Shown piece after piece: positions 1 to 64,000 of a stretch of 64,000 bases of DNA. The translations under genes were made by a program, and so were the position numbers. The notes below the pieces were generated by a model that worked only from the letters and a program-made list of their open reading frames with translations, was not told the DNA's origin and searched no databases. The DNA is from Thermomicrobiales bacterium (GTDB taxonomy: Bacteria > Chloroflexota > Chloroflexia > Thermomicrobiales > UBA6265), in assembly GCA_045804965.1 (NCBI GenBank), contig JBJMMD010000016.1:206724-270723 (forward strand). The letters run 5' to 3'. The stretch's first letter is position 1. Each line of letters begins with the position of its first letter.

Positions 1-320
1 GGCTTCGGCCGGGACTCATAGCCGTGAATCGTCTTGTCCCCATTCACAAATGGAATCTTGGCCCAGACGATGCGCTCGTCGTCCTGAGCCACGGAAAGCG
101 GGCTTTTCGGCGGTGTCGGCGAAGGAGTGGCTTCTTGCGCTCGTGCTGACTCGGCCGCGAAGGTCACGCCGAGCGCATTGAGTACCGTCGCTGCAGAGGC
201 AATCCCGCCGGTGATGTGGACAATCCGGAGCAGCATGTTTCGGCGGTCCATGAGTCCGTCTTGATAATCCTCGACGAACTCATGAATCAGGTACTCCTCA
301 AAAGGCTTCAGCTCGCGCAT
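1..320 (-). CDS. Dienelactone hydrolase family protein (YghX-like), N-terminal part; runs off the window edge
   Basis: Hand translation from ATG at 320: MRELKPFEEYLIHEFVEDYQDGLMDRRNMLLRIVHITGGIASAATVL...IHGYESRPK. This resembles the YghX/DLH N-terminus; GGAG RBS upstream. Confidence 0.7.
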   Translation of the reverse strand, partial: MRELKPFEEYLIHEFVEDYQDGLMDRRNMLLRIVHITGGIASAATVLNALGVTFAAESARAQEATPSPTPPKSPLSVAQDDERIVWAKIPFVNGDKTIHGYESRPK

Positions 321-359
321 CAATGGCTCCCCTAGTTCGCGGAGACTGATCCTTGACGG

Positions 360-734
360 CTAACTTGCGGCTTGACTCAACACCGGCGACGTGACGGACG
401 GTCCAACTGGGGGCTGGCCAATGTCATGCCGCAAATCCAACGGTTGGGAAACTTCCCGTGATTCCCATGAGCTGAGATTGAACTCGACGGTCGTGATGCC
501 GCTCGCGTCTTGAATCCTGCCCACGGCAACCCAATTGCCTGGTTGGATATGCTGCGCGGCAAGCTGACCGATCGTGAACCGAATGACTGTCGGGTCAATC
601 GAGCGAGCGGGACCAAGGCCAAACGAACGTGGCTTACTTCGTGCGGCCGCCTTGTCCAATTCCGCCTCGATCTGTTCCCCATGGCGTTCCAATATAACTT
701 CGGCAAGTGCGCCGAGCGGGACAGCCGTCCTCAT
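360..734 (-). CDS. Hypothetical protein
   Basis: 124-aa ORF with GGAG upstream, co-oriented with the DLH gene; no recognised family. Confidence 0.5.
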   Translation of the reverse strand: MRTAVPLGALAEVILERHGEQIEAELDKAAARSKPRSFGLGPARSIDPTVIRFTIGQLAAQHIQPGNWVAVGRIQDASGITTVEFNLSSWESREVSQPLDLRHDIGQPPVGPSVTSPVLSQAAS

Positions 735-893
735 CGCTTTGCTCCAAGTCTCGTTATCACACGAACCTACCGACTGGGGCCGGGCAAACTTAAACAGCGG
801 TTAACGTCCAGGGCCCCTCACTGGAAGGGTCGAATGTAACGGGCAGCGTCGCCATGCCCGGGAAGCGCGTCGCTTGCGGGGTACGCAGTCGCG

Positions 894-973
894 AATAGGT
901 GGCAGACGGCTGCGGGGCCGTCGCCACCAGACTGCAGAAGCGGATACAAGCGAGACTGCCAATTGCTGGCAGC
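894..973 (-). ncRNA. Candidate small RNA or structured leader downstream of the sigma54-type motif
   Basis: Hairpin CUGCCA-GCAAU-UGGCAG at the predicted +1, a linker, then hairpin GGUGGCGACGGC-CCCGCA-GCCGUCUGCCACC followed by UAUU. Confidence 0.3.
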
Positions 974-982
974 ATTCCGTAT

Positions 983-998
983 TGCAAGTTGCATGCCG
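983..998 (-). promoter_or_regulatory. Sigma54-type -24/-12 motif CGGCATGCAACTTGCA
   Basis: GG-N10-GC spacing with GGCA and TTGC cores; intergenic. Confidence 0.55.
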
Positions 999-1265
999 AC
1001 GTTTACAGAGCGCGTGAGAGACCGGTGCGCTGCATTGTGATCCTCGTCCTCATTTCCGCGGCCGCGCTGCCTGGTTCGAAAGACCCTTACCCCGCTCACG
1101 AGCTCGAAGACTTTCCGAGGTTGATCCGGGGCAGGCTTTCTCGCGCTAGCGCTCGTCGCCGCGGAGAGCCTTTCTCGTGCGCGCCGGGATGAGCGATGTG
1201 CAATCTGAGGAGCTTCCGCAAGGCCGAGATAGCGGTCGAGGGTATTGCCTTGGTATCCTCCAGCG

Positions 1266-2435
1266 ATGGACAACGCGACGACGGAGCCGCACTTCGACAT
1301 CGGAATCATCGGCGCGGGCCAGCTTGCGCGGATGATGGTCCGGGCCGCGATCCCGCTCGGCCTGCGATTACGCGTGCTCGCGCAGTCGGTCAATGACAGC
1401 GCCGCGCTCGTTTGGCCTAATGTGGTCGTCGGTTCTCCCGACGATCCAAATACCGTGCTCGAGTTCGCGCGCCCGTGCGGCATTGTCACCTTCGACCATG
1501 AGCTGGTCTCGCCACGAAGCCTCGATCTGTTGGCTCGGAGCAACGTCGTGCTTCGACCGAGCGTGTCCACACTCCAATACGCCCAAAACAAACGTTGGCA
1601 GCGCGAAGAGTTTTCGCGTCGCGGGTTTCCCGTGCCGGCGTTTGCCGGTGTTCGCGTAGTGGACGACGTCGTCACGTTCGTTGCCTCCTACGGCTGGCCG
1701 GTCGCGCTGAAAACCGCTTACGGCGGATACGATGGCCGGGGAGTTTGGCGCATCGACAATGTCGGTGCCGCGATCGCCCTTCTGGAATCCGTTTCCGAGG
1801 CATCATGCGACATGCTGGTGGAACGCTGGATACCGATCGATCGTGAGATCGCGCTCATCGTCGCGCGCTCGCCGTCGGGCCAAATGGCGACGTATCCGGT
1901 GGTCGATACCGTACAACGAGATGGCATCTGTCGCGAAATTATCGCACCGGCTGACCTGCCGCCGCAACTATCGCAGCGCGCGACGCTCCTTGGCCGCGAA
2001 ATCGCCGAAGCGATCGACCTGACTGGCGTCATGGCGGTCGAATACTTCGTCGCCGGCGATGAACTGATCATCAACGAGATCGCGACGCGCCCCCACAATT
2101 CCGGTCATTACACGATAGAAGGCTCCGTCACCTCGCAGTTCGAGCAGCATCTGCGGGCGGTGATGGATTGGCCGCTCGGGCTGACGACATTGCGGTCCGA
2201 GCAAGTCGTCACCGTTAATGTCCTTGGGGGAACGGAGGCGATCGATCCTCGTGAGGCGCTGTCGGCGGCGCTTACGGATGAAAGCGTTCGAGTACATCTC
2301 TATGGCAAGTCGGCGCGACCTGGACGGAAACTCGGGCACGTCACGGTTACGGGACCCGATCTGGTTGACGCTCAAGCCCGAGCATGGCGAGCCGCGGAGC
2401 TATTGACCGGCGAACCGGCGGAGGTCAGGCAATGA
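1266..2435 (+). CDS. purK: N5-carboxyaminoimidazole ribonucleotide synthase
   Basis: GIIGAGQLARM, TFDHE, GGYDGRG, NEIATRPHNSGH, HLYGK..RPGRKLGHVT motifs. Confidence 0.96.
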   Translation: MDNATTEPHFDIGIIGAGQLARMMVRAAIPLGLRLRVLAQSVNDSAALVWPNVVVGSPDDPNTVLEFARPCGIVTFDHELVSPRSLDLLARSNVVLRPSVSTLQYAQNKRWQREEFSRRGFPVPAFAGVRVVDDVVTFVASYGWPVALKTAYGGYDGRGVWRIDNVGAAIALLESVSEASCDMLVERWIPIDREIALIVARSPSGQMATYPVVDTVQRDGICREIIAPADLPPQLSQRATLLGREIAEAIDLTGVMAVEYFVAGDELIINEIATRPHNSGHYTIEGSVTSQFEQHLRAVMDWPLGLTTLRSEQVVTVNVLGGTEAIDPREALSAALTDESVRVHLYGKSARPGRKLGHVTVTGPDLVDAQARAWRAAELLTGEPAEVRQ

Positions 2436-2980
2436 GCGATGGGCGGGAGCCGGCGGCGCCACGTGTCGCCGTCGTCATGGGCAGCGATTCCGATCTGCCG
2501 GTCATGCGGGCGGCGATCGATGCGCTCGACGAGTTCGGTGTCGAAAATGAGGTCCGCATCCTATCCGCGCACCGCACCCCCGACGCGATGCTTGCCTTCG
2601 CCCACGAAGCCGCGGGCCGCGGTCTGCAGGTCATCATCGCCGGCGCGGGCGGGGCCGCGCACCTGCCCGGCATGATCGCGTCGGCCACTCCCTTGCCGGT
2701 TATCGGCGTCCCCGTACCGACCACGCAACTGGCTGGAATCGATGCCCTGCTCTCGATTGCGCAAATGCCGGCGGGCGTCCCAGTCGCGACCGTCGCCATC
2801 GGCAATGGCCGCAACGCGGGACTGCTTGCGGTCCGCATGCTCGCCGCGTCCGATGCGTTACTGCGCGACGCAATGGAGCAGTTTCAGACGAGGCTTGCCG
2901 CAACGGTCCGCGACAAGGATGCCAACGTCCAACGTGAGCTTCGCGCGGAGCGAGCGGCAAAGATCAACCAACAGCCCTAG
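2432..2980 (+). CDS. purE: N5-CAIR mutase
   Basis: VMGSDSDLPVM, SAHRTP, IAGAGGAAHLPG, QMPAGVPVATV; ATGA overlap with purK. Confidence 0.97.
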   Translation: MSDGREPAAPRVAVVMGSDSDLPVMRAAIDALDEFGVENEVRILSAHRTPDAMLAFAHEAAGRGLQVIIAGAGGAAHLPGMIASATPLPVIGVPVPTTQLAGIDALLSIAQMPAGVPVATVAIGNGRNAGLLAVRMLAASDALLRDAMEQFQTRLAATVRDKDANVQRELRAERAAKINQQP

Positions 2981-3087
2981 TCGCCTCCTACCGGTCGATC
3001 CGCTCCATTGAGCACATCTCGACATCTGTCCAATATGTGGTACGATCCTGATGAAACAGACGTCCAGGTTGGCGGACAGGGGGAATC

Positions 3088-4476
3088 ATGCTGGCAAGTC
3101 CAGTCGCCGAATCGGCGGCTCCGGATGGTTCAGTCAGCGGTCCGTCCGAGAGCACGAGCGATGACGTCTTCACCATGGAGGAGGCTGCTCGTCGCAAAGG
3201 CGTCTCATACCACACCGTTTCGCGCGCCGTGCGCAGCGGCAAGCTGCGAGCTACGCGACGCGGCCGAAAGGCGCTCATCGACGGCAAAGATCTGCAGAGC
3301 TGGACGCCGATGCGCCAGCGCGCCCCCAAGCGTTACCGCAAACCTCAGGATCTCGCAGCGGTCCCTGGCATTCTCGATCTCGCATCGGATGGGAGCAGCG
3401 AGCTTGCTCGCAGGCTCGCCGTCTTCGCGCAATCAATCCACGCCGAGGCTGCCGAGCACGACCAGCAAACGTTCCATCAGCTCTTGTGCGATCGCTTCGC
3501 CCAGGCTGTCGGTCTCCGGCGTGTCACGCTCTGGCGCGTGGACCTCACCTGGAACATCTTGACCCAGCTCGCAGCATATGGGCCGGTTCCCCGGCAAGCC
3601 CCGACCCAAATGTCGCCGATTCCGCTTGAGCTTCGCCGCCATCTTGAGTCAAACTCGGTCGTCAACGTGCAGCCCGGCTTGGATAACACCATCTGGCCGG
3701 CCGACGCTCAGCTCGACCACGCTCGATCGATGGTGATCGCTCCACTGCGCCGTGGCGAGCAATTGATCGGCTCGTTCATCGGAGACTGGGACGGCGAACA
3801 GCACGAATTTTGCGAAGATGAGTTGGGCCTCACCCAGATCATAGCCAACCAGGCGGCGTTAGCATTTGACCTCGCCCGCTCGCGGGACAAGCTCGCGGCC
3901 GCGGATTGGCAGCTCGCGTTCGTGCTCGAACAGCTCCCCTACGGCATCATCCTCGTTGACTCGCCTGACGGACGTCTGATCTTCGCCAACTCCGCCGCGT
4001 GCGTGTTAATTGGGCGCCAGGACCTCGGACCGGACAGGACCCTCGCGGAGTTGCCACTCATCGCCGAGAAACCCGAGATCTTTGGCGACTTCGATCACCA
4101 GATCGAGGGAACCCTTACTGCCGGCAAGGCGGTGAGCGCTCAGCCGATTCGCGTCGTCAACCCGGACGGGAGCGAAACGGAGGCGATAATCTCCGTCAAT
4201 CCCATGCGCGACCGCGACGAGCGTCAGATTGGCGCCGTCTGCGTGCTGGAAACCGGCCCAGGCGCCGACCGCACCGCCAAGATGACGACCGCCATTGTCG
4301 ACTCCATCACTCACCAACTGCGCAATACGCTCACATCCCTCATCGGCAATGTGCAGTTGCTGCAGCGACACTTGCGTGGACAAGAGCCGGTCGATCTCGA
4401 CTTCGTCGCCGCTCGCGTCGACCGCATTGAAGCCAGCGGCATACAACTCGGCGCAGTCCTCAAAGCCCGCGAGTGA
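3088..4476 (+). CDS. HTH (excisionase-like)-GAF-PAS-HisKA signalling protein lacking an HATPase domain
   Basis: FTMEEAARRKGVSYHTVSRAVRSGKLRA (HTH_17-like); GAF ending IIANQAALA; PAS LPYGIILVD..IFANSAA; H-box-like THQLRNTLTSL, then stop. Confidence 0.8.
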   Translation: MLASPVAESAAPDGSVSGPSESTSDDVFTMEEAARRKGVSYHTVSRAVRSGKLRATRRGRKALIDGKDLQSWTPMRQRAPKRYRKPQDLAAVPGILDLASDGSSELARRLAVFAQSIHAEAAEHDQQTFHQLLCDRFAQAVGLRRVTLWRVDLTWNILTQLAAYGPVPRQAPTQMSPIPLELRRHLESNSVVNVQPGLDNTIWPADAQLDHARSMVIAPLRRGEQLIGSFIGDWDGEQHEFCEDELGLTQIIANQAALAFDLARSRDKLAAADWQLAFVLEQLPYGIILVDSPDGRLIFANSAACVLIGRQDLGPDRTLAELPLIAEKPEIFGDFDHQIEGTLTAGKAVSAQPIRVVNPDGSETEAIISVNPMRDRDERQIGAVCVLETGPGADRTAKMTTAIVDSITHQLRNTLTSLIGNVQLLQRHLRGQEPVDLDFVAARVDRIEASGIQLGAVLKARE

Positions 4477-4503
4477 GGCAGTAGCTTCGCAGAACCACTA
4501 CAC

Positions 4504-4550
4504 TGAAACTGACCCTTCTCCGGCTCACTGGAGAAGGGCGATTTTCAACC
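4504..4550. terminator. Palindrome between convergent genes (probable bidirectional terminator; shares a motif with 30880-31012)
   Basis: TGAAACTGACCCTTCTCC-ggctcact-GGAGAAGGGCGATTTTCA. Confidence 0.55.
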
Positions 4551-4563
4551 TAGGGGGACGAGT

Positions 4564-6267
<1,704 letters not shown>

Positions 6268-6397
6268 TCAGCCGTCAACCTTCAGCTTTAGCTTGACGCG
6301 GACTCGGGACCACCGTCGAACCACGCGACCGACTACCGGCCGCCTCACTGTGCGCAGCATCTCCTCAAACGTTCGTGGCAAACCGCCTCCAACTGGA

Positions 6398-6421
6398 GAG
6401 GCGACGCTGATGCGTCGCCTC
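6398..6421. terminator. GC-rich hairpin downstream of the MBL hydrolase gene
   Basis: GAGGCGACGC-tgat-GCGTCGCCTC perfect 10-bp stem; no clear U tract. Confidence 0.4.
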
Positions 6422-6519
6422 GTTAGCCGCTTCATTCCACTGTGCGAGCGAGAGTCGAAAACCGTCCCGGAAATTCTGTGCCGGGTTGGGAGGGCAAAGG
6501 CCTGACCTCGCGCGTCTGC

Positions 6520-7176
6520 TCACCGCTTCGGTCCTTCACTGTCTGGGCTCAACACGACAACGCGCATCGTCTCCAGCAGGTCAGACTGGCGCAGAACGAA
6601 CTTCTCTTCAGCCGCGGTAATTTCAACCCCCAGGGCTTTGCCGAAGGCGTCTAGTCCGCCAAGTGCCTTGTCGCCTTGGGCTGTCGCGTATTGCATCGGA
6701 ATAACGATCTTTGGCTCTAGTTGGCCGACGACATCAGCCGCCTGGTTGACATTTATCACATCGCCGCCGCCAGCTGGGACCAAGAGCACATCGACGTGAC
6801 TCATGGCCTCGGCTTGCTCTTCTGTCAACGTATGACCAAGATCGCCGAGGTGACAGACGACGATGCCTTCGAGCTCGATCAAGTAAACGGTGTTGTACCC
6901 CCGCTCCTTGCCCTGCTTGTCGTCGTGATAGGTGCGAATACCAGTCACGAAAACGTCGTGCATCTCGTACTCGCCGGGCTCGCTGATGACTTTGTACTCA
7001 GGCTTGAGCGCGCTAAGGTTGTTATGCCCTTTGTGGTCATGCGAAATCGTGACGACATCCGCGGGTTGTTTGGCGAGCGTATAGCCGGTCGAGCGGTCGA
7101 CGGGGTCGGTGATCACCGTCGCCTCTCGCCCCCGAATCCGAAAACAGTTGTGGCCGAACCACTTGAATTCCGCCAT
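6520..7176 (-). CDS. MBL-fold metallo-hydrolase (Lactamase_B_3-like)
   Basis: WFGHNCF, TISHDHKGHNN, CHLGDLG, VIPMQY. Confidence 0.88.
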   Translation of the reverse strand: MAEFKWFGHNCFRIRGREATVITDPVDRSTGYTLAKQPADVVTISHDHKGHNNLSALKPEYKVISEPGEYEMHDVFVTGIRTYHDDKQGKERGYNTVYLIELEGIVVCHLGDLGHTLTEEQAEAMSHVDVLLVPAGGGDVINVNQAADVVGQLEPKIVIPMQYATAQGDKALGGLDAFGKALGVEITAAEEKFVLRQSDLLETMRVVVLSPDSEGPKR

Positions 7177-7440
7177 CAATAACAACCAATCCAGTTGCCG
7201 CGGGTATGCACCGCGACAAAACAATCAGCCAACCAGGCGCATCCAAGAGCATGCGGTGGTAGGCATATTCCTAAACCCAAGGGGGCTGCGAGCGTTCGCG
7301 GATGCCACCGGTCGGCGCCGGTCGGCCCATTTTCCGCGGCCTCTTTTAGCATACCATGACGAAGGCTCCCTCGGAAGGGTCCGAGGGAGCCAAAAGCGAG
7401 CAAACGTTCGCCAGCGCGATGCGTGGCCCGGAAGTCTTGG

Positions 7441-8043
7441 CTACATTGCAGTAGTAGATACTCGCTCGGCTTCCGCCGCGGGCATGCGCATCGTGTGTTT
7501 CCCTTCGGCGATTTCCTCAATCAGCTTCCGGTTGAAGGCGGGAATGTCGTCCGGCTTGCGGCTGGTGACAATTCCCTGCTCGACTCGCACCTCCTCATCG
7601 ACCCACTTGCCGCCAGCGTTGCGGACATCTGTGCGCAAGCTCGGCCAAGAGGTAATGGTCCGCCCTTTCACGACATCTGCCTCGACCAGCATCCACGGTC
7701 CATGGCAGATTGCACCGATCGGCTTGTTGGTGTCGAAGAAGCGCCGGACAAAGGCGACCGCATCCTTATCGAGGCGCAGTTTATCTGGATTCGCGACGCC
7801 GCCCGGGATCACGAGCGCATCGTACTCGTCGGCGTTCGCTTGTTTGACGGTCTTATCCACAGGGAACTTGTCGCCTTTATCCATTCCCTTCACGCCCTGA
7901 ATAGAACCCTCCTTGATCGAGATCAATTCGGTTTTCGCGCCAGCGTTTTTGATCGCATTGAATGGTTCGATCAGCTCGGCTTGATCGACGCCGTCTGCAG
8001 CCAGGAATGCGACTCGTTTCCCTTGCAACTTGTTGTCCATCAT
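7441..8043 (-). CDS. PfpI/YhbO family (DJ-1) deglycase/protease
   Basis: LVIPGGVANPDKLR, AICHGPW, TSRKPDDIPAF. Confidence 0.92.
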   Translation of the reverse strand: MMDNKLQGKRVAFLAADGVDQAELIEPFNAIKNAGAKTELISIKEGSIQGVKGMDKGDKFPVDKTVKQANADEYDALVIPGGVANPDKLRLDKDAVAFVRRFFDTNKPIGAICHGPWMLVEADVVKGRTITSWPSLRTDVRNAGGKWVDEEVRVEQGIVTSRKPDDIPAFNRKLIEEIAEGKHTMRMPAAEAERVSTTAM

Positions 8044-8145
8044 GTCCCTTTGCTCCTCGGCCGCCTCGTTTGCTATGCAAACGCAACCGGCCGCTTCTGT
8101 TCTGAAATCCCAAGGCACTCGGAATGAGGCCTCAACGCATTACGC

Positions 8146-8161
8146 AGCAGACTCTGTGCCA
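8146..8161 (-). promoter_or_regulatory. Sigma54-type motif TGGCACAGAGTCTGCT upstream of the pfpI-like gene
   Basis: TGGCAC plus GG-N10-GC spacing. Confidence 0.6.
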
Positions 8162-8171
8162 GCGTGAGCGA

Positions 8172-8187
8172 TGGCATGTTGCTCGCG
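8172..8187 (+). promoter_or_regulatory. Sigma54-type motif TGGCATGTTGCTCGCG upstream of the MFS gene
   Basis: GG-N10-GC; the -12 element is imperfect (CGC). Confidence 0.4.
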
Positions 8188-8232
8188 AAGGGAGGACTGA
8201 GACTTTTTCGCGGTTGCCTTCGAGGAGTATTC

Positions 8233-9522
8233 ATGGCTATCGCCGCATCCCAGCGACGCCACGCCATCCACAGTTCTGCCGACCTCGCATGGCGCTACGC
8301 GAAGCTCAGCATTTACGGACTCGGTCTGCTGGCCCTCTGGAACACGGTCACAATCGTGCTCCTCCCGAACAGAGTCGAAGACACAGTCAGCGCGAGTTGG
8401 CGGGGAACCGCGCTCGGAGCGATTTCATTAATTGGCATCGGCGTGGCGGCGATCGCGCAGCCATTTGCGGGGCGGATAAGCGACCACGCCCCGTTTTCCG
8501 ACCGGAGGCGGCCGTTCATCCTTATTGGCACGGCGGCGATGGTTCCGAGTTTGGCCGTGTTCGGGTGGGCGCCCGATTTTGCTATCCTCTTCGTCGCATT
8601 CGTCCTCATGCAGCTCGCGGGCAATCTTGCCCAAGCCGCGTTCCAGGCGCTGATCCCTGATCTCGTCCCCAAAGAGGAAAGGGGTATCGCGTCCGGCGCC
8701 AAGAACGCCGTATCGGTCGTTGGTTCCGCTGTTGGATTGCTCGGCGCGCGCGTCTTGCTCGATCTCCCAAACGGATTGGCCGCCACGCTCACCTATGAAG
8801 CGGCCGTGCTCATCGCCGTCGCGGCCTTAACCATGCGCTGGGTCCCACCCGTGCCGCCACTTCCAGACAAGGACCGCGTGAAATCACTCTGGCAGGCGAT
8901 CGACCCACGGGTGCTCTGGCACGATTCGGTACAAACGTTCCGCGAGCACACCGTGTTCCGCCACGCCGTTCTCGGTCAGTTTCTCTTGCTCCTCGGCGCG
9001 TATCCCGCGCAACGTTTCTTGCTCTATTTTCTGAAGGATAGATTCGGGATCGAGGACCCGGAGCAGTCAACGGCGGTTGTATTGTTGGCGGCCACGGTAA
9101 TGGGCGGGATCGCGGCGGCGGTTTCCGGCGCGCTCTCCGATCACCTCGGACGCTTGCCGGTCATTCGCGCCAGCATTGTGATCACGGCGGTCGGCATGTT
9201 CGGGCTCTCGGTGGCGCCGACCGTCGCTACGGCGACGCTTGCCGGCGGGGTGCTCGGGCTGGGCATCGGCGCGTTCCTTTCCGTCAATTGGGCGCTCCTA
9301 AGCGATCACCTGCCGGAAGGGCGGGCGGCAAGGGCGTTTGGGCTCGCCAATATCGCGACCGCGGGCGCGAGTGCATTTGCCGGTCTGTTCGGTCCCCTCG
9401 TCGACATCATCAACGCCCAGTTCCCGCAAGGGACCTACCCGCTCACCTTCGGACTCTCGGCTGTAATCTCGCTGACCAGCCTGATCCCGTTTCAACGGAT
9501 CCAAGCGTCTGATGCGCGCTAG
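8233..9522 (+). CDS. MFS transporter
   Basis: About 12 hydrophobic segments; GRISDH..RRRPF and GALSDHLGR motif A; GAGGAG RBS. Confidence 0.9.
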   Translation: MAIAASQRRHAIHSSADLAWRYAKLSIYGLGLLALWNTVTIVLLPNRVEDTVSASWRGTALGAISLIGIGVAAIAQPFAGRISDHAPFSDRRRPFILIGTAAMVPSLAVFGWAPDFAILFVAFVLMQLAGNLAQAAFQALIPDLVPKEERGIASGAKNAVSVVGSAVGLLGARVLLDLPNGLAATLTYEAAVLIAVAALTMRWVPPVPPLPDKDRVKSLWQAIDPRVLWHDSVQTFREHTVFRHAVLGQFLLLLGAYPAQRFLLYFLKDRFGIEDPEQSTAVVLLAATVMGGIAAAVSGALSDHLGRLPVIRASIVITAVGMFGLSVAPTVATATLAGGVLGLGIGAFLSVNWALLSDHLPEGRAARAFGLANIATAGASAFAGLFGPLVDIINAQFPQGTYPLTFGLSAVISLTSLIPFQRIQASDAR

Positions 9523-9872
9523 GCGTGAATTGCGGCCATTTCTTGACAGGCGCTGGCGCAGTTCCGGCACGCCTCTGCGCAGCGTCGCATGATCGGATCA
9601 TTTTCAAATCGCGCGCAATCATCGGCGCAGCGCGCGCAAATCTCGGCACACACGGCGCATGTGCGAAAATAGTAATCCGACCCCCGGTGCATGAAATCAG
9701 CCGCCAGCGCGCAGATTTCCGCGCAATCCCACATGAGCCGGATGTGATCCAGCTTGGAATGCGCCCCACTCATCTTCAGGCAATGCGTGATCGTCTCCAC
9801 GCAGGCCCCGTGGCACGTTTCGCATAGCTCGATGCAATGCTCCATCTTGTTCGTGACGCCGGACATCTCCAC
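9519..9872 (-). CDS. Four-helix-bundle copper storage protein (Csp3/DUF326)
   Basis: Repeated CxxxC/CxxC: HCIELCETCHGAC, CAVCAEICARCADDC, RCAEACRNCASAC; no signal peptide. Confidence 0.9.
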   Translation of the reverse strand: MEMSGVTNKMEHCIELCETCHGACVETITHCLKMSGAHSKLDHIRLMWDCAEICALAADFMHRGSDYYFRTCAVCAEICARCADDCARFENDPIMRRCAEACRNCASACQEMAAIHA

Positions 9873-9957
9873 CTCTCCTCGGATCGCCGCCTGCGGAGGA
9901 CTTTACCGCAAGCCTTCCAGCGGCGTTCCGCATCTGCCGTACCAGCGGGTGCCACAT

Positions 9958-11553
9958 TCAACCTTGGCGAATTCTGGCGAGGACGAACGACTCGACGACC
10001 CCAATCAGCCCATAGAGGCCGACGGAAACGGCGACGATCAGGGTCGCGCCGGACCAGAGGTTGTTGAAATTGGACGCGCTGTAGGAAATCGTGAGGACAT
10101 TTCCTAACCCTTTACCGGTCGCGAGCCATTCCGCGAGGATCGCTCCGCCGATGGCAGCAGGTCCCGCGATGCGGGCGGAGGCGAAAAACGCGGGAAGCGC
10201 GTACAGAAGCCGCACCTTCCGCACAACCATCAATGCATTGCCGCCGCTCGCGCGGACCACGTCACAGGCAAGCGCGGGCGCCGAACGCAACCCGACCGCG
10301 ACATTCACGAGCGTCGGAAAGAAGGTGACGATGCCGACAACGACGGTTACGCCCAGATAGCCCCGGCCAAAAATCAGCGCGATCAACGGCGTCATCGCGA
10401 CGAGCGGCACCGAGCGCAGCGTGATCGCGACCGGCATCACAGCCTGCTCAACGCCGCGAGAAAGGACCACCGCGATCGCGACGAAGGTCGCAGCCAGCGT
10501 CCCCACGAGGTATCCGCCGACCGCATCGCGCAATGTCTGCCCCAGCGCATCAAAGAGATCGCTTCGATGTTCTGTTGCCAAGTGGCCGGAGATTAAATAG
10601 CGATAGACATCGTCCGGGTCCTTGGCAAAGAACGGGTTCAAATCAAACAGCCGGATGAGCCCGTACCAGACGGCGATCAGAATCCCGACTGAGATGAGCA
10701 GCAGCGCGCTCGATCGCATGAGGCGTCGCCAGCGATCGCCCGGCTGGCGATCCTCCGGCAACTCGCCAACTCCGAGGCTAGTTTGGCTCGACCATGGCGT
10801 CAGCAACCATCCCAGGCCCGTTGCTGCCAGATAGAGCAGCCCCGCGAGTCCGGCGACAACCAGCGCGATACCCCATGTCCGCGCGACCGCGAAGGAGGAT
10901 TGGGCTTGGATCATCGCCGCGCCGAGTCCCTCTTGGGTGCCAAGGTATTCGCCGATGATCGCGCCCAGGAGCGCCGCGGGCGCGGCGACCCGCAGACCGG
11001 CGAAGATGCTTGGCAGCGCCGACCATAGCTTCACCTTCCGCAGCTCGATCCACGAGTTGCCGCCGTAGACGCGCACGACTTCGAGCGAGGTCGGATCGGC
11101 CGAACGCAACCCAAGGCCCGTGGAGATAAAGGTCGTAAAGAACACCGCCAGTGCTGCCAGCGCGATTTTCGGACCGTCCGCTGACAAAACGACGATCAGA
11201 ATCGGGGCGATAGCAACAAGCGGAATGTTGAAGCAGGCGATCGCGACGCGAAGCACCGGTTCCTCAATCGCCGGCAGCAACTCGCAGAGCACGCCGAGGA
11301 GGATCGCGACGACGTTGCCGTACAGGTAGCCGATGAGCGCCACACGCAGCGTCGCTTTGATGTTGACGGGATACGAATCACGATCGTGCCAAAACTGGGA
11401 GATGACATTGGTTGGCGTCGGCACGACTCGCGAGGAAGTGAACACCGTCACCGCCAGGAGCTCCCAGACCAGGAGTAAAGCGGCCACGGCGACCACGCGA
11501 TCAACCCAGCCCGGGCGATCGCGCCAAGCGATGCGCTGAACGACGTTCGTCAC
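9958..11553 (-). CDS. ABC permease, two fused NitT/TauT-type domains
   Basis: Two repeats of the ..[13 protein letters not shown].. / ..[14 protein letters not shown].. permease motif. Confidence 0.9.
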
Positions 11554-12389
11554 CCGACCTGCTCCGATTCATCATCTCGCCCGGAGAAGAGGATGTCGCT
11601 GAGCTGATCGCACAGGCTGTGGAACGCCGGGCTACGCAGGATGTCGGGATGCCTGGGCCGGCCGAGATCGATCGCAACGCGCTCGACGATGCGTCCGGGC
11701 CGCGAGGACATAACGGCGACGGTGTCAGCCAGAAAGACGGCTTCCTCGATAGCGTGGGTGACCAAGATCGTTGTCGTCGGACGCTCGCTCCAAATCCGCT
11801 GCAGCTCGAGGTTCATCCGTTGCCGCGTCATCTGGTCGAGCGCACCGAACGGCTCGTCGAGCAGGAGCACTTCCGGTTCAACCACCAGCGCACGTGCAAT
11901 CGACACCCGCTGCCGCATCCCGCCCGAAAGCTGCGCGGGCCGCGCCTTCTCGAACCCGCGCAAACCGACCAAACCAATCAACTCCGCGATCGCGCTCGCG
12001 GAAATGCTCAACCCGCCGACTTCAAGCGGCAACCGAATATTCGCTTCCACGCTTCGCCAGGGCAGCAGCGCCGCGTCTTGGAACGCGACGCCGAGTCGGT
12101 GCTTCGCGCGGAGCTCACTCGGCGCTTGTCTGTGAATGTGAAGCCGGCCGCTTGTCGGCGCTTCGAGATCGGCGAGCATCCGCAGGATGGTCGACTTGCC
12201 GCAACCAGACGGACCTATGAGCGCGACGAGTTCACCGCGCCGGGTTGTGAGTTGAACGCCGGCGAGGGCATGAATCTCCTGCCGGCCCAGCCGAAACGTC
12301 TTCGTCAGGTTTTCGATCTGAATGCCATCGGCCGGCTCGGAGAACGCCCCTGCGCTCGCGTTCGGCTTCGTCGTGACATCTGCGGACAC
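11550..12389 (-). CDS. ABC ATP-binding protein (NitT/TauT family)
   Basis: [28 protein letters not shown]. Confidence 0.95.
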
Positions 12390-12409
12390 CGCGCCGCTCC
12401 TCTGCTACC

Positions 12410-13015
12410 TTAGTCCTCCGTCGCTTCCGCCTCGCGCTGGAGCATTTCGATGAAACGTACGCGATAGGTTTGGTCGCGGCCGGGCAGCTCATTCTCGACA
12501 CGGGCGCCGTTCGTATACCAGTGCAGGAAATCGCGCCCCATTTCCTGACCCCGCTTGGTGTGCATATCGATCGCGTCGTCGAAGACTTCTGGCCGCGCCG
12601 CGCCGCTGTCCACCGCCCGGCGCAGCCAGTTTTGCATCTCGTCCGCGCCGCGGTCCTTCGGACTGAGCGCAAGCACGCGAACCGCGTGGATCAAGTAGAT
12701 CAGGCGGTCCGGACTTCCCTGCGCCGCTCGGCGACGAAAATCGTCGAGAGTATGTATCAGGATCGGCGCCTCGATCCGACCGAAACCGACATCTTCGACG
12801 GAGATGATCTCCAGCCGCCGCCACACGTAGTCCTCGAATTCGGGACCGGTGGCAAAGAACTCATAGGCGACAAGGCCGGCATTTTCCACCATCCCTCGCC
12901 GTATCGACTTTTGCAGCACCGAGATCAGTTCATCAGCGGCGAAGCCATTACTTGTCCGCGCCCGAGTCCAGGGATCGTTCTGGAGGTCCGGGAGGCCCAT
13001 AGTGGTGTACTCCAT
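12410..13015 (-). CDS. Stand-alone RarA/MgsA helical (C-terminal/collar)-like protein, no ATPase domain
   Basis: ISVLQKSIRRG and WRRLEIISVEDVG resemble RarA ISAxHKSIR and RRLxxxASEDIG; no Walker A/B. Confidence 0.7.
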   Translation of the reverse strand: MEYTTMGLPDLQNDPWTRARTSNGFAADELISVLQKSIRRGMVENAGLVAYEFFATGPEFEDYVWRRLEIISVEDVGFGRIEAPILIHTLDDFRRRAAQGSPDRLIYLIHAVRVLALSPKDRGADEMQNWLRRAVDSGAARPEVFDDAIDMHTKRGQEMGRDFLHWYTNGARVENELPGRDQTYRVRFIEMLQREAEATED

Positions 13016-13059
13016 TCCCGCCCGCCGAACGCAGTCACGGGGATCGTGATCAGGTTCGA

Positions 13060-14091
13060 TTAACCGGCGACCGGCGTGCCGCCAGGATAAATTTCGGCGA
13101 GGAGCGACGTGTCGAAGAGATCCTCAGCCGTTGCTTCGATCCCCGATTTCTTGAGCGTTTCGATGTTCGTCTGAATATCGGCTTCGCTCATCGTGCCGAT
13201 CCCATTCTTCTTGGTCTCGTCGGTTTGGATTAGCGGGATTTGCGCCTTCAAGGTCAGCGTTTGCGGCTCAATCTCGAGATTGAGCGATTTGCCGTACTTA
13301 TCGACGACGAGCTTGGCCGCGGTATCAGGATCGGCAATCGCGTCCTGCCAACCCTTAAAGGTCGCCTTCAAGATGTTGACGATCGTTTCCCGCTTCGCCT
13401 GATCGGCGAGCGAGTCTTCGGACACGATGAAGGAATCGGTAAACAGGTTGAACCCGTAATCCGCGAGGAGGAAGGTCACGGTGTCGATACCCTTAGTCTT
13501 GAGCTGAATCGGCTGGTTGGTCTGGAAGGAGACAAAGGCGTCAACCTCGCCGCTGACCAGCGGTGCGGGATCGAACTGCACCGGCACATACGTGATCGAC
13601 TTGGGATCGATCCCGATTCCGGTGAAGAAGGCGTCGTAGATCGGCACACCCGATTGTTGAATACCAAGCTTTTTGCCGACCAAATCTTGGGGTGTCGGCA
13701 CCGGAGCGCTCGCCAACGACATGATGGCGGCGGGATTGCGCTGGAATGTGGTCGCGACGACCTTCAACTTCCCGCCTTGATCCCTCGCTCGCGCCACGTT
13801 GTCGGGCTGCGAGAGCCCAACCAACGCTTTACCCGAGACGACCAACGGCTCGACCGAAATTCCGGGTCCGCCAGGCGTCAATTCGAGGTCGACGCCCTGG
13901 GCGGCGTAATAGCCGTTCTCGGCGGCGACGAATTCGCCAGCGTTCTCGACGTTCGCGATCCAGCCCATCTGCAGCGATGCCTTCGTGTTCGCGGCCAGCG
14001 CGCCGGAAGTGAATCCGGTGCGGACAACCGCGAACCCACCGACTGTGCCAAGCGCGCCCTTCACCATCACTCGTCGTGAAATCGACGTCAT
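13060..14091 (-). CDS. ABC substrate-binding protein, NMT1/THI5-like, Tat signal
   Basis: SRRVMVKG signal; LQMGWIANVENAGEFVAAENGYY; PQDLVGKKLG. Confidence 0.88.
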   Translation of the reverse strand: MTSISRRVMVKGALGTVGGFAVVRTGFTSGALAANTKASLQMGWIANVENAGEFVAAENGYYAAQGVDLELTPGGPGISVEPLVVSGKALVGLSQPDNVARARDQGGKLKVVATTFQRNPAAIMSLASAPVPTPQDLVGKKLGIQQSGVPIYDAFFTGIGIDPKSITYVPVQFDPAPLVSGEVDAFVSFQTNQPIQLKTKGIDTVTFLLADYGFNLFTDSFIVSEDSLADQAKRETIVNILKATFKGWQDAIADPDTAAKLVVDKYGKSLNLEIEPQTLTLKAQIPLIQTDETKKNGIGTMSEADIQTNIETLKKSGIEATAEDLFDTSLLAEIYPGGTPVAG

Positions 14092-14207
14092 TTCCCCCAC
14101 CTCCCGTGCGGCTCAAACTGCCTAAAGTCAAACAGACCCCTAGGCACGACAGATGCGCGGCCGTTCCGCTCGCTAGCGCTCCGAACTTTTCCTCTCGGTC
14201 ATGAGGT

Positions 14208-14236
14208 GTCTTACGCTCGCCTGCGAGCAATGTCAA
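14208..14236 (-). promoter_or_regulatory. Sigma70-type promoter for the NitT/TauT operon with a palindromic spacer
   Basis: TTGACA-17nt-TAAGAC; the spacer holds the GCTCGC-ag-GCGAGC palindrome. Confidence 0.45.
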
Positions 14237-14327
14237 GAGATTTGGTTGAGGAGTCTGCGCTCCGCCCCACTTCTCGAGGCGACTTCGAAAATCCAGCGCC
14301 GCGCAGGCGAGAAGGAGCATTTCGGCC

Positions 14328-14382
14328 GTAGGAGCGCAGGGCTTGCATCCGCTTGGTAGGGACGCTGTACCGCAGGCGCTCA
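14328..14382. repeat. Degenerate GTAG-type REP pair
   Basis: GTAGGAGCGCAGGGCTTGCATCC resembles GTAGGGGCGCAAGGCTTGCGCCC at 61848; a second GTAGGG.. at 14356. Confidence 0.5.
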
Positions 14383-14453
14383 CCGCCTATGGCATGCGAC
14401 TAGGCGCGCTCGCCATTCCTGTGCATCCGCCAACATTCATCTCCGCCGTGCAA

Positions 14454-15386
14454 TTAGGGCAAGAGGAGCAATTGTTGAAGGTGATTTCCGGCAGGAACCG
14501 GATGTGCCCGAGATGGATACCGGTCGTCTTTCTGGCGGCTCATACTGTTGCGCGCGAATCCTGTGTTGACGAGTGCCTCGTCAATCCGCTCGCTTAGTCG
14601 CTGGAGGTAGTTCGCCGGTGCATTCGCGCCAACATATGCGCGCTCGTACCTGCCCAGCAGCTCTGGCCGGGCTTCGCGAAGAAATCCGAGATAGTGGTCT
14701 TTGACCAACGGCCCGAGCCGAAGCGGCGATGCCCCGAACGAGACCGCGCCGTGCGCCTTCGCGGCTCGAGCGACCGCCTCGATCGACGCCTGGGAATCGG
14801 TGATGCCGGGCAGTACTGGGGCCATGAACACGCCGGCCGGCACGCCCGCTTCGCGCAATCGTTGCATCGCTTGCAGCCGCTTCAGAGGTGGTGGAGTGCC
14901 CGGCTCAAGCGCGCGCCAGATCTCCGGATCGATCGTCGTGACTGTGAAGAACACGATGACCTCGGTCACCCGCGCTATGGCGGCCAGGAGTTCGAGATCA
15001 CGCTCGATCAAGGTGGACTTGGTAACGACGCTGACTGGGTGGCGATAGTCGCGCATTGCTTCCAGCGCCCGGCGAGTGAGCCTGTATTAGCCTTCAATCG
15101 GTTGATAAGGATCGGTCGCGGTGCCGATTGAAATCCGCTCCCCCGCCATCGCCGGTCGGGCAAGCTCTCGCCGCAGCACCTCCGGCAGGTTTGTTTTGAC
15201 GAAGATCGTCGACTCGAAATCATCGTCGGCGTTCAGCCCAAAGTAGCTATGGGTCGCACGGGCGTAGCAATAGTGGCAGGCATGGACGCAGCCGCGATAC
15301 GGGTTGAGCGACCACTTGAAGGGCATGCCCTGAACGCGATTGATCGCGCTCTTGCAGGCAATTTCGTTGTACGTGCGCTTCGCCAT
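14454..15386 (-). pseudogene. Rv2578c/SplB-like radical SAM protein interrupted by in-frame TAA (15087-15089)
   Basis: NPYRGCVHACHYCYAR (CxxxCxxC), GTATDPYQPIEG*YRLTRRALEAMRD continues in the same frame through TKS..RDL and EPGTP. Confidence 0.85.
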
Positions 15387-15392
15387 TGGGGC

Positions 15393-15421
15393 AGAGTAGA
15401 ACTCATGTTCTTATTTGTCAA
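15393..15421 (-). promoter_or_regulatory. Sigma70 promoter with overlapping LexA (SOS) box; leaderless transcript
   Basis: TTGACA-17nt-TACTCT-6nt-ATG; AGAAC-tcat-GTTCT (GAAC-N4-GTTC) at 15398-15411 within the spacer. Confidence 0.85.
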
Positions 15422-15426
15422 CCGAG

Positions 15427-15684
15427 CGTCATTCCGAGCCCGACGCGCACCCGTCGTCCTGAGAGCAGTTCCCTTCGTCATCCCGTACTCTACCTCCATT
15501 GTTATTCTGAGCCCTTTTATCGTCATTCCGAGCTTGTCGAGGAATCTGTCCCTTCCCACGGATGTGCCTCAGACGGGCGAGATTCTTCGCGGCGCTCAGA
15601 ATGACGGGTGGAGTAAGCGCTCAGGATGACGGGCGGGGCGGGCGCGCTCAAAATGACGGTGTGGGGTAAGTGCCCGAAATGACG
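15427..15684. repeat. Concentric array of CGTC-type REP half-sites around a REP doublet
   Basis: Forward CGTCATYCYGAGC-like units at 15427, 15452, 15476, 15500, 15521; reverse GCTCRRRATGACG-like units ending at 15606, 15631, 15658, 15684. Confidence 0.8.
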
Positions 15685-15736
15685 GTGGGAAGGCGTTCGG
15701 CATGGGAATGGAGAGGATCGCGCACATCGGCTTGTC

Positions 15737-15786
15737 AGCCCTGGCAGGGCTTCGTCGGTCGTAGCCCGGGCCTTCCAGCCCCCGGC
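15737..15786. repeat. REP-like palindromes (AGCCCTGGCAGGGCT; GTAGCCCGGG...CCCCGG)
   Basis: Short perfect palindrome followed by a GTAG-tagged imperfect palindrome. Confidence 0.45.
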
Positions 15787-16026
15787 GGGCGGTCGCGCAA
15801 GGTGACGGAAGTGCCTTCGCGCAGGATGCTGGTGGCGGCCTTCGCTCCGGATGATGAAAGCGGGCGCGCAAGATGACGAGAGGTGCGACCGCAAGGTGAG
15901 CGGGGGCGGGCCGCATCGGCGGACTGCCGTCGACCAACTGCCTGTCCGGTGGTAGGGTTTTCGCATGCCTTGAGCCAGTAGGAAGAAGACCGCAAACGCG
16001 ACCTTGAAAGCGAGGAGGGGCGGAAC

Positions 16027-17202
16027 ATGAGCCGGCTCGGAGTCATTGGCTACGGCAGACGGATGCGTCACATCCTGCACACCATCGATCGCTTCCACAC
16101 CGTCGCCGAGGTCGTCGCCGTGGTCGATCCCCGCGAGGCGGAATTACGTTCCGCGTTTCCTGAGGAGCTGGCGGAAGTCACCTTCTGCGACGATGTCGAT
16201 CGTATGCTCGAGGACCACCGCCTCGACGGGGTCCTGATCGGCACTCGCTGCACCCTCCACACCCCCTACGCGGTCAAGGTGCTGGAGCGAAATCTGCCGC
16301 TTTTCCTCGAAAAGCCGGTGGCGACGGATCGGGAGCAGCTCGCGACTCTCCAAGCGGCGCTCGAGCGGACGCGGAGCCAAGTTGTTGTCTCCTTCCCGTT
16401 GCGCCTCTCGCCGCTCTGTGAGACCGCCCGAAAGATTATCGACTCAGGCGCGATCGGGACCGTCGAACACGTTCAGGCCGTCAACAATGTGCCGTTCTAC
16501 GCGGGAGGCTATTATCACGGCTGGATGCGCGACGAGGAGCAGACCGGCGGCCTCTGGCTCCAGAAAGCGACGCACGATCTCGACTACCTCAACTCGCTCA
16601 TCCGGCAGCGACCGGTCAACATTGTCGCAATGGAGTCGAAGACCGTCTTCCAAGGCGAGATGCCGGCCGGGCTCAAGTGCGTCGACTGCTGGCGCCAAGT
16701 TGAGTGCTTGGAGAGCCCATATAACCTCTTCCGGCAGGGAGTCACGCCGGAGGTCGAGCCGAACGATTGGCAATGCAGCTTTGCGGTCGATACCGGTAAC
16801 CACGACTCAGCCAGCGCAATCATCCGGTACGAATCCGGCATCCACGCTGTCTACACACAGAATTTCTATACAAGGCGCGGTGCGGCCGCCCGGGGCGCGA
16901 CGCTGGTCGGTTACCGGGGCGCCATCGCTTTCGACTGGTACCAAGGAGACTTGACAGTCCATTACCATCACACCAATCGCACCGAGCGACACCACTTCGA
17001 CTCGACTGGCGAAGGGCATCATGGCGGCGATGAGGCGTTGGTTGAGGAATTTCTCGGGGCAGTCGCCGGCAAGGAGACGACGAGGGCTCCGCTCTCCGCC
17101 GGGATCCTCAGCGCCCAGATGTGCTTATTGGCCCGCGACTCTTGCCAGACCAACACATTCCAGGAGGTCCGCCCGTTGGGCGCGCATCACGCCGTCGCCT
17201 GA
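16027..17202 (+). CDS. Gfo/Idh/MocA family oxidoreductase with Cys-rich insert
   Basis: GVIGYG, LEKP, QKATHDLD, CVDC..C..C insert, GHHGGD. Confidence 0.92.
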   Translation: MSRLGVIGYGRRMRHILHTIDRFHTVAEVVAVVDPREAELRSAFPEELAEVTFCDDVDRMLEDHRLDGVLIGTRCTLHTPYAVKVLERNLPLFLEKPVATDREQLATLQAALERTRSQVVVSFPLRLSPLCETARKIIDSGAIGTVEHVQAVNNVPFYAGGYYHGWMRDEEQTGGLWLQKATHDLDYLNSLIRQRPVNIVAMESKTVFQGEMPAGLKCVDCWRQVECLESPYNLFRQGVTPEVEPNDWQCSFAVDTGNHDSASAIIRYESGIHAVYTQNFYTRRGAAARGATLVGYRGAIAFDWYQGDLTVHYHHTNRTERHHFDSTGEGHHGGDEALVEEFLGAVAGKETTRAPLSAGILSAQMCLLARDSCQTNTFQEVRPLGAHHAVA

Positions 17203-17419
17203 GAATGGTCATGGGCGGAGCGCCCCATCATCATTGAACGCCAATCTCGTCCCCTAGACGATTTTCAGGTTTGCTACATCTATCGCGAAGCCGTTGGCAT
17301 CGAGTTCGACGTTGTGCCGCACGCCGGAGACCGGTGTTACCCCGCCCCTTCATCCTTGACTAGACCGTTCCGGTAACTGCACGATCGTCGATCCGGCGCC
17401 TCGCCTCTAGGCTGGTGTT

Positions 17420-18502
17420 ATGGCCGCGATCGCCAAGGAACGACACACGCCGAGGGGCCTCGGCCTTTGGAGCACACTCAAGTCGCTCTGGTCGCACTTC
17501 CTCGTGCGCCGCATCGCGAAAGCCATTTTCACCGTTTATCTCGTAACGACATTTATCTTCTTCCTCATCCGTCTGCTGCCGGGCAGTCCGGTCGACGTTT
17601 ATATCAATCAACTGATCAGCCAGTACGGCTATTCGTACGATGTCGCCGCGGACCAGGCCCGGTCCCTCTTCGCGGTCGATCCAAATAAGCCGCTCATTGT
17701 TCAGTATTTTGACTACCTCGGAAACCTCGCCCACGGCAATCTCGGGCAATCGATGCTCTCTCCAGGGGTGCCCGTCACCGACATTATCTTCAAATACTTA
17801 CCATGGACACTCTTCAGCGTCGGGGTTGGGTTGCTTTTCGCGTTTGCTATCGGCGCCGTCCTGGGGATGCTGATGGCCTACCACCGGAACTCCCTGATCG
17901 ACAACATTTTCTCGACTATCGCCTCGCTCTTCAGTTCCGTTCCTAGTTACCTCCTCGCCATCATGGTTATCGTCTTCTTCGGGGTTCGGCTGACCTGGTT
18001 GCCGATCGCGAACATGCGCGGCTCACTTTCCTCCGGTCAGCAGACGGAGCTGAGCGTCGCCTTCGTCAAGGACGCGTTTTATCACGCCTCGCTGCCGATT
18101 CTCATCTACGCGCTGACCGGCCTCGGCGTCTGGTCGCTCCTGATGAAGAGCAGCACAATCTCTGTGCTCGAAGAGGACTTCGTCACCGCCGCGCGCGCAC
18201 GCGGTCTCAGTGAGCGCCGGATCGCCATCCGCTACGTCGGCCGCATCGCCATCCTTCCTCTCTTCGCTCAGTTGGCGATCGCGATCGGCTTCATTGTCGG
18301 CGGATCCTTCCTGGTCGAGCCAATCTTTCAGTATCAGGGGATTGGCTACACTCTCTTCAAAGCGATTCAATCACGCGATTACCCGTTGATGCAGGGCATC
18401 TTCCTGATGATCACGATTTCAGTTGTGGCCGCGAATCTGGTCGCCGACCTGCTGTACATCCGGCTTGATCCGCGGATCCGCACCTCAGGAAGGAGCGAGT
18501 AG
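17420..18502 (+). CDS. Dpp/Opp ABC permease (DppB-like)
   Basis: RLLPGSP, EDFVTAARARGL, QSRDYPLMQG. Confidence 0.93.
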   Translation: MAAIAKERHTPRGLGLWSTLKSLWSHFLVRRIAKAIFTVYLVTTFIFFLIRLLPGSPVDVYINQLISQYGYSYDVAADQARSLFAVDPNKPLIVQYFDYLGNLAHGNLGQSMLSPGVPVTDIIFKYLPWTLFSVGVGLLFAFAIGAVLGMLMAYHRNSLIDNIFSTIASLFSSVPSYLLAIMVIVFFGVRLTWLPIANMRGSLSSGQQTELSVAFVKDAFYHASLPILIYALTGLGVWSLLMKSSTISVLEEDFVTAARARGLSERRIAIRYVGRIAILPLFAQLAIAIGFIVGGSFLVEPIFQYQGIGYTLFKAIQSRDYPLMQGIFLMITISVVAANLVADLLYIRLDPRIRTSGRSE

Positions 18503-18504
18503 CG

Positions 18505-19422
18505 ATGGTTCAGACGACGGCTGACCTTGCCGGCGTCCCCGCTGCCGAGGCGCCGGCTACAGGTCGCCGTGTCGGCTGGCGGCAGATCTTCGGCCGCTTT
18601 CTCCGCCGGGACAAGGTCGGTGCCGCCGCCTTCGTGGTCTTCGGATTCTTCCTCTTCCTCGCGATCTTCGGACCGATGCTCACGTCCTCCGCAAGAGTCA
18701 CCGATCTCACCCAGATCTACAGCCAGCCGTCCCGAAATCACATTCTCGGCACCGATTACGCCGGACACGACATTTTCACGCAAATTGTCCGCGGGGCGCG
18801 CAGCGTGATGGTCGTCGGCGCGTTGGCCGCGGCGATGTCGACGGTGATCGCGGTCACCCTCGGCGCCGTCAGCGCGCTCCTCGGGGGCCGCGTCGACTCA
18901 GGCGTGCTCTTGATCACCGATGTGGTGCTGACCATTCCCTACATCGTCTTACTCGGAGTGCTGGCGACCTTCGTCCGACTCGGCAGTCCGATCTTTCTTG
19001 CCTTCATCATCGCCGCCGTCTCCTGGCCGCCGCTTTTGCGGGCGGTGCGGGCTCAAGTCCTGTCTCTCAAGGAACGCGAGTACATCGAGGCGGCCCGCGT
19101 GCTCGATCTCGGCACCACGCACATTCTCTTCCGCGAAGTCTTGCCAAACATGACCAGTTACATCGTGATCAGCTACGTCATCGCGATGACGAATGCAATC
19201 TACGGTCAGATCATCCTCTATTTCTTCGGTCTGGTGCCGCTCTCAGGCGACAATTGGGGCTTGATGATTCAACTCGGTTATACAAAAGGAGCGCTCTTCT
19301 TCAAAGACAGTCTCTGGTACATCCTGTCGCCGATCGTCGCGATCGCGCTGCTCCAGCTCTCGCTTGTCATGATCGCCCGCTCGCTGGAGGAGATCTTCAA
19401 CCCGCGGCTGCGAGCAGGATGA
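18505..19422 (+). CDS. Dpp/Opp ABC permease (DppC-like)
   Basis: HILGTDYAGHD, REYIEAARVLDL, EEIFNPRLR. Confidence 0.93.
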   Translation: MVQTTADLAGVPAAEAPATGRRVGWRQIFGRFLRRDKVGAAAFVVFGFFLFLAIFGPMLTSSARVTDLTQIYSQPSRNHILGTDYAGHDIFTQIVRGARSVMVVGALAAAMSTVIAVTLGAVSALLGGRVDSGVLLITDVVLTIPYIVLLGVLATFVRLGSPIFLAFIIAAVSWPPLLRAVRAQVLSLKEREYIEAARVLDLGTTHILFREVLPNMTSYIVISYVIAMTNAIYGQIILYFFGLVPLSGDNWGLMIQLGYTKGALFFKDSLWYILSPIVAIALLQLSLVMIARSLEEIFNPRLRAG

Positions 19423-19447
19423 CCTGGGCGATGGTGACAGGGATGAG

Positions 19448-20539
19448 ATGAAGGCAAGCAAGGTCGGAAGAAGCGCGCCCACGTTGAGCGCCGGCGACGG
19501 CAGCAATGGCCATCTGCCCGACGATGTCGTGTTGTCGATCGAGGATCTCTGGATCGAGTACCAATCACCGGCCGGAGAGATGCAGGCCGTGCGAGGCGCC
19601 ACGCTCCAGATTCGCGCCGGCGAATCCGTTGCCCTGATCGGCGAGAGCGGTTCCGGCAAGACGACGCTCGGTCTTGCCCTGCTCAGCCTCCTCGTGCGGA
19701 CCGCGCGCGTCTCGAAAGGACGCGCGCTCTTCCGCACCAGCGACGGCGCCATTCTCGACCTCTTTTCACTGGACAAGGGCACATTGCGGGACTTTCGATG
19801 GCGGGAATGCGCCATGGTCTTTCAGGCGGCGCAGAATTCGCTCAACCCGGTCCTCAAAGTGGGGGATCATTTCGTCGAGACCGCCCGCGCCCATGGTGAA
19901 AGGAACGACCGCAAGACTCGTTTGCGCGCGCTCGAATTGCTGCGGATGGTGCAGCTCGACGGCGAGCGCGTCTATGCTTCCTTTCCGCACCAGTTGAGCG
20001 GTGGCATGCGTCAACGCGTGTCGATCGCGCTCAGCCTCCTCCTAGAACCGCAGTTGATCATCCTCGACGAGCCGACGACCGCGCTCGACATCCTCACTCA
20101 GCGCGCCATCATCGACGTCATCCGCTCGCTGCGGCAGCGGCTCAGTTTCACCATGATGTTTATCTCGCACGACCTCTCGCTCGCCGCCGAACTAGCCGAC
20201 CGCGTGGCCACGATGTACGCAGGCGAGTTGGTCGAGGTCGGCAACGTCCGCGATGTTTTCTACAACCCGAAGCACCCCTACACGGTCGGCTTGCTCAATG
20301 CGGTGCCGCCGATCGCCGGCGACGAGTTCACCCCGTTGACGGCGATTCCCGGTTCAACGCCGAATCTGCTTGCGATTCCGTCCGGTTGCCCGTTTCACCC
20401 ACGCTGTCCCTACGCAACCGACCTCTGCGCCCGCCAGGTTCCTCCACTGTTTGCGGTCGGCGACGGTCATTACTCCGCCTGTTTTCACCGCGATCGGGTG
20501 ACGCGCAGCCAGGACGTGTGGGAGGAAGCGACGACGTGA
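19448..20539 (+). CDS. Dpp/Opp ABC ATPase (DppD-like)
   Basis: [32 protein letters not shown]. Confidence 0.95.
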   Translation: MKASKVGRSAPTLSAGDGSNGHLPDDVVLSIEDLWIEYQSPAGEMQAVRGATLQIRAGESVALIGESGSGKTTLGLALLSLLVRTARVSKGRALFRTSDGAILDLFSLDKGTLRDFRWRECAMVFQAAQNSLNPVLKVGDHFVETARAHGERNDRKTRLRALELLRMVQLDGERVYASFPHQLSGGMRQRVSIALSLLLEPQLIILDEPTTALDILTQRAIIDVIRSLRQRLSFTMMFISHDLSLAAELADRVATMYAGELVEVGNVRDVFYNPKHPYTVGLLNAVPPIAGDEFTPLTAIPGSTPNLLAIPSGCPFHPRCPYATDLCARQVPPLFAVGDGHYSACFHRDRVTRSQDVWEEATT

Positions 20540-21540
20540 GCGAACCGCTTCTGAGCCTCGATCACGTGAGCCGCGAATTCAAAACGCGACGTGGACAAAT
20601 CACCGCGGTCGACGACGTCTCGCTGGCGATTAGTCGCGGTGACATCCTCTGCCTGGTTGGCGAGAGCGGCAGCGGCAAGACAACGGTGGCCCGGATGGCG
20701 GCGGGTCTTCTGGCTCCAACGCAAGGGGCGATCCGATTCGAAGGCAAGGATCTTCATCAGACATCGAAAGACGAGTTCAAGGCATACCGACGCGCGGTCC
20801 AGCTGGTCCACCAGGACCCCTATGCCTCGCTTAACCCGGTCCACACGATCGGCGATACCCTTCGCGCCCCCCTGCTCCATCACAAGTTCGCAAAGAACCG
20901 GCGCGACGCAACCCACCGCGCCGCCGACCTGCTGAGCCGGATCGACTTGATGCCGCCGGAGAATTTCCTCAGCAAGTACCCGCACCAGCTCAGTGGCGGC
21001 CAGCGCCAGCGGGTGGCGGTGGCGCGGGCGCTGGCCCTCAACCCGCGCATCATCATCGCCGACGAGGCGGTTTCAATGGTCGACGTCTCGATCCGGGTCA
21101 GCATTCTCAACACCATGCTCAAGCTCCGCAACGAGCTCGGGGTTGCCTTCCTTTTCATAACCCACGATCTTGCGGTCGTGAAATACTTCGGCTGGGAAGG
21201 GTATGTCGGTGTCATGTACGTCGGCAAACTGGTTGAGTTCGGCCGCACCCCACAGATCATCGGCCGGCCACTCCATCCCTATACGAAGGCGCTGGCCGCG
21301 GCGATCCCCGAAGCGGACCCGGATCTGACGCGCGCTAAACAGAAGCTGCAATTGCGCAGCCTGGACATCCCGAATTTGACGGCGCTGCCGAGCGGCTGCG
21401 TCTTCCATCCTCGCTGTCCCTATTTCGTTCCCGGTCTCTGCGACGAGGTCGTGCCGCAGCTCTTGGATGTTGGCGAAGGCCGCGAGGCCGCTTGCCATGT
21501 TGTTGCCCGGGAACGCACTGGCAGAGACGCTGCGGCGTGA
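20536..21540 (+). CDS. Dpp/Opp ABC ATPase (DppF-like)
   Basis: GESGSGKT, QDPYASLNP, YPHQLSGGQRQR; GTG start overlapping the upstream stop. Confidence 0.95.
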   Translation: MSEPLLSLDHVSREFKTRRGQITAVDDVSLAISRGDILCLVGESGSGKTTVARMAAGLLAPTQGAIRFEGKDLHQTSKDEFKAYRRAVQLVHQDPYASLNPVHTIGDTLRAPLLHHKFAKNRRDATHRAADLLSRIDLMPPENFLSKYPHQLSGGQRQRVAVARALALNPRIIIADEAVSMVDVSIRVSILNTMLKLRNELGVAFLFITHDLAVVKYFGWEGYVGVMYVGKLVEFGRTPQIIGRPLHPYTKALAAAIPEADPDLTRAKQKLQLRSLDIPNLTALPSGCVFHPRCPYFVPGLCDEVVPQLLDVGEGREAACHVVARERTGRDAAA

Positions 21541-21638
21541 AAGGAGGTTCGTGAACAAAACAGTGTCGAGAATCGGGATCCAACCGTAGGCTTCCTGCAA
21601 CGATGCGGGACTTGGATTCGAGTAATGGAGGAGACCCG

Positions 21639-23465
21639 ATGGCTTCCAAACGGACGTTCGATGAGATCGTACTGAGCCGCCGCCGCCTGATCGGCACGGC
21701 AGCCGGCGCTTCCGCTGGGGCGATGCTTGCCGGCGGCGCCTTGCCAGGTTTAAGCATCCGGGGCGTCGTCGCCCAGGATGGGGCTAAAGAGTTCCACAGC
21801 GCCTGGCCATACGAGCTCCCTCCCCAGGGTCACTTTAACCTGATGCAAGGCGTCGCCCGCGCCGTCTATGCGCCGCCCAACATCTACGCCGACCTGATTG
21901 TCGAGCCCATGGCGATGTACTACTGGGGCACGAAAGAGTGGTTGCCGCTGCTCGCCACCGAGTGGAGCTTCCAAAATGGCGACACGTTCCAGGTGAAGCT
22001 CCGCCAAGGCGCCAAGTGGAGCGACGACAACGAAGTCACGGCCAAGGACGTTATTTCCACTTTCCAGTGCGCCCGCCTCATGAAGGTGACCGTGTGGGAC
22101 TACCTCGACAAGGTCGAGTCAGTCGATGATTACACGATCAACTTCCATATGAAGACACCTTCGACGGTCGTTGAGCGCTATGTTCTCAAGTTCAACGTCA
22201 TGTCAAATGTCGACTATGGCGAGTGGGGTGGAAAGGCGGACGACTTCTTCAGCAGCGGCGGTACGCTCGACGACCCCGAGGGTAAGCAACTCATCGACCA
22301 GTTCACCAAGTTCCGGCCGGAGAACGTGATCTCCAGCGGCCCGTTCATGTTCGACGTCAGCAGTTTCACCAACTCACAGAACACGCTGCTCAAGAATGAG
22401 AAGAGCTGGAACGCAAACGACGTCAAGTTCGACCGAATCGTGAACTTCAACGGCGAGACGCCTGACATTACGCCGGTGGTGCTCGCCAAGAACGTCGACT
22501 ACGCGACCCACGGTTTCCCACCGGCGACCGAGAAGCAGTTCATCTCGCTTGCCTCGGAAGGTCTGCGGGTCTTGCGACCGCCCGTCTATAACGGCGCCTG
22601 CATTCGATTCAATTACAACACCCTCGGTACCGTGTTTAACGACAAGCGGGCGCGCCAGGCGCTGGCCCATGCCATCAAGCGCGACCAGAACGGCACCATC
22701 GCCCTCGGAGACTCGGGCAAGGGTCTGAAGTACATGTCCGGCATGAGCGACGTGGCCATCCCGGATTGGGTGAGCGAGGCGGATCTTGCTAAACTCAATC
22801 AGTACGAATATGACCTGGACAAGGCAACGGCCCTCTTGACCGATGCCGGCTGGACGAAATCCGGCGACACTTGGAAGACGCCGGACGGGAAGGACGCCGC
22901 TTGGGATCTCACCTTCGCGGCCGAGTTCGCCGACTTTTCAGCCTCTGGCCTCGACGTAGTCGAGCAGTTGGGGAACTTCGGCATCAAGCTTGAGCCGCGC
23001 GCCATCACCTACACACAGATCCCGATCGACATCGACCAGGGCAAATTCCAGCTGGCGATCGACGGCTGGGGCGCGTCGCAAAACCCGCATCCGCACTTCG
23101 CCTATGTGCAGGACCTCTTCTTCCACAACACCCAGGCGGTCCGCAACGGCGGCAAGGGCGAAGGATTCCCGCTGAAACAGACAACTGATGCTTTGGGAGA
23201 TATCGATTTCCAGCACTTGGTAGACGACTCGGCTCTCGGGCTCGACGAGGAAAAGCAGAAAGCAAACGTCACGAAGATTGCCATTGCCTACAACGAATTG
23301 CTCCCTCAGGTCACGTTGTACGAGCGCTTCGGCAATAACGCGGCTTGGGAAGGCGTGCGGGTCAAGGCTTGGCCGGCCGATGACGATCCGATCCTGAAGA
23401 ACAGCCCGTACGGCGACGGCATCCCGACAATGCTGATGTACACCGGCAAGCTCGAGCCGGTGTAA
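21639..23465 (+). CDS. Family 5 solute-binding protein (probably oligosaccharide-binding), Tat signal
   Basis: LSRRRLIG signal; PLLATEW, LRQGAKWSD, SGPF; GGAGG RBS. Confidence 0.9.
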   Translation: MASKRTFDEIVLSRRRLIGTAAGASAGAMLAGGALPGLSIRGVVAQDGAKEFHSAWPYELPPQGHFNLMQGVARAVYAPPNIYADLIVEPMAMYYWGTKEWLPLLATEWSFQNGDTFQVKLRQGAKWSDDNEVTAKDVISTFQCARLMKVTVWDYLDKVESVDDYTINFHMKTPSTVVERYVLKFNVMSNVDYGEWGGKADDFFSSGGTLDDPEGKQLIDQFTKFRPENVISSGPFMFDVSSFTNSQNTLLKNEKSWNANDVKFDRIVNFNGETPDITPVVLAKNVDYATHGFPPATEKQFISLASEGLRVLRPPVYNGACIRFNYNTLGTVFNDKRARQALAHAIKRDQNGTIALGDSGKGLKYMSGMSDVAIPDWVSEADLAKLNQYEYDLDKATALLTDAGWTKSGDTWKTPDGKDAAWDLTFAAEFADFSASGLDVVEQLGNFGIKLEPRAITYTQIPIDIDQGKFQLAIDGWGASQNPHPHFAYVQDLFFHNTQAVRNGGKGEGFPLKQTTDALGDIDFQHLVDDSALGLDEEKQKANVTKIAIAYNELLPQVTLYERFGNNAAWEGVRVKAWPADDDPILKNSPYGDGIPTMLMYTGKLEPV

Positions 23466-23484
23466 GCAGAGCGAATGACCACTG

Positions 23485-23515
23485 GGGCGCTCAGCAAGAC
23501 GATTGCTGAGCGCCC
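23485..23515 (+). terminator. Stem-loop after the SBP gene
   Basis: GGGCGCTCAGCAA-gacga-TTGCTGAGCGCCC 13-bp stem. Confidence 0.6.
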
Positions 23516-23564
23516 TCCTTCGCTCCACCGAATGGCCGCTCTCGCATGCTGAGCGACCGGCTTT

Positions 23565-23649
23565 CGTCATTCTGAGCGAAGCGAAGAATCTCAACGTTTG
23601 CAACTGCGCGCGTTCAGAGCACGAGATGCTTCGCAGCCTCAGCATGACC
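23565..23649. repeat. CGTC-type REP doublet
   Basis: CGTCATTCTGAGCGAAGCGAAGAATCTC...GAGATGCTTCGCAGCCTCAGCATGAC. Confidence 0.8.
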
Positions 23650-23713
23650 GAGTAGGGCGTCGCATTGCGCTCTTGACGTGGGCGTTGTCTCGCCGTCGAG
23701 GAGGTCATTGCGC

Positions 23714-24742
23714 ATGACACGGGTCGCGGTTATCGGCGCTGGCGGGATGGGTGCAATCCAGGCGCGGGCATGCGCCGGATTGCCGGATGCAACCGTCGGC
23801 TGGATTGCCGATCAGGACCTGGCAAGAGCAGAGACTGTCGCCGCCGAGCTTGGGGCGCGGGCGACAACCGACAACGCGACGGCGATCGCCGACGTCGACG
23901 CCGTCATCGTCGCGGTGCCGACGCCGTTTCACCGGCCGGTGACTGAGCTTGCGGCCGCGCACGGCAAACACGTCTTCTGCGAAAAACCGATCGCGCGCAC
24001 GATCGACGATGCGGAGGCGATGATTGCCGCCTGTGACCGGGCCGGCGTGCGGCTGATGATCGGGCATGTCGTTCGCTTTTTCCCAGAGTTCGTCAAAATT
24101 CACGAAATGCTGCAAGACGGCAGCCTCGGAAAGATCGGTCTCGTTCGCGCCTCGCGCGTCAATGCCCATCCGCCGGATGACCGCGGCTGGTACCGTGATC
24201 TGGCGACGAGCGGTGGTCTGATTGTCGACCTGATGATTCACGACTTTGACACCTTGTGCTGGTATTTTGGCGATGTCGAGCGGGTGTTCGCCCATGGACT
24301 AAGCTATACGCCCCATCAGCCGACCTCCGATTATTGCCTGGCTGTCCTGCGCTTTGCGAATGGGGTGATCGCCCACGTCGAGGGGAGCTGGGCGCATGGG
24401 AGCTGGCGCACCTCGATGGAGACCGCAGGCGAGCACGGGATCGTCCGCCACAGCGGTGAAGAGGCTGCGCCAATTCGGCTTGAGCGGCCAGGATCGATCA
24501 CTCAGGAGTCGCTGATCACTCGCTACTGGGCAGCGGACGAAAGCCCATATCAGGCCGAGTTGCGGCATTTCTTTGCCTGCCTGGCCGAGGGAACGCCGCT
24601 CGCGACCGACGGACGAGCGGGGGTCCAGGCGCTCGAAGTTGCGTTAGCGGTGCTCGCTTCGGTCCGCACCGGCCGGCCGATTCACTTCGTCGATGGGCGA
24701 GTTCCGCTGGATGCGATCCGGGAAGAGGTGACAGCGGCATGA
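23714..24742 (+). CDS. Gfo/Idh/MocA family oxidoreductase
   Basis: VIGAGGMG, CEKP, GHVVRF, DLMIHDFD. Confidence 0.93.
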   Translation: MTRVAVIGAGGMGAIQARACAGLPDATVGWIADQDLARAETVAAELGARATTDNATAIADVDAVIVAVPTPFHRPVTELAAAHGKHVFCEKPIARTIDDAEAMIAACDRAGVRLMIGHVVRFFPEFVKIHEMLQDGSLGKIGLVRASRVNAHPPDDRGWYRDLATSGGLIVDLMIHDFDTLCWYFGDVERVFAHGLSYTPHQPTSDYCLAVLRFANGVIAHVEGSWAHGSWRTSMETAGEHGIVRHSGEEAAPIRLERPGSITQESLITRYWAADESPYQAELRHFFACLAEGTPLATDGRAGVQALEVALAVLASVRTGRPIHFVDGRVPLDAIREEVTAA

Positions 24743-25740
24743 AGGTCGGCATCATCAGCTTTGCCCACGGACATGCCAACAAAAACGCGCGCTGCCTCGC
24801 CCAGGTTCCCGACGTCGAGCTGACGGCCATCGCCGATTGTGATGAAGCGCGGCTTCGCGCGGCGGTTGAGCAATTCGGCGGCGATGCGTATGTGGACTAC
24901 CGAGATCTCCTCGCCCGCGACGAGATCGAGGCGGTGCTCATCACCTCGCCCAATGCCGAGCACCGAGAACACGTCATCGCCGCGGCGCACGCGCAAAAGC
25001 ACATCCTGTGCGAGAAGCCGATCGCGACAACGCGGGCCGATGGGAGAGCGATGATCGCCGCTTGCCGCGAGCAAGGCGTCAAGTTCCAGATCGCGTTTCC
25101 CGTCCGCTTTAGCGCCCCGGCGGCGATCCTGCGCCAGAAGGTTCGCGAGGGCGCGGTCGGTACTCCGCTGGCGGTCAAAGCGACCAATCCCGGCCGTTAT
25201 CCTGGGGGGTGGTTTGGCGATCCGGCGCTGGCCGGGGGTGGGGCCGTGATGGATCACACGGTGCATGTCGCCGATCTGCTGCGCTGGATCTTCGAGGCCG
25301 AAATTACTCAGGTCTACGCCGAGATCGACACGCGAGTCCATCCTGATTTGCCCGTGGATGACGTGGCGACCCTGATGCTGGTCCTCTCAAACGGCATCTT
25401 CGCCAGCCTCGATCCGAGCTGGAGCCGGCCGAAATCGTGGCCGACATGGGGCGGACTGACGATGGAGGTGGTTGGAGATCGGGGCGTTCTCGCGATGGAC
25501 GCCTTCAGCCAGCACCTTGAGCTCATTGAAGACGGTGGTCCGAGTTATGTCTTCGTTCCCTGGACCCAAGGCGGCGACCTGCCTATGATCCGAAGCTTCA
25601 TCGACGCCGTTCGCAACGACACCGACCCGCTCGTTACCGGCGAAGACGGCCTGCGCGCCACGGAGGTCGCCCTCTGCGCCTACGAGTCAGCCAAGCGCCG
25701 CGAACCAGTCGCCTGCCCCGGTGTGCTGGACGGTGGTTAG
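24739..25740 (+). CDS. Gfo/Idh/MocA family oxidoreductase
   Basis: IISFAHGHA, CEKP, FPVRF, MDHTVHVAD. Confidence 0.93.
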   Translation: MKVGIISFAHGHANKNARCLAQVPDVELTAIADCDEARLRAAVEQFGGDAYVDYRDLLARDEIEAVLITSPNAEHREHVIAAAHAQKHILCEKPIATTRADGRAMIAACREQGVKFQIAFPVRFSAPAAILRQKVREGAVGTPLAVKATNPGRYPGGWFGDPALAGGGAVMDHTVHVADLLRWIFEAEITQVYAEIDTRVHPDLPVDDVATLMLVLSNGIFASLDPSWSRPKSWPTWGGLTMEVVGDRGVLAMDAFSQHLELIEDGGPSYVFVPWTQGGDLPMIRSFIDAVRNDTDPLVTGEDGLRATEVALCAYESAKRREPVACPGVLDGG

Positions 25741-25818
25741 GTCATCCCGAGCGAAGTCGAGGGATCTAGTGCTCCCGATTGAAGAGACGAAGGCTCCTCG
25801 ATATGTGCTCGGAATGTC
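25741..25818. repeat. CGTC-type REP doublet between convergent genes
   Basis: GTCATCCCGAGCGAAGTCGAGGGATCT...CTCCTCGATATGTGCTCGGAATGTC. Confidence 0.7.
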
Positions 25819-25833
25819 GAGAACGCGCGGAGG

Positions 25834-26718
25834 CTAGCTCCGCGAGCTGGGTGACAACGCATCGCGGAGGCCGTCGCCGGCAAGATTGAAGCCGATGACG
25901 GTCAGCGCGATCGCGACACCGGGGAAGATGCCGATGTAGGCGGCATTCAGGATGTATCGCTGGGCATCACTCAGCATGCGTCCCCATTCCGCAGTCGGCG
26001 GTTGCGCGCCCAGCCCGAGGTAGCTCAGTGCGGAAACGAGCAGAATAGCGTTGCCGACGCCGATGGTCGCCTGTACGATCAACGGAGTGAGGATGTTGGG
26101 CAGGATGTGGCGGCGCATGATCGCGGCATTCGTCAGTCCGGTCGCCCGTGCGGCGTCGACGAACTCTCGTCGCTTGATGGAGAGCGTTGAGCCACGGGCG
26201 AGCCGCGCATAGTTCGGCAGCCCGACAAAACCCGCCGCTAACATCGCCGACGACAACCCCGGACCCAATCTGGCCGCAATCGTGATTGCCAGCAAAATCG
26301 CGGGCAACGCGAGGAGCAGATCGACGAGGGCCATAATGACAAGTCCGATCCGTTCTTCGCGATAACCAGCGATAAGTCCGAGCAATGTTCCAATTGAAAG
26401 GCCAATGGCGACGGAAGCTAAGCCCGAGGCGATCGAGATCCGCGCTCCATTGACGACGCGAGCGAAGACATCCCGGCCGAATTCGTCTGTGCCGAACCAA
26501 TGGTCGGCGCTCGGTTGCTGAAATCGTTCGGCCACGTTCTGCTTGGTCGGGTTGGCGACGAAGAATGGTCCAATGATGGCGACGATGCCTATGACGGTGA
26601 GGAGGAGCAATCCGGCGGCGGCGATGCGATTCCTGGTAAAGCGCGACCATCGGCGCGGTCGCGAGCGCAGGCGCGATTCACCTCGTGCCGGCAGCGCGAG
26701 CGAAGTCGTCGTGCTCAT
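25834..26718 (-). CDS. Dpp/Opp ABC permease (DppC-like)
   Basis: HWFGTDEFGRD, REFVDAARATG, LGAQPPTAEWG, GDGLRDAL. Confidence 0.94.
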   Translation of the reverse strand: MSTTTSLALPARGESRLRSRPRRWSRFTRNRIAAAGLLLLTVIGIVAIIGPFFVANPTKQNVAERFQQPSADHWFGTDEFGRDVFARVVNGARISIASGLASVAIGLSIGTLLGLIAGYREERIGLVIMALVDLLLALPAILLAITIAARLGPGLSSAMLAAGFVGLPNYARLARGSTLSIKRREFVDAARATGLTNAAIMRRHILPNILTPLIVQATIGVGNAILLVSALSYLGLGAQPPTAEWGRMLSDAQRYILNAAYIGIFPGVAIALTVIGFNLAGDGLRDALSPSSRS

Positions 26719-27725
26719 GATCCGTATCGGATGCGGGGATCGACCACGGCATAAACGATGTCGACGCAGAGATTGAGTACGACGAAAACAACCGCCAGTA
26801 GCAGCACAACGCCCTGGGTCATCTGGTAGTCACGGGCGGCGATTGCGTCCGACGTGAGCTTGCCCACGCCTGGCCAGGCGAAGACCGTTTCTGTGATCAC
26901 CGCCCCGCCGAGTAAGCCGCCGAGCTCAAGCCCGACCACGGTCAGCACGGGAATAATGGCGTTGCGCAATGCATGCGCTCGCACAATCTGGTTTTCGCGG
27001 AGGCCCTTCGCCCGCGCGGTGCGGATGTAATCCTCTCCCAGCGTTTCGACCAACGAGGCGCGCGTCATCCGCGCGATGATCGCGGCGGGCCAGCCGGCGA
27101 GCGTGAGCGCCGGCAAGATAAGGTGCTTCGACGCATCCTTGAAGACGACCCAATCGCCATGGATGAACGAGCTGAGGACCACGAAATGGGTCGACGGATC
27201 GACCCCGAGCCGCGGGTCGACCCGGCCAGACAATGGCAACCAATGCAACCACACGCCGAAGACGATAATCAGGGAAATGCCAAGCCAAAACGTCGGGATC
27301 GAAATCCCGATCAATGCGCCGAGCGTGCTGCCGTAGTCGAACAGCGAATGAGGCCGCGTACCGGCGATGATGCCGGCTGTGAACCCGATGACGCTGCCGA
27401 TCATCATCGCCGCGATGGCAAGCTCGATCGTGGCCGGGAAGCGCGAGATGATCTCATCCGCAACCGGTTGATTCGATCGATATGAGCGGCCGAGATCTCC
27501 CTTTGCCGCATGTGAAAGAAAATCGGCGTACTGCACCGCGAGCGGCCGATCGAGCCCCATTTCATGCCGAAGGCGCGCGAGCGAAGCGGCATCGGCCCGG
27601 GTGCCGAGCTTCAACTCCGCCGGATCTCCTCCCGCTGAATGCAGCATCAAGAACACGAGCGCAGAGACGCCAAGCAACGTCGGGATCGCGAGCAGCACTC
27701 GCCGCAAGACATATGGAGCCATCAC
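26715..27725 (-). CDS. Dpp/Opp ABC permease (DppB-like)
   Basis: GDLGRS, EDYIRTARAKGL, ETVFAWPGVG, DPRIRY. Confidence 0.94.
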   Translation of the reverse strand: MMAPYVLRRVLLAIPTLLGVSALVFLMLHSAGGDPAELKLGTRADAASLARLRHEMGLDRPLAVQYADFLSHAAKGDLGRSYRSNQPVADEIISRFPATIELAIAAMMIGSVIGFTAGIIAGTRPHSLFDYGSTLGALIGISIPTFWLGISLIIVFGVWLHWLPLSGRVDPRLGVDPSTHFVVLSSFIHGDWVVFKDASKHLILPALTLAGWPAAIIARMTRASLVETLGEDYIRTARAKGLRENQIVRAHALRNAIIPVLTVVGLELGGLLGGAVITETVFAWPGVGKLTSDAIAARDYQMTQGVVLLLAVVFVVLNLCVDIVYAVVDPRIRYGS

Positions 27726-27825
27726 CTATTTCCGGTCGTTGAACACGCAGTTACCGAGGCCTCCGGCCGGACTCGCGAGCTGTACGGAGCAACTTGCATT
27801 CCAACTCGCCTAGCCCGGCAGGAAC

Positions 27826-27877
27826 TCCCTCACCCAGACCGTACCCGGTGCGGTTGGCAGTGACGGTTGGGTGAGGG
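27826..27877. other. Intercistronic stem-loop after the SBP gene
   Basis: CCCTCACCCAGACCGT...ACGGTTGGGTGAGGG inverted repeat. Confidence 0.5.
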
Positions 27878-27919
27878 CTGTTCTGGGCGAGCTCGCCCCT
27901 CAGTCAACCTGGCGAGCCA

Positions 27920-29569
27920 TTAGGAAATATCGACGTCTCGCAGCACCATGTTGCCGATGGGCGACAAAACGAGCCCTTGCACCTTCTTCGCCGCGCCGAT
28001 GATCCGGTCGGGATAGCCGAGAAAGACGTTGATCGCGTCGTCCAGGATCAGCTTCTGAGCTTGCTGGTACTGCTCGGTGCGCTGCCCCGAGTCTTTTTCG
28101 GTCTGCGCATCCGTGACGAGCTGAATGACCTGATCGTTCTTGTAGCCGAGCCGGGTTTGCGCCCGGTCGGAGGCGAAGAGCGCGTACATGATATTGTCGG
28201 GATCGGCGTTGTCCCAGGTCCAGTCGTTGATGAACGCCGGAGCTTTGCCGTCGCCGATCAGGGCGAAGAAATCGGCATCTTGCAACGACTTCAGATTTGC
28301 CTTGATCCCAACCGCGTCGAGATCGGCTTGGATCAGTTGGCCCAATGTCGGCCAGAATGAGTTGCTGCGATTGTAGAGATCAAAGGAGACGTTAGAGAGT
28401 CCGGCTTCTTGCAGCAGCGATTTCGCCTTGTCTGCATCGTAGGTGTATACCTGCGCCAGGCTCTCATCGTAGCCCAGCAGTCCGGGCGCAACCGGTCCCG
28501 CCCCGATCGTATAGTTGCCGAAGAACACGACGTCGAAAATGTTCTGCTTGTTGATCGCGTACTGCAGCGCCTTGCGGACGCTCGGATTGTCAAACGGGGC
28601 AAGACTTTGGTTCATGCCGAGATACTGCAAGTTCCAAAACGTGCCGCTGATGACCTGCTCGTTCGGGTCGCTCTTCAACGATTCCACATCCTTGAAGTCG
28701 ATCTGATTCGCGATATCGAGTCCGCCCGAGGTCAGCTCGGTCAGACGAACGGTGTCGTCGGGAATTGATCGCCAAACGATCCGGTCGAGCTTCGGCCGGC
28801 CGCCCCAATACTTGTCGTTCGCGACGAAGACAAGCTCGACGTCCTTCGTCCAATGATCGAGCTTGAACGGACCAGTCCCTGCCGCGTGGTTGCTGTAATC
28901 CTTCCCGAATTGTTGAAGGGCGGTTGGGCTGACGATTCCGGCGGCGAAGATGGCCAGGTTTCCCGGCACCAGGATGATTGGACGCTTGAGCGTGATCGTT
29001 AGGTCGAGATCACCTGTTGCTTTTACCGTGTCAACCTCGGCGAATACAATCTCGGCATAGACCATACCGTCCTGGTGCAAAGGATTCTTCGGGTCGATTT
29101 GGCGCAAGAAGTTGGTTTCGACTGCTTTCGCATCGAGCGGAGTTCCGTCGTGGAACGTGACGTTCGGACGAATCTTGAAGACATACGTGAGCCCGTCCTC
29201 GGAAACAGTCCAGCTCTCTGCCAATGCAGGTTCAATATCGGCCGCGCCGTTCTTGTATCGGGTCAGGCCCTCATAGAGATTCTCATTGATCGGAATGATG
29301 TCGCCATATCCGGTCGTGCCGGCGATCGCGGGATCGAGCTGAACGGTCGATTGCGGTAACGCGACGACGAGGGTTTTGCCGCCGTCTTGCAGGCTGACGC
29401 CGGCAGCCGCAGTTCCTCGTGACTTCGCCGCCTGGAAAATCGCGCCCGCGAGCGACGCCGAAAGCCCGAACTTGGTCGCCCCGGTGATGAAATGACGGCG
29501 GCTGACACGGCCCGCCTGCAGCCGGTCGATCAACTCACCAAGCGTCGATTGGTCCTGAACTGACACCAT
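27920..29569 (-). CDS. Family 5 (DppA-like) solute-binding protein, Tat signal
   Basis: SRRHFITG; PALAESW, FHDGTP, GTGPF, VRKALQYAIN. Confidence 0.93.
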   Translation of the reverse strand: MVSVQDQSTLGELIDRLQAGRVSRRHFITGATKFGLSASLAGAIFQAAKSRGTAAAGVSLQDGGKTLVVALPQSTVQLDPAIAGTTGYGDIIPINENLYEGLTRYKNGAADIEPALAESWTVSEDGLTYVFKIRPNVTFHDGTPLDAKAVETNFLRQIDPKNPLHQDGMVYAEIVFAEVDTVKATGDLDLTITLKRPIILVPGNLAIFAAGIVSPTALQQFGKDYSNHAAGTGPFKLDHWTKDVELVFVANDKYWGGRPKLDRIVWRSIPDDTVRLTELTSGGLDIANQIDFKDVESLKSDPNEQVISGTFWNLQYLGMNQSLAPFDNPSVRKALQYAINKQNIFDVVFFGNYTIGAGPVAPGLLGYDESLAQVYTYDADKAKSLLQEAGLSNVSFDLYNRSNSFWPTLGQLIQADLDAVGIKANLKSLQDADFFALIGDGKAPAFINDWTWDNADPDNIMYALFASDRAQTRLGYKNDQVIQLVTDAQTEKDSGQRTEQYQQAQKLILDDAINVFLGYPDRIIGAAKKVQGLVLSPIGNMVLRDVDIS

Positions 29570-29875
29570 ACGTTCCTCTCTACTCTGTGCAACTCGCTCA
29601 ACACTCTGTCGATCGGCGATGTGCCCTGGAACCTGCCGGGGTCATCTCGGGTCATTTTCTGTTGTTTTTGATCCACATGTCAACAATCTTGGCAAAAGCG
29701 CCGCCTCCTAGAGTGCACCTGTCGGGCTACCAGTGGCCCGATGTAACAGGTCCCCTAGGATTGGGATCGTATTGATTAAAGCTGGGATACCAACTCAGAT
29801 TCGTGAAACATCAACGCCGTCCCCCTTTGGCAAATAGAGGCGGCGTGGAAGTGCTTCGTTCAAAATGGTCGCGGA

Positions 29876-30172
29876 CTAGGATTCGAGAACGACCGCCGCA
29901 ACCTGATCCGCAGAGGTCTGGTGAAGCGCGATACGTTCTTGCTCAAGCGCCGTCGGACTATCGACGCTCTGGCGAAAGCGGGTAATCAGTTCGTCTTTCT
30001 TGGTCGCTTTCGCCCGCTCGCCGGCGATCTTCGCTTGCTGGAGTCGCTCATTGACGTCCAGTTGCAGCTGCTCGCCACTCTTCGGCGCCAAAAAGATGGC
30101 GGTGATTGCTCCAATCGCAACGCCCAGCACTCCGCCTTTGCCGAGCGCCACGATCTTGCCGTCTATTCCCAT
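29876..30172 (-). CDS. YtxH domain protein
   Basis: GGVLGVAIGAITAIFLAPKSGEQL (APKSG motif); AAGGAG RBS. Confidence 0.85.
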   Translation of the reverse strand: MGIDGKIVALGKGGVLGVAIGAITAIFLAPKSGEQLQLDVNERLQQAKIAGERAKATKKDELITRFRQSVDSPTALEQERIALHQTSADQVAAVVLES

Positions 30173-30204
30173 CTGATCTCTCCTTGATCTCGCCCACATT
30201 GGAG

Positions 30205-30768
30205 CTAGGACGAATGACCGAAGATGCGGCGAACGATTCCTCCAAGGATGAGCAGGACGAATCCCAACCCCGCGCCGAATCCGACCGCGGTTTGCGGAGT
30301 GAAGATTGTCCAGATCTCGCCGTCGACCGGACCGAGTTGCAACACCGTCTTCACAGTACCCTCAGCGTTCAACTTTCCCGCATTGATCACAACCGCGCGG
30401 GATTTTACGAGCCGCGCCTCGTTGGCTTGGATGAATCCCGCCGAGCTGTGATGCAAGACTGCGTTCTCGGCCCTGACGGTGAGCGAACCTGAGTTGATGA
30501 GTTGCACGGAACGGGCGTGGAGCGATTTCACGTCCGAGTGCTCGATCGTCGCACGCTCGGCGGTTATCCTCTCGGCTCCGGAATGGTCCATCGTCACCGT
30601 GGTCGCGTCGACATTGCCAGCGTCGGCGTAGAGCACTTCTGAGCCAAGCAGCGGACTCTTCGTCGTGCCTGCCTTTTCGACAGTCGTGGCGACTGCGGGC
30701 CTGGGCGACGCGCCGTTTGTTCTCGTGGATGTCTCGGCATCAGCTCCGGCGCCGGACGATTCGGTCAT
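30205..30768 (-). CDS. Hypothetical protein with 15-residue beta-solenoid-like repeats and a C-terminal membrane anchor
   Basis: Periodic units GNVDATTVTMDHSGA / ERITAERATIEHSDV / KSLHARSVQLINSGS / LTVRAENAVLHHSSA / GFIQANEARLVKSRA; hydrophobic C-terminus. Confidence 0.7.
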   Translation of the reverse strand: MTESSGAGADAETSTRTNGASPRPAVATTVEKAGTTKSPLLGSEVLYADAGNVDATTVTMDHSGAERITAERATIEHSDVKSLHARSVQLINSGSLTVRAENAVLHHSSAGFIQANEARLVKSRAVVINAGKLNAEGTVKTVLQLGPVDGEIWTIFTPQTAVGFGAGLGFVLLILGGIVRRIFGHSS

Positions 30769-30879
30769 CTTGGTTCCTCTCCGCCAAAGTCAGCGTCACC
30801 GAAAGGTGAGATTCAATGACAGGCGAGTGTACCAGAGCGATGCTTACTCGATTCACGACCGCCAATCCGGAAGACCCTC

Positions 30880-31012
30880 GGTTGAAATTGGCCCTTCCCA
30901 GCTGACACGAGAAACCGTCTCCGAAGCTGGGCATGACGGGTCGGTATCGCGCACCTCGTGCTCCCTCCCGGAGGGACTTCGTGGAGTCAGCGAGGTAGGG
31001 TCAATTTCAACC
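30880..31012. repeat. 133-bp element with 16-bp terminal inverted repeats (MITE-like or structured RNA)
   Basis: GGTTGAAATTGGCCCT ... AGGGTCAATTTCAACC (1 mismatch), with inner GCTGAC/GTCAGC pairing. Confidence 0.55.
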
Positions 31013-31118
31013 CGGCGTCGCGCCGAGGGCGCGTGAGGCGCAACTTCGCGCGGTCCTCGCTCGATATACTGCGTGCAGAGGAATCGACGCTCGTAACCGG
31101 TTAGCGAAGGCAGCGCGC

Positions 31119-31607
31119 ATGCGCCTGTATCTCGGCGGACCGATGTTTACCGCCGCGGAGGTATCGCACAACCTCCGCTTGGCAGGCGTGCTTCGCGTGC
31201 ATGGCTTCGAGGTCTATTGCCCGAACGAAAGCGAGCCGATCAACGACAAGACCCGCACCGATATTACCGGCAAACTTATTTACGAGTTCGACATTGCCGC
31301 GCTGGAAGCATCGAATGTCATGATCTGTCAGGTGAGCGAAGACTCCGGCACGAATTGGGAAGCCGGCTATATGGATTGCATGTCGAAGCGTGTCGATCCG
31401 GCGACCTACTACGGCGTGATTGGTCTCGCAACTGACATTCGGCTGCGAACGCCGCCCAACCCGAACATGGCAGGCGTCGACAACCAGACCGGGTATGTCA
31501 ACCAGCTCGTCGTCGGCGGGCTGCAACTATCGCTTGGAATTTATCTCGACGAATCGGCGATGATCGAGCGGTTGATCGAAGTACGACGTGCTCGCGAGGG
31601 CCTGTAA
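31119..31607 (+). CDS. Nucleoside 2-deoxyribosyltransferase family protein
   Basis: LYLGGPMF, VYCP, IYEFDIAAL, DSGTNWEAGY (catalytic Glu position). Confidence 0.85.
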   Translation: MRLYLGGPMFTAAEVSHNLRLAGVLRVHGFEVYCPNESEPINDKTRTDITGKLIYEFDIAALEASNVMICQVSEDSGTNWEAGYMDCMSKRVDPATYYGVIGLATDIRLRTPPNPNMAGVDNQTGYVNQLVVGGLQLSLGIYLDESAMIERLIEVRRAREGL

Positions 31608-31651
31608 CCTTGCCTTGCAGATATGAGGCGATCGTTGTGCCCACAACCACG

Positions 31652-31987
31652 TCAGGGTGACTCTTCTGATGGCTCGGCCATCAGATCACGGGCGCGGTTG
31701 CTCATCTCGGTCGCTTGCTCGAGGTCGAGCGTGGACAGTCCCAGTCCGTCGGCCAGAGCCATCCCGCGCTCGGGTTCGACACGCTGGGAGGCATTCGCCA
31801 TGCCCAACCAGCGCACCTCCCAGCAGCCGATGTTGATCAAGAGAAGATCGAGCGCCGCATGGGCTTGATCAGGATGCTCTTGCAACAGCTCCCGTCCTTG
31901 AAGGGTTGCGCGCTGCAAGTCCTCGAGGGCGAGGTCGAGCATCGTCGCATGGTCGGTCGGCGCCGGCTCTCGTTTCCGCGGTGGCAC
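31652..31987 (-). CDS. Hypothetical protein
   Basis: AAGGAGG RBS just upstream of GTG; helical 111-aa ORF. Confidence 0.6.
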   Translation of the reverse strand: MPPRKREPAPTDHATMLDLALEDLQRATLQGRELLQEHPDQAHAALDLLLINIGCWEVRWLGMANASQRVEPERGMALADGLGLSTLDLEQATEMSNRARDLMAEPSEESP

Positions 31988-32300
31988 GGGGTCCTCCTTG
32001 CGCGGTCACGTGTGATTCCGAACCAGGCCGGACCTTTCCGCCGCGCCAAAACGGCAGGCGCCAAGCCCTGGATGATTGAGGTCGCTGACCGAAGAGACTC
32101 GGCCGTCAATCCGTCGACCGCTGGCGAGCGGCGTTCCCTTCCCGGTGACCGCCCGCACCACTACGCCGAGCTCGATCGTTGCGAGTTCAACCGCACGCGC
32201 CCCAGGCACGCTTGGTACCGAAGTCCCACTGCCAGTGTGCCTGTCTCTGATGCCTTCAGCAATGGCTATCTCGGGCTAGTCTAGGCGGACGGCCAAAAGA

Positions 32301-32316
32301 TGCACGATCCATGCCA
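32301..32316 (-). promoter_or_regulatory. Sigma54-type motif TGGCATGGATCGTGCA
   Basis: TGGCAY and GG-N10-GC; points toward the 31987 ORF. Confidence 0.55.
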
Positions 32317-32421
32317 GGCACGATCGATCGCACCACGGGCATTGTACGCAGGCAGTTCGGGCTTCGCGAGAAGCCACCCAACTCGTTCCGCCCAGGCTTT
32401 CCGGTCAGTTGCCATGCTCGC

Positions 32422-34080
32422 CTACTGTTCGCTCATTCGGCCTCGTGCCAGATAGCGTTCGATCAAAGCATGGGTTGAGCTATCGTGTTTCGTGCCCGAA
32501 GGTTTTCCGCTCTCGAGTTCGGGCGCGATTCGCATGGCGAGTGCTTTGCCGAGCTCGACGCCCCATTGATCGAATGAATTAATGTTCCAGACCACCCCTT
32601 GTACAAAGATCTTGTGCTCATAGAGCGCGATCAGGCGGCCGAGCGAATCCGGCGTGAGCCGGTCGAGCAACAACGTGTTCGTGGGGCGGTTGCCGGGAAA
32701 GACCCGATGACGAACCTGAAACTCGGGCGTTCCCTCTGCTCGCACCTCTGCTTCGGTCTTTCCAAACGCGAGTGCCTCCGTCTGCGCGAAAAGATTCGCG
32801 ACCAGCAGGTCGTGGTGATTGCCGAGAGGGTTCAGCGTCTGACAGAAACCGATGAAATCACACGGAATCAGCTTCGTGCCCTGATGAATCAATTGATAGA
32901 ACGCGTGCTGTCCATTGGTGCCCGGCTGGCCCCAGAGGATAGGACCGGTCTGATAAGTGACCGTCCCGCCCGCTAAATCGGTCTGCTTGCCGTTGCTCTC
33001 CATGTCGAGTTGCTGGAGATATGAAGGAAATCGGCCGAGGTAGTGATCGTAGGGAAGAATCGCGATCGTCTCTGCGCCAAAGAAATTGTTGTACCAAACG
33101 CCGATCAGCCCGAGAAGTACGGGCAGGTTTCGGTCGAACGACGCGGTCCGGAAATGCTCGTCCACCGCATAGAACCCGGCGAGCAGTTCGCGGAAACGCT
33201 CGGGTCCGATGGCGACCATGAGTGAAAGCCCGATTGCGGAATCGACGGAATAGCGACCGCCCACCCAGTCCCAGAATTCGAACATGTTCGCCGGGTCGAT
33301 GCCAAACTTCGCGACCTCGGCGGTGTTGGTCGAGACCGCGACGAAATGTCGCGCGACGGCCGCGTCATCGCCCAATCCCCGCACGAGCCATGCGCGGGCT
33401 GAGCGAGCATTGGTCATCGTTTCCAGCGTGGTGAATGTCTTCGACGATATGATGAAAAGGGTTTCGGCGGGATCGAGATCTCGTGTTGCCTCGACGAAGT
33501 CCGTGCCGTCGATATTGGACACGAACCGGCACTCTATGCCGCGGTCACTATAAAAGCGCATTGCTTCATAGGCCATCGCCGGTCCGAGATCGGATCCGCC
33601 AATGCCGATGTTGACGACCCTCGTGATCCGCTTGCCGGTGTAGCCGCTCCATGCGCCCGATCGAACACGCTCGCTGAAGTCGGCCATCTTGTCGAGCACC
33701 GAGTGGACCTTCGGCACGACGTTTTCGCCGTCGACGAGAATGGTCGCATCTCTTGGCGCGCGCAGCGCGGTATGCAACACCGCGCGTTGCTCGGTCACGT
33801 TGACCTTGTCTCCCCTGAACATCGCATCAATGTGTCCGCGCAGGTCGGACGCCTCGGCGAGCGCAATGAGCAGCCGTACCGTTTCTTCGGTCAGTCGGTT
33901 TTTGGAGTAATCGAGGTAGACGCCCGCCGCGTCGAGCGCGAAGCGCGTGCCCCGTGCCGAATCCTCGGCAAACAGCTGTCGCAAATGCAGACTGCGGATT
34001 TGTTCGTAATGCGCTTCGAGTGCTTTCCATTCCGGGCGGTCAGTTGTCACTTGTCCCGCGCCCATCGTGGTCCCTTTCAT
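32422..34080 (-). CDS. pgi: Glucose-6-phosphate isomerase
   Basis: [46 protein letters not shown]. Confidence 0.98.
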
Positions 34081-36224
34081 GGATGAACCGGCGGCTCGCT
34101 AACCCGACGCAACAGCATCGCTGAGCGGCCGGCAAGCGTCATCGAGTCTCCGGTTTTGACCGATCCATCGCTCACCGGAACTTCCGATCTTGTGGTGTCG
34201 ATCGTGATTACCCACGTATCCGGCCCAGCCGAACTGGGAACGATGAACGAGATTGCGTTCGCGGAGCCATTGAGCATGATTAAGAAGTCATCGTCCCACA
34301 CGCGCTGACCTTGCTCATCCAGCTCTTCGAGTGCGGATCCACCTAATCGAATGGTAATCGCGCGTACCCAACTCACGTCCCAGTCATCATCGGTCATCGG
34401 TCGACCATCGATATCGAACCAAGCGATATCCTCGACTTCCGAACCGCGAATCTTTCGCCCTTGAAAGAAGCGAGGACGACGTAAGCTCGGGTGCCGCTTG
34501 CGCAGCTCGATCATTCCCTTCGTAAACTCGAAGAACGCGAGCCTGCGATTGTCGAGCGACCAATGAGTCCAGCTCAGCTCATTGTCTTGACAATAAGCGT
34601 TGTTGTTTCCGCGCTGAGTGCGGCTCAGCTCGTCGCCCCCGCAAAGCATCGGCACGCCCTGAGACACAAAGAGTGTGAACATCAGATTCCGCTTCGTTTG
34701 TTCGCGCAGGGCGATGGTGGCCGGATCGTCCGTTGGACCTTCGACGCCGTGATTCCACGAACGATTGTCCTCGCTGCCGTCACGGTTCTCTTCCCCGTTT
34801 GCCTCGTTGTGCTTCTCGTCGTAGCTCACCAAATCCTGAAGCGTGAATCCGTCATGGGCAACGATGAAATTGATACTCGCGGACGGCCGCCGGCTGTCGT
34901 CTTCGTATAGATCGCTGCTGCCGGTCAAGCGGTAGGCGAGCTCCGAGACGTGTTCATCTCCACCTCGCCAGAACGTGCGCACCGTGTCGCGATACTTCCC
35001 GTTCCACTCGCTCCACAGCGCTGGGAACCGGCCTACTTGGTACCCGCCGTCGCCGATATCCCAGGGCTCGGCGATGAGCTTGACGCGCGAAATGACCGGG
35101 TCCTGCTGGATCACATCGAAAAACGATGAAAGGCGATCGACGTCATGCAGCTCGCGCGCTAGCGCTGCGGCGAGATCGAAGCGAAACCCGTCGACATGCA
35201 TTTCCTCGATCCAATAGCGCAGGCTGTCCATGATGAGCTGCAACGCTTGGGGTGACCGGGCGTTGAATGTGTTGCCTGTGCCGGTGTAATCCATGTAAAA
35301 CCGCTCGTCGCCTTGGACCAAACGGTAATAGGCTGAGTTGTCGATGCCACGGAACGACAGCGTCGGCCCGAGATGATTACCTTCGGCTGTGTGGTTGTAC
35401 ACCACGTCAAGGATCACCTCGATTCCTGCCGCGTGCAGCGATTTCACCATCTGCTTGAACTCTGCGACTTGGCAGCCGGGATCCATCGCCTTGGCATAAT
35501 CCGCTTCCGGGGAAAAGAAATTGAGCGTGTTATAGCCCCAATAATTTGTGAGACCTCGATCGCACAGCAGCTTGTCGTCGAGATGCGCGTGAATCGGCAG
35601 CAGCTCGACGGCGGTGATGCCGAGCTCGGTCAAGTAGTTAATCGCGACCTCGGACCCAAGTGCGGTATACGTGCCGCGGTCTTCGGGTGGGATGGTTGGG
35701 TTGAGCGCGCTGAATCCTTTGACGTGCAGTTCGTAGATGACCGAGCGGTGAAGGGGTCTGCGCGGCATCGAATCCTCGCCCCAATCAAACTCAGGATCGA
35801 TGACGACAGCCTTCGGAATCCCTGCCGCGTCGTCTCGTTCGTCTTGGACCAGGTCCTGTTCTGGAGCGTTGAACGGATAGCCAAAAACCGGTGCGCTCCA
35901 GTCAACCCGTCCCTTAAGTGCCTTCGCGTAGGGATCGATCAAGAGTTTGTTCGCATTGAAGCGGTGGCCCTCTTCGGGCGCAAACGGCCCATCGACGCGA
36001 TAACCGTAGCGCTGTCCGGGACCGATCGTGGGAAGATATGCGTGCCAGACGTATCCGGGACTCTGATCAAGTGAGACGCGCTCTTCATTGCCATCGGCGG
36101 CAATCAAGCACAACTCGACACCTGTCGCATGTTCGCTAAATAAAGCGAAATTGGTTCCTTTGCCGTCCCATGTCGCACCGAGTGGGAATGGTTCGCCGGG
36201 AAGCACAACACGTCGATCTAACAA
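34077..36224 (-). CDS. glgX: Glycogen debranching enzyme (isoamylase)
   Basis: [53 protein letters not shown]. Confidence 0.97.
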
Positions 36225-36301
36225 CCGGGCCCTCCAACATTGTCAATTCATGTCGGCGGGTTACGCTCACCGACCAGGCCCCATCATAAGCGTGGGAGCC
36301 C

Positions 36302-36317
36302 CGCAACGTTTATGCCG
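36302..36317 (-). promoter_or_regulatory. Sigma54-type motif CGGCATAAACGTTGCG upstream of glgX-pgi
   Basis: GGCA..TTGC with GG-N10-GC spacing, about 80 nt before the start codon. Confidence 0.6.
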
Positions 36318-36384
36318 GGATCAGTCATGTGCTCTATTCTTCGCCGGCACGGCGAACCGCGTCCCCCCAAAGGAGCGAAAACGA

Positions 36385-37023
36385 ATGATGGCAAAGCGAG
36401 CCTATAAGCGGCGAACGGTCGGCATTCTCGTGTTTGACGATGTCGAGGTGCTCGACTTTTGCGGGCCCCTTGAAGTTTTCGCGTCCGCTCGCAAGCCGGG
36501 ACGGGAAGATCGCGACCAACGAGACCTGTTCGACGTGTGTGTCATCGCTCAAGACGATCGCGCCATTCGCTGCCACGGCAACCTACTCCTCCACCCTCAT
36601 TTCACCATCGCCAACCATCCCCCGCTCGATATCCTGCTCATTCCCGGCGGTCAGGGCACGCGCCGGGAGCGCGAAAACCAGGTAGTTTTAGACTGGATCG
36701 CCCGCCAAAACCCGAGCACCGAGGTGACGACCAGCGTTTGCACGGGCGCGTTCCTGCTTGCCGCTCTTGGTCTGCTCGACGGCCTGCGGGCGACCACGCA
36801 TTGGGCGAGCATCGACTGGATGCGCGAACAGCATCCCGGGGTCGAGATGCGCGAGAACGTTCGGTTTGTGGACGAAGGGCGAATCGTGACGTCGGCCGGC
36901 GTCTCGGCCGGCATCGACATGGCGCTCCACCTCATAGAACGCCTGCATGGGCACGACATCGCCGTCGATACCGCTCGCGGGATGGAGTACGACTGGCAGA
37001 AACAGTCGGCAGCAGATACTTAG
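36385..37023 (+). CDS. DJ-1/PfpI family protein (InhA-like)
   Basis: EVLDFCGP, IPGGQG, SVCTGA, ATTHW, TSAGVSAGID. Confidence 0.92.
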   Translation: MMAKRAYKRRTVGILVFDDVEVLDFCGPLEVFASARKPGREDRDQRDLFDVCVIAQDDRAIRCHGNLLLHPHFTIANHPPLDILLIPGGQGTRRERENQVVLDWIARQNPSTEVTTSVCTGAFLLAALGLLDGLRATTHWASIDWMREQHPGVEMRENVRFVDEGRIVTSAGVSAGIDMALHLIERLHGHDIAVDTARGMEYDWQKQSAADT

Positions 37024-38132
37024 AGGCACAGAAGGCGGTTCGCGAGACTCAGCATGTCGCCGGTCATGCCGGCGGCGGTCACCGCCGCACCCGCACCCGG
37101 ACCAGTTACGGTTAGCGGGTAGCGGTCATACCGCTTCGTCCGAATCGAAACGATATTTTCGGGTCCTTGTAAGGCGCCGAGAACCGTCGAGGTCTTGATC
37201 GATTGCAGACCTACCCGGATCGATCCGGCAACTTCCACCTTCGCGATGTATTTCAGGGTCTCGCCCACCGCTCGCGAAGCCTCCGCCCGGTCCGCGATCT
37301 CTTGGTCCGCCTCGTTCACCCGAAGCAGGAACTCGTCCAGACTCACGTGCTGGAGGTGCGCGGGAACGAGATTTTCTACGTTGATATCGTCCAAATCGAT
37401 GGTCCGGCCGAGGGTTCGGGCCAGAATCAGCGCCTTGCGCGCAACATCGAGCCCACTCAGATCGTCGCGCGGGTCGGGCTCGGTGTAGCCGCTTGCCTTG
37501 GCATCCCGAACAGCGACCGAGAACGATTTGCCGGCCGCGACATCGGAAAAGATCGCGCCGAAGGTTCCCGATACCGTCCCCATGATCTCGACGATGTCAT
37601 CACCCGTATCGAGCAGATTGCGGATTGTCGAGATGACCGGCAATCCAGCGCCGCACGTCGCCTCATACCGCAATCGGCCTTGCGGTCCAGTTTCGCCCCA
37701 TAGCGCCTCGCCACGGTCGTCGACCGCCGGCAAAGCCATCGGCGCCTTATTCGACAGCGCGACACCGCCGCCAAGGTCAAGGGTACGCGCGTCGAGCGTG
37801 GCGCTGTCATCGCCCGCGGCCGCGTCCATCACAATCAACGGACCGTGCGCAGCCAAGGGCTCGATTGCCGCGTGCGCAGCGACGAGCGACCGCCCTTTCG
37901 CACTCAACCCCTCACCGTTCCTCTTTCCCTTAACGATTGTCAGCAACTCATCATCAGGAATACCGTCTGGATCATCAACCACATACGCACCGTCGCGACC
38001 CGCAACTCCGCTCACGACGACGTGCATTCCAAGAACGCGTGCCCAGAGCGATCGATGTTGAACGATCTGCTCGAGGACCGCTCCCCCGACCGTGCCTGTC
38101 CCAATCTGAAACACCTGAACGCGCTTCACCAA
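37020..38132 (-). CDS. Homoserine dehydrogenase (stand-alone, ThrA/MetL-type domain)
   Basis: GTGTVGG, SNKAP, YEATCGAGLP, GYTEPDPRDDLSGLDVARK, GPGAGAAVTA. Confidence 0.92.
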   Translation of the reverse strand: MVKRVQVFQIGTGTVGGAVLEQIVQHRSLWARVLGMHVVVSGVAGRDGAYVVDDPDGIPDDELLTIVKGKRNGEGLSAKGRSLVAAHAAIEPLAAHGPLIVMDAAAGDDSATLDARTLDLGGGVALSNKAPMALPAVDDRGEALWGETGPQGRLRYEATCGAGLPVISTIRNLLDTGDDIVEIMGTVSGTFGAIFSDVAAGKSFSVAVRDAKASGYTEPDPRDDLSGLDVARKALILARTLGRTIDLDDINVENLVPAHLQHVSLDEFLLRVNEADQEIADRAEASRAVGETLKYIAKVEVAGSIRVGLQSIKTSTVLGALQGPENIVSIRTKRYDRYPLTVTGPGAGAAVTAAGMTGDMLSLANRLLCL

Positions 38133-38245
38133 TTCTCCAATCCCAAGCTATTAGAACTTGCTTTTCAGTTCGGCGATTCGTGCGCTGGACCGGCTAGGTC
38201 GGCCATAACCGTCCGAGGAAGAAATCGCTTGAAAAACTTTCACGT

Positions 38246-38683
38246 TCAACGTGAATGACTTCTGTTTGCGGTGTCTAGGTGGCGAACAAATGCCTCGGCC
38301 GCGATAAATGCAATTCCCTCGCACTCGCCCAATATGAGCAGGTCTTTGTCCTGCGAAATGACGAATTGGGCATCTCCAACAGCAGCCATGGCGATGAACT
38401 TATCGTCCTCGGATTCTCGGGAACTTGCAGCGAAATCCTTTACATCGACCATTACCGCGGAAGCAATAAACTCGAGCACTGCGCCGAGATCTCTCGTTGC
38501 GATACCACGATATTTGTTCGTTAGTTTTGGGCGGCGAAGTACTTTGAGGTACTCGGCGACGATAGAAGGAGAAACGACAAATGAATAATTGTCCGCGTAC
38601 TCGAAAATGACTTTACCTGACCATGAAAACGGATCTATTAATCCGCGAACAAGGATTACAGTGTCGAGAACGGCCTTCGTCAC
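38246..38683 (-). CDS. PIN-domain toxin (PIN_3-like)
   Basis: AVLDT, AEY..VLRRPK, EDDKF, SQDKDLL acidic PIN residues; overlaps the antitoxin stop. Confidence 0.85.
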   Translation of the reverse strand: MTKAVLDTVILVRGLIDPFSWSGKVIFEYADNYSFVVSPSIVAEYLKVLRRPKLTNKYRGIATRDLGAVLEFIASAVMVDVKDFAASSRESEDDKFIAMAAVGDAQFVISQDKDLLILGECEGIAFIAAEAFVRHLDTANRSHSR

Positions 38684-39000
38684 CGATTCTTTCGCTTTTC
38701 AGCCCGTACCTCAGCAACCGCCGATTCGATGTCCGCGACGATTTCCTCTTGGCCAATGCCGCTTTCAAGAATTTCCTGCCTGACAGAAGCGAAGTACTCA
38801 TAAAGTTCGCGTAGCCACGGCGAGCCAGGGCTCTCCCCGCTCACACAGACCGGAACGATGTGAAGTTCTCCGTTATCTAAGGTCATCCGGAGCAAACTTT
38901 CTTCACGAATGCCGAGCTCGTCGCGGAACTCGGCCGGAATGGTGATCTGTCCGCCGCACAGAGATCGAATTATTTTGCTCTTCGACGCTGATTCAGTCAT
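38680..39000 (-). CDS. AbrB/MazE/SpoVT family antitoxin
   Basis: GQITIPAEFRDELGI motif; directly upstream of the PIN gene. Confidence 0.88.
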   Translation of the reverse strand: MTESASKSKIIRSLCGGQITIPAEFRDELGIREESLLRMTLDNGELHIVPVCVSGESPGSPWLRELYEYFASVRQEILESGIGQEEIVADIESAVAEVRAEKRKNR

Positions 39001-39025
39001 TGTCCTGCCCAATCATTCAGCGCGA

Positions 39026-39057
39026 TGGAAAATCCAGGAATACAATAACTGTATTCC
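39026..39057. promoter_or_regulatory. Putative TA autoregulatory operator palindromes
   Basis: GGAATACA-ataac-TGTATTCC (39037-39057) and adjacent TGGA-aaa-TCCA. Confidence 0.65.
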
Positions 39058-39077
39058 ACAGGTTGCTCGGGTTGCGA

Positions 39078-40844
39078 TCAATGGTTCGCCACAGTAACGC
39101 ATCTGCTTGCCGTCGTGCTCGCTCGCACTTGTAACGGGTCATACCAAATTGGCGCGCGCATGCCCAGGAGGTCTTTGGCGCGGGCGTAGTTTGTAACGTA
39201 ACGGCAATCGAGGTTGGTGGTGTCCATTTTCAGGATGATGACGCCTTCGGCCGGACCAGGCAGCAGCGATTCTGAAACAGGTTCGCCTTCGACAGTGGGG
39301 GCGAATATTCCACTCCAGCCCATGCCGGTAGTCGGATCGTTGGCGAAGGCGACGTAGGTGCAGTTCTCCTTGGATCGTTCGCGCCAGAGATGGAAGTGGC
39401 AGTCGGTTGGGCCGGTCTGAACGTGCGGCAGGTGCGGAACTGACGTTGATCCCCAGCCGCGAACCGGCGGCTCGCCACACGACGAGGGCCAGGCGATGAG
39501 GTCGGCGCCGTCGAGCGCGAGGCAGCGCGCCGCTTCTGGGAAATTGACGTCGTGCCCGATTTGTAAACCAATCCGGCCAATGTGCGTGTCGAATGTCGGC
39601 AAACCGAGGTCGCCTGGAGCCGACCAGACTTGGTCTGTCGGGGATAGATGAAGCTTGCGATAGGTTCCAACGACCCCTTCCGGTCCGACGAGGACGGCAC
39701 TGTTGTACAGCGTTTCATCCGCTCGCTCGATCAAACCGACGACCAGGTAGGTTCCATTCGCGGCCGCGATCTGCGTTAATCGCTTGGTCGCCTTACCAGG
39801 AATGGTTTCCGCGATTTGCTCGTCCCCGATCCGGTCACGGACAAGTCCACTCAGTGTAAGTTCGGGGAAGACGATGAGATCGGCTTCAGGGTTGGCGTCG
39901 GCTGTCGCTTCGATTCTGTCCAGGTTGAGCTCAACTCCCGGGACAACTGGTGACATCTGGGCGACCGCAATCATGCTCGTGCGCCCTTTTGGCAATGGCC
40001 GCAGATCGTAGAGGTCGTGAAACTCTGACGGGTGCCAAAGATACGAGTTCAATGTCAAGTTTCCGTAGCATTCGGGGCGCCGTCCAGCAAGCCTGTCAGC
40101 TTGGATTCGCGTCAGATCGATCTGGCCGTAAACGATGCCATCACCCGTATCGACAACGTCCTGTACAGCTCCGTCCGGATCGATGACACATGAACCGCCA
40201 GAGAATTGAACGCCGCGCTCCAAACCATAGCGATTTGCAGGGATCAGATACGCGTCGTTTTCATACGCGCGCGCCATCCAGACCGGCGAGGGGCTCTTTT
40301 CCGATAACCAGTTGGTCGGGAAGCAGATCACGTCCGCGCCCTGCAAGGCCGCGATCCGCGCGGGCTCGAAAAACGTGGCGTCCATGCAGATGATCATTGC
40401 GATCCGGCCGAGTTCAGTCTCAAACACCGGAATCCCGAGATCGCCGTCCTTCGCCCACTTCGGCTCGGAGATATAGGAATGCGTTTTTCGATAGACGCCG
40501 ACGGCGCCATCCGGACCGATCAGGACCGCGGAGTTGTAGAAAATGCCCGTGTCTGGTGCGACTTCGGCCAGGCCGGTGACGATATAGGTCTTGGAGCGAG
40601 CAGCAACATCAGCGAATAGTTCGGTTGTCGGACCCGGGATCGGTTCGACATGGGGCGCGATCTCGTCGCGGCTTTGCCAGCAGTAGCCGACGTTCGCCAT
40701 TTCCGGATGAACGATCAACCGCGCGCCGTTCTCCACTGCCTCATTGGTCAACGCCAGAAGGCGGCGAAGGTTCGACGCTTTCTCGAAAAGCATCGGCTCG
40801 AATTGAATTGCCGCGACGCGATACGACCGCGCGGCGAGCGTCAT
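39078..40844 (-). CDS. Tandem two-domain carbon-nitrogen hydrolase (nitrilase superfamily)
   Basis: Domain 1: PEM / YRKTH / ICMD. Domain 2: FPEL / YRKLH / IGHD. Confidence 0.9.
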   Translation of the reverse strand: MTLAARSYRVAAIQFEPMLFEKASNLRRLLALTNEAVENGARLIVHPEMANVGYCWQSRDEIAPHVEPIPGPTTELFADVAARSKTYIVTGLAEVAPDTGIFYNSAVLIGPDGAVGVYRKTHSYISEPKWAKDGDLGIPVFETELGRIAMIICMDATFFEPARIAALQGADVICFPTNWLSEKSPSPVWMARAYENDAYLIPANRYGLERGVQFSGGSCVIDPDGAVQDVVDTGDGIVYGQIDLTRIQADRLAGRRPECYGNLTLNSYLWHPSEFHDLYDLRPLPKGRTSMIAVAQMSPVVPGVELNLDRIEATADANPEADLIVFPELTLSGLVRDRIGDEQIAETIPGKATKRLTQIAAANGTYLVVGLIERADETLYNSAVLVGPEGVVGTYRKLHLSPTDQVWSAPGDLGLPTFDTHIGRIGLQIGHDVNFPEAARCLALDGADLIAWPSSCGEPPVRGWGSTSVPHLPHVQTGPTDCHFHLWRERSKENCTYVAFANDPTTGMGWSGIFAPTVEGEPVSESLLPGPAEGVIILKMDTTNLDCRYVTNYARAKDLLGMRAPIWYDPLQVRASTTASRCVTVANH

Positions 40845-42847
40845 GCCGTTTCCTCCTCAGGACCCTGGTGGTCGCCGCCACTGGTTGCTTTCGGAGTCGC
40901 TTGCCGGACCGAACCGGGACTTTGCACGCTCGCGCGCAACGCCGCGAGCCGGTCCGCCAGCTCGCCCAGATCGGGTCGGTGAAGGTGAAGACGGGCGATG
41001 GTTGGCAGATTCGGGATATTGGGGAGGCTCAGGTTGCGGTTTTCCCAACGCACGCGCAGATCATCCCGCAATTCGCTAATAGATTTGCTCAGCGTTCGTT
41101 GCAACTCCTGCAATTCTTTCAATTCGAGCCGCGCCGCTTCGCGACCTTCGGGCGTCGTTTGGCCCATATACCGCGTCTTGCGCGAGCGATCTTCGAGCAA
41201 CTTTCGGGGGCCAACTCCTGCAAGGTCCGCGAGCGACTGGACAATCGCTATTCTGAGTTGCGCCGCCGCGAATACGATGTCTTCGTGCGCCCCGCCCGGC
41301 GGCTCAGGCACGATCGTCGTGACCACGCCTAATCTCAGGCATTCGCGCGAGGTGAGCTTGAGCGAGGTCACGGCGCTCGTCGCGTGACTCGATGACCGGT
41401 GGAGCGGCATGCCCGCTGTTTCTGGACCGACCACGGAGTAGACGGCGTTTTCTTGCATGAGGATGCGGTCACCGACGCCGAGCGCGATCGCGCCGCTGCC
41501 GCCGCCCTCACCGATCAGGGTGCAGATGACGGGCACTGGCAACATGCTGATCATCGCCAGCGATTGAGCGATGGCCATCCCGATCCCGTCGACTTCAGCC
41601 GCAACGCCGGTCGCGGTTCCCGGGGTGTCGATCAGCGTCACGAGTGGCAATTCGAGGTGGCCGGCGAGCCGCATCAGACGAACCGCTTTGCGGTAGCCCG
41701 CGGCGGTCGAACGGGCTTCGGTCGTCGCCCCGTGACTTCGATCCTGGCCGATAACGGCGACGGTCACGCCATCAAGGCGGCCGATGCCGCAGACAACGGC
41801 GGGATCGTCGCCCGTGGCGCGATCGCCGTGCAGCTCGACAAACGACGGCATCAACGTGCGAATGTAATCCCTGCTTGTCGGTCGCCCCACATGCCGCGCC
41901 CGCACTTCGGCTTCCCAGGTCGGCACGCTCCTGGCGTTGAACGACGCCAATGGCGTATTCGGCCGCGGTGTGCCGCGCATGGCGAAGAGGGCCAGGAAGT
42001 TTGCGAGCAAATCTCGAAGCTTCGCCCGATCGACGATGTCGTCGATCATCCCGTGCGCCAACATCTCCTCGGCGGTGGTCGTCCCACCCTCGCCGAGACC
42101 CGGGGTTAGGCGCCGCGCCGGATTCAGGCCAATCCATGCGCCTGGTTCGGCCAGAATGATGTCCGCCTGAGCGCCCAGGCCCGCATAAACGCCGCCCGTT
42201 GTGGGATGAGTGAGCACGCTAATGAACGGGACGCCGGCGCGATGGAGCCGCGCGGAGGCGGAGGCAGTCTTCGCAATTTGGACAAGCGACAACATGCCTT
42301 CTTGTGTTCGCGCGCCGCCACCGGAGGAAAACACGATCAACGGCAACCGCCGCGTCGCCGCCAGCTCCATCGCGAGCACAATTTTTTCGCCCGCGACGAC
42401 GCCGATGCTGCCGCCGAGGTATTGGCAATCAAGCAAGATCAAAACGGCCGGCTGCCCGCCGATCTCGCCGGACCCGGTGATCACCGCTTCCGAGACGCCG
42501 GTTCGCTCCTGCGCTTCGGCAAGCCGGTCCGGAAAAGGAAGCTGGTCGTGGAAGACGAGCGGATCGACCGAGATCAGCGCCGCATTCGTCTCCTGGAAAG
42601 TACCAGGATCGACGACGAGCGTCAGGCGCTCGCGCGCCGGCAGAGAAAAGTGGCGATGACAGGAAGGGCATACCCGGAAGATTTCAAAGAGCTCATTGCC
42701 CAACAGGTTTATGCCGCAGGTTGGGCAGTCGAGCTCAAAATCGGCGGCGATATCGATAAGGCTCGCATCGGTTTCTACGGCGCTCGCCTTGCCTCGATCC
42801 GATGCATCGCGCAGAGAACGTCTGGGGAGAGGATCAGGGAGTGTCAT
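40841..42847 (-). CDS. Fused acetyl-CoA carboxylase carboxyltransferase beta+alpha (AccD-AccA), divergent, with C-terminal extension
   Basis: CPTC..CPSC Zn finger, GGSIG..GEK, GGARTQEG, PTTGGV, ELHGDR, IDTPG, GEGGSG; start codon uncertain (42847 or 42904). Confidence 0.88.
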   Translation of the reverse strand: MTLPDPLPRRSLRDASDRGKASAVETDASLIDIAADFELDCPTCGINLLGNELFEIFRVCPSCHRHFSLPARERLTLVVDPGTFQETNAALISVDPLVFHDQLPFPDRLAEAQERTGVSEAVITGSGEIGGQPAVLILLDCQYLGGSIGVVAGEKIVLAMELAATRRLPLIVFSSGGGARTQEGMLSLVQIAKTASASARLHRAGVPFISVLTHPTTGGVYAGLGAQADIILAEPGAWIGLNPARRLTPGLGEGGTTTAEEMLAHGMIDDIVDRAKLRDLLANFLALFAMRGTPRPNTPLASFNARSVPTWEAEVRARHVGRPTSRDYIRTLMPSFVELHGDRATGDDPAVVCGIGRLDGVTVAVIGQDRSHGATTEARSTAAGYRKAVRLMRLAGHLELPLVTLIDTPGTATGVAAEVDGIGMAIAQSLAMISMLPVPVICTLIGEGGGSGAIALGVGDRILMQENAVYSVVGPETAGMPLHRSSSHATSAVTSLKLTSRECLRLGVVTTIVPEPPGGAHEDIVFAAAQLRIAIVQSLADLAGVGPRKLLEDRSRKTRYMGQTTPEGREAARLELKELQELQRTLSKSISELRDDLRVRWENRNLSLPNIPNLPTIARLHLHRPDLGELADRLAALRASVQSPGSVRQATPKATSGGDHQGPEEETA

Positions 42848-43016
42848 AGAGCATCCGTTCGCATGATTCCTGCCAGCCGACGCCGCGGGATCGCGTATCA
42901 ACATCGTAGGGACTCGCTTGCGGAGCGTCAAATTCCATAGCTCCCAAAGTCTCGCGGGAGCACCCCTCCTCGGATATGATCGCCGCTCAAACTCAACGGC
43001 CTTCGAAGGAGATGAG

Positions 43017-44741
43017 ATGGTTGCGCGAAGTGCATGGATTGTCGACCGGAGCGAGGCCACATCGCGCCGGGGTATGGTCGCGGCGAAGACAGGTTTCGCG
43101 GCTGATGCCGGGGCTGAGGCGCTCGAGCGCGGCGGGAATGCCATCGACGCGGCGGTGACTGCGGGGCTGACCGCCTGGGTCGTCGAACCCTGGATGAATG
43201 GTATCGGCGGCGGCGGGTTCATTGTCGCCCACTTTCCCGCGCACCAGGAATCGGTTGTCGTTGAGTTTCCGATGATCTCGCCCGCCGCGGCGACGCCAGA
43301 CATGTTCACGCTCGCCGGCGCCGGAACCGATGATGCGCTCTTCGGCTGGCCCGCGGTGACCGGCAATGAAAATGTCGTCGGGCACAAATCCGCGGCGGTC
43401 CCCGGGGCGGTCGCCGGACTCGCACTTGCGCTTGATCGCTTTGGCACGATCTCGTTCGCGGAAGCGCTCGCCCCAGCGGTCCGCTATGCCGAAGAAGGTT
43501 TTCCGATCGAGTGGAACGCAAGCCACTACATCTCCCGCGACTTCGCGAATCTAAAGCGCTTTCCCGCGACCGCCGAGGTTTTCTTAGATAGTACCGGCAA
43601 TCCGCCGTTTTCCCCAGAGGGAACACCGGTCTTCCTTCGCCAGCCTAATCTCGCGCAAACCCTGCGCACATTGGCTGATGAGGGGCCTCGAACATTCTAT
43701 GAAGGCGAACTAGCGCGCCGCATCACCGCCCATCTCGCCGACAACGGCGCACCGTTGACGACCGAGGATTTGGCCGGTTACGACGCGCGCATCTCGAAAC
43801 CGATCGTAGCCGGGTATCGCGATCATCAAGTGCTAACGATTGGCAGTGGAACCGGCGGCACTACCCTCGCCCAGTCACTCAATATCCTCGACCAGACAAC
43901 AGTTTCGGGGCTCGGGCACAATTCGCCGCAAGCCCTGCACGCAATGGCCCAGGCGTTCCGACTCGCCTTTGCCGACCGGTACGCCTATCTCGCCGATCCA
44001 GACAAGATCGAAGTGCCGATTGAGGCGATGCTCTCAACCGATTACCTGGCCGCTCGCGCGACGCTGATTCAAAGCGGAAACTTCGACGGCGTTCTCCCCG
44101 GATCCAAGGAACAGCTTGGCGTCAGCCACGACATGCCGGGATCCTTGCCCGAATACATCGGCAGCGGCTGCACCACCCACATCAGCGCCATTGATGGCTC
44201 CGGCAACGCGGTCTCGCTGACCCAAACCTTGCTCAGTGCCTGGGGGAGTCGAGTCGTTGTCCCGGGCACGGGCGTGCTCCTGAACAACGGCATGATGTGG
44301 TTCGATCCGGTTCCGGGCCGGCCGAACTCGGTCGGCGGCAACCAGCGGCCGCTCTCGAATATGTCCCCGGCGATAGTCCTCCGCGACGGGCGGCCGCTGG
44401 CGGCGCTCGGTGCCAGCGGCGGGCGGCGTATTCTCAATTGTGTGGCGCAACTTGTCTTCAATCTCGTCGACCACGGAATGACCATGCAGCCGGCAGTGAG
44501 CGCTCCCCGTATCGATGCATCAACGCCTGAATTGCTGGTCAGTGACCGCTTTCCGCTTGATACGCAGCATGCCTTGCGCGATCTGGGCCACCAGGTGGTC
44601 AGCCGCGACGAGCAGGACTTCCACGGTGATTTCGCCTCACCCGCCTGCGTCCAACTTGGCCAGGACGGAATGTTCCGTGGCGGCGTCGATCCCTATTACC
44701 GGCCCGCGACAGCCACCGGCGTCCCAGCCGTTACGGCGTGA
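43017..44741 (+). CDS. ggt: Gamma-glutamyltransferase family protein (no signal peptide)
   Basis: GGNAIDAAV, GIGGGGF, AFADR, CTTHISAID (Thr nucleophile), LNNGM, LSNMSP, GASGG. Confidence 0.92.
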   Translation: MVARSAWIVDRSEATSRRGMVAAKTGFAADAGAEALERGGNAIDAAVTAGLTAWVVEPWMNGIGGGGFIVAHFPAHQESVVVEFPMISPAAATPDMFTLAGAGTDDALFGWPAVTGNENVVGHKSAAVPGAVAGLALALDRFGTISFAEALAPAVRYAEEGFPIEWNASHYISRDFANLKRFPATAEVFLDSTGNPPFSPEGTPVFLRQPNLAQTLRTLADEGPRTFYEGELARRITAHLADNGAPLTTEDLAGYDARISKPIVAGYRDHQVLTIGSGTGGTTLAQSLNILDQTTVSGLGHNSPQALHAMAQAFRLAFADRYAYLADPDKIEVPIEAMLSTDYLAARATLIQSGNFDGVLPGSKEQLGVSHDMPGSLPEYIGSGCTTHISAIDGSGNAVSLTQTLLSAWGSRVVVPGTGVLLNNGMMWFDPVPGRPNSVGGNQRPLSNMSPAIVLRDGRPLAALGASGGRRILNCVAQLVFNLVDHGMTMQPAVSAPRIDASTPELLVSDRFPLDTQHALRDLGHQVVSRDEQDFHGDFASPACVQLGQDGMFRGGVDPYYRPATATGVPAVTA

Positions 44742-45885
44742 GCACTACCTTGATCACGCCGTCGTCTTTCTTGTCGAAGAGAGCGTACGCTTCGGCGGCC
44801 CGGTCCAGCGGCATCCGATGGGTGATCACAAAAGTGGGATCAATCTGTCCCGCTTCGATTCGCTGCAAAAGATCGCGCCAATACTTCTGGATGTTGACCT
44901 GACCACCACGAATCGTCAGGCCCTTCTCCATCATGGCGCCAACCGGAAACTGATTTGCGTATCCGATGAAGTCGCCAATAACGGCGACCGTGCCGCCCTT
45001 CCGGACCGACCTGATCGCATCCGAAAGCCCGTCGATGGCATCGGACTCGAGTTTGAGCTTCTGTTGAACCTTGTGGCGGAGCGACCGTGCGTAGCGAAAA
45101 CCGGCAGCCTCAATGCAGACATCGGGACCGCGGCCTTCCGTTAATTCGCGGAGCGTCTTGGTCGGTTCGGATTCGTCAAAATTGATTGTCTCCGCCCCGA
45201 ATGTCTCCCGGGCGAGATCGAGCCGATAGCCGATATTGTCAATCGCGATCACGCGTTGCGCGCCGCGCACCCGCGCCCACGCCGTCGCCATCAGCCCGAC
45301 CGGACCGCAGCCGAAGATCGCCACCGTCTGTCCGTTGCACACACCGCCCAATTCGTTTGCATGCCAGCCAGTACAGAGGATGTCGGACAGAAACAGCACT
45401 TGCTCGTCTTCCAGGTGCTCAGGAACCGGCAAGCAACACACATCAGCATGCGGAACGCGTACGTATTCTGCCTGCCCGCCGGCGAAGCCACCCACAAGGT
45501 GGGAATAGCCAAAAATGCCAGCCGTGTGCTGCCCGTAGATCTCTTGCATCACCGGATTCGGATTAGTCGTTTCGCAAAGACTAAAGAGCCCATCCTTGCA
45601 AAACGAGCAGGTTCCGTCGGCGATCACCGCGGAAACGACAACGCGGTCTCCGGGCTTAATCGACTGAACGTCCGGCCCGACCTCTTCGACGATGCCCATG
45701 CATTCATGGCCAAGGATGTCGCCATCCTTCGTGTCAGGAATGTCGCCATGATAAAGGTGAAGATCGGAACCGCAGATCGTCGTCAGCGTGATCCGGACAA
45801 CCGCGTCTGTCGAATCGCCAATCACGGGTTTGGGACAGTCTTCGACCCGGACATCCTCCGCGCCGTGATAGACCAGTGCCTTCAT
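44731..45885 (-). CDS. Zn-dependent alcohol/formaldehyde dehydrogenase (YbdR-like)
   Basis: ICGSDLH, GHE, GGQAEYVRVP, LSDILCTG, GCGPVG. Confidence 0.92.
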   Translation of the reverse strand: MKALVYHGAEDVRVEDCPKPVIGDSTDAVVRITLTTICGSDLHLYHGDIPDTKDGDILGHECMGIVEEVGPDVQSIKPGDRVVVSAVIADGTCSFCKDGLFSLCETTNPNPVMQEIYGQHTAGIFGYSHLVGGFAGGQAEYVRVPHADVCCLPVPEHLEDEQVLFLSDILCTGWHANELGGVCNGQTVAIFGCGPVGLMATAWARVRGAQRVIAIDNIGYRLDLARETFGAETINFDESEPTKTLRELTEGRGPDVCIEAAGFRYARSLRHKVQQKLKLESDAIDGLSDAIRSVRKGGTVAVIGDFIGYANQFPVGAMMEKGLTIRGGQVNIQKYWRDLLQRIEAGQIDPTFVITHRMPLDRAAEAYALFDKKDDGVIKVVLTP

Positions 45886-45890
45886 CGCCT

Positions 45891-46976
45891 TCACTCCTGG
45901 CCTGTCGTCCTGTCTGGTCGATTGCGAAGGTTCTCGACCCGCGACCATTCCGACTGTGTTGAGAACTGATTCAACTGGCTCGCGGCCGATCGTCCGAGTG
46001 TTGTGAGCCTGTCTCGCCAATGCTCGTCCGACGCCGCTTCGATCTCGAGCCCCCTGACCGCTTCGTCGCCATTTGGCGCGGGCAACATCCGGTTCACCAA
46101 CCCGATCAATTGGGCGGTGAGGCCGGGCGCGATTCCATGGAATCGAGCAGCGATGAACGCGGGCAACGTAATCACCCGGTCAGCTTCTCTGCGCTTGGTC
46201 GCGCGGATGATCTGGCGCGCGGCGCGATCCGCATCTATCGAGATCACAGGCAAGCTGGCTGCTAACGAAAACCACGTATATTCCTCTTCAACCCGGCCCT
46301 TGAACAGCGCGTTGAGATGCGAGCCGGTCCGCATGAGGCCGGGGGTAATCGTGGTGACGGTAATACCCTGCTGGGCGAGCTCGGCGTGGAGTCCTTCCGA
46401 GAAACCGGTCGCCGCGAACTTGGCAGCGTCGTAGGGGAGCAAATGCGCCATGGCCATGCGGCCGCCGATTGAGGTGATATTGACGATTCGGCCGCTCTTC
46501 CGCTCCCGCATGCTCGGCAAGACGGCCAACGTCGGATAGAGCATTCCCCAGAACATGATGTCCATAGCCTGCTTGAAATCGTCGATCCGGCTCGATTCCA
46601 GCGGTCCAACCGTGATCACGCCCGCGTTGTTGATGAGCAGATCAATCGGTCCAAACCGCTTGCTCGCGATCGCGACCAGCTGTTCAACCTGGGCTTGGTT
46701 GGCAACATCGCATCGCGTGGCGAGAACCACGGCGCCGCGGGCGGCGAGTTCTTCCCGTGCCTGCTCGAGTTCAGCCACCTCGCGCGAACAGATCACCACC
46801 TTGCAGCCCTCGTCCGCGAGTCCGCGAGCGAGGGCAAGACCAAGTCCTCGCGAGCCTCCGGTGATCAGGGCCACCTTTCCGCCGAGATCGTCCTCTCGTA
46901 GACGCTGCGCAAACTCGCGACCAACGACGCTGGCCGCAAGTGCGCCCGCAACGAAGTTCCGCTTGTTACCAATCAT
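45891..46976 (-). CDS. SDR family oxidoreductase
   Basis: TGGSRGLG, NNAG, SIGG, YDAAK, PGLMRTGS. Confidence 0.93.
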   Translation of the reverse strand: MIGNKRNFVAGALAASVVGREFAQRLREDDLGGKVALITGGSRGLGLALARGLADEGCKVVICSREVAELEQAREELAARGAVVLATRCDVANQAQVEQLVAIASKRFGPIDLLINNAGVITVGPLESSRIDDFKQAMDIMFWGMLYPTLAVLPSMRERKSGRIVNITSIGGRMAMAHLLPYDAAKFAATGFSEGLHAELAQQGITVTTITPGLMRTGSHLNALFKGRVEEEYTWFSLAASLPVISIDADRAARQIIRATKRREADRVITLPAFIAARFHGIAPGLTAQLIGLVNRMLPAPNGDEAVRGLEIEAASDEHWRDRLTTLGRSAASQLNQFSTQSEWSRVENLRNRPDRTTGQE

Positions 46977-47011
46977 TCGTCGCCTCCTTTCCCTTCCTCG
47001 CACCACAGAGG

Positions 47012-47027
47012 CGCATGTGATGTGCCA
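47012..47027 (-). promoter_or_regulatory. Sigma54-type motif TGGCACATCACATGCG upstream of the SDR-dehydrogenase pair
   Basis: TGGCAC, GG-N10-GC, about 35 nt before the start. Confidence 0.6.
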
Positions 47028-47032
47028 GGCCG

Positions 47033-47048
47033 GGGCAGGAAAGTTGCG
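47033..47048 (+). promoter_or_regulatory. Sigma54-type motif GGGCAGGAAAGTTGCG upstream of the 47099 ORF
   Basis: GGCA..TTGC, GG-N10-GC; back-to-back with the 47012 motif. Confidence 0.5.
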
Positions 47049-47098
47049 TTCGCAGCACGGTGATTCGGTCGCGCAGGTCAACTGGAGGGGGAGTGGGA

Positions 47099-47611
47099 AT
47101 GGCGCGCTTGCTTGGCGGGGGTTTGGCGGGACTCCTGGCGACCTTTCCAATGTCATTTGTGATCGTGCTCGGCCGCAAGGTGGGCATGCTCTGGACGCCG
47201 CCGCCAAAGCAAATCACCGGCCGCGTTGCCAAAAAGGCAGGGGTCGAGCCACACGCGGATCAGGAAGCGTTCACGCTGAGTTGGGTCGCCGCGCATTTCG
47301 GTTATGGCGCGGCCTGCGGCGCGATCTACAGTGTGGCGAGGCCCCTGCTGCCAGCAAATCGCCGTGTTGCCGGAATGCTGTTCGGCGGCGTTGTGTGGGG
47401 CGTCAGCTACCTCGGCTACATCCCCGCGATCGGTCTCTACCCCTGGCCGAAGGATGACTCAAAATCACGCATGGCTGTCATGATCGCCGCCCACGCGGTC
47501 TATGGCGTCGCCACCTCACAGATCGACCAAGCCCTCTTCTCGACGCCTGAGGCGGCCAATTATCCTGCCGTCCTTCAATCTACCGACGAATTCGTGTATC
47601 GTCAGGCTTGA
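47099..47611 (+). CDS. Membrane protein (DUF1440/DUF6789-like)
   Basis: GGLAGLLATFPMS, AHFGYGA, GVVWGVSYLG, AHAVYG hydrophobic pattern. Confidence 0.75.
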   Translation: MARLLGGGLAGLLATFPMSFVIVLGRKVGMLWTPPPKQITGRVAKKAGVEPHADQEAFTLSWVAAHFGYGAACGAIYSVARPLLPANRRVAGMLFGGVVWGVSYLGYIPAIGLYPWPKDDSKSRMAVMIAAHAVYGVATSQIDQALFSTPEAANYPAVLQSTDEFVYRQA

Positions 47612-47829
47612 ACTGACGACTGACTGATTAATTGATAAGATGGTGCTTCTCACCAACACCCTCAACCGAGGGCCGCGTCCAGTTCAGGGTTCCCAAGACG
47701 ATTGAAAGGAGGAATAGGATCCGCTGAGTCAAGCCGAACGTCGGTCCGATCATCTCCGATCGCGACTGACTGTAGAGATTGGATCGATTCAGCACAGTTC
47801 ATAGCAACGAGAGAAGGGAGTGGATTTTG

Positions 47830-49200
47830 ATGAAACGACCGCTCGCGCTCATCGTCGTGCTTCTACTGATAGTTCCGCTGATCGGGATGATTTCCGGCCC
47901 TGGAACCGCCGGCGCGCAAAACGCCACCCCGGCAGTCAACACCGACATTTCGGGTGAGCTCAATGTCGCGATGGTGGCCAATCCACAGATGGTCGCCCTC
48001 CAGAAACTAGCGCCGGAATTCGAAAAGGCGTACCCAAACATCAAGCTGAATCTTCTGGTCCTGCCGGAAAACGAAGTGCGCGATCGCATTCGCACTGACG
48101 TCTCCACGCAGGCTGGGCAGTTCGACCTCGTCACAATCGGCATGTACGAGGCGTCAAATTACGCGCAAAACGGCTGGGTGCTCGATGTCGGCACGCCGTT
48201 GCAGGCTGACGCTTCTTACGACTACAACGACATCTTCCCGGCGATGGTGAGCGCGCTCTCTTACAAGGACAAGCTCTATGCCGCTCCGTTCTACGGCGAG
48301 AGCTCGATGGTCTTCTACCGCAAGGACCTCTTCCAGAAAGCCGGGTTGGAGATGCCGGAAAAGCCAACCTGGGACGATATCGGCCAATTCGCGCAAAAGC
48401 TCCACCACCCGCCGGACAATTACGGCATTTGCCTGCGTGGTTTGCCGGGTTGGGGCGAACAGGGAGCCCCGCTGACCAGCGTCATCAACGCGTTCGGTGG
48501 CCGTTGGTACGACGAGAACTGGAAGGCGCAGCTCGACTCCGAAAACAGCAAGGCTGCGATCAAGTTCTATACCGATCTGGTCAAAAACTACGGCGAGCCA
48601 AGCGCGACCCAGGCCGGCTTCACCGAGTGTGAAAACCTCTTCACGCAAGGAAAAGTCGCGATGTGGTACGACGCGACCTCAGCGGCAGACCTCCTGGCCG
48701 ACTCCAAGATCAATCCGCAAGCGGCTAACACCGGCTTTGCCTACCAACCGACCGAGAAAATCTCGAGCGGCTGGCTGTGGGCGTGGGCCTTCGCGATTGA
48801 GAAGAGCACGAAGCATCAAGACGCCGCACTTGCCTTCGTCAAGTGGGCAACCTCGAAGGATTATGTCCAGCTTGTCGCCAAGTCCCAGGGCTGGGGCTCA
48901 GTGCCTTCGGGAGCGCGCGCATCCACGTATGCAGACCCCGGCTACAAAGAGTACGCCAAGGCTTTTTCCGATATCGTGCTCAAAACGATCGAAGCGCAGG
49001 ACCCGACCAAGTGTTGCGTCGATCCTGTGCCGTACCACGGACTTCAATTCGTGCAAATCCCTGAGTTCGCTTCGCTTGGCAACGACGTGACAGCCGAGTT
49101 TGCCGCAGTGATTGCTGGAAATGAAAGCGCCGATGACGCGATCAAGAAGGCTAACGATCTCGCCAACCAAACCGCAATCGACGGCGGTTACCAGACTTAA
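47830..49200 (+). CDS. Polyol (sorbitol/mannitol SmoE-like) ABC substrate-binding protein
   Basis: VANPQM, LPENEVR, APFYGESS, GICLRGLPGWGE, MWYDAT, GWLWAW, QFVQIPEF. Confidence 0.88.
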   Translation: MKRPLALIVVLLLIVPLIGMISGPGTAGAQNATPAVNTDISGELNVAMVANPQMVALQKLAPEFEKAYPNIKLNLLVLPENEVRDRIRTDVSTQAGQFDLVTIGMYEASNYAQNGWVLDVGTPLQADASYDYNDIFPAMVSALSYKDKLYAAPFYGESSMVFYRKDLFQKAGLEMPEKPTWDDIGQFAQKLHHPPDNYGICLRGLPGWGEQGAPLTSVINAFGGRWYDENWKAQLDSENSKAAIKFYTDLVKNYGEPSATQAGFTECENLFTQGKVAMWYDATSAADLLADSKINPQAANTGFAYQPTEKISSGWLWAWAFAIEKSTKHQDAALAFVKWATSKDYVQLVAKSQGWGSVPSGARASTYADPGYKEYAKAFSDIVLKTIEAQDPTKCCVDPVPYHGLQFVQIPEFASLGNDVTAEFAAVIAGNESADDAIKKANDLANQTAIDGGYQT

Positions 49201-49227
49201 CAGTCGCCGCTGCATCAGAGAACATCG

Positions 49228-50190
49228 ATGGCGGTCGTAGACCAGCAAGCGGAAGTGGCGAGGGGCCAACTTGGCGGCCCCTCGCTCGCCCGACGTTTTC
49301 GCTGGTTCAATTCGAGCCGGCTGCTGATCACGCCTGCCTTGATTTTTGCGGTCCTCGTCACGCAAGCGCCGTTCGTGCTCACGCTGTACTACAGCACGCT
49401 TCGCTGGAACTTGCTGAGACCAGAAACAAAGGGCTTCGTCGGGCTCGAGAATTACCGGCGTATCCTCTTCGACGACGACGTCTTTCGCACCGCGATCTTG
49501 AATACGCTTGTCTTTACTGTAGGTGTCGTCACTGCCTCGATGTTACTCGGGCTGTTCTACGCCGAGCTCGTCAACCACCGATTTCCAGGACGTGGCATCG
49601 TGCGCACGATGCTTATCACACCGTTTCTCGTGATGCCGGTGGTCACCGCCCTGAGCTGGAAATACACGATGTTCGATCCCGACTTTGGCATCATCGACTG
49701 GGTGCTGCGCGAGGTTCAGCCCGGCAATTCAGACTGGAACCCGGTCTGGCTTTCCCATTACCCGAAGGAATCGATCATCATCATGCTCGTCTGGCGGTGG
49801 GCTCCGTTCATGATGCTGATACTGCTCGCTGGCATGCAGTCGATCGACGAAGAGGTACGTGAAGCGGCCAGAGTTGATGGCGCGACCGCACTTCAGGAGT
49901 TCTTCGGGATTACCCTGCCCCATCTCTACCGATACATGCAATTGGGGGCGTTGCTCGGCACGGTCTACATCGTGCAAGAGTTCGACGCCATCTTTATGAC
50001 AACTCAGGGCGGACCAGGAACCGCGACTATGAATCTCTCATTCATGGTCTATCGGCGCGCAATCGCAGGCAGCAACGTGGGTTATGGTGCAGCGCTTGGC
50101 GTGGTGATTGTCGCGTTGACCATTGTTGCGATGACGCTCATTCTGCGCGTGCTCGACCGCATGATGCGAGGGGCCTATGAGGAGCGCTAG
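49228..50190 (+). CDS. Carbohydrate ABC permease (SmoF-like)
   Basis: TQAPF, ITPFLVMP, EAARVDGA, TQGGPG. Confidence 0.92.
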   Translation: MAVVDQQAEVARGQLGGPSLARRFRWFNSSRLLITPALIFAVLVTQAPFVLTLYYSTLRWNLLRPETKGFVGLENYRRILFDDDVFRTAILNTLVFTVGVVTASMLLGLFYAELVNHRFPGRGIVRTMLITPFLVMPVVTALSWKYTMFDPDFGIIDWVLREVQPGNSDWNPVWLSHYPKESIIIMLVWRWAPFMMLILLAGMQSIDEEVREAARVDGATALQEFFGITLPHLYRYMQLGALLGTVYIVQEFDAIFMTTQGGPGTATMNLSFMVYRRAIAGSNVGYGAALGVVIVALTIVAMTLILRVLDRMMRGAYEER

Positions 50191-51019
50191 ACAACGCGGG
50201 TTGAGGAAAGAACGCGCACCGCTCGCTTGGTCAATACTTGCCTGGATCGTCGGATTGCTCGCATTCTTTCCGGTGCTCTACGCCGTCCTAACTGGATTTA
50301 AATCGGAGGCCGACGCGATCAAGCTGCCGCCCAAGCTGGTGTTCAAGCCGACCTTGGACCAGTATCGAGAAATCGTCGATCTCGGATTCGTTCCCTTTTT
50401 CCGCAACTCGTTCATCACGGTCAGTGTTTCAACATTGCTGGTGCTGCTCCTTGCGGTGCCCGCCGCCTATGCGCTCGCGCTGAGACCGGTCGCGAAATGG
50501 CGTGATGTACTCTTCTTCTTCATCTCGACCAAGTTCATGCCGCCCGCCGGCATCATCATCGCCCTGTACATCATTTACCGAGATATTAATTTTCTGAATA
50601 CGAAGATCGGATTGATCATCGTCTTCACCGCGATCAATTTGCCGATTGCGATCTGGATGTTGCGCTCCTTTTTTGAGGAGGTGCCTCGAGATGTGATCGA
50701 CGCAGCGCGTGTGGACGGCGCCGGCGTGATACGCGAAATGACACAAATCATCTTGCCGATGGTCGGACCCGGCATCGCGGCTACCGCCTTCATCGCCAGC
50801 ATCTTCGCCTGGAACGAGTTCTTTTTCGCCGTCAATCTGGTTGCGACCGACCAATCCGCAACCGTGCCCTTGTTCATGCAGAAGTTCATCACCTCAGAAG
50901 GTCTGTTCTGGGCGAAACTTTCTGCCGCAAGCACGATGGCGATCGCGCCGGTAGTCTTGCTGGGATGGATTTCACAACGACAATTAGTCCGCGGTCTGTC
51001 AATGGGTGCGGTCAAATAA
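50177..51019 (+). CDS. Carbohydrate ABC permease (SmoG-like)
   Basis: FFFISTKFMP, DAARVDGA, FAWNEFF, EGLFWAKLSA, LVRGLSMGAVK. Confidence 0.92.
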   Translation: MRSARQRGLRKERAPLAWSILAWIVGLLAFFPVLYAVLTGFKSEADAIKLPPKLVFKPTLDQYREIVDLGFVPFFRNSFITVSVSTLLVLLLAVPAAYALALRPVAKWRDVLFFFISTKFMPPAGIIIALYIIYRDINFLNTKIGLIIVFTAINLPIAIWMLRSFFEEVPRDVIDAARVDGAGVIREMTQIILPMVGPGIAATAFIASIFAWNEFFFAVNLVATDQSATVPLFMQKFITSEGLFWAKLSAASTMAIAPVVLLGWISQRQLVRGLSMGAVK

Positions 51020-51038
51020 GCACGAAAGGACGATTGAG

Positions 51039-52043
51039 ATGCGCGCGGTGATAGTTGAAGAACCGGGCAAGGTCCGAGTCGATCAGGTACCTGATCCCGA
51101 GTTCGAACCGAAAGACGTTGTTATCAAAGTCGGTGCCTGTGGCATTTGTGGGACCGACATCCATATCATCGACGGCGAGTTTCCGCCCACGAAATACCCA
51201 ATCATTCCCGGCCATGAGTTCGGCGGCACGGTCGTCGCCGTGGGTGAGGATGTCACCGGCGTCAAGGTCGGCGACCGCGTCGGGGTCGATCCCACCCTGA
51301 ACTGCGGCGAGTGCTACTTCTGCCAGCGCGGGATGGGCAACCTTTGCGAGCGCTGGAACGCGGTCGGGGTGACAAAGACCGGCGGCTTCGCGGAATGCGT
51401 TGCCGTGCCCGAGCGAACCGTATACCCCCTGCCCGAAGGCATGTCGTTCGCGGAAGCGGCGCTCATCGAGCCCGTGAGCTGCGTGGTGCATGGTTTCCAC
51501 ATGCTCCAGCCGCGAGTCGGCGACAGCTATCTGATCTACGGCGCCGGCCCGATGGGGCTTCAGAACGCGCAACTCGCGCGCTTCAATGGCGCTCGAGTCG
51601 TCGCAATTGTCGATATCAACCCAGGCCGGCTCGAGATCGCCCGCTCGTTTGGGTTCGACATCGTCGGCACGTCGCTGGATGAGGTGCGCCATGTCGCGCC
51701 GCGTGGGTTCGACAACGTGATCGAAGCGACCGGCAAAACTAAGGTCGCCGAGCGCGCCATCGACGCGGTGATCCGCCGCGGCAAGCTCCTACTCTTCGGC
51801 GTCTGTCCGCCAGGCGAAACGGCAGCCTACGATGCGTTCAAAATCTACAATCAAGAAATCACGATCCTGGGCACGATGGCGGTCATCAACAGCTACGGTC
51901 CCGCGATCGACGTCATCTCGGCCGGCGCTGTCGACGCCAAGAAAATGGTCACCCATACCTTCCCGATCGCCCAATTCGCCGAGGCCGTCGACCTCGTCCG
52001 CCAGGGCGGCGGACTCAAAGTGCAAATTGATCCGAATTTGTAG
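51039..52043 (+). CDS. Zn-dependent polyol dehydrogenase
   Basis: GICGTD, GHE, CGECYFC..C, GAGPMG; downstream of the polyol ABC genes. Confidence 0.9.
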   Translation: MRAVIVEEPGKVRVDQVPDPEFEPKDVVIKVGACGICGTDIHIIDGEFPPTKYPIIPGHEFGGTVVAVGEDVTGVKVGDRVGVDPTLNCGECYFCQRGMGNLCERWNAVGVTKTGGFAECVAVPERTVYPLPEGMSFAEAALIEPVSCVVHGFHMLQPRVGDSYLIYGAGPMGLQNAQLARFNGARVVAIVDINPGRLEIARSFGFDIVGTSLDEVRHVAPRGFDNVIEATGKTKVAERAIDAVIRRGKLLLFGVCPPGETAAYDAFKIYNQEITILGTMAVINSYGPAIDVISAGAVDAKKMVTHTFPIAQFAEAVDLVRQGGGLKVQIDPNL

Positions 52044-52255
52044 AAAAGAGGCGGTCTTAGTCGGACGATCGCCCGGGAATCAATAGGGCTCAGAGGGCAC
52101 CCCGCTCACCCATGGAAGTCGGTTTCAACCGACTGATTGCCGCGGGCGAACCGTTCCTCGTAGCGGCGCGGGCCGCGTCAAGTCTCTCAGGCACGGAAGG
52201 GCTTCGTTTAGTTTAGCCTAGGACTTTGGGCCCCAGGGATGATTCCGAGTACGAG

Positions 52256-53920
52256 CTAACGCTTCAGCGGTGCCGTCTTCAGGGTCAACTCAGTGCCGAT
52301 CGCGCGGTTCTTTTGATAGTCGGTGAAGCCGCCGGGGAAATCGCGGACGATCCCATCCCGCAGCTCGACCGTGCGCGTGCACAGCTTGTCGAGAAAGTAG
52401 CGGTCGTGCGAGATCGTCAGAATCGCGCCTGGGAAATCGAGGAGCGCCGCTTCCAGAACCTCGGTCGAACTGATGTCGAGGTTGTTCGTCGGCTCGTCGA
52501 GCAGTAAGAAGTTCGCTCCGCCCAAAATCAGTGAACCAATTTGCAGGCGAGCGCGCTCGCCGCCACTCAGGTTGCCGATCGTGTTCAGCGCATCGTTTCG
52601 GTCGAAGAGCAAACTATTCAGAAATGAAATCGCCTGCTGCTCGGTGTACGGCTTGAGTTTACGCACCAACTCAAGCGGCGTCATTACCGGGTTGAGCGTT
52701 TCCTGCTCCTGGGCATAGTAGCCGACGACAATCGACGGACCGATCCGCAACGCGCCCGTGGTCGGTTGCTCCTTGCCGAGAATGAGCCGGAAAAGCGTCG
52801 TCTTGCCCGCGCCATTCGGCCCGACCAACCCAACAACCTCGCCATTGCGAATCATGAAATCGAACGGCTTGAAGACTTCGCGCTCGTCGAATGATTTAGC
52901 AAGTCCTTTCGCTTCGAGCACGAGCGTTGAGCCGCGTCCAGCGTCGAAATCAACTTCGATTTGTCGCCGGTTGAGCACGGGACGGGGCGTTCGGTCAAGA
53001 CGCTCTCGTTCCTCGGCCAGCTTTCGCCGCTGATTTTCGGCTCGGGGCGCGAATTTGTCGTTCTGCCTTGCCCATTGCGTCAATTGCTCTGCGCTCGCCT
53101 TGAGCTTTTTGAATTCCCGCTCTTGGAGGTCGCGAAGTTGCGCTTGCCGCTCCAACCGATTCCGCTTGAGCAGCAGATACGTGGTGTAATTCCCGGGATA
53201 CTCGACAACCTGGCCGTCCTCGAGCTCGAGGATTTCATTCGCGACGCGGTCGATGAAATAGCGGTCGTGGGTGATGATCGCAACCGCGGCTGAATGGCTG
53301 ACGATGAAGCCTTCGAGCCAAGCTTTCGCCTCGAGATCGAGGTGATTGTCTGGCTCGTCGAGCAACAAGACATCGGGATCTTCGACCAAGAGACGCGCAA
53401 GCGCGGTTAACTTCTTCTCGCCGCCGCTGAGCACGCCGACGCGCGAATCCCATCGCTCTTTCGGCATCCGCAGGCCCGCCAGCACCTCGTCGACTGCGTC
53501 GTCGCCCCCCGCGGATGCGCCGTCGAGCCGGGTGAGTGTCGCGGTGTAATCGTCCATCACAATGGCCAACGCATCGTCATCGAGCGGTTCGGCCATCTGC
53601 GCTTCAAGCTCGTGCAGTCGCGCTTCGAGTGCGCTCTCATCGCCCGCGGCAAGCGCAACGACGTCCCGCACCGTTTGATGGGGGTCGAGCGCTGATTCTT
53701 GACTGAGATATCCAACCGTGAGACCGCGGCGATAGGTGACGACTCCACTCTCGGGATTGAGCTTCCGCGCCAGGAGCTTGAAGAGGGTCGATTTGCCGGC
53801 GCCGTTCGCACCGATCAGCGCTAGGCGGTCACCCTCGCGAATCTCGAACGAGGCATCCTCGAAGATCTGGTTACCACCGTGGGCGTATCGAATATTGGCG
53901 GCCTGAACGAGCAGCGTCAT
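52256..53920 (-). CDS. ABC-F family ATP-binding protein
   Basis: Two ABC cassettes (GANGAGKST/LSGGE/DEPDNHLD; GPNGAGKT/LSGGE/DEPTNNLD); no TM segments. Confidence 0.95.
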   Translation of the reverse strand: MTLLVQAANIRYAHGGNQIFEDASFEIREGDRLALIGANGAGKSTLFKLLARKLNPESGVVTYRRGLTVGYLSQESALDPHQTVRDVVALAAGDESALEARLHELEAQMAEPLDDDALAIVMDDYTATLTRLDGASAGGDDAVDEVLAGLRMPKERWDSRVGVLSGGEKKLTALARLLVEDPDVLLLDEPDNHLDLEAKAWLEGFIVSHSAAVAIITHDRYFIDRVANEILELEDGQVVEYPGNYTTYLLLKRNRLERQAQLRDLQEREFKKLKASAEQLTQWARQNDKFAPRAENQRRKLAEERERLDRTPRPVLNRRQIEVDFDAGRGSTLVLEAKGLAKSFDEREVFKPFDFMIRNGEVVGLVGPNGAGKTTLFRLILGKEQPTTGALRIGPSIVVGYYAQEQETLNPVMTPLELVRKLKPYTEQQAISFLNSLLFDRNDALNTIGNLSGGERARLQIGSLILGGANFLLLDEPTNNLDISSTEVLEAALLDFPGAILTISHDRYFLDKLCTRTVELRDGIVRDFPGGFTDYQKNRAIGTELTLKTAPLKR

Positions 53921-53973
53921 CGTCGCGCAATCCTCTTAACCAACCATTCACACGACCCGCATCGTAGCAGAGC

Positions 53974-54735
53974 CTAGATGAGCGCGGGCAATCGAGACGA
54001 ACCGCGGATGAACTCGGCTACGTCCTGGTCCGCTGGCAGAGCGAGCAATGTTCCCGGGTTGTCCAGTTGCGCGATCCGGCCATCGAGGAGAATCCCGAGC
54101 CTGTCACCCAACGCGAGCGCCTCGTCAAGATCGTGTGTCACGATCGCGGCCGCCGCGCCGCTTTCCCGCAAGTTCCTGGCGAGATCCGGTACGAGCCTCG
54201 AACGGCTGGGCGGATCGAGTGCCGCGAATGGCTCGTCGAGCAGGATCAGCATCGGATCGACCGCGAACGCGCGGGCAAGCGAAACTCGTTGCGCCTCGCC
54301 GCCGGAGAGCGTTCGCGCCGCTCGGTCGGCGAGATGGCCGACGCCAAAGCGCTGTAGCCATTCCCTCGCCCTCGCCTCGGCATCGTGCCGGCCAACGCCA
54401 CGGAAACGAAGCCCGCTCGCGGCATTGTCCAACACGCTGAGGTCGAAGAGCAGGGGGGACTGGAAGACCATCGCAATTCGTCGCCTCAGCGCCAGCGAGC
54501 GTTTGTGACTAGCCAATTCTCCACTTATCAAGATTTCGCCCTTGGCGGGTTGGAGCAAGAGGGCCGCGACCTGTAGCAGCGTGCTCTTCCCCGCCCCATT
54601 TGGTCCCGCCAGTGTCACCACCTCCCCCGGGGCGATGTCGAGTTCTGGGACGTGAAGCGTGGCTCGTGCGCCGCGCTTGACTTCGATGCCGCGCATTCGC
54701 AGGGCTGGAGACTTTGCACATGATCGCTCGTTCAT
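53974..54735 (-). CDS. tupC: Tungstate ABC ATPase
   Basis: GPNGAGKST, LSGGEAQR; ATGA overlap with tupB. Confidence 0.8.
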   Translation of the reverse strand: MNERSCAKSPALRMRGIEVKRGARATLHVPELDIAPGEVVTLAGPNGAGKSTLLQVAALLLQPAKGEILISGELASHKRSLALRRRIAMVFQSPLLFDLSVLDNAASGLRFRGVGRHDAEARAREWLQRFGVGHLADRAARTLSGGEAQRVSLARAFAVDPMLILLDEPFAALDPPSRSRLVPDLARNLRESGAAAAIVTHDLDEALALGDRLGILLDGRIAQLDNPGTLLALPADQDVAEFIRGSSRLPALI

Positions 54736-55430
54736 TGCCGACACTGTCGTTGCTGGATTGTGGTTAAGGCGAGATTCACCGCGTAGGTCATCACAAGCAA
54801 GACAATCGAAAGCGCAACCGCGACATCGTAATGCCCACGACCGACCTCGAGCACGGTCGCGGTCGTCAACACGCGCGTTTCGCCTTTGATATTGCCGCCG
54901 ACCATCATGGCCGCGCCAACTTCAGAAATGACCGCTCCGAATCCCGCCATCACCGCCGCCAGAATCGGCAACCTCGCCTCTCGCAGCAGCCACCAAACCG
55001 CTTGCGTCCGCGAGGCGCCGAGCGTCATCAATTGCAGCCGCAACCGAGGATCGAGACTCTGCAGCGACGCGATGGTCAAGCCAATCACGATCGGCACCGC
55101 AATGGCCGCCTGCGCCAGGATCATGGCCGTGGGCGTGTAGAGCAGGCGGAGGTCGCCGAGAGGGCCATTGCGGAAAAGCAGCAAGCTGAGAATGACGCCG
55201 ACCGTAACCGGCGGCAATCCCATCCCGGTGTGCACCAATCCGACGACCAGCGCCCGCCCAGGAAACCGGGAAAGCGCCAACGCCGATCCGATGGGCACGC
55301 CGACGATGAGACTGATCGCGGTCGCGGTGAGCGAAACCCGCAGCGACAACCCAATGATCGTCCAGACATCATCGTCGCCGCTGATCAGAAGCTGGATTGC
55401 TTCCTTGAACCCGTTCCAGATTTCGCCCAT
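54732..55430 (-). CDS. tupB: Tungstate ABC permease
   Basis: GMGLPPVTVG, GPLG, ISEVGAAMMVGGNIKGETRVLTTA. Confidence 0.88.
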   Translation of the reverse strand: MGEIWNGFKEAIQLLISGDDDVWTIIGLSLRVSLTATAISLIVGVPIGSALALSRFPGRALVVGLVHTGMGLPPVTVGVILSLLLFRNGPLGDLRLLYTPTAMILAQAAIAVPIVIGLTIASLQSLDPRLRLQLMTLGASRTQAVWWLLREARLPILAAVMAGFGAVISEVGAAMMVGGNIKGETRVLTTATVLEVGRGHYDVAVALSIVLLVMTYAVNLALTTIQQRQCRQ

Positions 55431-55440
55431 GGCTCGCGAC

Positions 55441-56331
55441 TCATCCGCTGGTCGGGGAGGCGACCGGCGTCGCCGGCACAATGCCGCACGAATCGTCAGC
55501 GCACGGCGTGAACAGGGCCTGCCCGAACTTGTCCTTGCCGAACTCCCCAATCACGTCCTGAGTCGCCGGCGCAAGCATGAAGTCGATGAACGCCTGGGCC
55601 CCGGCGACATTGATCGTATTGTACCGGTCCGGATTGACCGCCATCACGTGGTAGATGTTGATGAGCGCCGGGTCGCCTTGCGACAAGACGGCGAGGTCGA
55701 GCTGATCCTTGAGCGCCAGGTAGGTGCCCCGATCGCTGATCGTGTAGGCGTCGCGGGCGTTGGCGATATTGAGCGTATCGCCCATGCCGGTGCCTGATTC
55801 GACATACCACGACCCGCTCGGTTTGATCCCCGCCTTGTCCCACAAACTTAGTTCGAGCTTGTTCGTGCCCGAGTCATCGCCACGGCTAATGAAAGGCGAC
55901 TCCGTCGAGGCGATTGCTTTCATGGCGTCGAGCGCGTTGTCGGTATTCTTGATGTCCGCGGGATCGCTTTTCGGTCCGACGATGATGAAGTCGTTGTACA
56001 TCACGAGATGCCGATTCACGCCATACCCCTTCGCCATGAACTCCTCTTCGGCCGCTGGACTATGAACCAAAAGCACGTCTGCCTCGCCCTTCTCGCCCAA
56101 CTCCAACGCGGCCCCGGAGCCAACCGCGATCGGTTTGGCGTGATACCCGGTTTCTTTTTCGAACAGCGGTACGAGGACATCGAGTAAACCGGAATCCTGC
56201 GTGCTCGTCGTTGTCGCCAGAATGACGTCTTTGGGCCCGGGCGCAGGTGTGCCCTGAGCCGCTCCGCGGGCTGAGGTTGCAACCAGCGCAATCATCGATA
56301 TCATCATGAGCCGAATGACCAGCGTCTTCAC
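55441..56331 (-). CDS. tupA: Tungstate-binding protein
   Basis: ATTTSTQDSGLL (TTTS motif), MYNDFIIVGP, SRGDDSGT; AAAGGAGG RBS before GTG. Confidence 0.88.
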   Translation of the reverse strand: MKTLVIRLMMISMIALVATSARGAAQGTPAPGPKDVILATTTSTQDSGLLDVLVPLFEKETGYHAKPIAVGSGAALELGEKGEADVLLVHSPAAEEEFMAKGYGVNRHLVMYNDFIIVGPKSDPADIKNTDNALDAMKAIASTESPFISRGDDSGTNKLELSLWDKAGIKPSGSWYVESGTGMGDTLNIANARDAYTISDRGTYLALKDQLDLAVLSQGDPALINIYHVMAVNPDRYNTINVAGAQAFIDFMLAPATQDVIGEFGKDKFGQALFTPCADDSCGIVPATPVASPTSG

Positions 56332-56459
56332 GTTTATTCCTCCTTTGTCGGGCCGAATCGACGACGCGGCCGGGGTTCGATCCTTGGAGGGTTTGTTCGC
56401 AAATCGCCGCAGCGAGTGCGCGCAAGCATAGCAAAGCGCAGATCGAGCAAGGAGCAACC

Positions 56460-57380
56460 ATGGACCACGCCCAAGACGTTCAGTTCGCCCATGGCGACAC
56501 GATGTTGGCCGGAACGCTGCGCCGCCCCGAGGGTTCTGAACCACATCCCGCCCTGGTGATGCTGCAGGGCTCAGGCCCGGCCGACCGGGACAGTGATGGT
56601 TACTTCCCGCCCTTACGCGATCACTTCGTGGGCAGCGGTTTCGCCGTGCTTTCCTGGGACAAACCTGGCATCGGCGGGTCGACGGGGCGTTGGACGCGGA
56701 TGACGATCTTCGACCGGGCAGCCGAAGCGCTGACCGCGATCAAGTGGCTCCGGCTGCAAGATGGGATCGATGCCTCACGCGTCGGCATCTGGGGTCACAG
56801 TCAGGGCGGCTGGGTCGGCCCACTTGCCGCGTCCCAATCGCGCGATCTCGCCTTTCTCATCGTCAATTCTGGACCGGCGATCGGTCTGCACGAGCAAGAT
56901 TTGTACGGCATTGAACACACGCTACGCGACGACGGGGTGGACGACGAAGAGATCGCCCGCGCGCTCGAGTTCATGCGCGCGATCCACACCGCCGCACTGC
57001 GAGGCGCATCATACGACGAGGTCAAGCAGACGATCCTGGAAGAAGCGAGAGGTAAGCCCCGATTCGACTACCTCGGCGATTTCGGCTCCGACGAATGGCA
57101 CTTAGAGGTCATCTACGCCCAGCATCCTTACGATCCAGCCCCGCCGCTCGCGCTCATTACGTGTCCCATGTTGGTGATTTTTGGCGAGCTGGACCCGCTC
57201 GTGCCGGTCCAGAAAAGCGCGCGAGTTTTCGAATCGCTCGGTGCATCATCAGGCCACGACGTCACCGTTCGCATCTTTCCCGGAGCAAATCACCGGATTA
57301 AGGTCGGCGAACCCAAGGACTTCGCGCCAGGATACCTCGACACGATGACGCAGTGGATTTGGGAACGAATCCGCTCCTGA
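56460..57380 (+). CDS. Alpha/beta hydrolase
   Basis: GSGP, DKPGIG, GHSQGG nucleophile, GELDPLV, GANH. Confidence 0.9.
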   Translation: MDHAQDVQFAHGDTMLAGTLRRPEGSEPHPALVMLQGSGPADRDSDGYFPPLRDHFVGSGFAVLSWDKPGIGGSTGRWTRMTIFDRAAEALTAIKWLRLQDGIDASRVGIWGHSQGGWVGPLAASQSRDLAFLIVNSGPAIGLHEQDLYGIEHTLRDDGVDDEEIARALEFMRAIHTAALRGASYDEVKQTILEEARGKPRFDYLGDFGSDEWHLEVIYAQHPYDPAPPLALITCPMLVIFGELDPLVPVQKSARVFESLGASSGHDVTVRIFPGANHRIKVGEPKDFAPGYLDTMTQWIWERIRS

Positions 57381-57842
57381 GCGATTTCGCGCATGTGACG
57401 CCCGCACGGGCCGGGCACAATGCTTCTGCCCTCGGATGAGCCGCGTCGAACCTGAAATGCGACCAACTCGTAATTTAATCCGACGCGACTGGAATGTCGG
57501 CGAATGGAGGTCACGCTGTACGGCGTGACGTTACTTTTCCGTAAGCAATACACCGCGCACGAAGGTTTGCCCGGCTCGAAACGCGATGCGTCTGCTAAAG
57601 ACGATCCCGAAACGATTCGGAACTTCCTAAAGCAACTCGACGACGAAGTAGCGGCAGCGTAGTCGCCGAGTTCGACCGCACGCACAAAACGACGAGCGCC
57701 CGGCAAGGATGCTGGGGCGCTCGTTGCGTGTCGGGTCGAATCTGTTGAACCCGGGTCGGCTGGCGGTGAGACTCGGCATCTCGTCATCGCTCCATCGCAG
57801 GACTATAAAGGCGATATATCAGTCAATACCGTTTGAAATAAA

Positions 57843-57878
57843 TGCCGAGGCCGGTTCAAGCTCGAACCGGCCTCGGCA
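57843..57878 (-). terminator. Intrinsic terminator after the 57917 gene
   Basis: TGCCGAGGCCGGTTC-aagctc-GAACCGGCCTCGGCA stem followed by TTTATTT on the minus strand. Confidence 0.7.
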
Positions 57879-57916
57879 GAGAAGGTAATTAAGATTCGGT
57901 TCGCTCGGAACCGAAA

Positions 57917-58192
57917 CTAATCGGCTTCGTCTAGATCACGATAGCTCGTACCAGACTTGGCAAGGCCGCGACTGAGCATGTAACCGATTCCTAGCGCGGT
58001 AACCAGTGTCCAAGCCCACTGTCCATCTAAGCTATCGTCAAACCTACTCGCGATTAATACCGCGGCTACCGCAGCAATGAGGATCATGAGTTCTGTCGTC
58101 TTGAAGGAGGGCTTCGTCTCCTCGCGCAGACGGGTGACAACTCTGTCCTCGACTCTCCCTACACCAATCACTTCGCGATTCGCGGTAACCAC
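57917..58192 (-). CDS. Small two-TM membrane protein
   Basis: ETKPSFKTTE-TM-AWTLVTALGIGYMLSRGLAKSG; pattern I recall from actinobacterial hypothetical proteins. Confidence 0.75.
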   Translation of the reverse strand: MVTANREVIGVGRVEDRVVTRLREETKPSFKTTELMILIAAVAAVLIASRFDDSLDGQWAWTLVTALGIGYMLSRGLAKSGTSYRDLDEAD

Positions 58193-58300
58193 GCCTTACC
58201 CTTTCCGTCGGCCGCCCCTATTCCGCGCCTAGTCTCAGCGACTACCGGCTCGGACCATCCGACCGGCGCCGCCGCGCGTTGGCGAACCACTCGTCATAAA

Positions 58301-58316
58301 GGCAGGAACGATGCCA
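58301..58316 (-). promoter_or_regulatory. Sigma54-type motif TGGCATCGTTCCTGCC (also reads GG-N10-GC on the + strand)
   Basis: GGCAGGAACGATGCC satisfies GG-N10-GC on both strands, between divergent ORFs. Confidence 0.55.
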
Positions 58317-58526
58317 TGGTTCGCCGACCGAGCGGTCTGCCGACTTGCCTGATTAGGCGGCGAGAGTCGGGCCGTCACTGTCTCACCTCAGCACGAGCAC
58401 AGGACCTTTGCGACCACTACCGCACTTCCAACTAGTCGGGCTTGTTCTTTTGGGAATAAAGCGTAAAGTGTGGATGCTCCCGCCACGAGGTATCCGTCTC
58501 ATTCGGCCCACGAATTGAGGTGTGCA

Positions 58527-58907
58527 ATGCCCGAACGACGCGAGGTTACGGAGACCTACTGGACGTGGTGCTCCAAGTGGCATGTGCCTTACCCTTGTCG
58601 AAAGACCCGTGTTGTCACGAAGTGGTGTTACGAGTTTTCGTTCATCATAGTTAGCAACCGGGGTTTCTGGACAAATAACTGGGGCTGTGAGTTCAACATT
58701 CGGTATGAATGGCGGGATTGGCATTTTTTCCCGGTCGGCTTCGACGACTCAACTGTCTACTTCGTAGAAAAATGCTTCACGAACCAACTTGAGAGCAGTG
58801 GTGCATGCTCCTCTGCCGTCGCGGTCGACTACTTGAAGAAAACGCTAGGCCCTGACTTGGCGAGCCTGCTGAATGAAGGCGGGTCTGACAAAGAGACGAC
58901 CGAATAA
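58527..58907 (+). CDS. Hypothetical Cys/Trp-rich protein
   Basis: GAGGTG RBS; WTWCSKWHVPYPCRK...KWCYEF...WGCE...KCF...GAC; visibly AT-richer than the flanks. Confidence 0.65.
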   Translation: MPERREVTETYWTWCSKWHVPYPCRKTRVVTKWCYEFSFIIVSNRGFWTNNWGCEFNIRYEWRDWHFFPVGFDDSTVYFVEKCFTNQLESSGACSSAVAVDYLKKTLGPDLASLLNEGGSDKETTE

Positions 58908-58994
58908 CCACCCGCGTTTTCGTTCGAATTGAGTGGCTTTCCTATCACATCATGGCTATCCCGTCGCTGACGAGGCAACCGGGTCGCACAACGC

Positions 58995-59071
58995 AAAAAG
59001 AACGGCTCCGGGGGAGAGGGGGACCGGAGCCGTTCAGGGAAGGGACGGCCGCGCATTCGACGCGGCAGCCA
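58995..59071 (-). ncRNA. Candidate ~77-nt sRNA with C-rich (anti-SD-like) segments
   Basis: 5' hairpin, UCCCUUCCCU linker, 12-bp terminator stem with UCCCCCUCUCCC loop and UUUUU; promoter motif directly upstream; no ORF. Confidence 0.55.
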
Positions 59072-59081
59072 CAACCGCTAA

Positions 59082-59097
59082 CGCAGCGGATATGCCA
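59082..59097 (-). promoter_or_regulatory. Sigma54-type motif TGGCATATCCGCTGCG
   Basis: TGGCAY, GG-N10-GC; predicted +1 near 59071. Confidence 0.55.
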
Positions 59098-59289
59098 CGA
59101 ACGCCCGGTCAGTCGGCGGCGAGACTGGTCAAGTCGTTGTCATCCCACCGCAGCGCCAAGACGGCGTTATCGAAGTTCTCACCGCGTGGGCAAATGCCAG
59201 GGCCCGGGCAATGACGCGCCGTTCGTCGTCATCAATTCCCGCGATGGTTCTTTCGAGTTCAGCGTCCTCTCAACGCCCTCATAGCGTGC

Positions 59290-59321
59290 ACAGACCAGCG
59301 GCCTTCAGCCCGCTGGTCTGT
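59290..59321. repeat. Palindromic REP-like hairpin
   Basis: ACAGACCAGCGG-ccttcagc-CCGCTGGTCTGT. Confidence 0.5.
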
Positions 59322-59437
59322 GGTCTATGCTCATCGCGATTAGCCGCTCACACGTAGAGATTGGTAACCTAGGTGAATTGCGGCGAGGATCTTGGTTCTT
59401 CGCCCGGTCATCACTGAACCGATTGTAGGAATCGCCC

Positions 59438-61741
59438 TTGCTCTCGTTTCCGCATCCCATACCTAACTCATCAGCTCAGGAGGAACGCGTTGCGGCGAAA
59501 CGTCACAGTTTTCCTTCGCCGAAGTTGGTCATTCAGTTCCTCTTGGTCTTGCTCACCATCGTCGCCGGGTCGAAGAATGCCTCGGCCCACGCCGAGCTAG
59601 TTCGCGCCAATCCAGCCCCGGACTCCATTCTCGGCGCGCCGCCGCAGCACATCGATCTCTGGTTCAGCGAGCGGGTCGACCAAGGAGCGGGGTCGCCGGG
59701 GCTGTCTGTGCTCGACGAAGATGGGCGCGATCTGCAGGTCACGAACCTCCACGTCGATCCCACCGACGCGGAGCACGTGATTGCTGACGTCGCGGGAGCG
59801 AGCGCCGGCACGTACACCATTGTTTGGAGCTCACGCTCAGCCGACGATGGTCACTCCCTCACCGGCAGCTACACGGTGCGAGTCGCGACCGGCCGTGCCC
59901 CTGGCGCCGCGACAACCGAGGGCCAAACGCCGCGCGCCTGGGCGGTCACCACGCGCTGGCTCACCTTCCTCGGCGCCGCGATCGTGGCCGCTGGCTTGCT
60001 CTTTCGCACGATGCTGCAGGGCGGCATAGAAGTGCCTACCTACGCCAACCGCCGCATCAAGATCGTCGCAGTCGGCGCCGCCGTCGCACTCGTCGCAACC
60101 GCGAGCGAACCGTTCCTGCAATCACGATTTCCGCCACCGGGCGCAACCAAACCCGATCTCGGTGACGCGATTGCCGGTCTCCCGAACGCTTGGTGGCTCC
60201 GCCTTGCCGCCGCGGGCGTTGCCCTGCTCATCGGCATCCTCTATCTCATCGCGGGAACCAAGCTCCGCCGGCAAACTCTGCTCGAATGGGCAGGCGCCGC
60301 CGCTGCGTTTTGCACGCTGCTCGGATTGAGCCTCACCAGTCACGCCTCGGCCCGCTCGTCATGGCGCGCGCTGGCCATAGCCTCGGACTATACGCACCTG
60401 GTCTCGGTCGGTCTGTGGACCGGCGGCTTGGTCTTTCTCACCCTCTATTGGCTCAGCCGGGCGCATCGCTCCGAGGGTCCCGATCCGATCCGCCGCTTCT
60501 CCAAGTTCGCCTTAGTGCTGGTGCTCATCGGGATTGCGACCGGTCTCACGAACGCCGGACTTGCGTTACCGACGATCAGGTCGCTCTGGCAGAGCGATTA
60601 CGGCAGAGTCCTCATCGCTAAGGGACTCATCTTGCTTCCGGCGCTTGCGTTGGCAGCGCTTCACCGGCAACGGCTCCGCCATCTCGCCGGACAGGCAGGA
60701 GAAGCGCTTCGGCCGACGATCCGGGTCGAAACCGCGATTGTCGCCTGCGTTGTCCTCGGCGGCACGATCTTGGCCTTGATGGCCCCGCCGGCGAAGGCAA
60801 CCTCCGGCGAGCTTAAGTTGCTCGACCTCGCCGCCCCAGCGGTGAGCGGTTCAGCTTCAACCGATCACCTCATCCGATTCCAGCTCGCCCCAGCGAAGCA
60901 AGGTGCGAACACGATCACGGTGTTCTCGACCGACAAGAAAGGCCAACCGATTCCCAACGACAAGATCGCGCTGGTCCGCATGGACCTATCAAGTCTCGAC
61001 CACGGCGCGATTGAACGAGGACTCGGAGGAACGCCAAACGGTTCTGGCGGCTATACCTTCCAGGGCGACCAGCTCAGCCTCGGCGGGTGGTGGCGGGCCG
61101 ACACGCTCGTGCGCCGGCTCGGTGTCGAAGATGAAACCGCCGCGTTCTATTTCATGCTGCCCGATCCGAACGTCAATGGCTTCGGCGCGCCGAAAACGCC
61201 GAAAACGGATGACGATGCCCACGCGCTATTCCAGCGTGCCCTCGGCACCCTCACTTCGCTCCACAGCATGTCCTACCACGAGCGATTAAGCGGCGGCACC
61301 GGCACCGTCGTCGACTCGGATCACGTCGTGCGCGACGACAACGGCGGCCGTGAACCGGCGATGACGATCACCTCAGGCGACTTCTCGGTCGTCACTATCG
61401 GCAAGAACCAATGGATTAAGGAAGGCAACGGAGCCTGGGAATGGCAGGCAGCGTCGATCGTTGTCCCTCCGTCCCAATGGGGCGACACGTACGACGGCGC
61501 GACCGCTTTCCAACTTGGTACGACCGAGGAGATCGACGGCGCGCAAACCCAGATCGTGACCTTCTACGTCCCGCCAAAACCGCACAGCGTTGCCGCCTGG
61601 TTTGCCTGGTGGATCGACGTCGACACCGGCCATGTAATCCACGAGACGATGATTTCCCGGCAGCACTACATGGTCTGGGACTACGCCGATTTCAACAAAG
61701 ACTTCGATATCCAACCGCCAGCCCCCGTGCCGTCGTCCTAG
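59438..61741 (+). CDS. CopC-CopD fusion with YtkA/FixH-like and C-terminal LppX/LolA-like domains
   Basis: Signal ..ASA|HAEL..P, SADDGH (CopC); SHA, HLVSVGLWTGG, RFS, YGRVLIAK (CopD); LSLGGWW; start uncertain. Confidence 0.85.
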   Translation: MLSFPHPIPNSSAQEERVAAKRHSFPSPKLVIQFLLVLLTIVAGSKNASAHAELVRANPAPDSILGAPPQHIDLWFSERVDQGAGSPGLSVLDEDGRDLQVTNLHVDPTDAEHVIADVAGASAGTYTIVWSSRSADDGHSLTGSYTVRVATGRAPGAATTEGQTPRAWAVTTRWLTFLGAAIVAAGLLFRTMLQGGIEVPTYANRRIKIVAVGAAVALVATASEPFLQSRFPPPGATKPDLGDAIAGLPNAWWLRLAAAGVALLIGILYLIAGTKLRRQTLLEWAGAAAAFCTLLGLSLTSHASARSSWRALAIASDYTHLVSVGLWTGGLVFLTLYWLSRAHRSEGPDPIRRFSKFALVLVLIGIATGLTNAGLALPTIRSLWQSDYGRVLIAKGLILLPALALAALHRQRLRHLAGQAGEALRPTIRVETAIVACVVLGGTILALMAPPAKATSGELKLLDLAAPAVSGSASTDHLIRFQLAPAKQGANTITVFSTDKKGQPIPNDKIALVRMDLSSLDHGAIERGLGGTPNGSGGYTFQGDQLSLGGWWRADTLVRRLGVEDETAAFYFMLPDPNVNGFGAPKTPKTDDDAHALFQRALGTLTSLHSMSYHERLSGGTGTVVDSDHVVRDDNGGREPAMTITSGDFSVVTIGKNQWIKEGNGAWEWQAASIVVPPSQWGDTYDGATAFQLGTTEEIDGAQTQIVTFYVPPKPHSVAAWFAWWIDVDTGHVIHETMISRQHYMVWDYADFNKDFDIQPPAPVPSS

Positions 61742-61847
61742 CGAAATTGGCGCCGATTCCCAGGACCAAATCTCGCAAGGTTGACCGGGGGCTCATCGTG
61801 ACGAAGCCCTTCGGGGCCCGAGCCCAGGACCGCTACGCGCGATTTCG

Positions 61848-61870
61848 GTAGGGGCGCAAGGCTTGCGCCC
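61848..61870. repeat. GTAG-type REP
   Basis: GTAG-GGGCGCAAG-g-CTTGCGCCC palindrome between convergent genes. Confidence 0.65.
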
Positions 61871-61997
61871 GCCTGAAGAACACAGTGGAAAGCTTCGGAG
61901 ACCGCCTCGTTCTCAAGCCCAGGCGCACGGCTGTGCGCCGCTACGGAAACCGTGGTTCGTGCGAACACGTTGAGCCTCGAATGGTGGCTTCGTCGTG

Positions 61998-64000
61998 TTA
62001 GCGGGGAAGGGTCACTTCCAGCCCGGCATCGCCGCGCACTCGCGTAGCCTGAGATGGAAAAACGCCTGATCGGGACGTGGAATCCTGCGGCCGGTCGAGC
62101 GCCAGGCGGAGACCATTCAAGGTCACGGCCAATGACGTGCCCATGTCGGCGGCAACGGCGATCCACAGATTGACCACGCCGAACACGCCGAGGACGAGCG
62201 CTACGACCTTGACGAGCAGCGACAGCGTGATGTTCTGCCGGATGATCCGTATCGTTCGCTTGGAGAGACCGACGGCGTACGCGACGCCTGTCAGATCGTC
62301 GCGCATGAGCGCCATGTCAGCGGTTTCGAGGGCGACGTCTGTGCCCCCGACGCCCATCGCGACGCCTACATCCGCCGCCGCGAGCGCAGGCGCGTCGTTG
62401 ACGCCATCTCCGACCATGACGATCGGGCCGTGGCGCGCCTTGAGCCGTTCGACAGCTCGGGCCTTTTCCTCCGGTAACAGCTCTGCCATCACCTCGTCCA
62501 CGTTGGTTTGGTCGGCGAGTGCTTGGGCCGTGCGAACGTTGTCGCCGGTGATAACCACGGCGAGGTCGATGCCCGTTCGGCGAAGCGCCGCGATCGCTTC
62601 ACGGGCTTCCGGCCGAGGCTTGTCCGCGATCGCGATGAGACCGACCACGTCGACGGATTGTCCGTTTTCGCACGCGACGAAGAAGGGCGATGTGCCTGAG
62701 GCCGCCAAGTGTTCGACGTTGGTCATCACCTCGTTCGGCAATTGGCCTCGTTCCGCCAACCAGCGTCCGTTGCCGACGATCACACGATGGCCATTTACGC
62801 GCGCCGATGCGCCCTGTCCGGCGGTTGAACTAAAGTTGGACGCGACAGGGATCTCGACCTCGTCATGCAGCGCGCGGGCCACTGTCGCCCGCGCGAACGG
62901 ATGCTGCGAATAGGATTCCACCGCCGCCGCCAGCGCCAAGACCTCACCGGCATGGCGTCTACCAAAGGGCACGATCTCGGTGACCGCGGGTCGGCCGAGG
63001 GTGAGTGTGCCGGTTTTGTCGAAGGCGACGACTCGGGCCATACCCGCCGCTTCGAGCGCGGCGCCTCCCTTGACCAGGACGCCGTGACGGGTTGCCGCGC
63101 CAATCGCCGCGACGATCGAGACGGGCGTCGAGATGAGCAACGCGCATGGGCAGGCAATAACCAAGAGCACGAGCGCCCGGTAAATCCACGTCTCCGAATC
63201 GGAAAAGATCATTCCGATCGCGGCGATGATCACGGCCAAGGCGATCACCGCCGGGGTGTAAACCGCCGCGAAGCGATCGACGAGTTGTTGCGACGGCGCG
63301 CGACTAGCCTGGGCGTTTTCGACGAGGTGAATGATCCGGGCGAAGGCCGAGTCGCTGGCCGGCTTCGTCACTTCGACCGTCAACGCCCCTTGGCCGTTGA
63401 CGGTCGCCGCAAAGACTTCGTCTCCAGTCGCCTTTTCCACCGGTAACGATTCGCCCGTGATCGCGCTCTGATCGACCGCGGACTCGCCATCCCGGACCGC
63501 GCCGTCGACGGGGATGCGCGCGCCCGGTTTCACCAGCACGAGGTCGCCGGGATTGAGATCTTCAATCGCGACTTGAACTTCTTGATCGTCGATGAGCCTA
63601 GTCGCGGTTGGCGGCGCGAGGTCCATGAGGGCGCGGATCGCGCCGCGTGTGCGGTCAAAGGTGAGCACTTGCAGCGCACTGCCGAGCCCAAAGAGCACGA
63701 CGACCATCGCGCCTTCGGACCAATCGCCGAGCGCCGCCGCGCCGAGCGCAGAGATCGACATCAACACATTCATGTCGAGATGGCGAGCCCGCACCGCGAG
63801 AAGCGCAGCCCTGGCGATGCCGTACCCGCCGACGACCATCGCGGCGGCGTACATCGCCGTGACCGCTAGGTCGGGTGCGTTTGCCAGGTGTAGGCCGAAC
63901 GCAATCACCCAACAGAGCGCGGCCAGGGCGACGGGGATGAGCCGGCGTTCTTGCCAGATCGGCGCACGCTTGGAAACCCGCATCGTGCCCGGCATGCGCG
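61998..64000 (-). CDS. Heavy-metal P1B-type ATPase (ZntA/CadA-like); N-terminus outside the window
   Basis: TGES, CPC, DKTGT, HP, TGDN, GDGVND, TM Lys (LLVK) and DMG of the P1B-2 type. Confidence 0.93.

Follow-up and report, generated by a model that had tools for sequence, protein, structure and literature searches.

Nine sigma-54-type sites in a Thermomicrobiales genome and the broad promoter set to which they probably belong

Nine -24/-12 sites and the genes they face

The window, that is, the whole 64,000-nucleotide stretch of DNA that was analysed, carries nine GGCA-N8-GC sites that a first-pass annotation had described as intergenic sigma-54-type promoters. All nine were present; the sites were real, but their starts had been given as the base preceding GG. 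Coordinates below are those of the 14-nt cores and strength is expressed in bits.

984..997, minus strand: sigma-54-type -24/-12 core GGCATGCAACTTGC; 17.6 bits; 249 nt upstream of hypothetical ORF 360-734(-)
8147..8160, minus strand: sigma-54-type core; 13.6 bits; 103 nt upstream of the PfpI/DJ-1 gene 7441-8043(-)
8173..8186, plus strand: sigma-54-type core with CGC at -12; 13.5 bits; 46 nt upstream of the MFS gene 8233-9522(+)
32302..32315, minus strand: sigma-54-type core; 16.3 bits; 314 nt upstream of hypothetical ORF 31652-31987(-)
36303..36316, minus strand: sigma-54-type core; 13.7 bits; 78 nt upstream of the operon glgX (34077-36224) - pgi (32422-34080)
47013..47026, minus strand: sigma-54-type core; 13.5 bits; 36 nt upstream of the SDR gene 45891-46976(-), with Zn-dehydrogenase gene 44731-45894(-)
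47034..47047, plus strand: sigma-54-type core; 12.1 bits; 51 nt upstream of the DUF1440/DUF6789 membrane protein gene 47099-47611(+)
58302..58315, minus strand: sigma-54-type core; 14.4 bits; 109 nt upstream of small membrane-protein ORF 57917-58192(-)
59083..59096, minus strand: sigma-54-type core; 13.2 bits; no ORF faced

Scores ranged from 12.1 to 17.6 bits. In our own gene call all nine sites lay between genes; eight faced an ORF, and 59083(-) faced a hairpin-terminator unit. TGC occupied the -12 position in eight sites, the exception being 8173(+), whose CGC was the poorest -12 match among the nine. Two pairs were arranged back to back, 8173(+) with 8147(-) (gap 12 nt) and 47034(+) with 47013(-) (gap 7 nt), and two terminator-like hairpins were found 3′ of ORF 57917-58192(-). 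Pfam matches agreed with the target names given earlier (PfpI, MFS, glgX-pgi, SDR and Zn-dehydrogenase, DUF1440/DUF6789 membrane protein), and the window scan found no site of at least 12 bits upstream of purK, pyrG or the ABC operons, as had been stated. Gene calls came from our own crude caller (4065 genes, 83.7% coding), so that some intergenic labels or distances may be wrong.

Motif statistics and conservation in relatives

Within the window, the loose pattern occurred 88 times compared to 59.9 ± 8.2 expected, and TGGCA-N7-TGC 7 times compared to 2.3 ± 1.6; each count was reached in 1 of 100 shuffles, so the window on its own is weak evidence. What carries the observation beyond chance are the genome-wide spacer, orientation and conservation tests. 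The loose pattern had 5523 matches in the genome and was as dense in coding as in intergenic DNA (ratio 1.02). In contrast, gene-facing intergenic DNA contained 185 copies of GGCA-Nk-TGC at k=7 and 63-122 (mean 88) at eleven other values of k ranging from 2 to 13. The same comparison for TGGCA-Nk-TGC gave 68 copies versus 13-30, and no peak at k=7 could be detected in coding or non-facing DNA. Orientation was also biased, with 185 facing and 62 non-facing copies at k=7 against a facing share of intergenic positions of 0.59; for TGGCAC-N5-TTGC the counts were 13 facing, 0 non-facing and 8 coding. With a threshold of 13 bits, a position weight matrix under two-fold held-out testing placed 111 sites in facing, 13 in non-facing and 98 in coding DNA, equivalent to 126, 21 and 12 per Mb and to a 6- to 10-fold enrichment. 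The consensus was c-n-TGGCAyG-N4-tTGCg, with almost no information outside the core, showing that the site is not a repeated element. The window region was the densest 64 kb of the genome (10-11 sites compared to a mean of ~2.6). Judging from the non-facing or coding density, the expected false share at 12-13 bits was ~7-15%, and about one of the nine window sites may be spurious. Four soil metatranscriptome runs yielded sparse contigs only, with nothing at the promoters.

Homologues of the downstream genes carried the motif within 400 nt upstream in the sense orientation at 28 of 91 loci and in the antisense orientation at 4 of 91, including loci in other genera. Split by genome type, sense motifs were found at 26 of 74 loci where rpoN was detected and at 2 of 17 where it was not; both of the latter two belong to genomes with the activator described below. 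In G001, a genome of the same genus, the motif was kept in place at 3 of 4 aligned syntenic sites, with different spacer letters. Beside rpoN itself, a site of 13.6-17.4 bits aimed at a divergent M50-CBS gene was present in 6 of 6 genomes (all five named Thermomicrobiales or Chloroflexia loci plus the present genome) and was the only site of at least 13 bits in each locus.

Individual sites differed in their conservation. The syntenic motif of 984(-) scored 16.8 bits in G001 with a different spacer, and its target had a motif upstream in 4 of 4 homologues from four genera. The 32302(-) site was kept in place in G001 (17.5 bits), and 36303(-) had a G001 counterpart at equal distance (12.8 bits) as well as motifs upstream of 8 of 18 non-self homologues with tblastn identity of at least 58% (8 of 29 loci in all). 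For 8147(-), the closest PfpI orthologues (62-68% identity) carried the motif 69-96 nt upstream, scoring 14.3 (G020), 13.9 (G019) and 11.1 bits (G015). The motif lay 56-169 nt upstream of 7 of 13 SDR homologues for 47013(-), and the 58302(-) segment is missing from the G001 syntenic region. Conservation of 47034(+) was weak (3 of 17 homologue loci), and no match at the G001 syntenic place reached 11.5 bits; among the nine sites this one is the least certain, and it and 8173(+) are the two weakest.

Profile and Pfam searches found no activator gene within the window, in agreement with the first-pass annotation. Genome-wide, we found one complete rpoN and one NtrC-type AAA+ enhancer-binding protein, both outside the window. 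RpoN comprises AID, CBD and DBD with the RpoN box, contains a CPxCG-x7-CPxC insertion at the position taken by acidic region II in solved sigma-54 proteins, and has its nearest named relatives in Thermomicrobiales and Chloroflexia MAGs. The activator, the one strong PF00158 match, is an orphan response regulator with REC, AAA+, lid and HTH_8 domains and the GAFTGA motif; with genome completeness at 95.9%, another activator may have escaped assembly. Neither gene had such a site of its own. Among 40 relatives, rpoN was detected in 27 and a strong activator in 26, nearly always in the same genomes; the activator was single in 25 genomes and double in 1, and neither gene was found in the four f4-family genomes, which are 99% complete. 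A search for a common enhancer upstream of 117-140 sites detected none: neither dyads nor k-mers were significantly enriched, and palindromic Gibbs sampling reached 7.48 bits, within the range of four control sets (7.34-7.63). The activator nevertheless still has its HTH_8 DNA-binding domain. An AT-rich bend region was not detected between -200 and -30.

The predicted promoter set and its interpretation

Downstream of the predicted sites we found genes for protective proteins (HSP20, Fe/Mn-SOD, PfpI, two SDRs, PNPOx-like, SRPBCC, ChaB), YHS proteins, cupredoxins and DUF2382/DUF2171/PRC proteins. DUF2171 genes had a site in 4 of 6 cases, compared to 187 of 4065 genes overall, and SBP_bac_1 sugar-binding proteins in 9 of 39. 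Envelope genes (cell-wall hydrolases, glycosyltransferases, an acyltransferase, YfhO), transporters, four single-domain receivers and one Ser/Thr kinase also belonged to the set, as did citrate synthase, class II RNR and GatB; these last three look like housekeeping genes and fit a conditional programme poorly.

The spacer and orientation specificity, together with the conservation at homologues and beside rpoN, support the proposal that the motif is a sigma-54 -24/-12 promoter. We consider it probable, at roughly 60%, that the nine sites are sigma-54 promoters within a broad set under a single activator, which would be neither a narrow dormancy regulon nor a nitrogen regulon. RNA polymerase carrying RpoN would read the nine sites, the -24 GG and -12 GC elements would hold the holoenzyme in a closed complex, and the AAA+ protein would open this complex at the expense of ATP. 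Since the genome has one activator, its phosphorylation would turn on the whole set, predicted to comprise at least ~120 and perhaps 190 promoters. The set may represent a broad adaptive programme of protective and redox proteins, glycogen breakdown and sugar-scavenging ABC binding proteins, probably extending to proteins that remodel the envelope, to small proteins of signalling and to a few leaders or small RNAs. Going beyond what motif statistics, conservation, the presence and domains of RpoN and activator, and their co-occurrence in relatives display directly, we infer RpoN binding at the sites, service of all of them by the one activator, and likewise the inducing signal and physiological role of the set.

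The first-pass annotation had gone further, proposing a general-stress/dormancy regulon. That the set is this lineage's stand-in for SigB/RpoS, switched on at growth arrest, is possible but not the account we favour. The protective targets listed above and the DUF2171 rate speak for it, glgX-pgi is consistent with use of stored glycogen, and the SigB-dependent general stress proteins of Bacillus subtilis include DUF2382 (YsnF), PfpI-like, SDR and PNPOx-like members. However, the one hpf gene had no site, none of the 10 Usp genes checked had a site with intact GG and GC, only 1 of 3 HSP20 and 1 of 7 PfpI-family genes had a site, and the YtxH gene in the window had none. Many targets belong to transport, envelope, signalling or central metabolism, and 37 sigma-70-family matches in the genome mean that other stress sigmas are available. 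The general-stress/dormancy label is only partly supported, since the set mixes HSP20, SOD, PfpI and DUF2171 genes with sugar-uptake, envelope and signalling genes.

The same 37 genes, and the failure to find an enhancer, could also be taken to mean that the motif is functional but bound by a different protein, for instance an ECF sigma that recognises a comparable two-block site, or a transcription factor. This is improbable: the sigma-54 consensus is TGGCAyG-N4-tTGC with strict GG-N10-GC spacing, which the motif matches, motif-bearing loci were almost confined to genomes with rpoN or the activator, a conserved site adjoins rpoN in all six genomes, and the PfpI homologues of the four rpoN-less f4 genomes had no motif. 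Random hits to a short, degenerate sequence in DNA of 61% G+C would account for the abundance and even spread of the loose pattern, but are strongly disfavoured by an excess limited to one spacer length and one orientation, by the held-out enrichment and by sites kept in place while their spacers diverged. Hardly credible is a classical NtrC nitrogen-assimilation regulon, despite the NtrC domain architecture of the sole activator, because the 900 nt preceding each of the four glnA-family genes and the single amtB contained no site reaching 10 bits, and Pfam revealed no nitrogen-assimilation family among the window targets or in the 80 downstream genes that were scanned.

As sigma-54 promoters, the sites resemble canonical proteobacterial ones in their GG-N10-GC geometry and near-identical extended consensus, reportedly TGGCACG-N4-TTGCW in the compilation of Barrios et al. 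1999, and the RpoN domains and GAFTGA-bearing activator are likewise canonical. In contrast to Proteobacteria with many specialised activators, one activator here would serve more than 100 predicted promoters, lacking a detectable enhancer or bend region, and the RpoN insertion replaces the usual acidic region II. SigB (Bacillus) and RpoS regulons contain PfpI, SDR, DUF2382/YsnF-like, PNPOx-like, small heat-shock and SOD proteins, kinds that overlap with the present set; the sigma family differs, however, as do an ATP-dependent activator here and partner-switching or proteolysis control there, and hpf and Usp genes lie outside the set. The Borrelia burgdorferi Rrp2-RpoN-RpoS cascade is a comparable global switch of one response-regulator activator and one sigma-54, but one working mainly via rpoS, whereas here the motif stands directly upstream of many structural genes (PMC2940757). 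In Chlamydia trachomatis, a single NtrC-family activator and one sigma-54 (CtcB/CtcC-sigma-54) were shown experimentally to induce 64 genes, with 28 consensus promoters, in a multi-gene programme that accompanies a switch in cell state and is rich, as here, in membrane, envelope or hypothetical-protein targets (PMC7482065). Unlike that system, ours comprises ~120-190 predicted promoters in a free-living soil bacterium, and its activator retains HTH_8. The envelope genes and transporters fit sigma-54 as 'controller of the bacterial exterior' (Francke et al. 2011, PMC3162934), but soluble protective proteins are equally strong here; the part of that survey available records sigma-54 only in 'some Chloroflexi' and gives no regulon (PMC3162934).

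Further candidates, leaders and a putative small RNA

The window also contained two candidate sites absent from the first-pass annotation and three RNA-level elements downstream of the promoters.

15963..15976, minus strand: extra candidate site with GGCT at -24; 12.3 bits; within the gap that precedes 16027(+)
42861..42874, minus strand: extra candidate site TGGCAGGAATCATGC; 13.6 bits; intergenic in our own gene call
956..972, minus strand: hairpin CTGCCA-GCAAT-TGGCAG where the 984-promoter transcript is predicted to have its 5′ end
32180..32290, minus strand: conserved leader of ~110 nt immediately downstream of the 32302 promoter
58993..59072, minus strand: candidate small RNA of ~75-80 nt from the 59083 promoter

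Both extra sites are doubtful as promoters. The 15963(-) site lies within a 10.4-kb segment missing from G001 synteny; 42861(-) is located 13 nt before the called start of an accD/accA-type carboxyltransferase gene, falls within a longer possible ORF (40841-43447) and had no conserved motif at the G001 syntenic place. The 956..972 hairpin, which showed one compensatory change (A-U to C-G) in the G001 alignment, may be a 5′ stabilising stem-loop. The leader at 32180..32290 had no Rfam match at gathering score and is single copy in the genome; conserved with G001 far above its flanks, it may act as a cis-regulatory RNA or as a small RNA. The putative RNA at 58993..59072, also single copy and without an Rfam match, would combine a hairpin on its 5′ side with a G+C-rich terminator hairpin that runs into TTTTT, with a minimum free energy of -39.6 kcal/mol (z = -4.5, 200 shuffles).

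Sigma-54-type sites in the window and in the genome

All nine GGCA-N8-GC sites that the first-pass annotation had read as promoters of an RpoN-like regulon were recovered by a pattern search of the window, their cores beginning one base past the coordinates given there. As it had described, each carries GG at -24 and GC at -12 with exactly 10 nt between them (9/9), and eight of the nine have TGC at -12, the exception being the CGC of 8173(+). All nine lie between called genes (own codon-usage ORF caller) and face transcription units, eight pointing towards an ORF 36-314 nt away and one towards an 80-nt unit bounded by a terminator. Their scores against a site matrix derived from the genome (PWM) were as follows.

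Sites in the window (14-nt cores; start, strand, PWM score)
984 (-): 17.6 bits
8147 (-): 13.6 bits
8173 (+): 13.5 bits
32302 (-): 16.3 bits
36303 (-): 13.7 bits
47013 (-): 13.5 bits
47034 (+): 12.1 bits
58302 (-): 14.4 bits
59083 (-): 13.2 bits

Two more intergenic candidates were found in the window, at 15963(-) (12.3 bits) and 42861(-) (13.6 bits). The gene names proposed for the targets were upheld by Pfam, and purK/purE, pyrG and several ABC operons in the window have no site, also as claimed.

Target genes in the window (Pfam)
7441-8043 (-): PfpI
8233-9522 (+): MFS
32422-34080 (-): pgi
34077-36224 (-): glgX, overlapping pgi
44731-45894 (-): Zn-dehydrogenase
45891-46976 (-): SDR
47099-47611 (+): DUF1440/DUF6789 membrane protein

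The window alone proves little, because the loose motif barely exceeds chance there: 88 matches were counted against 59.9 ± 8.2 expected, and one of 100 shuffles reached 88. For TGGCA-N7-TGC the count was 7 against 2.3 ± 1.6 expected. We therefore relied on the scan of the whole genome that the first-pass annotation had called for, using the 4.71-Mb assembly (57 contigs, 95.9% complete; the window is G000:C16:206724-270723), in which our crude codon-usage caller placed 4065 genes covering 83.7% of the sequence. Among intergenic sites oriented towards the next gene (facing sites), GGCA-Nk-TGC occurred 185 times at k = 7, compared to 63-122 times (mean 88) at the eleven other spacings from 2 to 13, and TGGCA-Nk-TGC occurred 68 times compared to 13-30. 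No spacer peak for GGCA-Nk-TGC (k = 2 to 13, whole genome) was seen in coding or non-facing DNA. Orientation was biased as well, with 185 facing and 62 non-facing matches at k = 7 for a baseline facing share of 0.59, and the strict form TGGCAC-N5-TTGC was found at 13 facing, 0 non-facing and 8 coding positions of the genome. Without gene context, raw TGGCAY-N5-TTGC gave 34 matches against 14-24 at other spacers, a contrast too weak for use across relatives.

The 22-nt PWM has the consensus c-n-T-GGCA-y-G-N4-t-TGC-g and holds no information beyond it, so the motif is not a repeated element. At a threshold of at least 13 bits, the PWM, which was trained on facing sites, matched 140 facing, 13 non-facing and 82 coding positions; when it was held out two-fold, the numbers were 111, 13 and 98, or 126, 21 and 12 per Mb, respectively. 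At 12 bits or more, the held-out PWM matched 156 facing and 23 non-facing positions. These counts point to at least about 120 true promoters in the genome; at 12 bits, the candidates number as many as ~190. No other 64-kb stretch of the genome is as rich in facing sites as the window region, which has 10-11 compared to a mean of ~2.6.

Four of the window sites form two back-to-back divergent pairs, at 8147-8186 and 47013-47047. Because their -24 elements are only 12 and 7 nt apart, respectively, no room is left for an enhancer between the paired sites, where two holoenzymes may clash or share one activator contact. Such pairs were rejected as a general architecture, as only five divergent pairs within 150 nt occur genome-wide and both tight ones are in the window.

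The sigma factor, its activator and conservation across relatives

A single rpoN gene was found, on contig C33; its 488-aa product comprises AID, CBD and DBD domains and contains the RpoN box, ARRTVAKYR. Its nearest named relatives (55-82% identity) come from MAGs titled Thermomicrobiales or Chloroflexia bacterium, in line with the taxon proposed from the sequence. The search for enhancer-binding proteins likewise returned one strong PF00158 match (250 bits, contig C26), which has the NtrC architecture of receiver, GAFTGA-bearing AAA+ domain, lid and HTH_8; three further matches scored 21.8-34.5 bits, and the one of them that was scanned proved to be only a weak Mg-chelatase-type match. The activator is an orphan: its neighbours encode an FGGY sugar kinase and an aroK-aroB fusion, and no histidine kinase gene adjoins it. 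The window was correctly said to encode no enhancer-binding protein, and rpoN also lies outside it; the HTH_17-GAF-PAS regulator that adjoins purE at 3088-4476(+) is not the missing one, because it is not an AAA+ activator. The genome also holds 37 sigma-70-family matches.

Forty relatives from the same family and order were compared: 27 have rpoN and 26 a strong activator, and the two sets of genomes nearly coincide (tallies that take in the unpublished genomes G007, G011 and G036). Exactly one activator is present in 25 relatives and two in one (G019), and neither rpoN nor activator was detected in the four 99%-complete genomes of family f4. Mismatches were confined to G006, G017 and G018 (65-86% complete) and to G010 (91% complete), in which the activator is present but the rpoN match stays below threshold. 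In seven relatives (G012, G013, G014, G019, G028, G032 and G036) the two genes lie on one contig, ~1-3 kb apart.

A cysteine motif, CPxCG-x7-CPxC, directly follows region I of RpoN (L129:6096-7562(-), a locus on contig C33), and its four cysteines are invariant in the four Thermomicrobiales RpoN sequences aligned (4/4). In contrast, the solved sigma-54 of the Klebsiella/E. coli type has an acidic region II without cysteines at this place. The insertion may serve as a zinc-ribbon-like or a redox module of RpoN; among the papers listed on sigma54 'region II' and zinc, none concerned a Cys-rich insertion.

The strongest single conservation result is a site beside rpoN itself. In all six genomes compared (G000, the genome under study, and 5/5 named public loci, L180-L184, with the site at about 5600-5830(-)), one TGGCAAG-N4-CTTGCT site of 13.6-17.4 bits adjoins rpoN on the opposite strand and is the only match of at least 13 bits in each 7.8-13.5-kb locus. 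In G000 the PWM places it at L129:7732-7745(+), that is C33:26731-26744. In both annotated loci (G000 and L181), the gene that it faces is a divergent M50-CBS peptidase gene, which in G000 is followed by genes for Rrf2 and a class-V aminotransferase (cysteine-desulfurase-like). Autoregulation was considered and rejected, since neither rpoN nor the activator gene has a site of at least 10 bits.

Conservation upstream of orthologues, which the first-pass annotation had proposed to check, was evaluated by searching the 40 relatives for homologues of six target proteins of the window and scanning the 400 nt upstream of each homologue at 10.5 bits or more. A site was present on the sense strand at 28 of 91 loci, compared to 4 of 91 on the antisense strand.

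Loci with a sense-strand site upstream of homologues of window targets
Hypothetical 360-734: 4/4, from four genera, one (L189) from the unpublished G007
Hypothetical 31652-31987: 1/1
SDR: 7/13
glgX: 8/29, or 8/18 among non-self homologues with tblastn identity of at least 58%
PfpI: 5/27, namely G020, G019 and G015 of four orthologues with 62-68% identity, and two among more distant homologues
DUF1440: 3/17

Sense-strand sites occurred at 26 of 74 loci in rpoN-positive genomes and at 2 of 17 in the others. The rpoN genes of the two other motif-bearing genomes, G010 and G017, are probably unassembled, because both genomes have the activator. The window targets also tend to stay close to one another in other genera, as the homologue of hypothetical 360-734 adjoins the PfpI orthologue on contig C106 of G019 (L088, L187) and lies ~11 kb from the glgX orthologue on contig C196 of G020 (L134, L188).

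The same-genus relative G001 is syntenic with the window at ~70-80% DNA identity. There, the sites at 984, 32302 and 36303 are kept in place (16.8, 17.5 and 12.8 bits, respectively), with changed spacer letters at 984 and 32302, and the 47034 site has no counterpart in the syntenic region. The remaining five fall in segments absent from this synteny (7409-9537, 44721-47126 and 57362-59566). The missing cassettes comprise PfpI and MFS; Zn-dehydrogenase and SDR; and a small membrane protein, a hypothetical and a small RNA candidate. Because each of these three segments carries its own sigma-54-type promoter(s), genes under sigma-54 control seem to be gained and lost in cassette form. A fourth window segment, 15422-25833, is also missing from the G001 region. 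All in all, the reading of the nine sites as sigma-54 promoters is well supported by computation, and we put the probability that most of them are real at about 85%.

Predicted targets and a possible global programme

Pfam annotation covered sites of at least 14 bits. Of the 87 such sites outside the window, 80 had their first downstream gene annotated; the other seven are a second site in front of a gene already covered and the six with the lowest scores.

Predicted target families
Protective/redox: DUF2382+DUF2171, DUF2171, PRC+DUF2171, HSP20, Fe/Mn-SOD, SDR, PNPOx-like, SRPBCC, ChaB, YHS, two cupredoxin proteins, HD_5
Transport: seven ABC solute-binding proteins, two permeases
Envelope: NlpC/P60-SH3, M23-SH3, YfhO, GT87, two GT2, GT1/4, AT3-SGNH, C39-like peptidase
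Signalling: four single-domain receivers, CheB, Ser/Thr kinase, Crp, LuxR/NB-ARC protein
Other: class II RNR, GatB, citrate synthase, NDH-2, topoisomerase IB, ROK
No Pfam family: 21/80

At 12 bits or more, sites precede 187 of 4065 genes overall, and by family 4/6 DUF2171, 9/39 SBP_bac_1, 1/3 HSP20, 1/7 PfpI-family and 1/2 DUF2382 genes. The stress/dormancy label given to the regulon is only partly supported. Protective proteins are indeed present, but transport, envelope, signalling and metabolic genes are mixed in with them, the single hpf gene has no site of at least 11 bits, and among ten Usp genes the three matches of at least 11 bits each lack an intact GG or GC. Dormancy is not specifically supported. 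Because its families are so mixed, the predicted set is broad, with stress protection as one clear theme beside carbohydrate scavenging/storage and envelope remodelling. A nitrogen (Ntr) regulon was rejected, as none of four glnA-family genes and not the one amtB gene has a site of at least 10 bits within 900 nt upstream.

At -24/-12 promoters the sigma-54 holoenzyme forms a closed complex, and an AAA+ activator with GAFTGA must hydrolyse ATP to open the DNA. The sites, the sigma factor, the single activator and their linked presence across relatives were observed here; in the mechanism that we propose, a kinase would phosphorylate the orphan receiver domain and so turn on all predicted promoters together. 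A search upstream of 117-140 sites, using exact palindromic dyads (4-5-mers, gaps 0-12), 6-7-mers, information content by position (-200 to +80) and palindromic Gibbs sampling, revealed no common enhancer above controls; these crude methods would miss site-specific or degenerate ones. The activator may reach the promoters from solution or by way of weak sites that vary, though its HTH_8 domain is kept.

A global programme run by a single activator is likely. That the Cys4-bearing sigma-54 of this lineage and one orphan NtrC-type activator form an enhancer-independent, genome-wide master switch of more than 100 promoters is a bolder proposal, which we consider rather improbable. Were it true, the pair would be analogous in function to a general-stress or stationary-phase sigma factor, and redox or metal signals might act on sigma-54 itself through the Cys4 module. 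In most accounts, sigma-54 serves a number of small regulons that are controlled separately, each through a dedicated activator and enhancer. Here, one sigma-54 is paired with one activator in a free-living soil bacterium and in most of its family, yet well over 100 conserved -24/-12 promoters are predicted, with no detectable common enhancer. Should this arrangement hold, sigma-54 would be usable as a global switch outside obligate parasites, and there would be a first entry point into how genes are regulated in Thermomicrobiales, a group that is widespread in soils and deserts but little studied. The promoter list offers testable targets, including candidate small RNAs and leaders.

The nearest described parallel, as far as the accessible part of that paper goes, is the single-activator sigma-54 regulon of Chlamydia, with 64 induced genes and 28 consensus promoters (PMC7482065), which the predicted regulon would exceed. 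In the portions available to us, Francke et al. (PMC3162934) record sigma-54 only in 'some Chloroflexi' and give no regulon for them, and the main text of a 2025 PSSM comparison of sigma-54 regulons, as far as accessible, contains neither Chloroflex* nor Thermomicrob* (PMC12316311). Among the titles listed, none reported on sigma-54 in Chloroflexi or on RpoN in Thermomicrobia, Thermomicrobiales, Chloroflexota or Sphaerobacter.

RNA elements and other features of the window

Two putative RNA elements lie directly downstream of window promoters.

32180-32290 (-): leader of ~110 nt, downstream of the 32302 promoter
58993-59072 (-): unit of ~80 nt from promoter to terminator, without ORF

The leader, a single-copy element that includes a UUCG-loop hairpin, is far better conserved relative to G001 than the flanking DNA and is possibly a novel cis-regulatory or small RNA. 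The second unit, located in a segment absent from G001, folds into two hairpins (MFE -39.6 kcal/mol, z = -4.5) and is a candidate sigma-54-dependent small RNA. No Rfam family matched the window at gathering score.

Six soil RNA runs contain 14-17% of the words of window positions 40000-49999. Contigs of four runs over 30000-49999 were short and of low depth, with gaps at 32001-32667, 36003-36669 and 46675-47341; they carry no information on starts, strand or level and are silent either way on the sigma-54 sites. RNA contigs of three runs, from three studies, start at 47660, 47665 and 47660, ~170 nt before the ABC sugar-binding gene at 47830-49200; with no PWM match nearby, this is a weak hint of a start at 47660-47665(+) from a promoter of a type other than sigma-54.

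At 14454-15386(-) a radical-SAM domain is split across two adjoining ORFs (200 and 99 aa), which may reflect a frameshift, a pseudogene or an assembly error. At 38246-39000(-) a PIN-domain (VapC-like) gene follows a MazE/AbrB-type antitoxin gene, an ordinary toxin-antitoxin pair.

Follow-up and report, generated by a model that had tools for sequence, protein, structure and literature searches.

A candidate sigma-54-dependent small RNA gene and its diverged paralogue in accessory DNA of a Thermomicrobiales genome

Small RNAs that depend on sigma-54 are familiar from the Proteobacteria, where Qrr, CrcZ, NrsZ and Pxr are examples, and unpaired C-rich segments carried on hairpins are a feature of the actinobacterial 6C RNA, the staphylococcal UCCC-motif RNAs (RsaE) and the cuckoo RNAs. 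MmgR of Sinorhizobium meliloti, of the alpha-r8 family, is 77 nt long, has hairpins with an anti-Shine-Dalgarno motif and is induced by NtrC, and a review table lists it with an RpoN promoter (PMC7143759, in the portion considered here). The Xanthomonas RNA sX13 presents apical C-rich loops on stable stems and represses mRNAs having G-rich motifs near the start codon (PMC3771888, likewise in part), and GlmY is a sigma-54-dependent small RNA of enterobacteria (PMC3162934). The latter article also reports sigma-54 in "some Chloroflexi", and the portion of it considered here describes no sigma-54-dependent small RNA from Chloroflexi.

The locus described here lies in the window, by which is meant the whole 64,000-nt stretch of DNA that was analysed, and consists of a sigma-54-type promoter motif, two hairpins separated by a C-rich linker, and a U tract, all on the minus strand. 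With a rough probability of 0.45, it is read as a compact, self-contained gene whose product would be a sigma-54-dependent small RNA about 77 nt in length; for the present it is a small RNA candidate of ordinary appearance. Should the RNA prove real, the range of riboregulation under sigma-54 control would reach past the Proteobacteria, to which the named examples belong, into an uncultured soil lineage, and a sigma-54 regulon with only one activator would become more accessible to study. Since the unit is confined to one species and to accessory DNA, it could also show how small RNA genes arise by the copying of a promoter-plus-terminator module.

Among the described systems, MmgR is laid out like the unit, with a hairpin at the 5' end, then unpaired C-rich sequence and then a terminator, and differs in being Hfq-dependent and alphaproteobacterial. 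The Rfam comparison suggested with the original prediction did return the corresponding family, RF00519 (suhB/mmgR), at 58988-59073 on the minus strand, but below threshold (19.8 bits, where gathering requires 41; E 0.64); among 4227 families searched at E up to 10 over 57500-60500, the one further match was noise. In the RF00519 alignment, CCCUUCCCU of the window stands against the consensus cCUCCCU, and the diverged paralogue of the unit has CACCCCGC there. Because the window copy falls below the gathering score and the paralogue locus (L003) has no suhB match at E up to 10, membership in the family fails, and the likeness to MmgR, close in functional terms, is best read as an analogy. Searches of Rfam with the paralogue, with a further sigma-54-like unit on contig C29 and with four repeat loci gave nothing above threshold.

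A C-rich loop on a stable stem is common to sX13 and the unit, whose second loop is UCCCCCUCUCCC. Three such loops are found in sX13, whereas the unit has one together with the linker; a sigma-54 promoter goes unmentioned in the portion of PMC3771888 considered here, whereas the unit has a sigma-54-type motif; and Rfam gave no match of the unit to an sX13-type C-rich-loop family. The GlmY-type proteobacterial RNAs resemble the unit in that a small RNA gene is furnished with a -24/-12 promoter and its own terminator, but those families recur from genus to genus and their activator sites are defined, whereas the unit occurs in one species and no activator site was found for it. By Rfam, the unit has no sequence similarity to the proteobacterial sigma-54-dependent RNAs and no match to the 6C, UCCC-motif or cuckoo RNAs, which it resembles in having unpaired C-rich segments.

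Anatomy and predicted fold of the unit

Reading of the minus strand located every part of the unit where it had been placed in the original prediction (Table 1). The GG and GC of the promoter core TGGCATATCCGCTGC are separated by 10 bases, as is usual in sigma-54 promoters, and stand in TGGCA and TGC contexts; hairpin 1 begins sixteen bases beyond the core. The ends of the predicted 77-nt RNA would follow from the promoter geometry and from the U tract. A simple promoter scan of 57500-60500 found no sigma-70-like promoter.

The minimum-energy fold of the 77-nt RNA is the two-hairpin structure that had been described earlier (-39.6 kcal/mol, 58% of the ensemble, z = -6.66), and none of 200 shuffles folded as well; a 96-nt stretch gave z = -5.08. 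The linker CGUCCCUUCCCU is unpaired in both the minimum-energy and the centroid folds. With its GC-rich stem-loop of 12 bp followed by UUUUU, hairpin 2 has the form of an intrinsic terminator for minus-strand transcription; read on the + strand, the same region is AAAAA-stem-AGGGAAGG, and the U tract is confined to the minus strand. A simple terminator scan passed over hairpin 2 because its loop limit was 8 nt, and this loop has 12.

Table 1. Features of the candidate unit and of the genes around it (window coordinates)
Feature	Position	Strand	Basis or remark
Sigma-54-type promoter core, TGGCAT-ATCCG-CTGC = TGGCATATCCGCTGC	59097-59083	minus	-24 GG, -12 GC
Predicted 77-nt transcript	59071-58995	minus	predicted ends: start 12 nt past the -12 C, end at the U tract
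Hairpin 1, 6-bp stem GCCGCG/CGCGGC, loop UCGAAUG	59066-59048	minus	sequence and fold
Hairpin 1 arms	GCCGCG 59066-59061, CGCGGC 59053-59048	minus	sequence
C-rich linker CGUCCCUUCCCU, core CCCUUCCC	59047-59036	minus	sequence and fold
Hairpin 2, perfect 12-bp stem GAACGGCUCCGG/CCGGAGCCGUUC, 12-nt C-rich loop UCCCCCUCUCCC	59035-59000	minus	sequence and fold
Stem 2 arms	GAACGGCUCCGG 59035-59024, CCGGAGCCGUUC 59011-59000	minus	sequence
U tract UUUUU	58999-58995	minus	completes intrinsic terminator, minus strand only
126/145-aa ORF	stop at 58907	+	nearest protein gene, convergent with the unit
copC/copD	from 59438	+	nearest protein gene, other flank
91-aa membrane-protein gene	58192-57917	minus	780 nt downstream of the unit, same strand
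Sigma-54-type motif of the 91-aa gene	58316-58302	minus	sequence

The paralogue and the search beyond the host genome

A paralogue of the unit was found by DNA search elsewhere in the host genome, at C25:202160-202272 (E = 5e-8, 72% identity to the window copy). The similarity extends from about 25 nt before TGGCA to the end of stem 2; it stops at the edges of the unit, and its limits are those of promoter plus RNA. The promoter core of the paralogue, TGGCACATCCTCTGC, differs twice, by a C for T as the sixth base of the -24 hexamer and by a T for G in the spacer, and GGCUGCC at the predicted 5' end is conserved. Hairpin 1 has become GCCAUC/GGUGGC, in which the three changed pairs still pair, two through double-sided changes and one through a change of C-G to U-G. 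All 24 bases of stem 2 are identical, as are the first 6 bases of its loop, and this UCCCCC at the 5' side of loop 2 is the one C-rich part that both copies have in common. The linker is CACCCCGC instead of CGUCCCUUCCCU, and the rest of the loop and the sequence on either side of the unit have also drifted. The tail differs as well, with UCAAAG in place of UUUUU, so that the U tract is absent. The 77-nt versions of both copies share the same two-hairpin fold, and the paralogue shows that selection has acted on the promoter core and on both hairpins.

From the end of the paralogue it is 40 nt to a 55-aa ORF, one of a family of five copies (C25, plus C7, C46, C11 and C35). The C25 copy is frameshifted by a 2-nt deletion. 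Because of this frameshift, and since a leader of another kind, about 300 nt long, precedes the other copies for which upstream sequence is available (C7, C46, C11), the unit is not native to the 55-aa family as its leader; at C25 it has the look of a promoter-leader attached to a cassette in decay. The 3.1-kb paralogue locus was not found in the same-genus genome G001 (72% complete), and both copies of the unit lie in accessory, repeat-rich DNA that was not found in G001.

Conservation, to which the original prediction had looked for confirmation, was found nowhere outside the host genome, whether by DNA search, covariance model, pattern scans or synteny. The covariance model (R1) was built from the two host copies, which thus match it by construction (130.3 bits for the window copy, 123 bits for the paralogue), and it is weak for hairpin 1 because MAFFT misaligned that of the paralogue in the seed; scores elsewhere were 33.9 bits or less. 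Applied to 108 family genomes including the host's own, with the unpublished G083 and G099 entering the negative tally only, it found no convincing orthologue in the 107 others. The best full-length matches, at 32.2, 32.0 and 26.8 bits, were rejected as orthologues after inspection; the match in G013 is a coding region, that in G130 a gene terminator, and that in G125 a sigma-54 promoter and leader hairpin before a protein gene. Partial matches in G018 and G027 have stem 2, with a compensatory central pair, and a preceding C-rich stretch, the stem being generic.

The stem-2 pattern occurs in at least 122 places in genome contigs from many phyla, among the matches listed mostly as the variant GGCCCCGG, and stem 2 is a generic terminator shape. 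Because the pattern is so widespread, identity of the stem is no evidence of homology, and the partial matches at loci L007 and L011 were downgraded for the same reason. In the DNA of 60 relatives, searching turned up no more than two short matches (25-29 nt), both put down to chance; the strict promoter-plus-stem pattern had one match in metagenome contigs, which was unrelated, and G016, a congener of G070, does not retain the lone look-alike that occurs in G070 (minus strand of L165, around 1205). The best reading of these results is that the unit is young, species-specific and part of an accessory island, with one diverged paralogue.

Sigma-54 promoters, neighbouring genes and RNA libraries

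The host genome (4.7 Mb in 57 contigs, 61% G+C, 96% complete) has an intact rpoN, a 490-aa frame that matches PF04552 at 124.6 bits. The sigma-54 activator ATPase domain, PF00158, has four matches, a single strong one of 250 bits and three of 21.8-34.5 bits; the strong activator ORF, at C26:52560-54017, appears by eye to have a receiver-like N-terminus, the ATPase domain alone having been scored. In the window, TGGCAY-N6-TGC was observed 5 times against 1.23 expected, a count that 1 of 100 shuffles reached, and genome-wide TGGCAY-N5-YTGC has 70 sites against about 46 expected from base composition. The looser TGGCAY-N5-NTGC has 117 sites in the genome, and behind 56 of them, at no more than 260 nt, comes an ORF with coding-type GC3, complete with Shine-Dalgarno sequence and start codon. 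Other sigma-54 promoters of the host and its relatives, for example at C22:115815 and L010, have GTTAG(A)GG-like boxes and a 5' hairpin ahead of a protein gene. Crude methods applied to 43 to 47 upstream regions of an unverified promoter set found no enriched word or dyad that could be a shared activator site. By gene content, the sigma-54 regulon looks stress-related.

That this promoter type is real in the lineage can be seen at the 91-aa membrane-protein gene. TGGCAY-N5-NTGC is found about 90-130 nt before the start of its homologues at five of six loci in four genomes (two loci in the host and those of G029, G016 and G070; at the sixth, in G071, the motif was not seen), and no copy of the small RNA unit was found at the loci of the homologues. 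Given rpoN, one strong activator gene and, as the strongest point in its favour, the motif kept before the 91-aa homologues, a sigma-54 reading is credible for the host organism. The promoter claim of the original prediction is supported as to spacing, as to the presence of rpoN and an activator, and as to recurrence of the motif type before homologues of the 91-aa gene. In the Protein Atlas, the 91-aa protein falls into unnamed clusters only; its neighbours there are from Actinomycetota and Thermomicrobiota, in very few records. No Pfam family was matched by the 91-aa, 126/145-aa, 55-, 59- or 69-aa ORFs, and for the 126-aa protein no homologue was found in the family and one distant match in the order.

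As had been proposed, both nearest protein genes, the 126/145-aa ORF and copC/copD, are on the + strand. The accompanying argument, that the terminator has no ORF to terminate, stands for the minus strand, where no plausible ORF is found downstream before the next promoter, but it needs qualifying for the + strand, on which hairpin 2 lies 93 nt past the stop of a convergent gene that is represented in the RNA libraries. From the alpha/beta-hydrolase gene to copCD there are about 295 nt in G001 and 2204 nt in the host; an island of about 1.9 kb, which contains the 91-aa gene, the 126-aa gene and the small RNA unit, is therefore missing in G001.

The RNA data were unstranded contigs of four soil metatranscriptomes that cover parts of 58300-59500. 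The segment 58361-58967, which holds the + strand 126-aa gene, has contig cover in all four. The unit is touched in one of them, run X14, by a 188-nt contig (59019-59206, depth 7.6) that matches without mismatch, spans the proposed promoter and ends in the loop of hairpin 2; adjoining contigs of the same run end at 58967, at depth 6. Contig cover is absent over 58300-58340, 58968-59018 and 59207-59500, which is uninformative either way, and a 77-nt RNA would in no case assemble into such contigs. No discrete transcript of the unit was seen, and the libraries lend it no support. The X14 contig could represent + strand read-through with drop-out at the hairpin, a longer minus-strand RNA, or library DNA.

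Competing explanations and possible pairing partners

Because the loose motif has 117 sites in the genome, it is not unusual for chance alone to put a promoter-like motif 60-90 nt ahead of a terminator, and the case for more than a chance pairing is therefore carried mainly by the paralogue. The paralogue also enters into the main rival explanation, in which the unit is a relic or orphan promoter-leader, that is, a duplicated sigma-54 promoter with a 5' hairpin leader of the kind usual for mRNAs of this regulon, now deprived of the coding part, so that transcription simply meets a terminator; any short RNA that results would have no trans function. The placing of the paralogue 40 nt before a small ORF, with no U tract of its own, fits this history, as do the other sigma-54 promoters of the host and its relatives, which lead through boxes and a 5' hairpin to a protein gene, the position of both copies in accessory, repeat-rich DNA not found in G001, and the lack of conservation beyond the species. 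Yet the 24 bases of stem 2 and the UCCCCC are unchanged between copies of 72% identity, where even divergence would leave such a stem intact with a chance of about 0.72^24 (roughly 4e-4), the changes in hairpin 1 preserve pairing, and the short ORF that follows the paralogue carries a frameshift, its other copies being preceded by another leader, about 300 nt long. A relic is judged unlikely, if still to be taken seriously. That there is no RNA gene at all, hairpin 2 being the terminator of the convergent 126-aa gene and the sigma-54-like motif fortuitous, is improbable. The hairpin does lie 93 nt past the stop at 58907 of a gene with contigs in all four libraries, stems of this type are generic terminators, and the 117 loose sites lead one to expect, by a rough estimate, about two chance pairings with a terminator; the U tract, however, is on the minus strand only, and hairpin 2 is found together with the promoter in the paralogue as well, at a locus that lacks the 126-aa gene.

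Two further explanations concern what may be transcribed across the locus. If hairpin 2 were the 3' end of a longer minus-strand RNA starting upstream of 59206, the TGGCA motif would be internal to it, and the X14 contig, which bridges the motif and stops inside hairpin 2, can be understood in this way. But the contigs are strandless and the depth of 7.6 is near the 6 found over the + strand gene, which means that read-through on the + strand, with coverage interrupted at the GC hairpin, may account for the contig, as may library DNA; moreover, the minus strand over 59100-59440 has neither an ORF nor a sigma-70-like promoter, and similarity to the paralogue ends about 25 nt upstream of TGGCA. 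A longer RNA is distinctly improbable. Finally, transcription from the sigma-54 promoter might act in cis, lowering expression of the 126-aa gene by terminator leak or polymerase collision, with the short RNA as a by-product. Such interference would suit a unit that faces a gene seen in the RNA libraries, with about 90 nt from the stop of that gene to the U tract; it is very improbable, however, for efficient termination is to be expected of a perfect 12-bp GC-rich stem followed by five U, no gene converges in this way on the paralogue within 280 nt, and no RNA contig joins across 58968-59018.

If the unit is instead a small RNA gene, as preferred here, the genome's single NtrC-type activator would enable sigma-54 RNA polymerase to initiate near 59071 and make a 77-nt RNA in which a protective 5' hairpin is followed by the single-stranded C-rich linker. 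A second C-rich stretch would be displayed in the loop of the 12-bp hairpin, and this hairpin together with UUUUU would bring transcription to a stop at about 58995. The exposed C-rich stretches would most probably act by base-pairing with G-rich RNA sites, candidates for which may be the ribosome-binding regions of mRNAs of the same regulon, such as that of the neighbouring sigma-54-driven 91-aa gene, or alternatively the host's own G-rich "G-box" RNAs.

The earlier description of the RNA as a trans-acting translational repressor was not borne out by computed pairing, in which the linker and loop bind start regions no better than do composition-matched shuffles: over 5249 crude start regions they averaged -12.3 and -12.1 kcal/mol, where ten shuffles averaged -11.2 to -14.2. 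Pairing with start regions was only slightly better than with regions inside genes, and the best single predicted targets were within the shuffle range. The linker does pair with the start region of the 91-aa gene at -21.5 kcal/mol (top 1.6%), the sole good pairing among four neighbouring starts; as one of four tries it is not significant, and it is a lead rather than a result. An anti-Shine-Dalgarno role in trans is at most plausible, and the proposed targeting is indistinguishable from plain C-richness.

The G-box family has six copies in the host, GGGUUGCAGCCC-AGAGGGAAGGGGGAGG, each directly before a conserved terminator hairpin whose G-U pairs reveal which strand folds. The exact complement of the linker core CCCUUCCC, GGGAAGGG, is found inside five of the six. 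A third sigma-54-like unit, at C29:90747, also has a C-rich stretch, which reaches duplex energies of about -42 kcal/mol with G-boxes; in the minimum-energy fold of its predicted 249-nt transcript (-141.2 kcal/mol, z = -4.05), the C-rich stretch pairs with a G-box. It is a long shot that these elements form a species-specific RNA-RNA network on accessory DNA, in which the C-rich sigma-54 RNAs of the window, C25 and C29 and the G-box RNAs would be related as small RNA and sponge; under stress-type sigma-54 activation, the C-rich RNAs might then titrate the G-box RNAs or be titrated by them. Searches of the other family genomes did not find the G-box part and found the terminator part alone. Some of the G-box copies carry a TTGACA-like box of their own.

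Protein genes of the accessory island

The interval between the alpha/beta-hydrolase gene and copC/copD is only ~295 nt long in G001, a genome of the same genus, and in the window it holds an accessory island whose features are listed in the table. The 126-aa orphan gene has a G+C content of ~51% vs 61% for the genome. Its product has no Pfam family, and eight homologues of 51-86% identity, mostly ~126 aa long, were found; the gene was absent from a search of 107 genomes of the bacterial family. In soil RNA libraries, contigs over this gene were present in all four. The strong 13-bp hairpin nearer copC/copD is followed by a U tract on neither strand.

The 91-aa ORF, also without a Pfam family, lies behind a second sigma-54-type promoter, and a motif of this type stands upstream of its homologues at five of six loci. 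At a locus of another family genome (L165), a sigma-54-like motif is followed by a 7-bp hairpin, a AUCCCCUUC stretch and a second hairpin, the whole oriented divergently from the promoter of a 91-aa homologue; the congener G016 does not retain this unit.

Coordinates of the island features and of related elements elsewhere
Feature	Location	Strand	Remark
Accessory island, ~1.9 kb	window 57381-59437		between alpha/beta-hydrolase gene and copC/copD
Two terminator-like hairpins	window 57915-57895 and 57878-57843	-	after 91-aa ORF
91-aa membrane-protein ORF	window 57917-58192	-
Sigma-54-type promoter TGGCATCGTTCCTGC	window 58302-58316	-	upstream of 91-aa ORF
126-aa orphan gene, Trp/Cys-rich	window 58527-58907 (longest frame from 58470)	+
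13-bp hairpin CACAGACCAGCGG / CCGCTGGTCTGTG	window 59289-59322		between upstream region of the sigma-54 unit and copCD
Unit with sigma-54-like motif TGGCATCCAACCTGC	L165 ~1205-1075 (G070:C18)	-
Third sigma-54-like unit, motif TGGCATGCAATCTGC	L158 1501-1775 (G000 C29:90747-91021)	+
G-box copies (G000)	C25:201942-202012; C29:90930-90993; C36:92514-92584; C11:31413-31479; C47:244213-244264 and 246071-246153
Small-ORF cassette, n=5	L003 1078-1257 and 1644-1811; L174 1450-1659; also C46, C11, C35

G-box copies, the third unit and the cassette

Six copies of the G-box element, GGGUUGCAGCCC-AGAGGGAAGGGGGAGG-CAAAC, occur in the bacterium's own genome (G000), each immediately 5' of a terminator and several with a GCAATTGACA-like box ~90 nt upstream; a search of other family genomes gave no match to the G-box. 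One copy belongs to the third sigma-54-like unit, on contig C29, where a C-rich stretch comes after the motif, then a strong hairpin lacking a U tract, and finally the G-box with its terminator; in the predicted fold, the C-rich stretch is paired with the G-box.

The small-ORF cassette opens with a 59-aa ORF and a terminator; next come a G-rich leader, conserved and ~300 nt long, that has no Rfam match, and an ORF of 55-69 aa without a Pfam family. The copy on C25, at the paralogue locus (L003), is frameshifted, and the sigma-54 unit stands where the leader would be.

Repeat families and other candidate promoters

REP-like hairpins of the form CCCTCTCCC-N(3-9)-GGGAGAGGG, often bordered by TTCCCTCACCCC / GGGGTGAGGGAA, are distributed genome-wide in G000 (e.g., C2:152056, C4:69209, C9:196915). 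None of the 42 copies falls within the window; a 10-mer of this family, CCCCTCTCCC, is also present in loop 2 of the element, the loop of its 12-bp hairpin. Near-identical terminator hairpins, AACGGCCUCGGGC-UUCG-GCUCGGGGCCGUU, form another family at many loci of the same genome, the folding strand being shown by G-U pairs, and are common to several family genomes (G001, G018, G118 and others).

Judged by eye, many candidate sigma-54 promoters of G000 lie upstream of putative small stress-type proteins, and several appear to have, downstream, a box resembling TTAGAGG together with a 5' hairpin.
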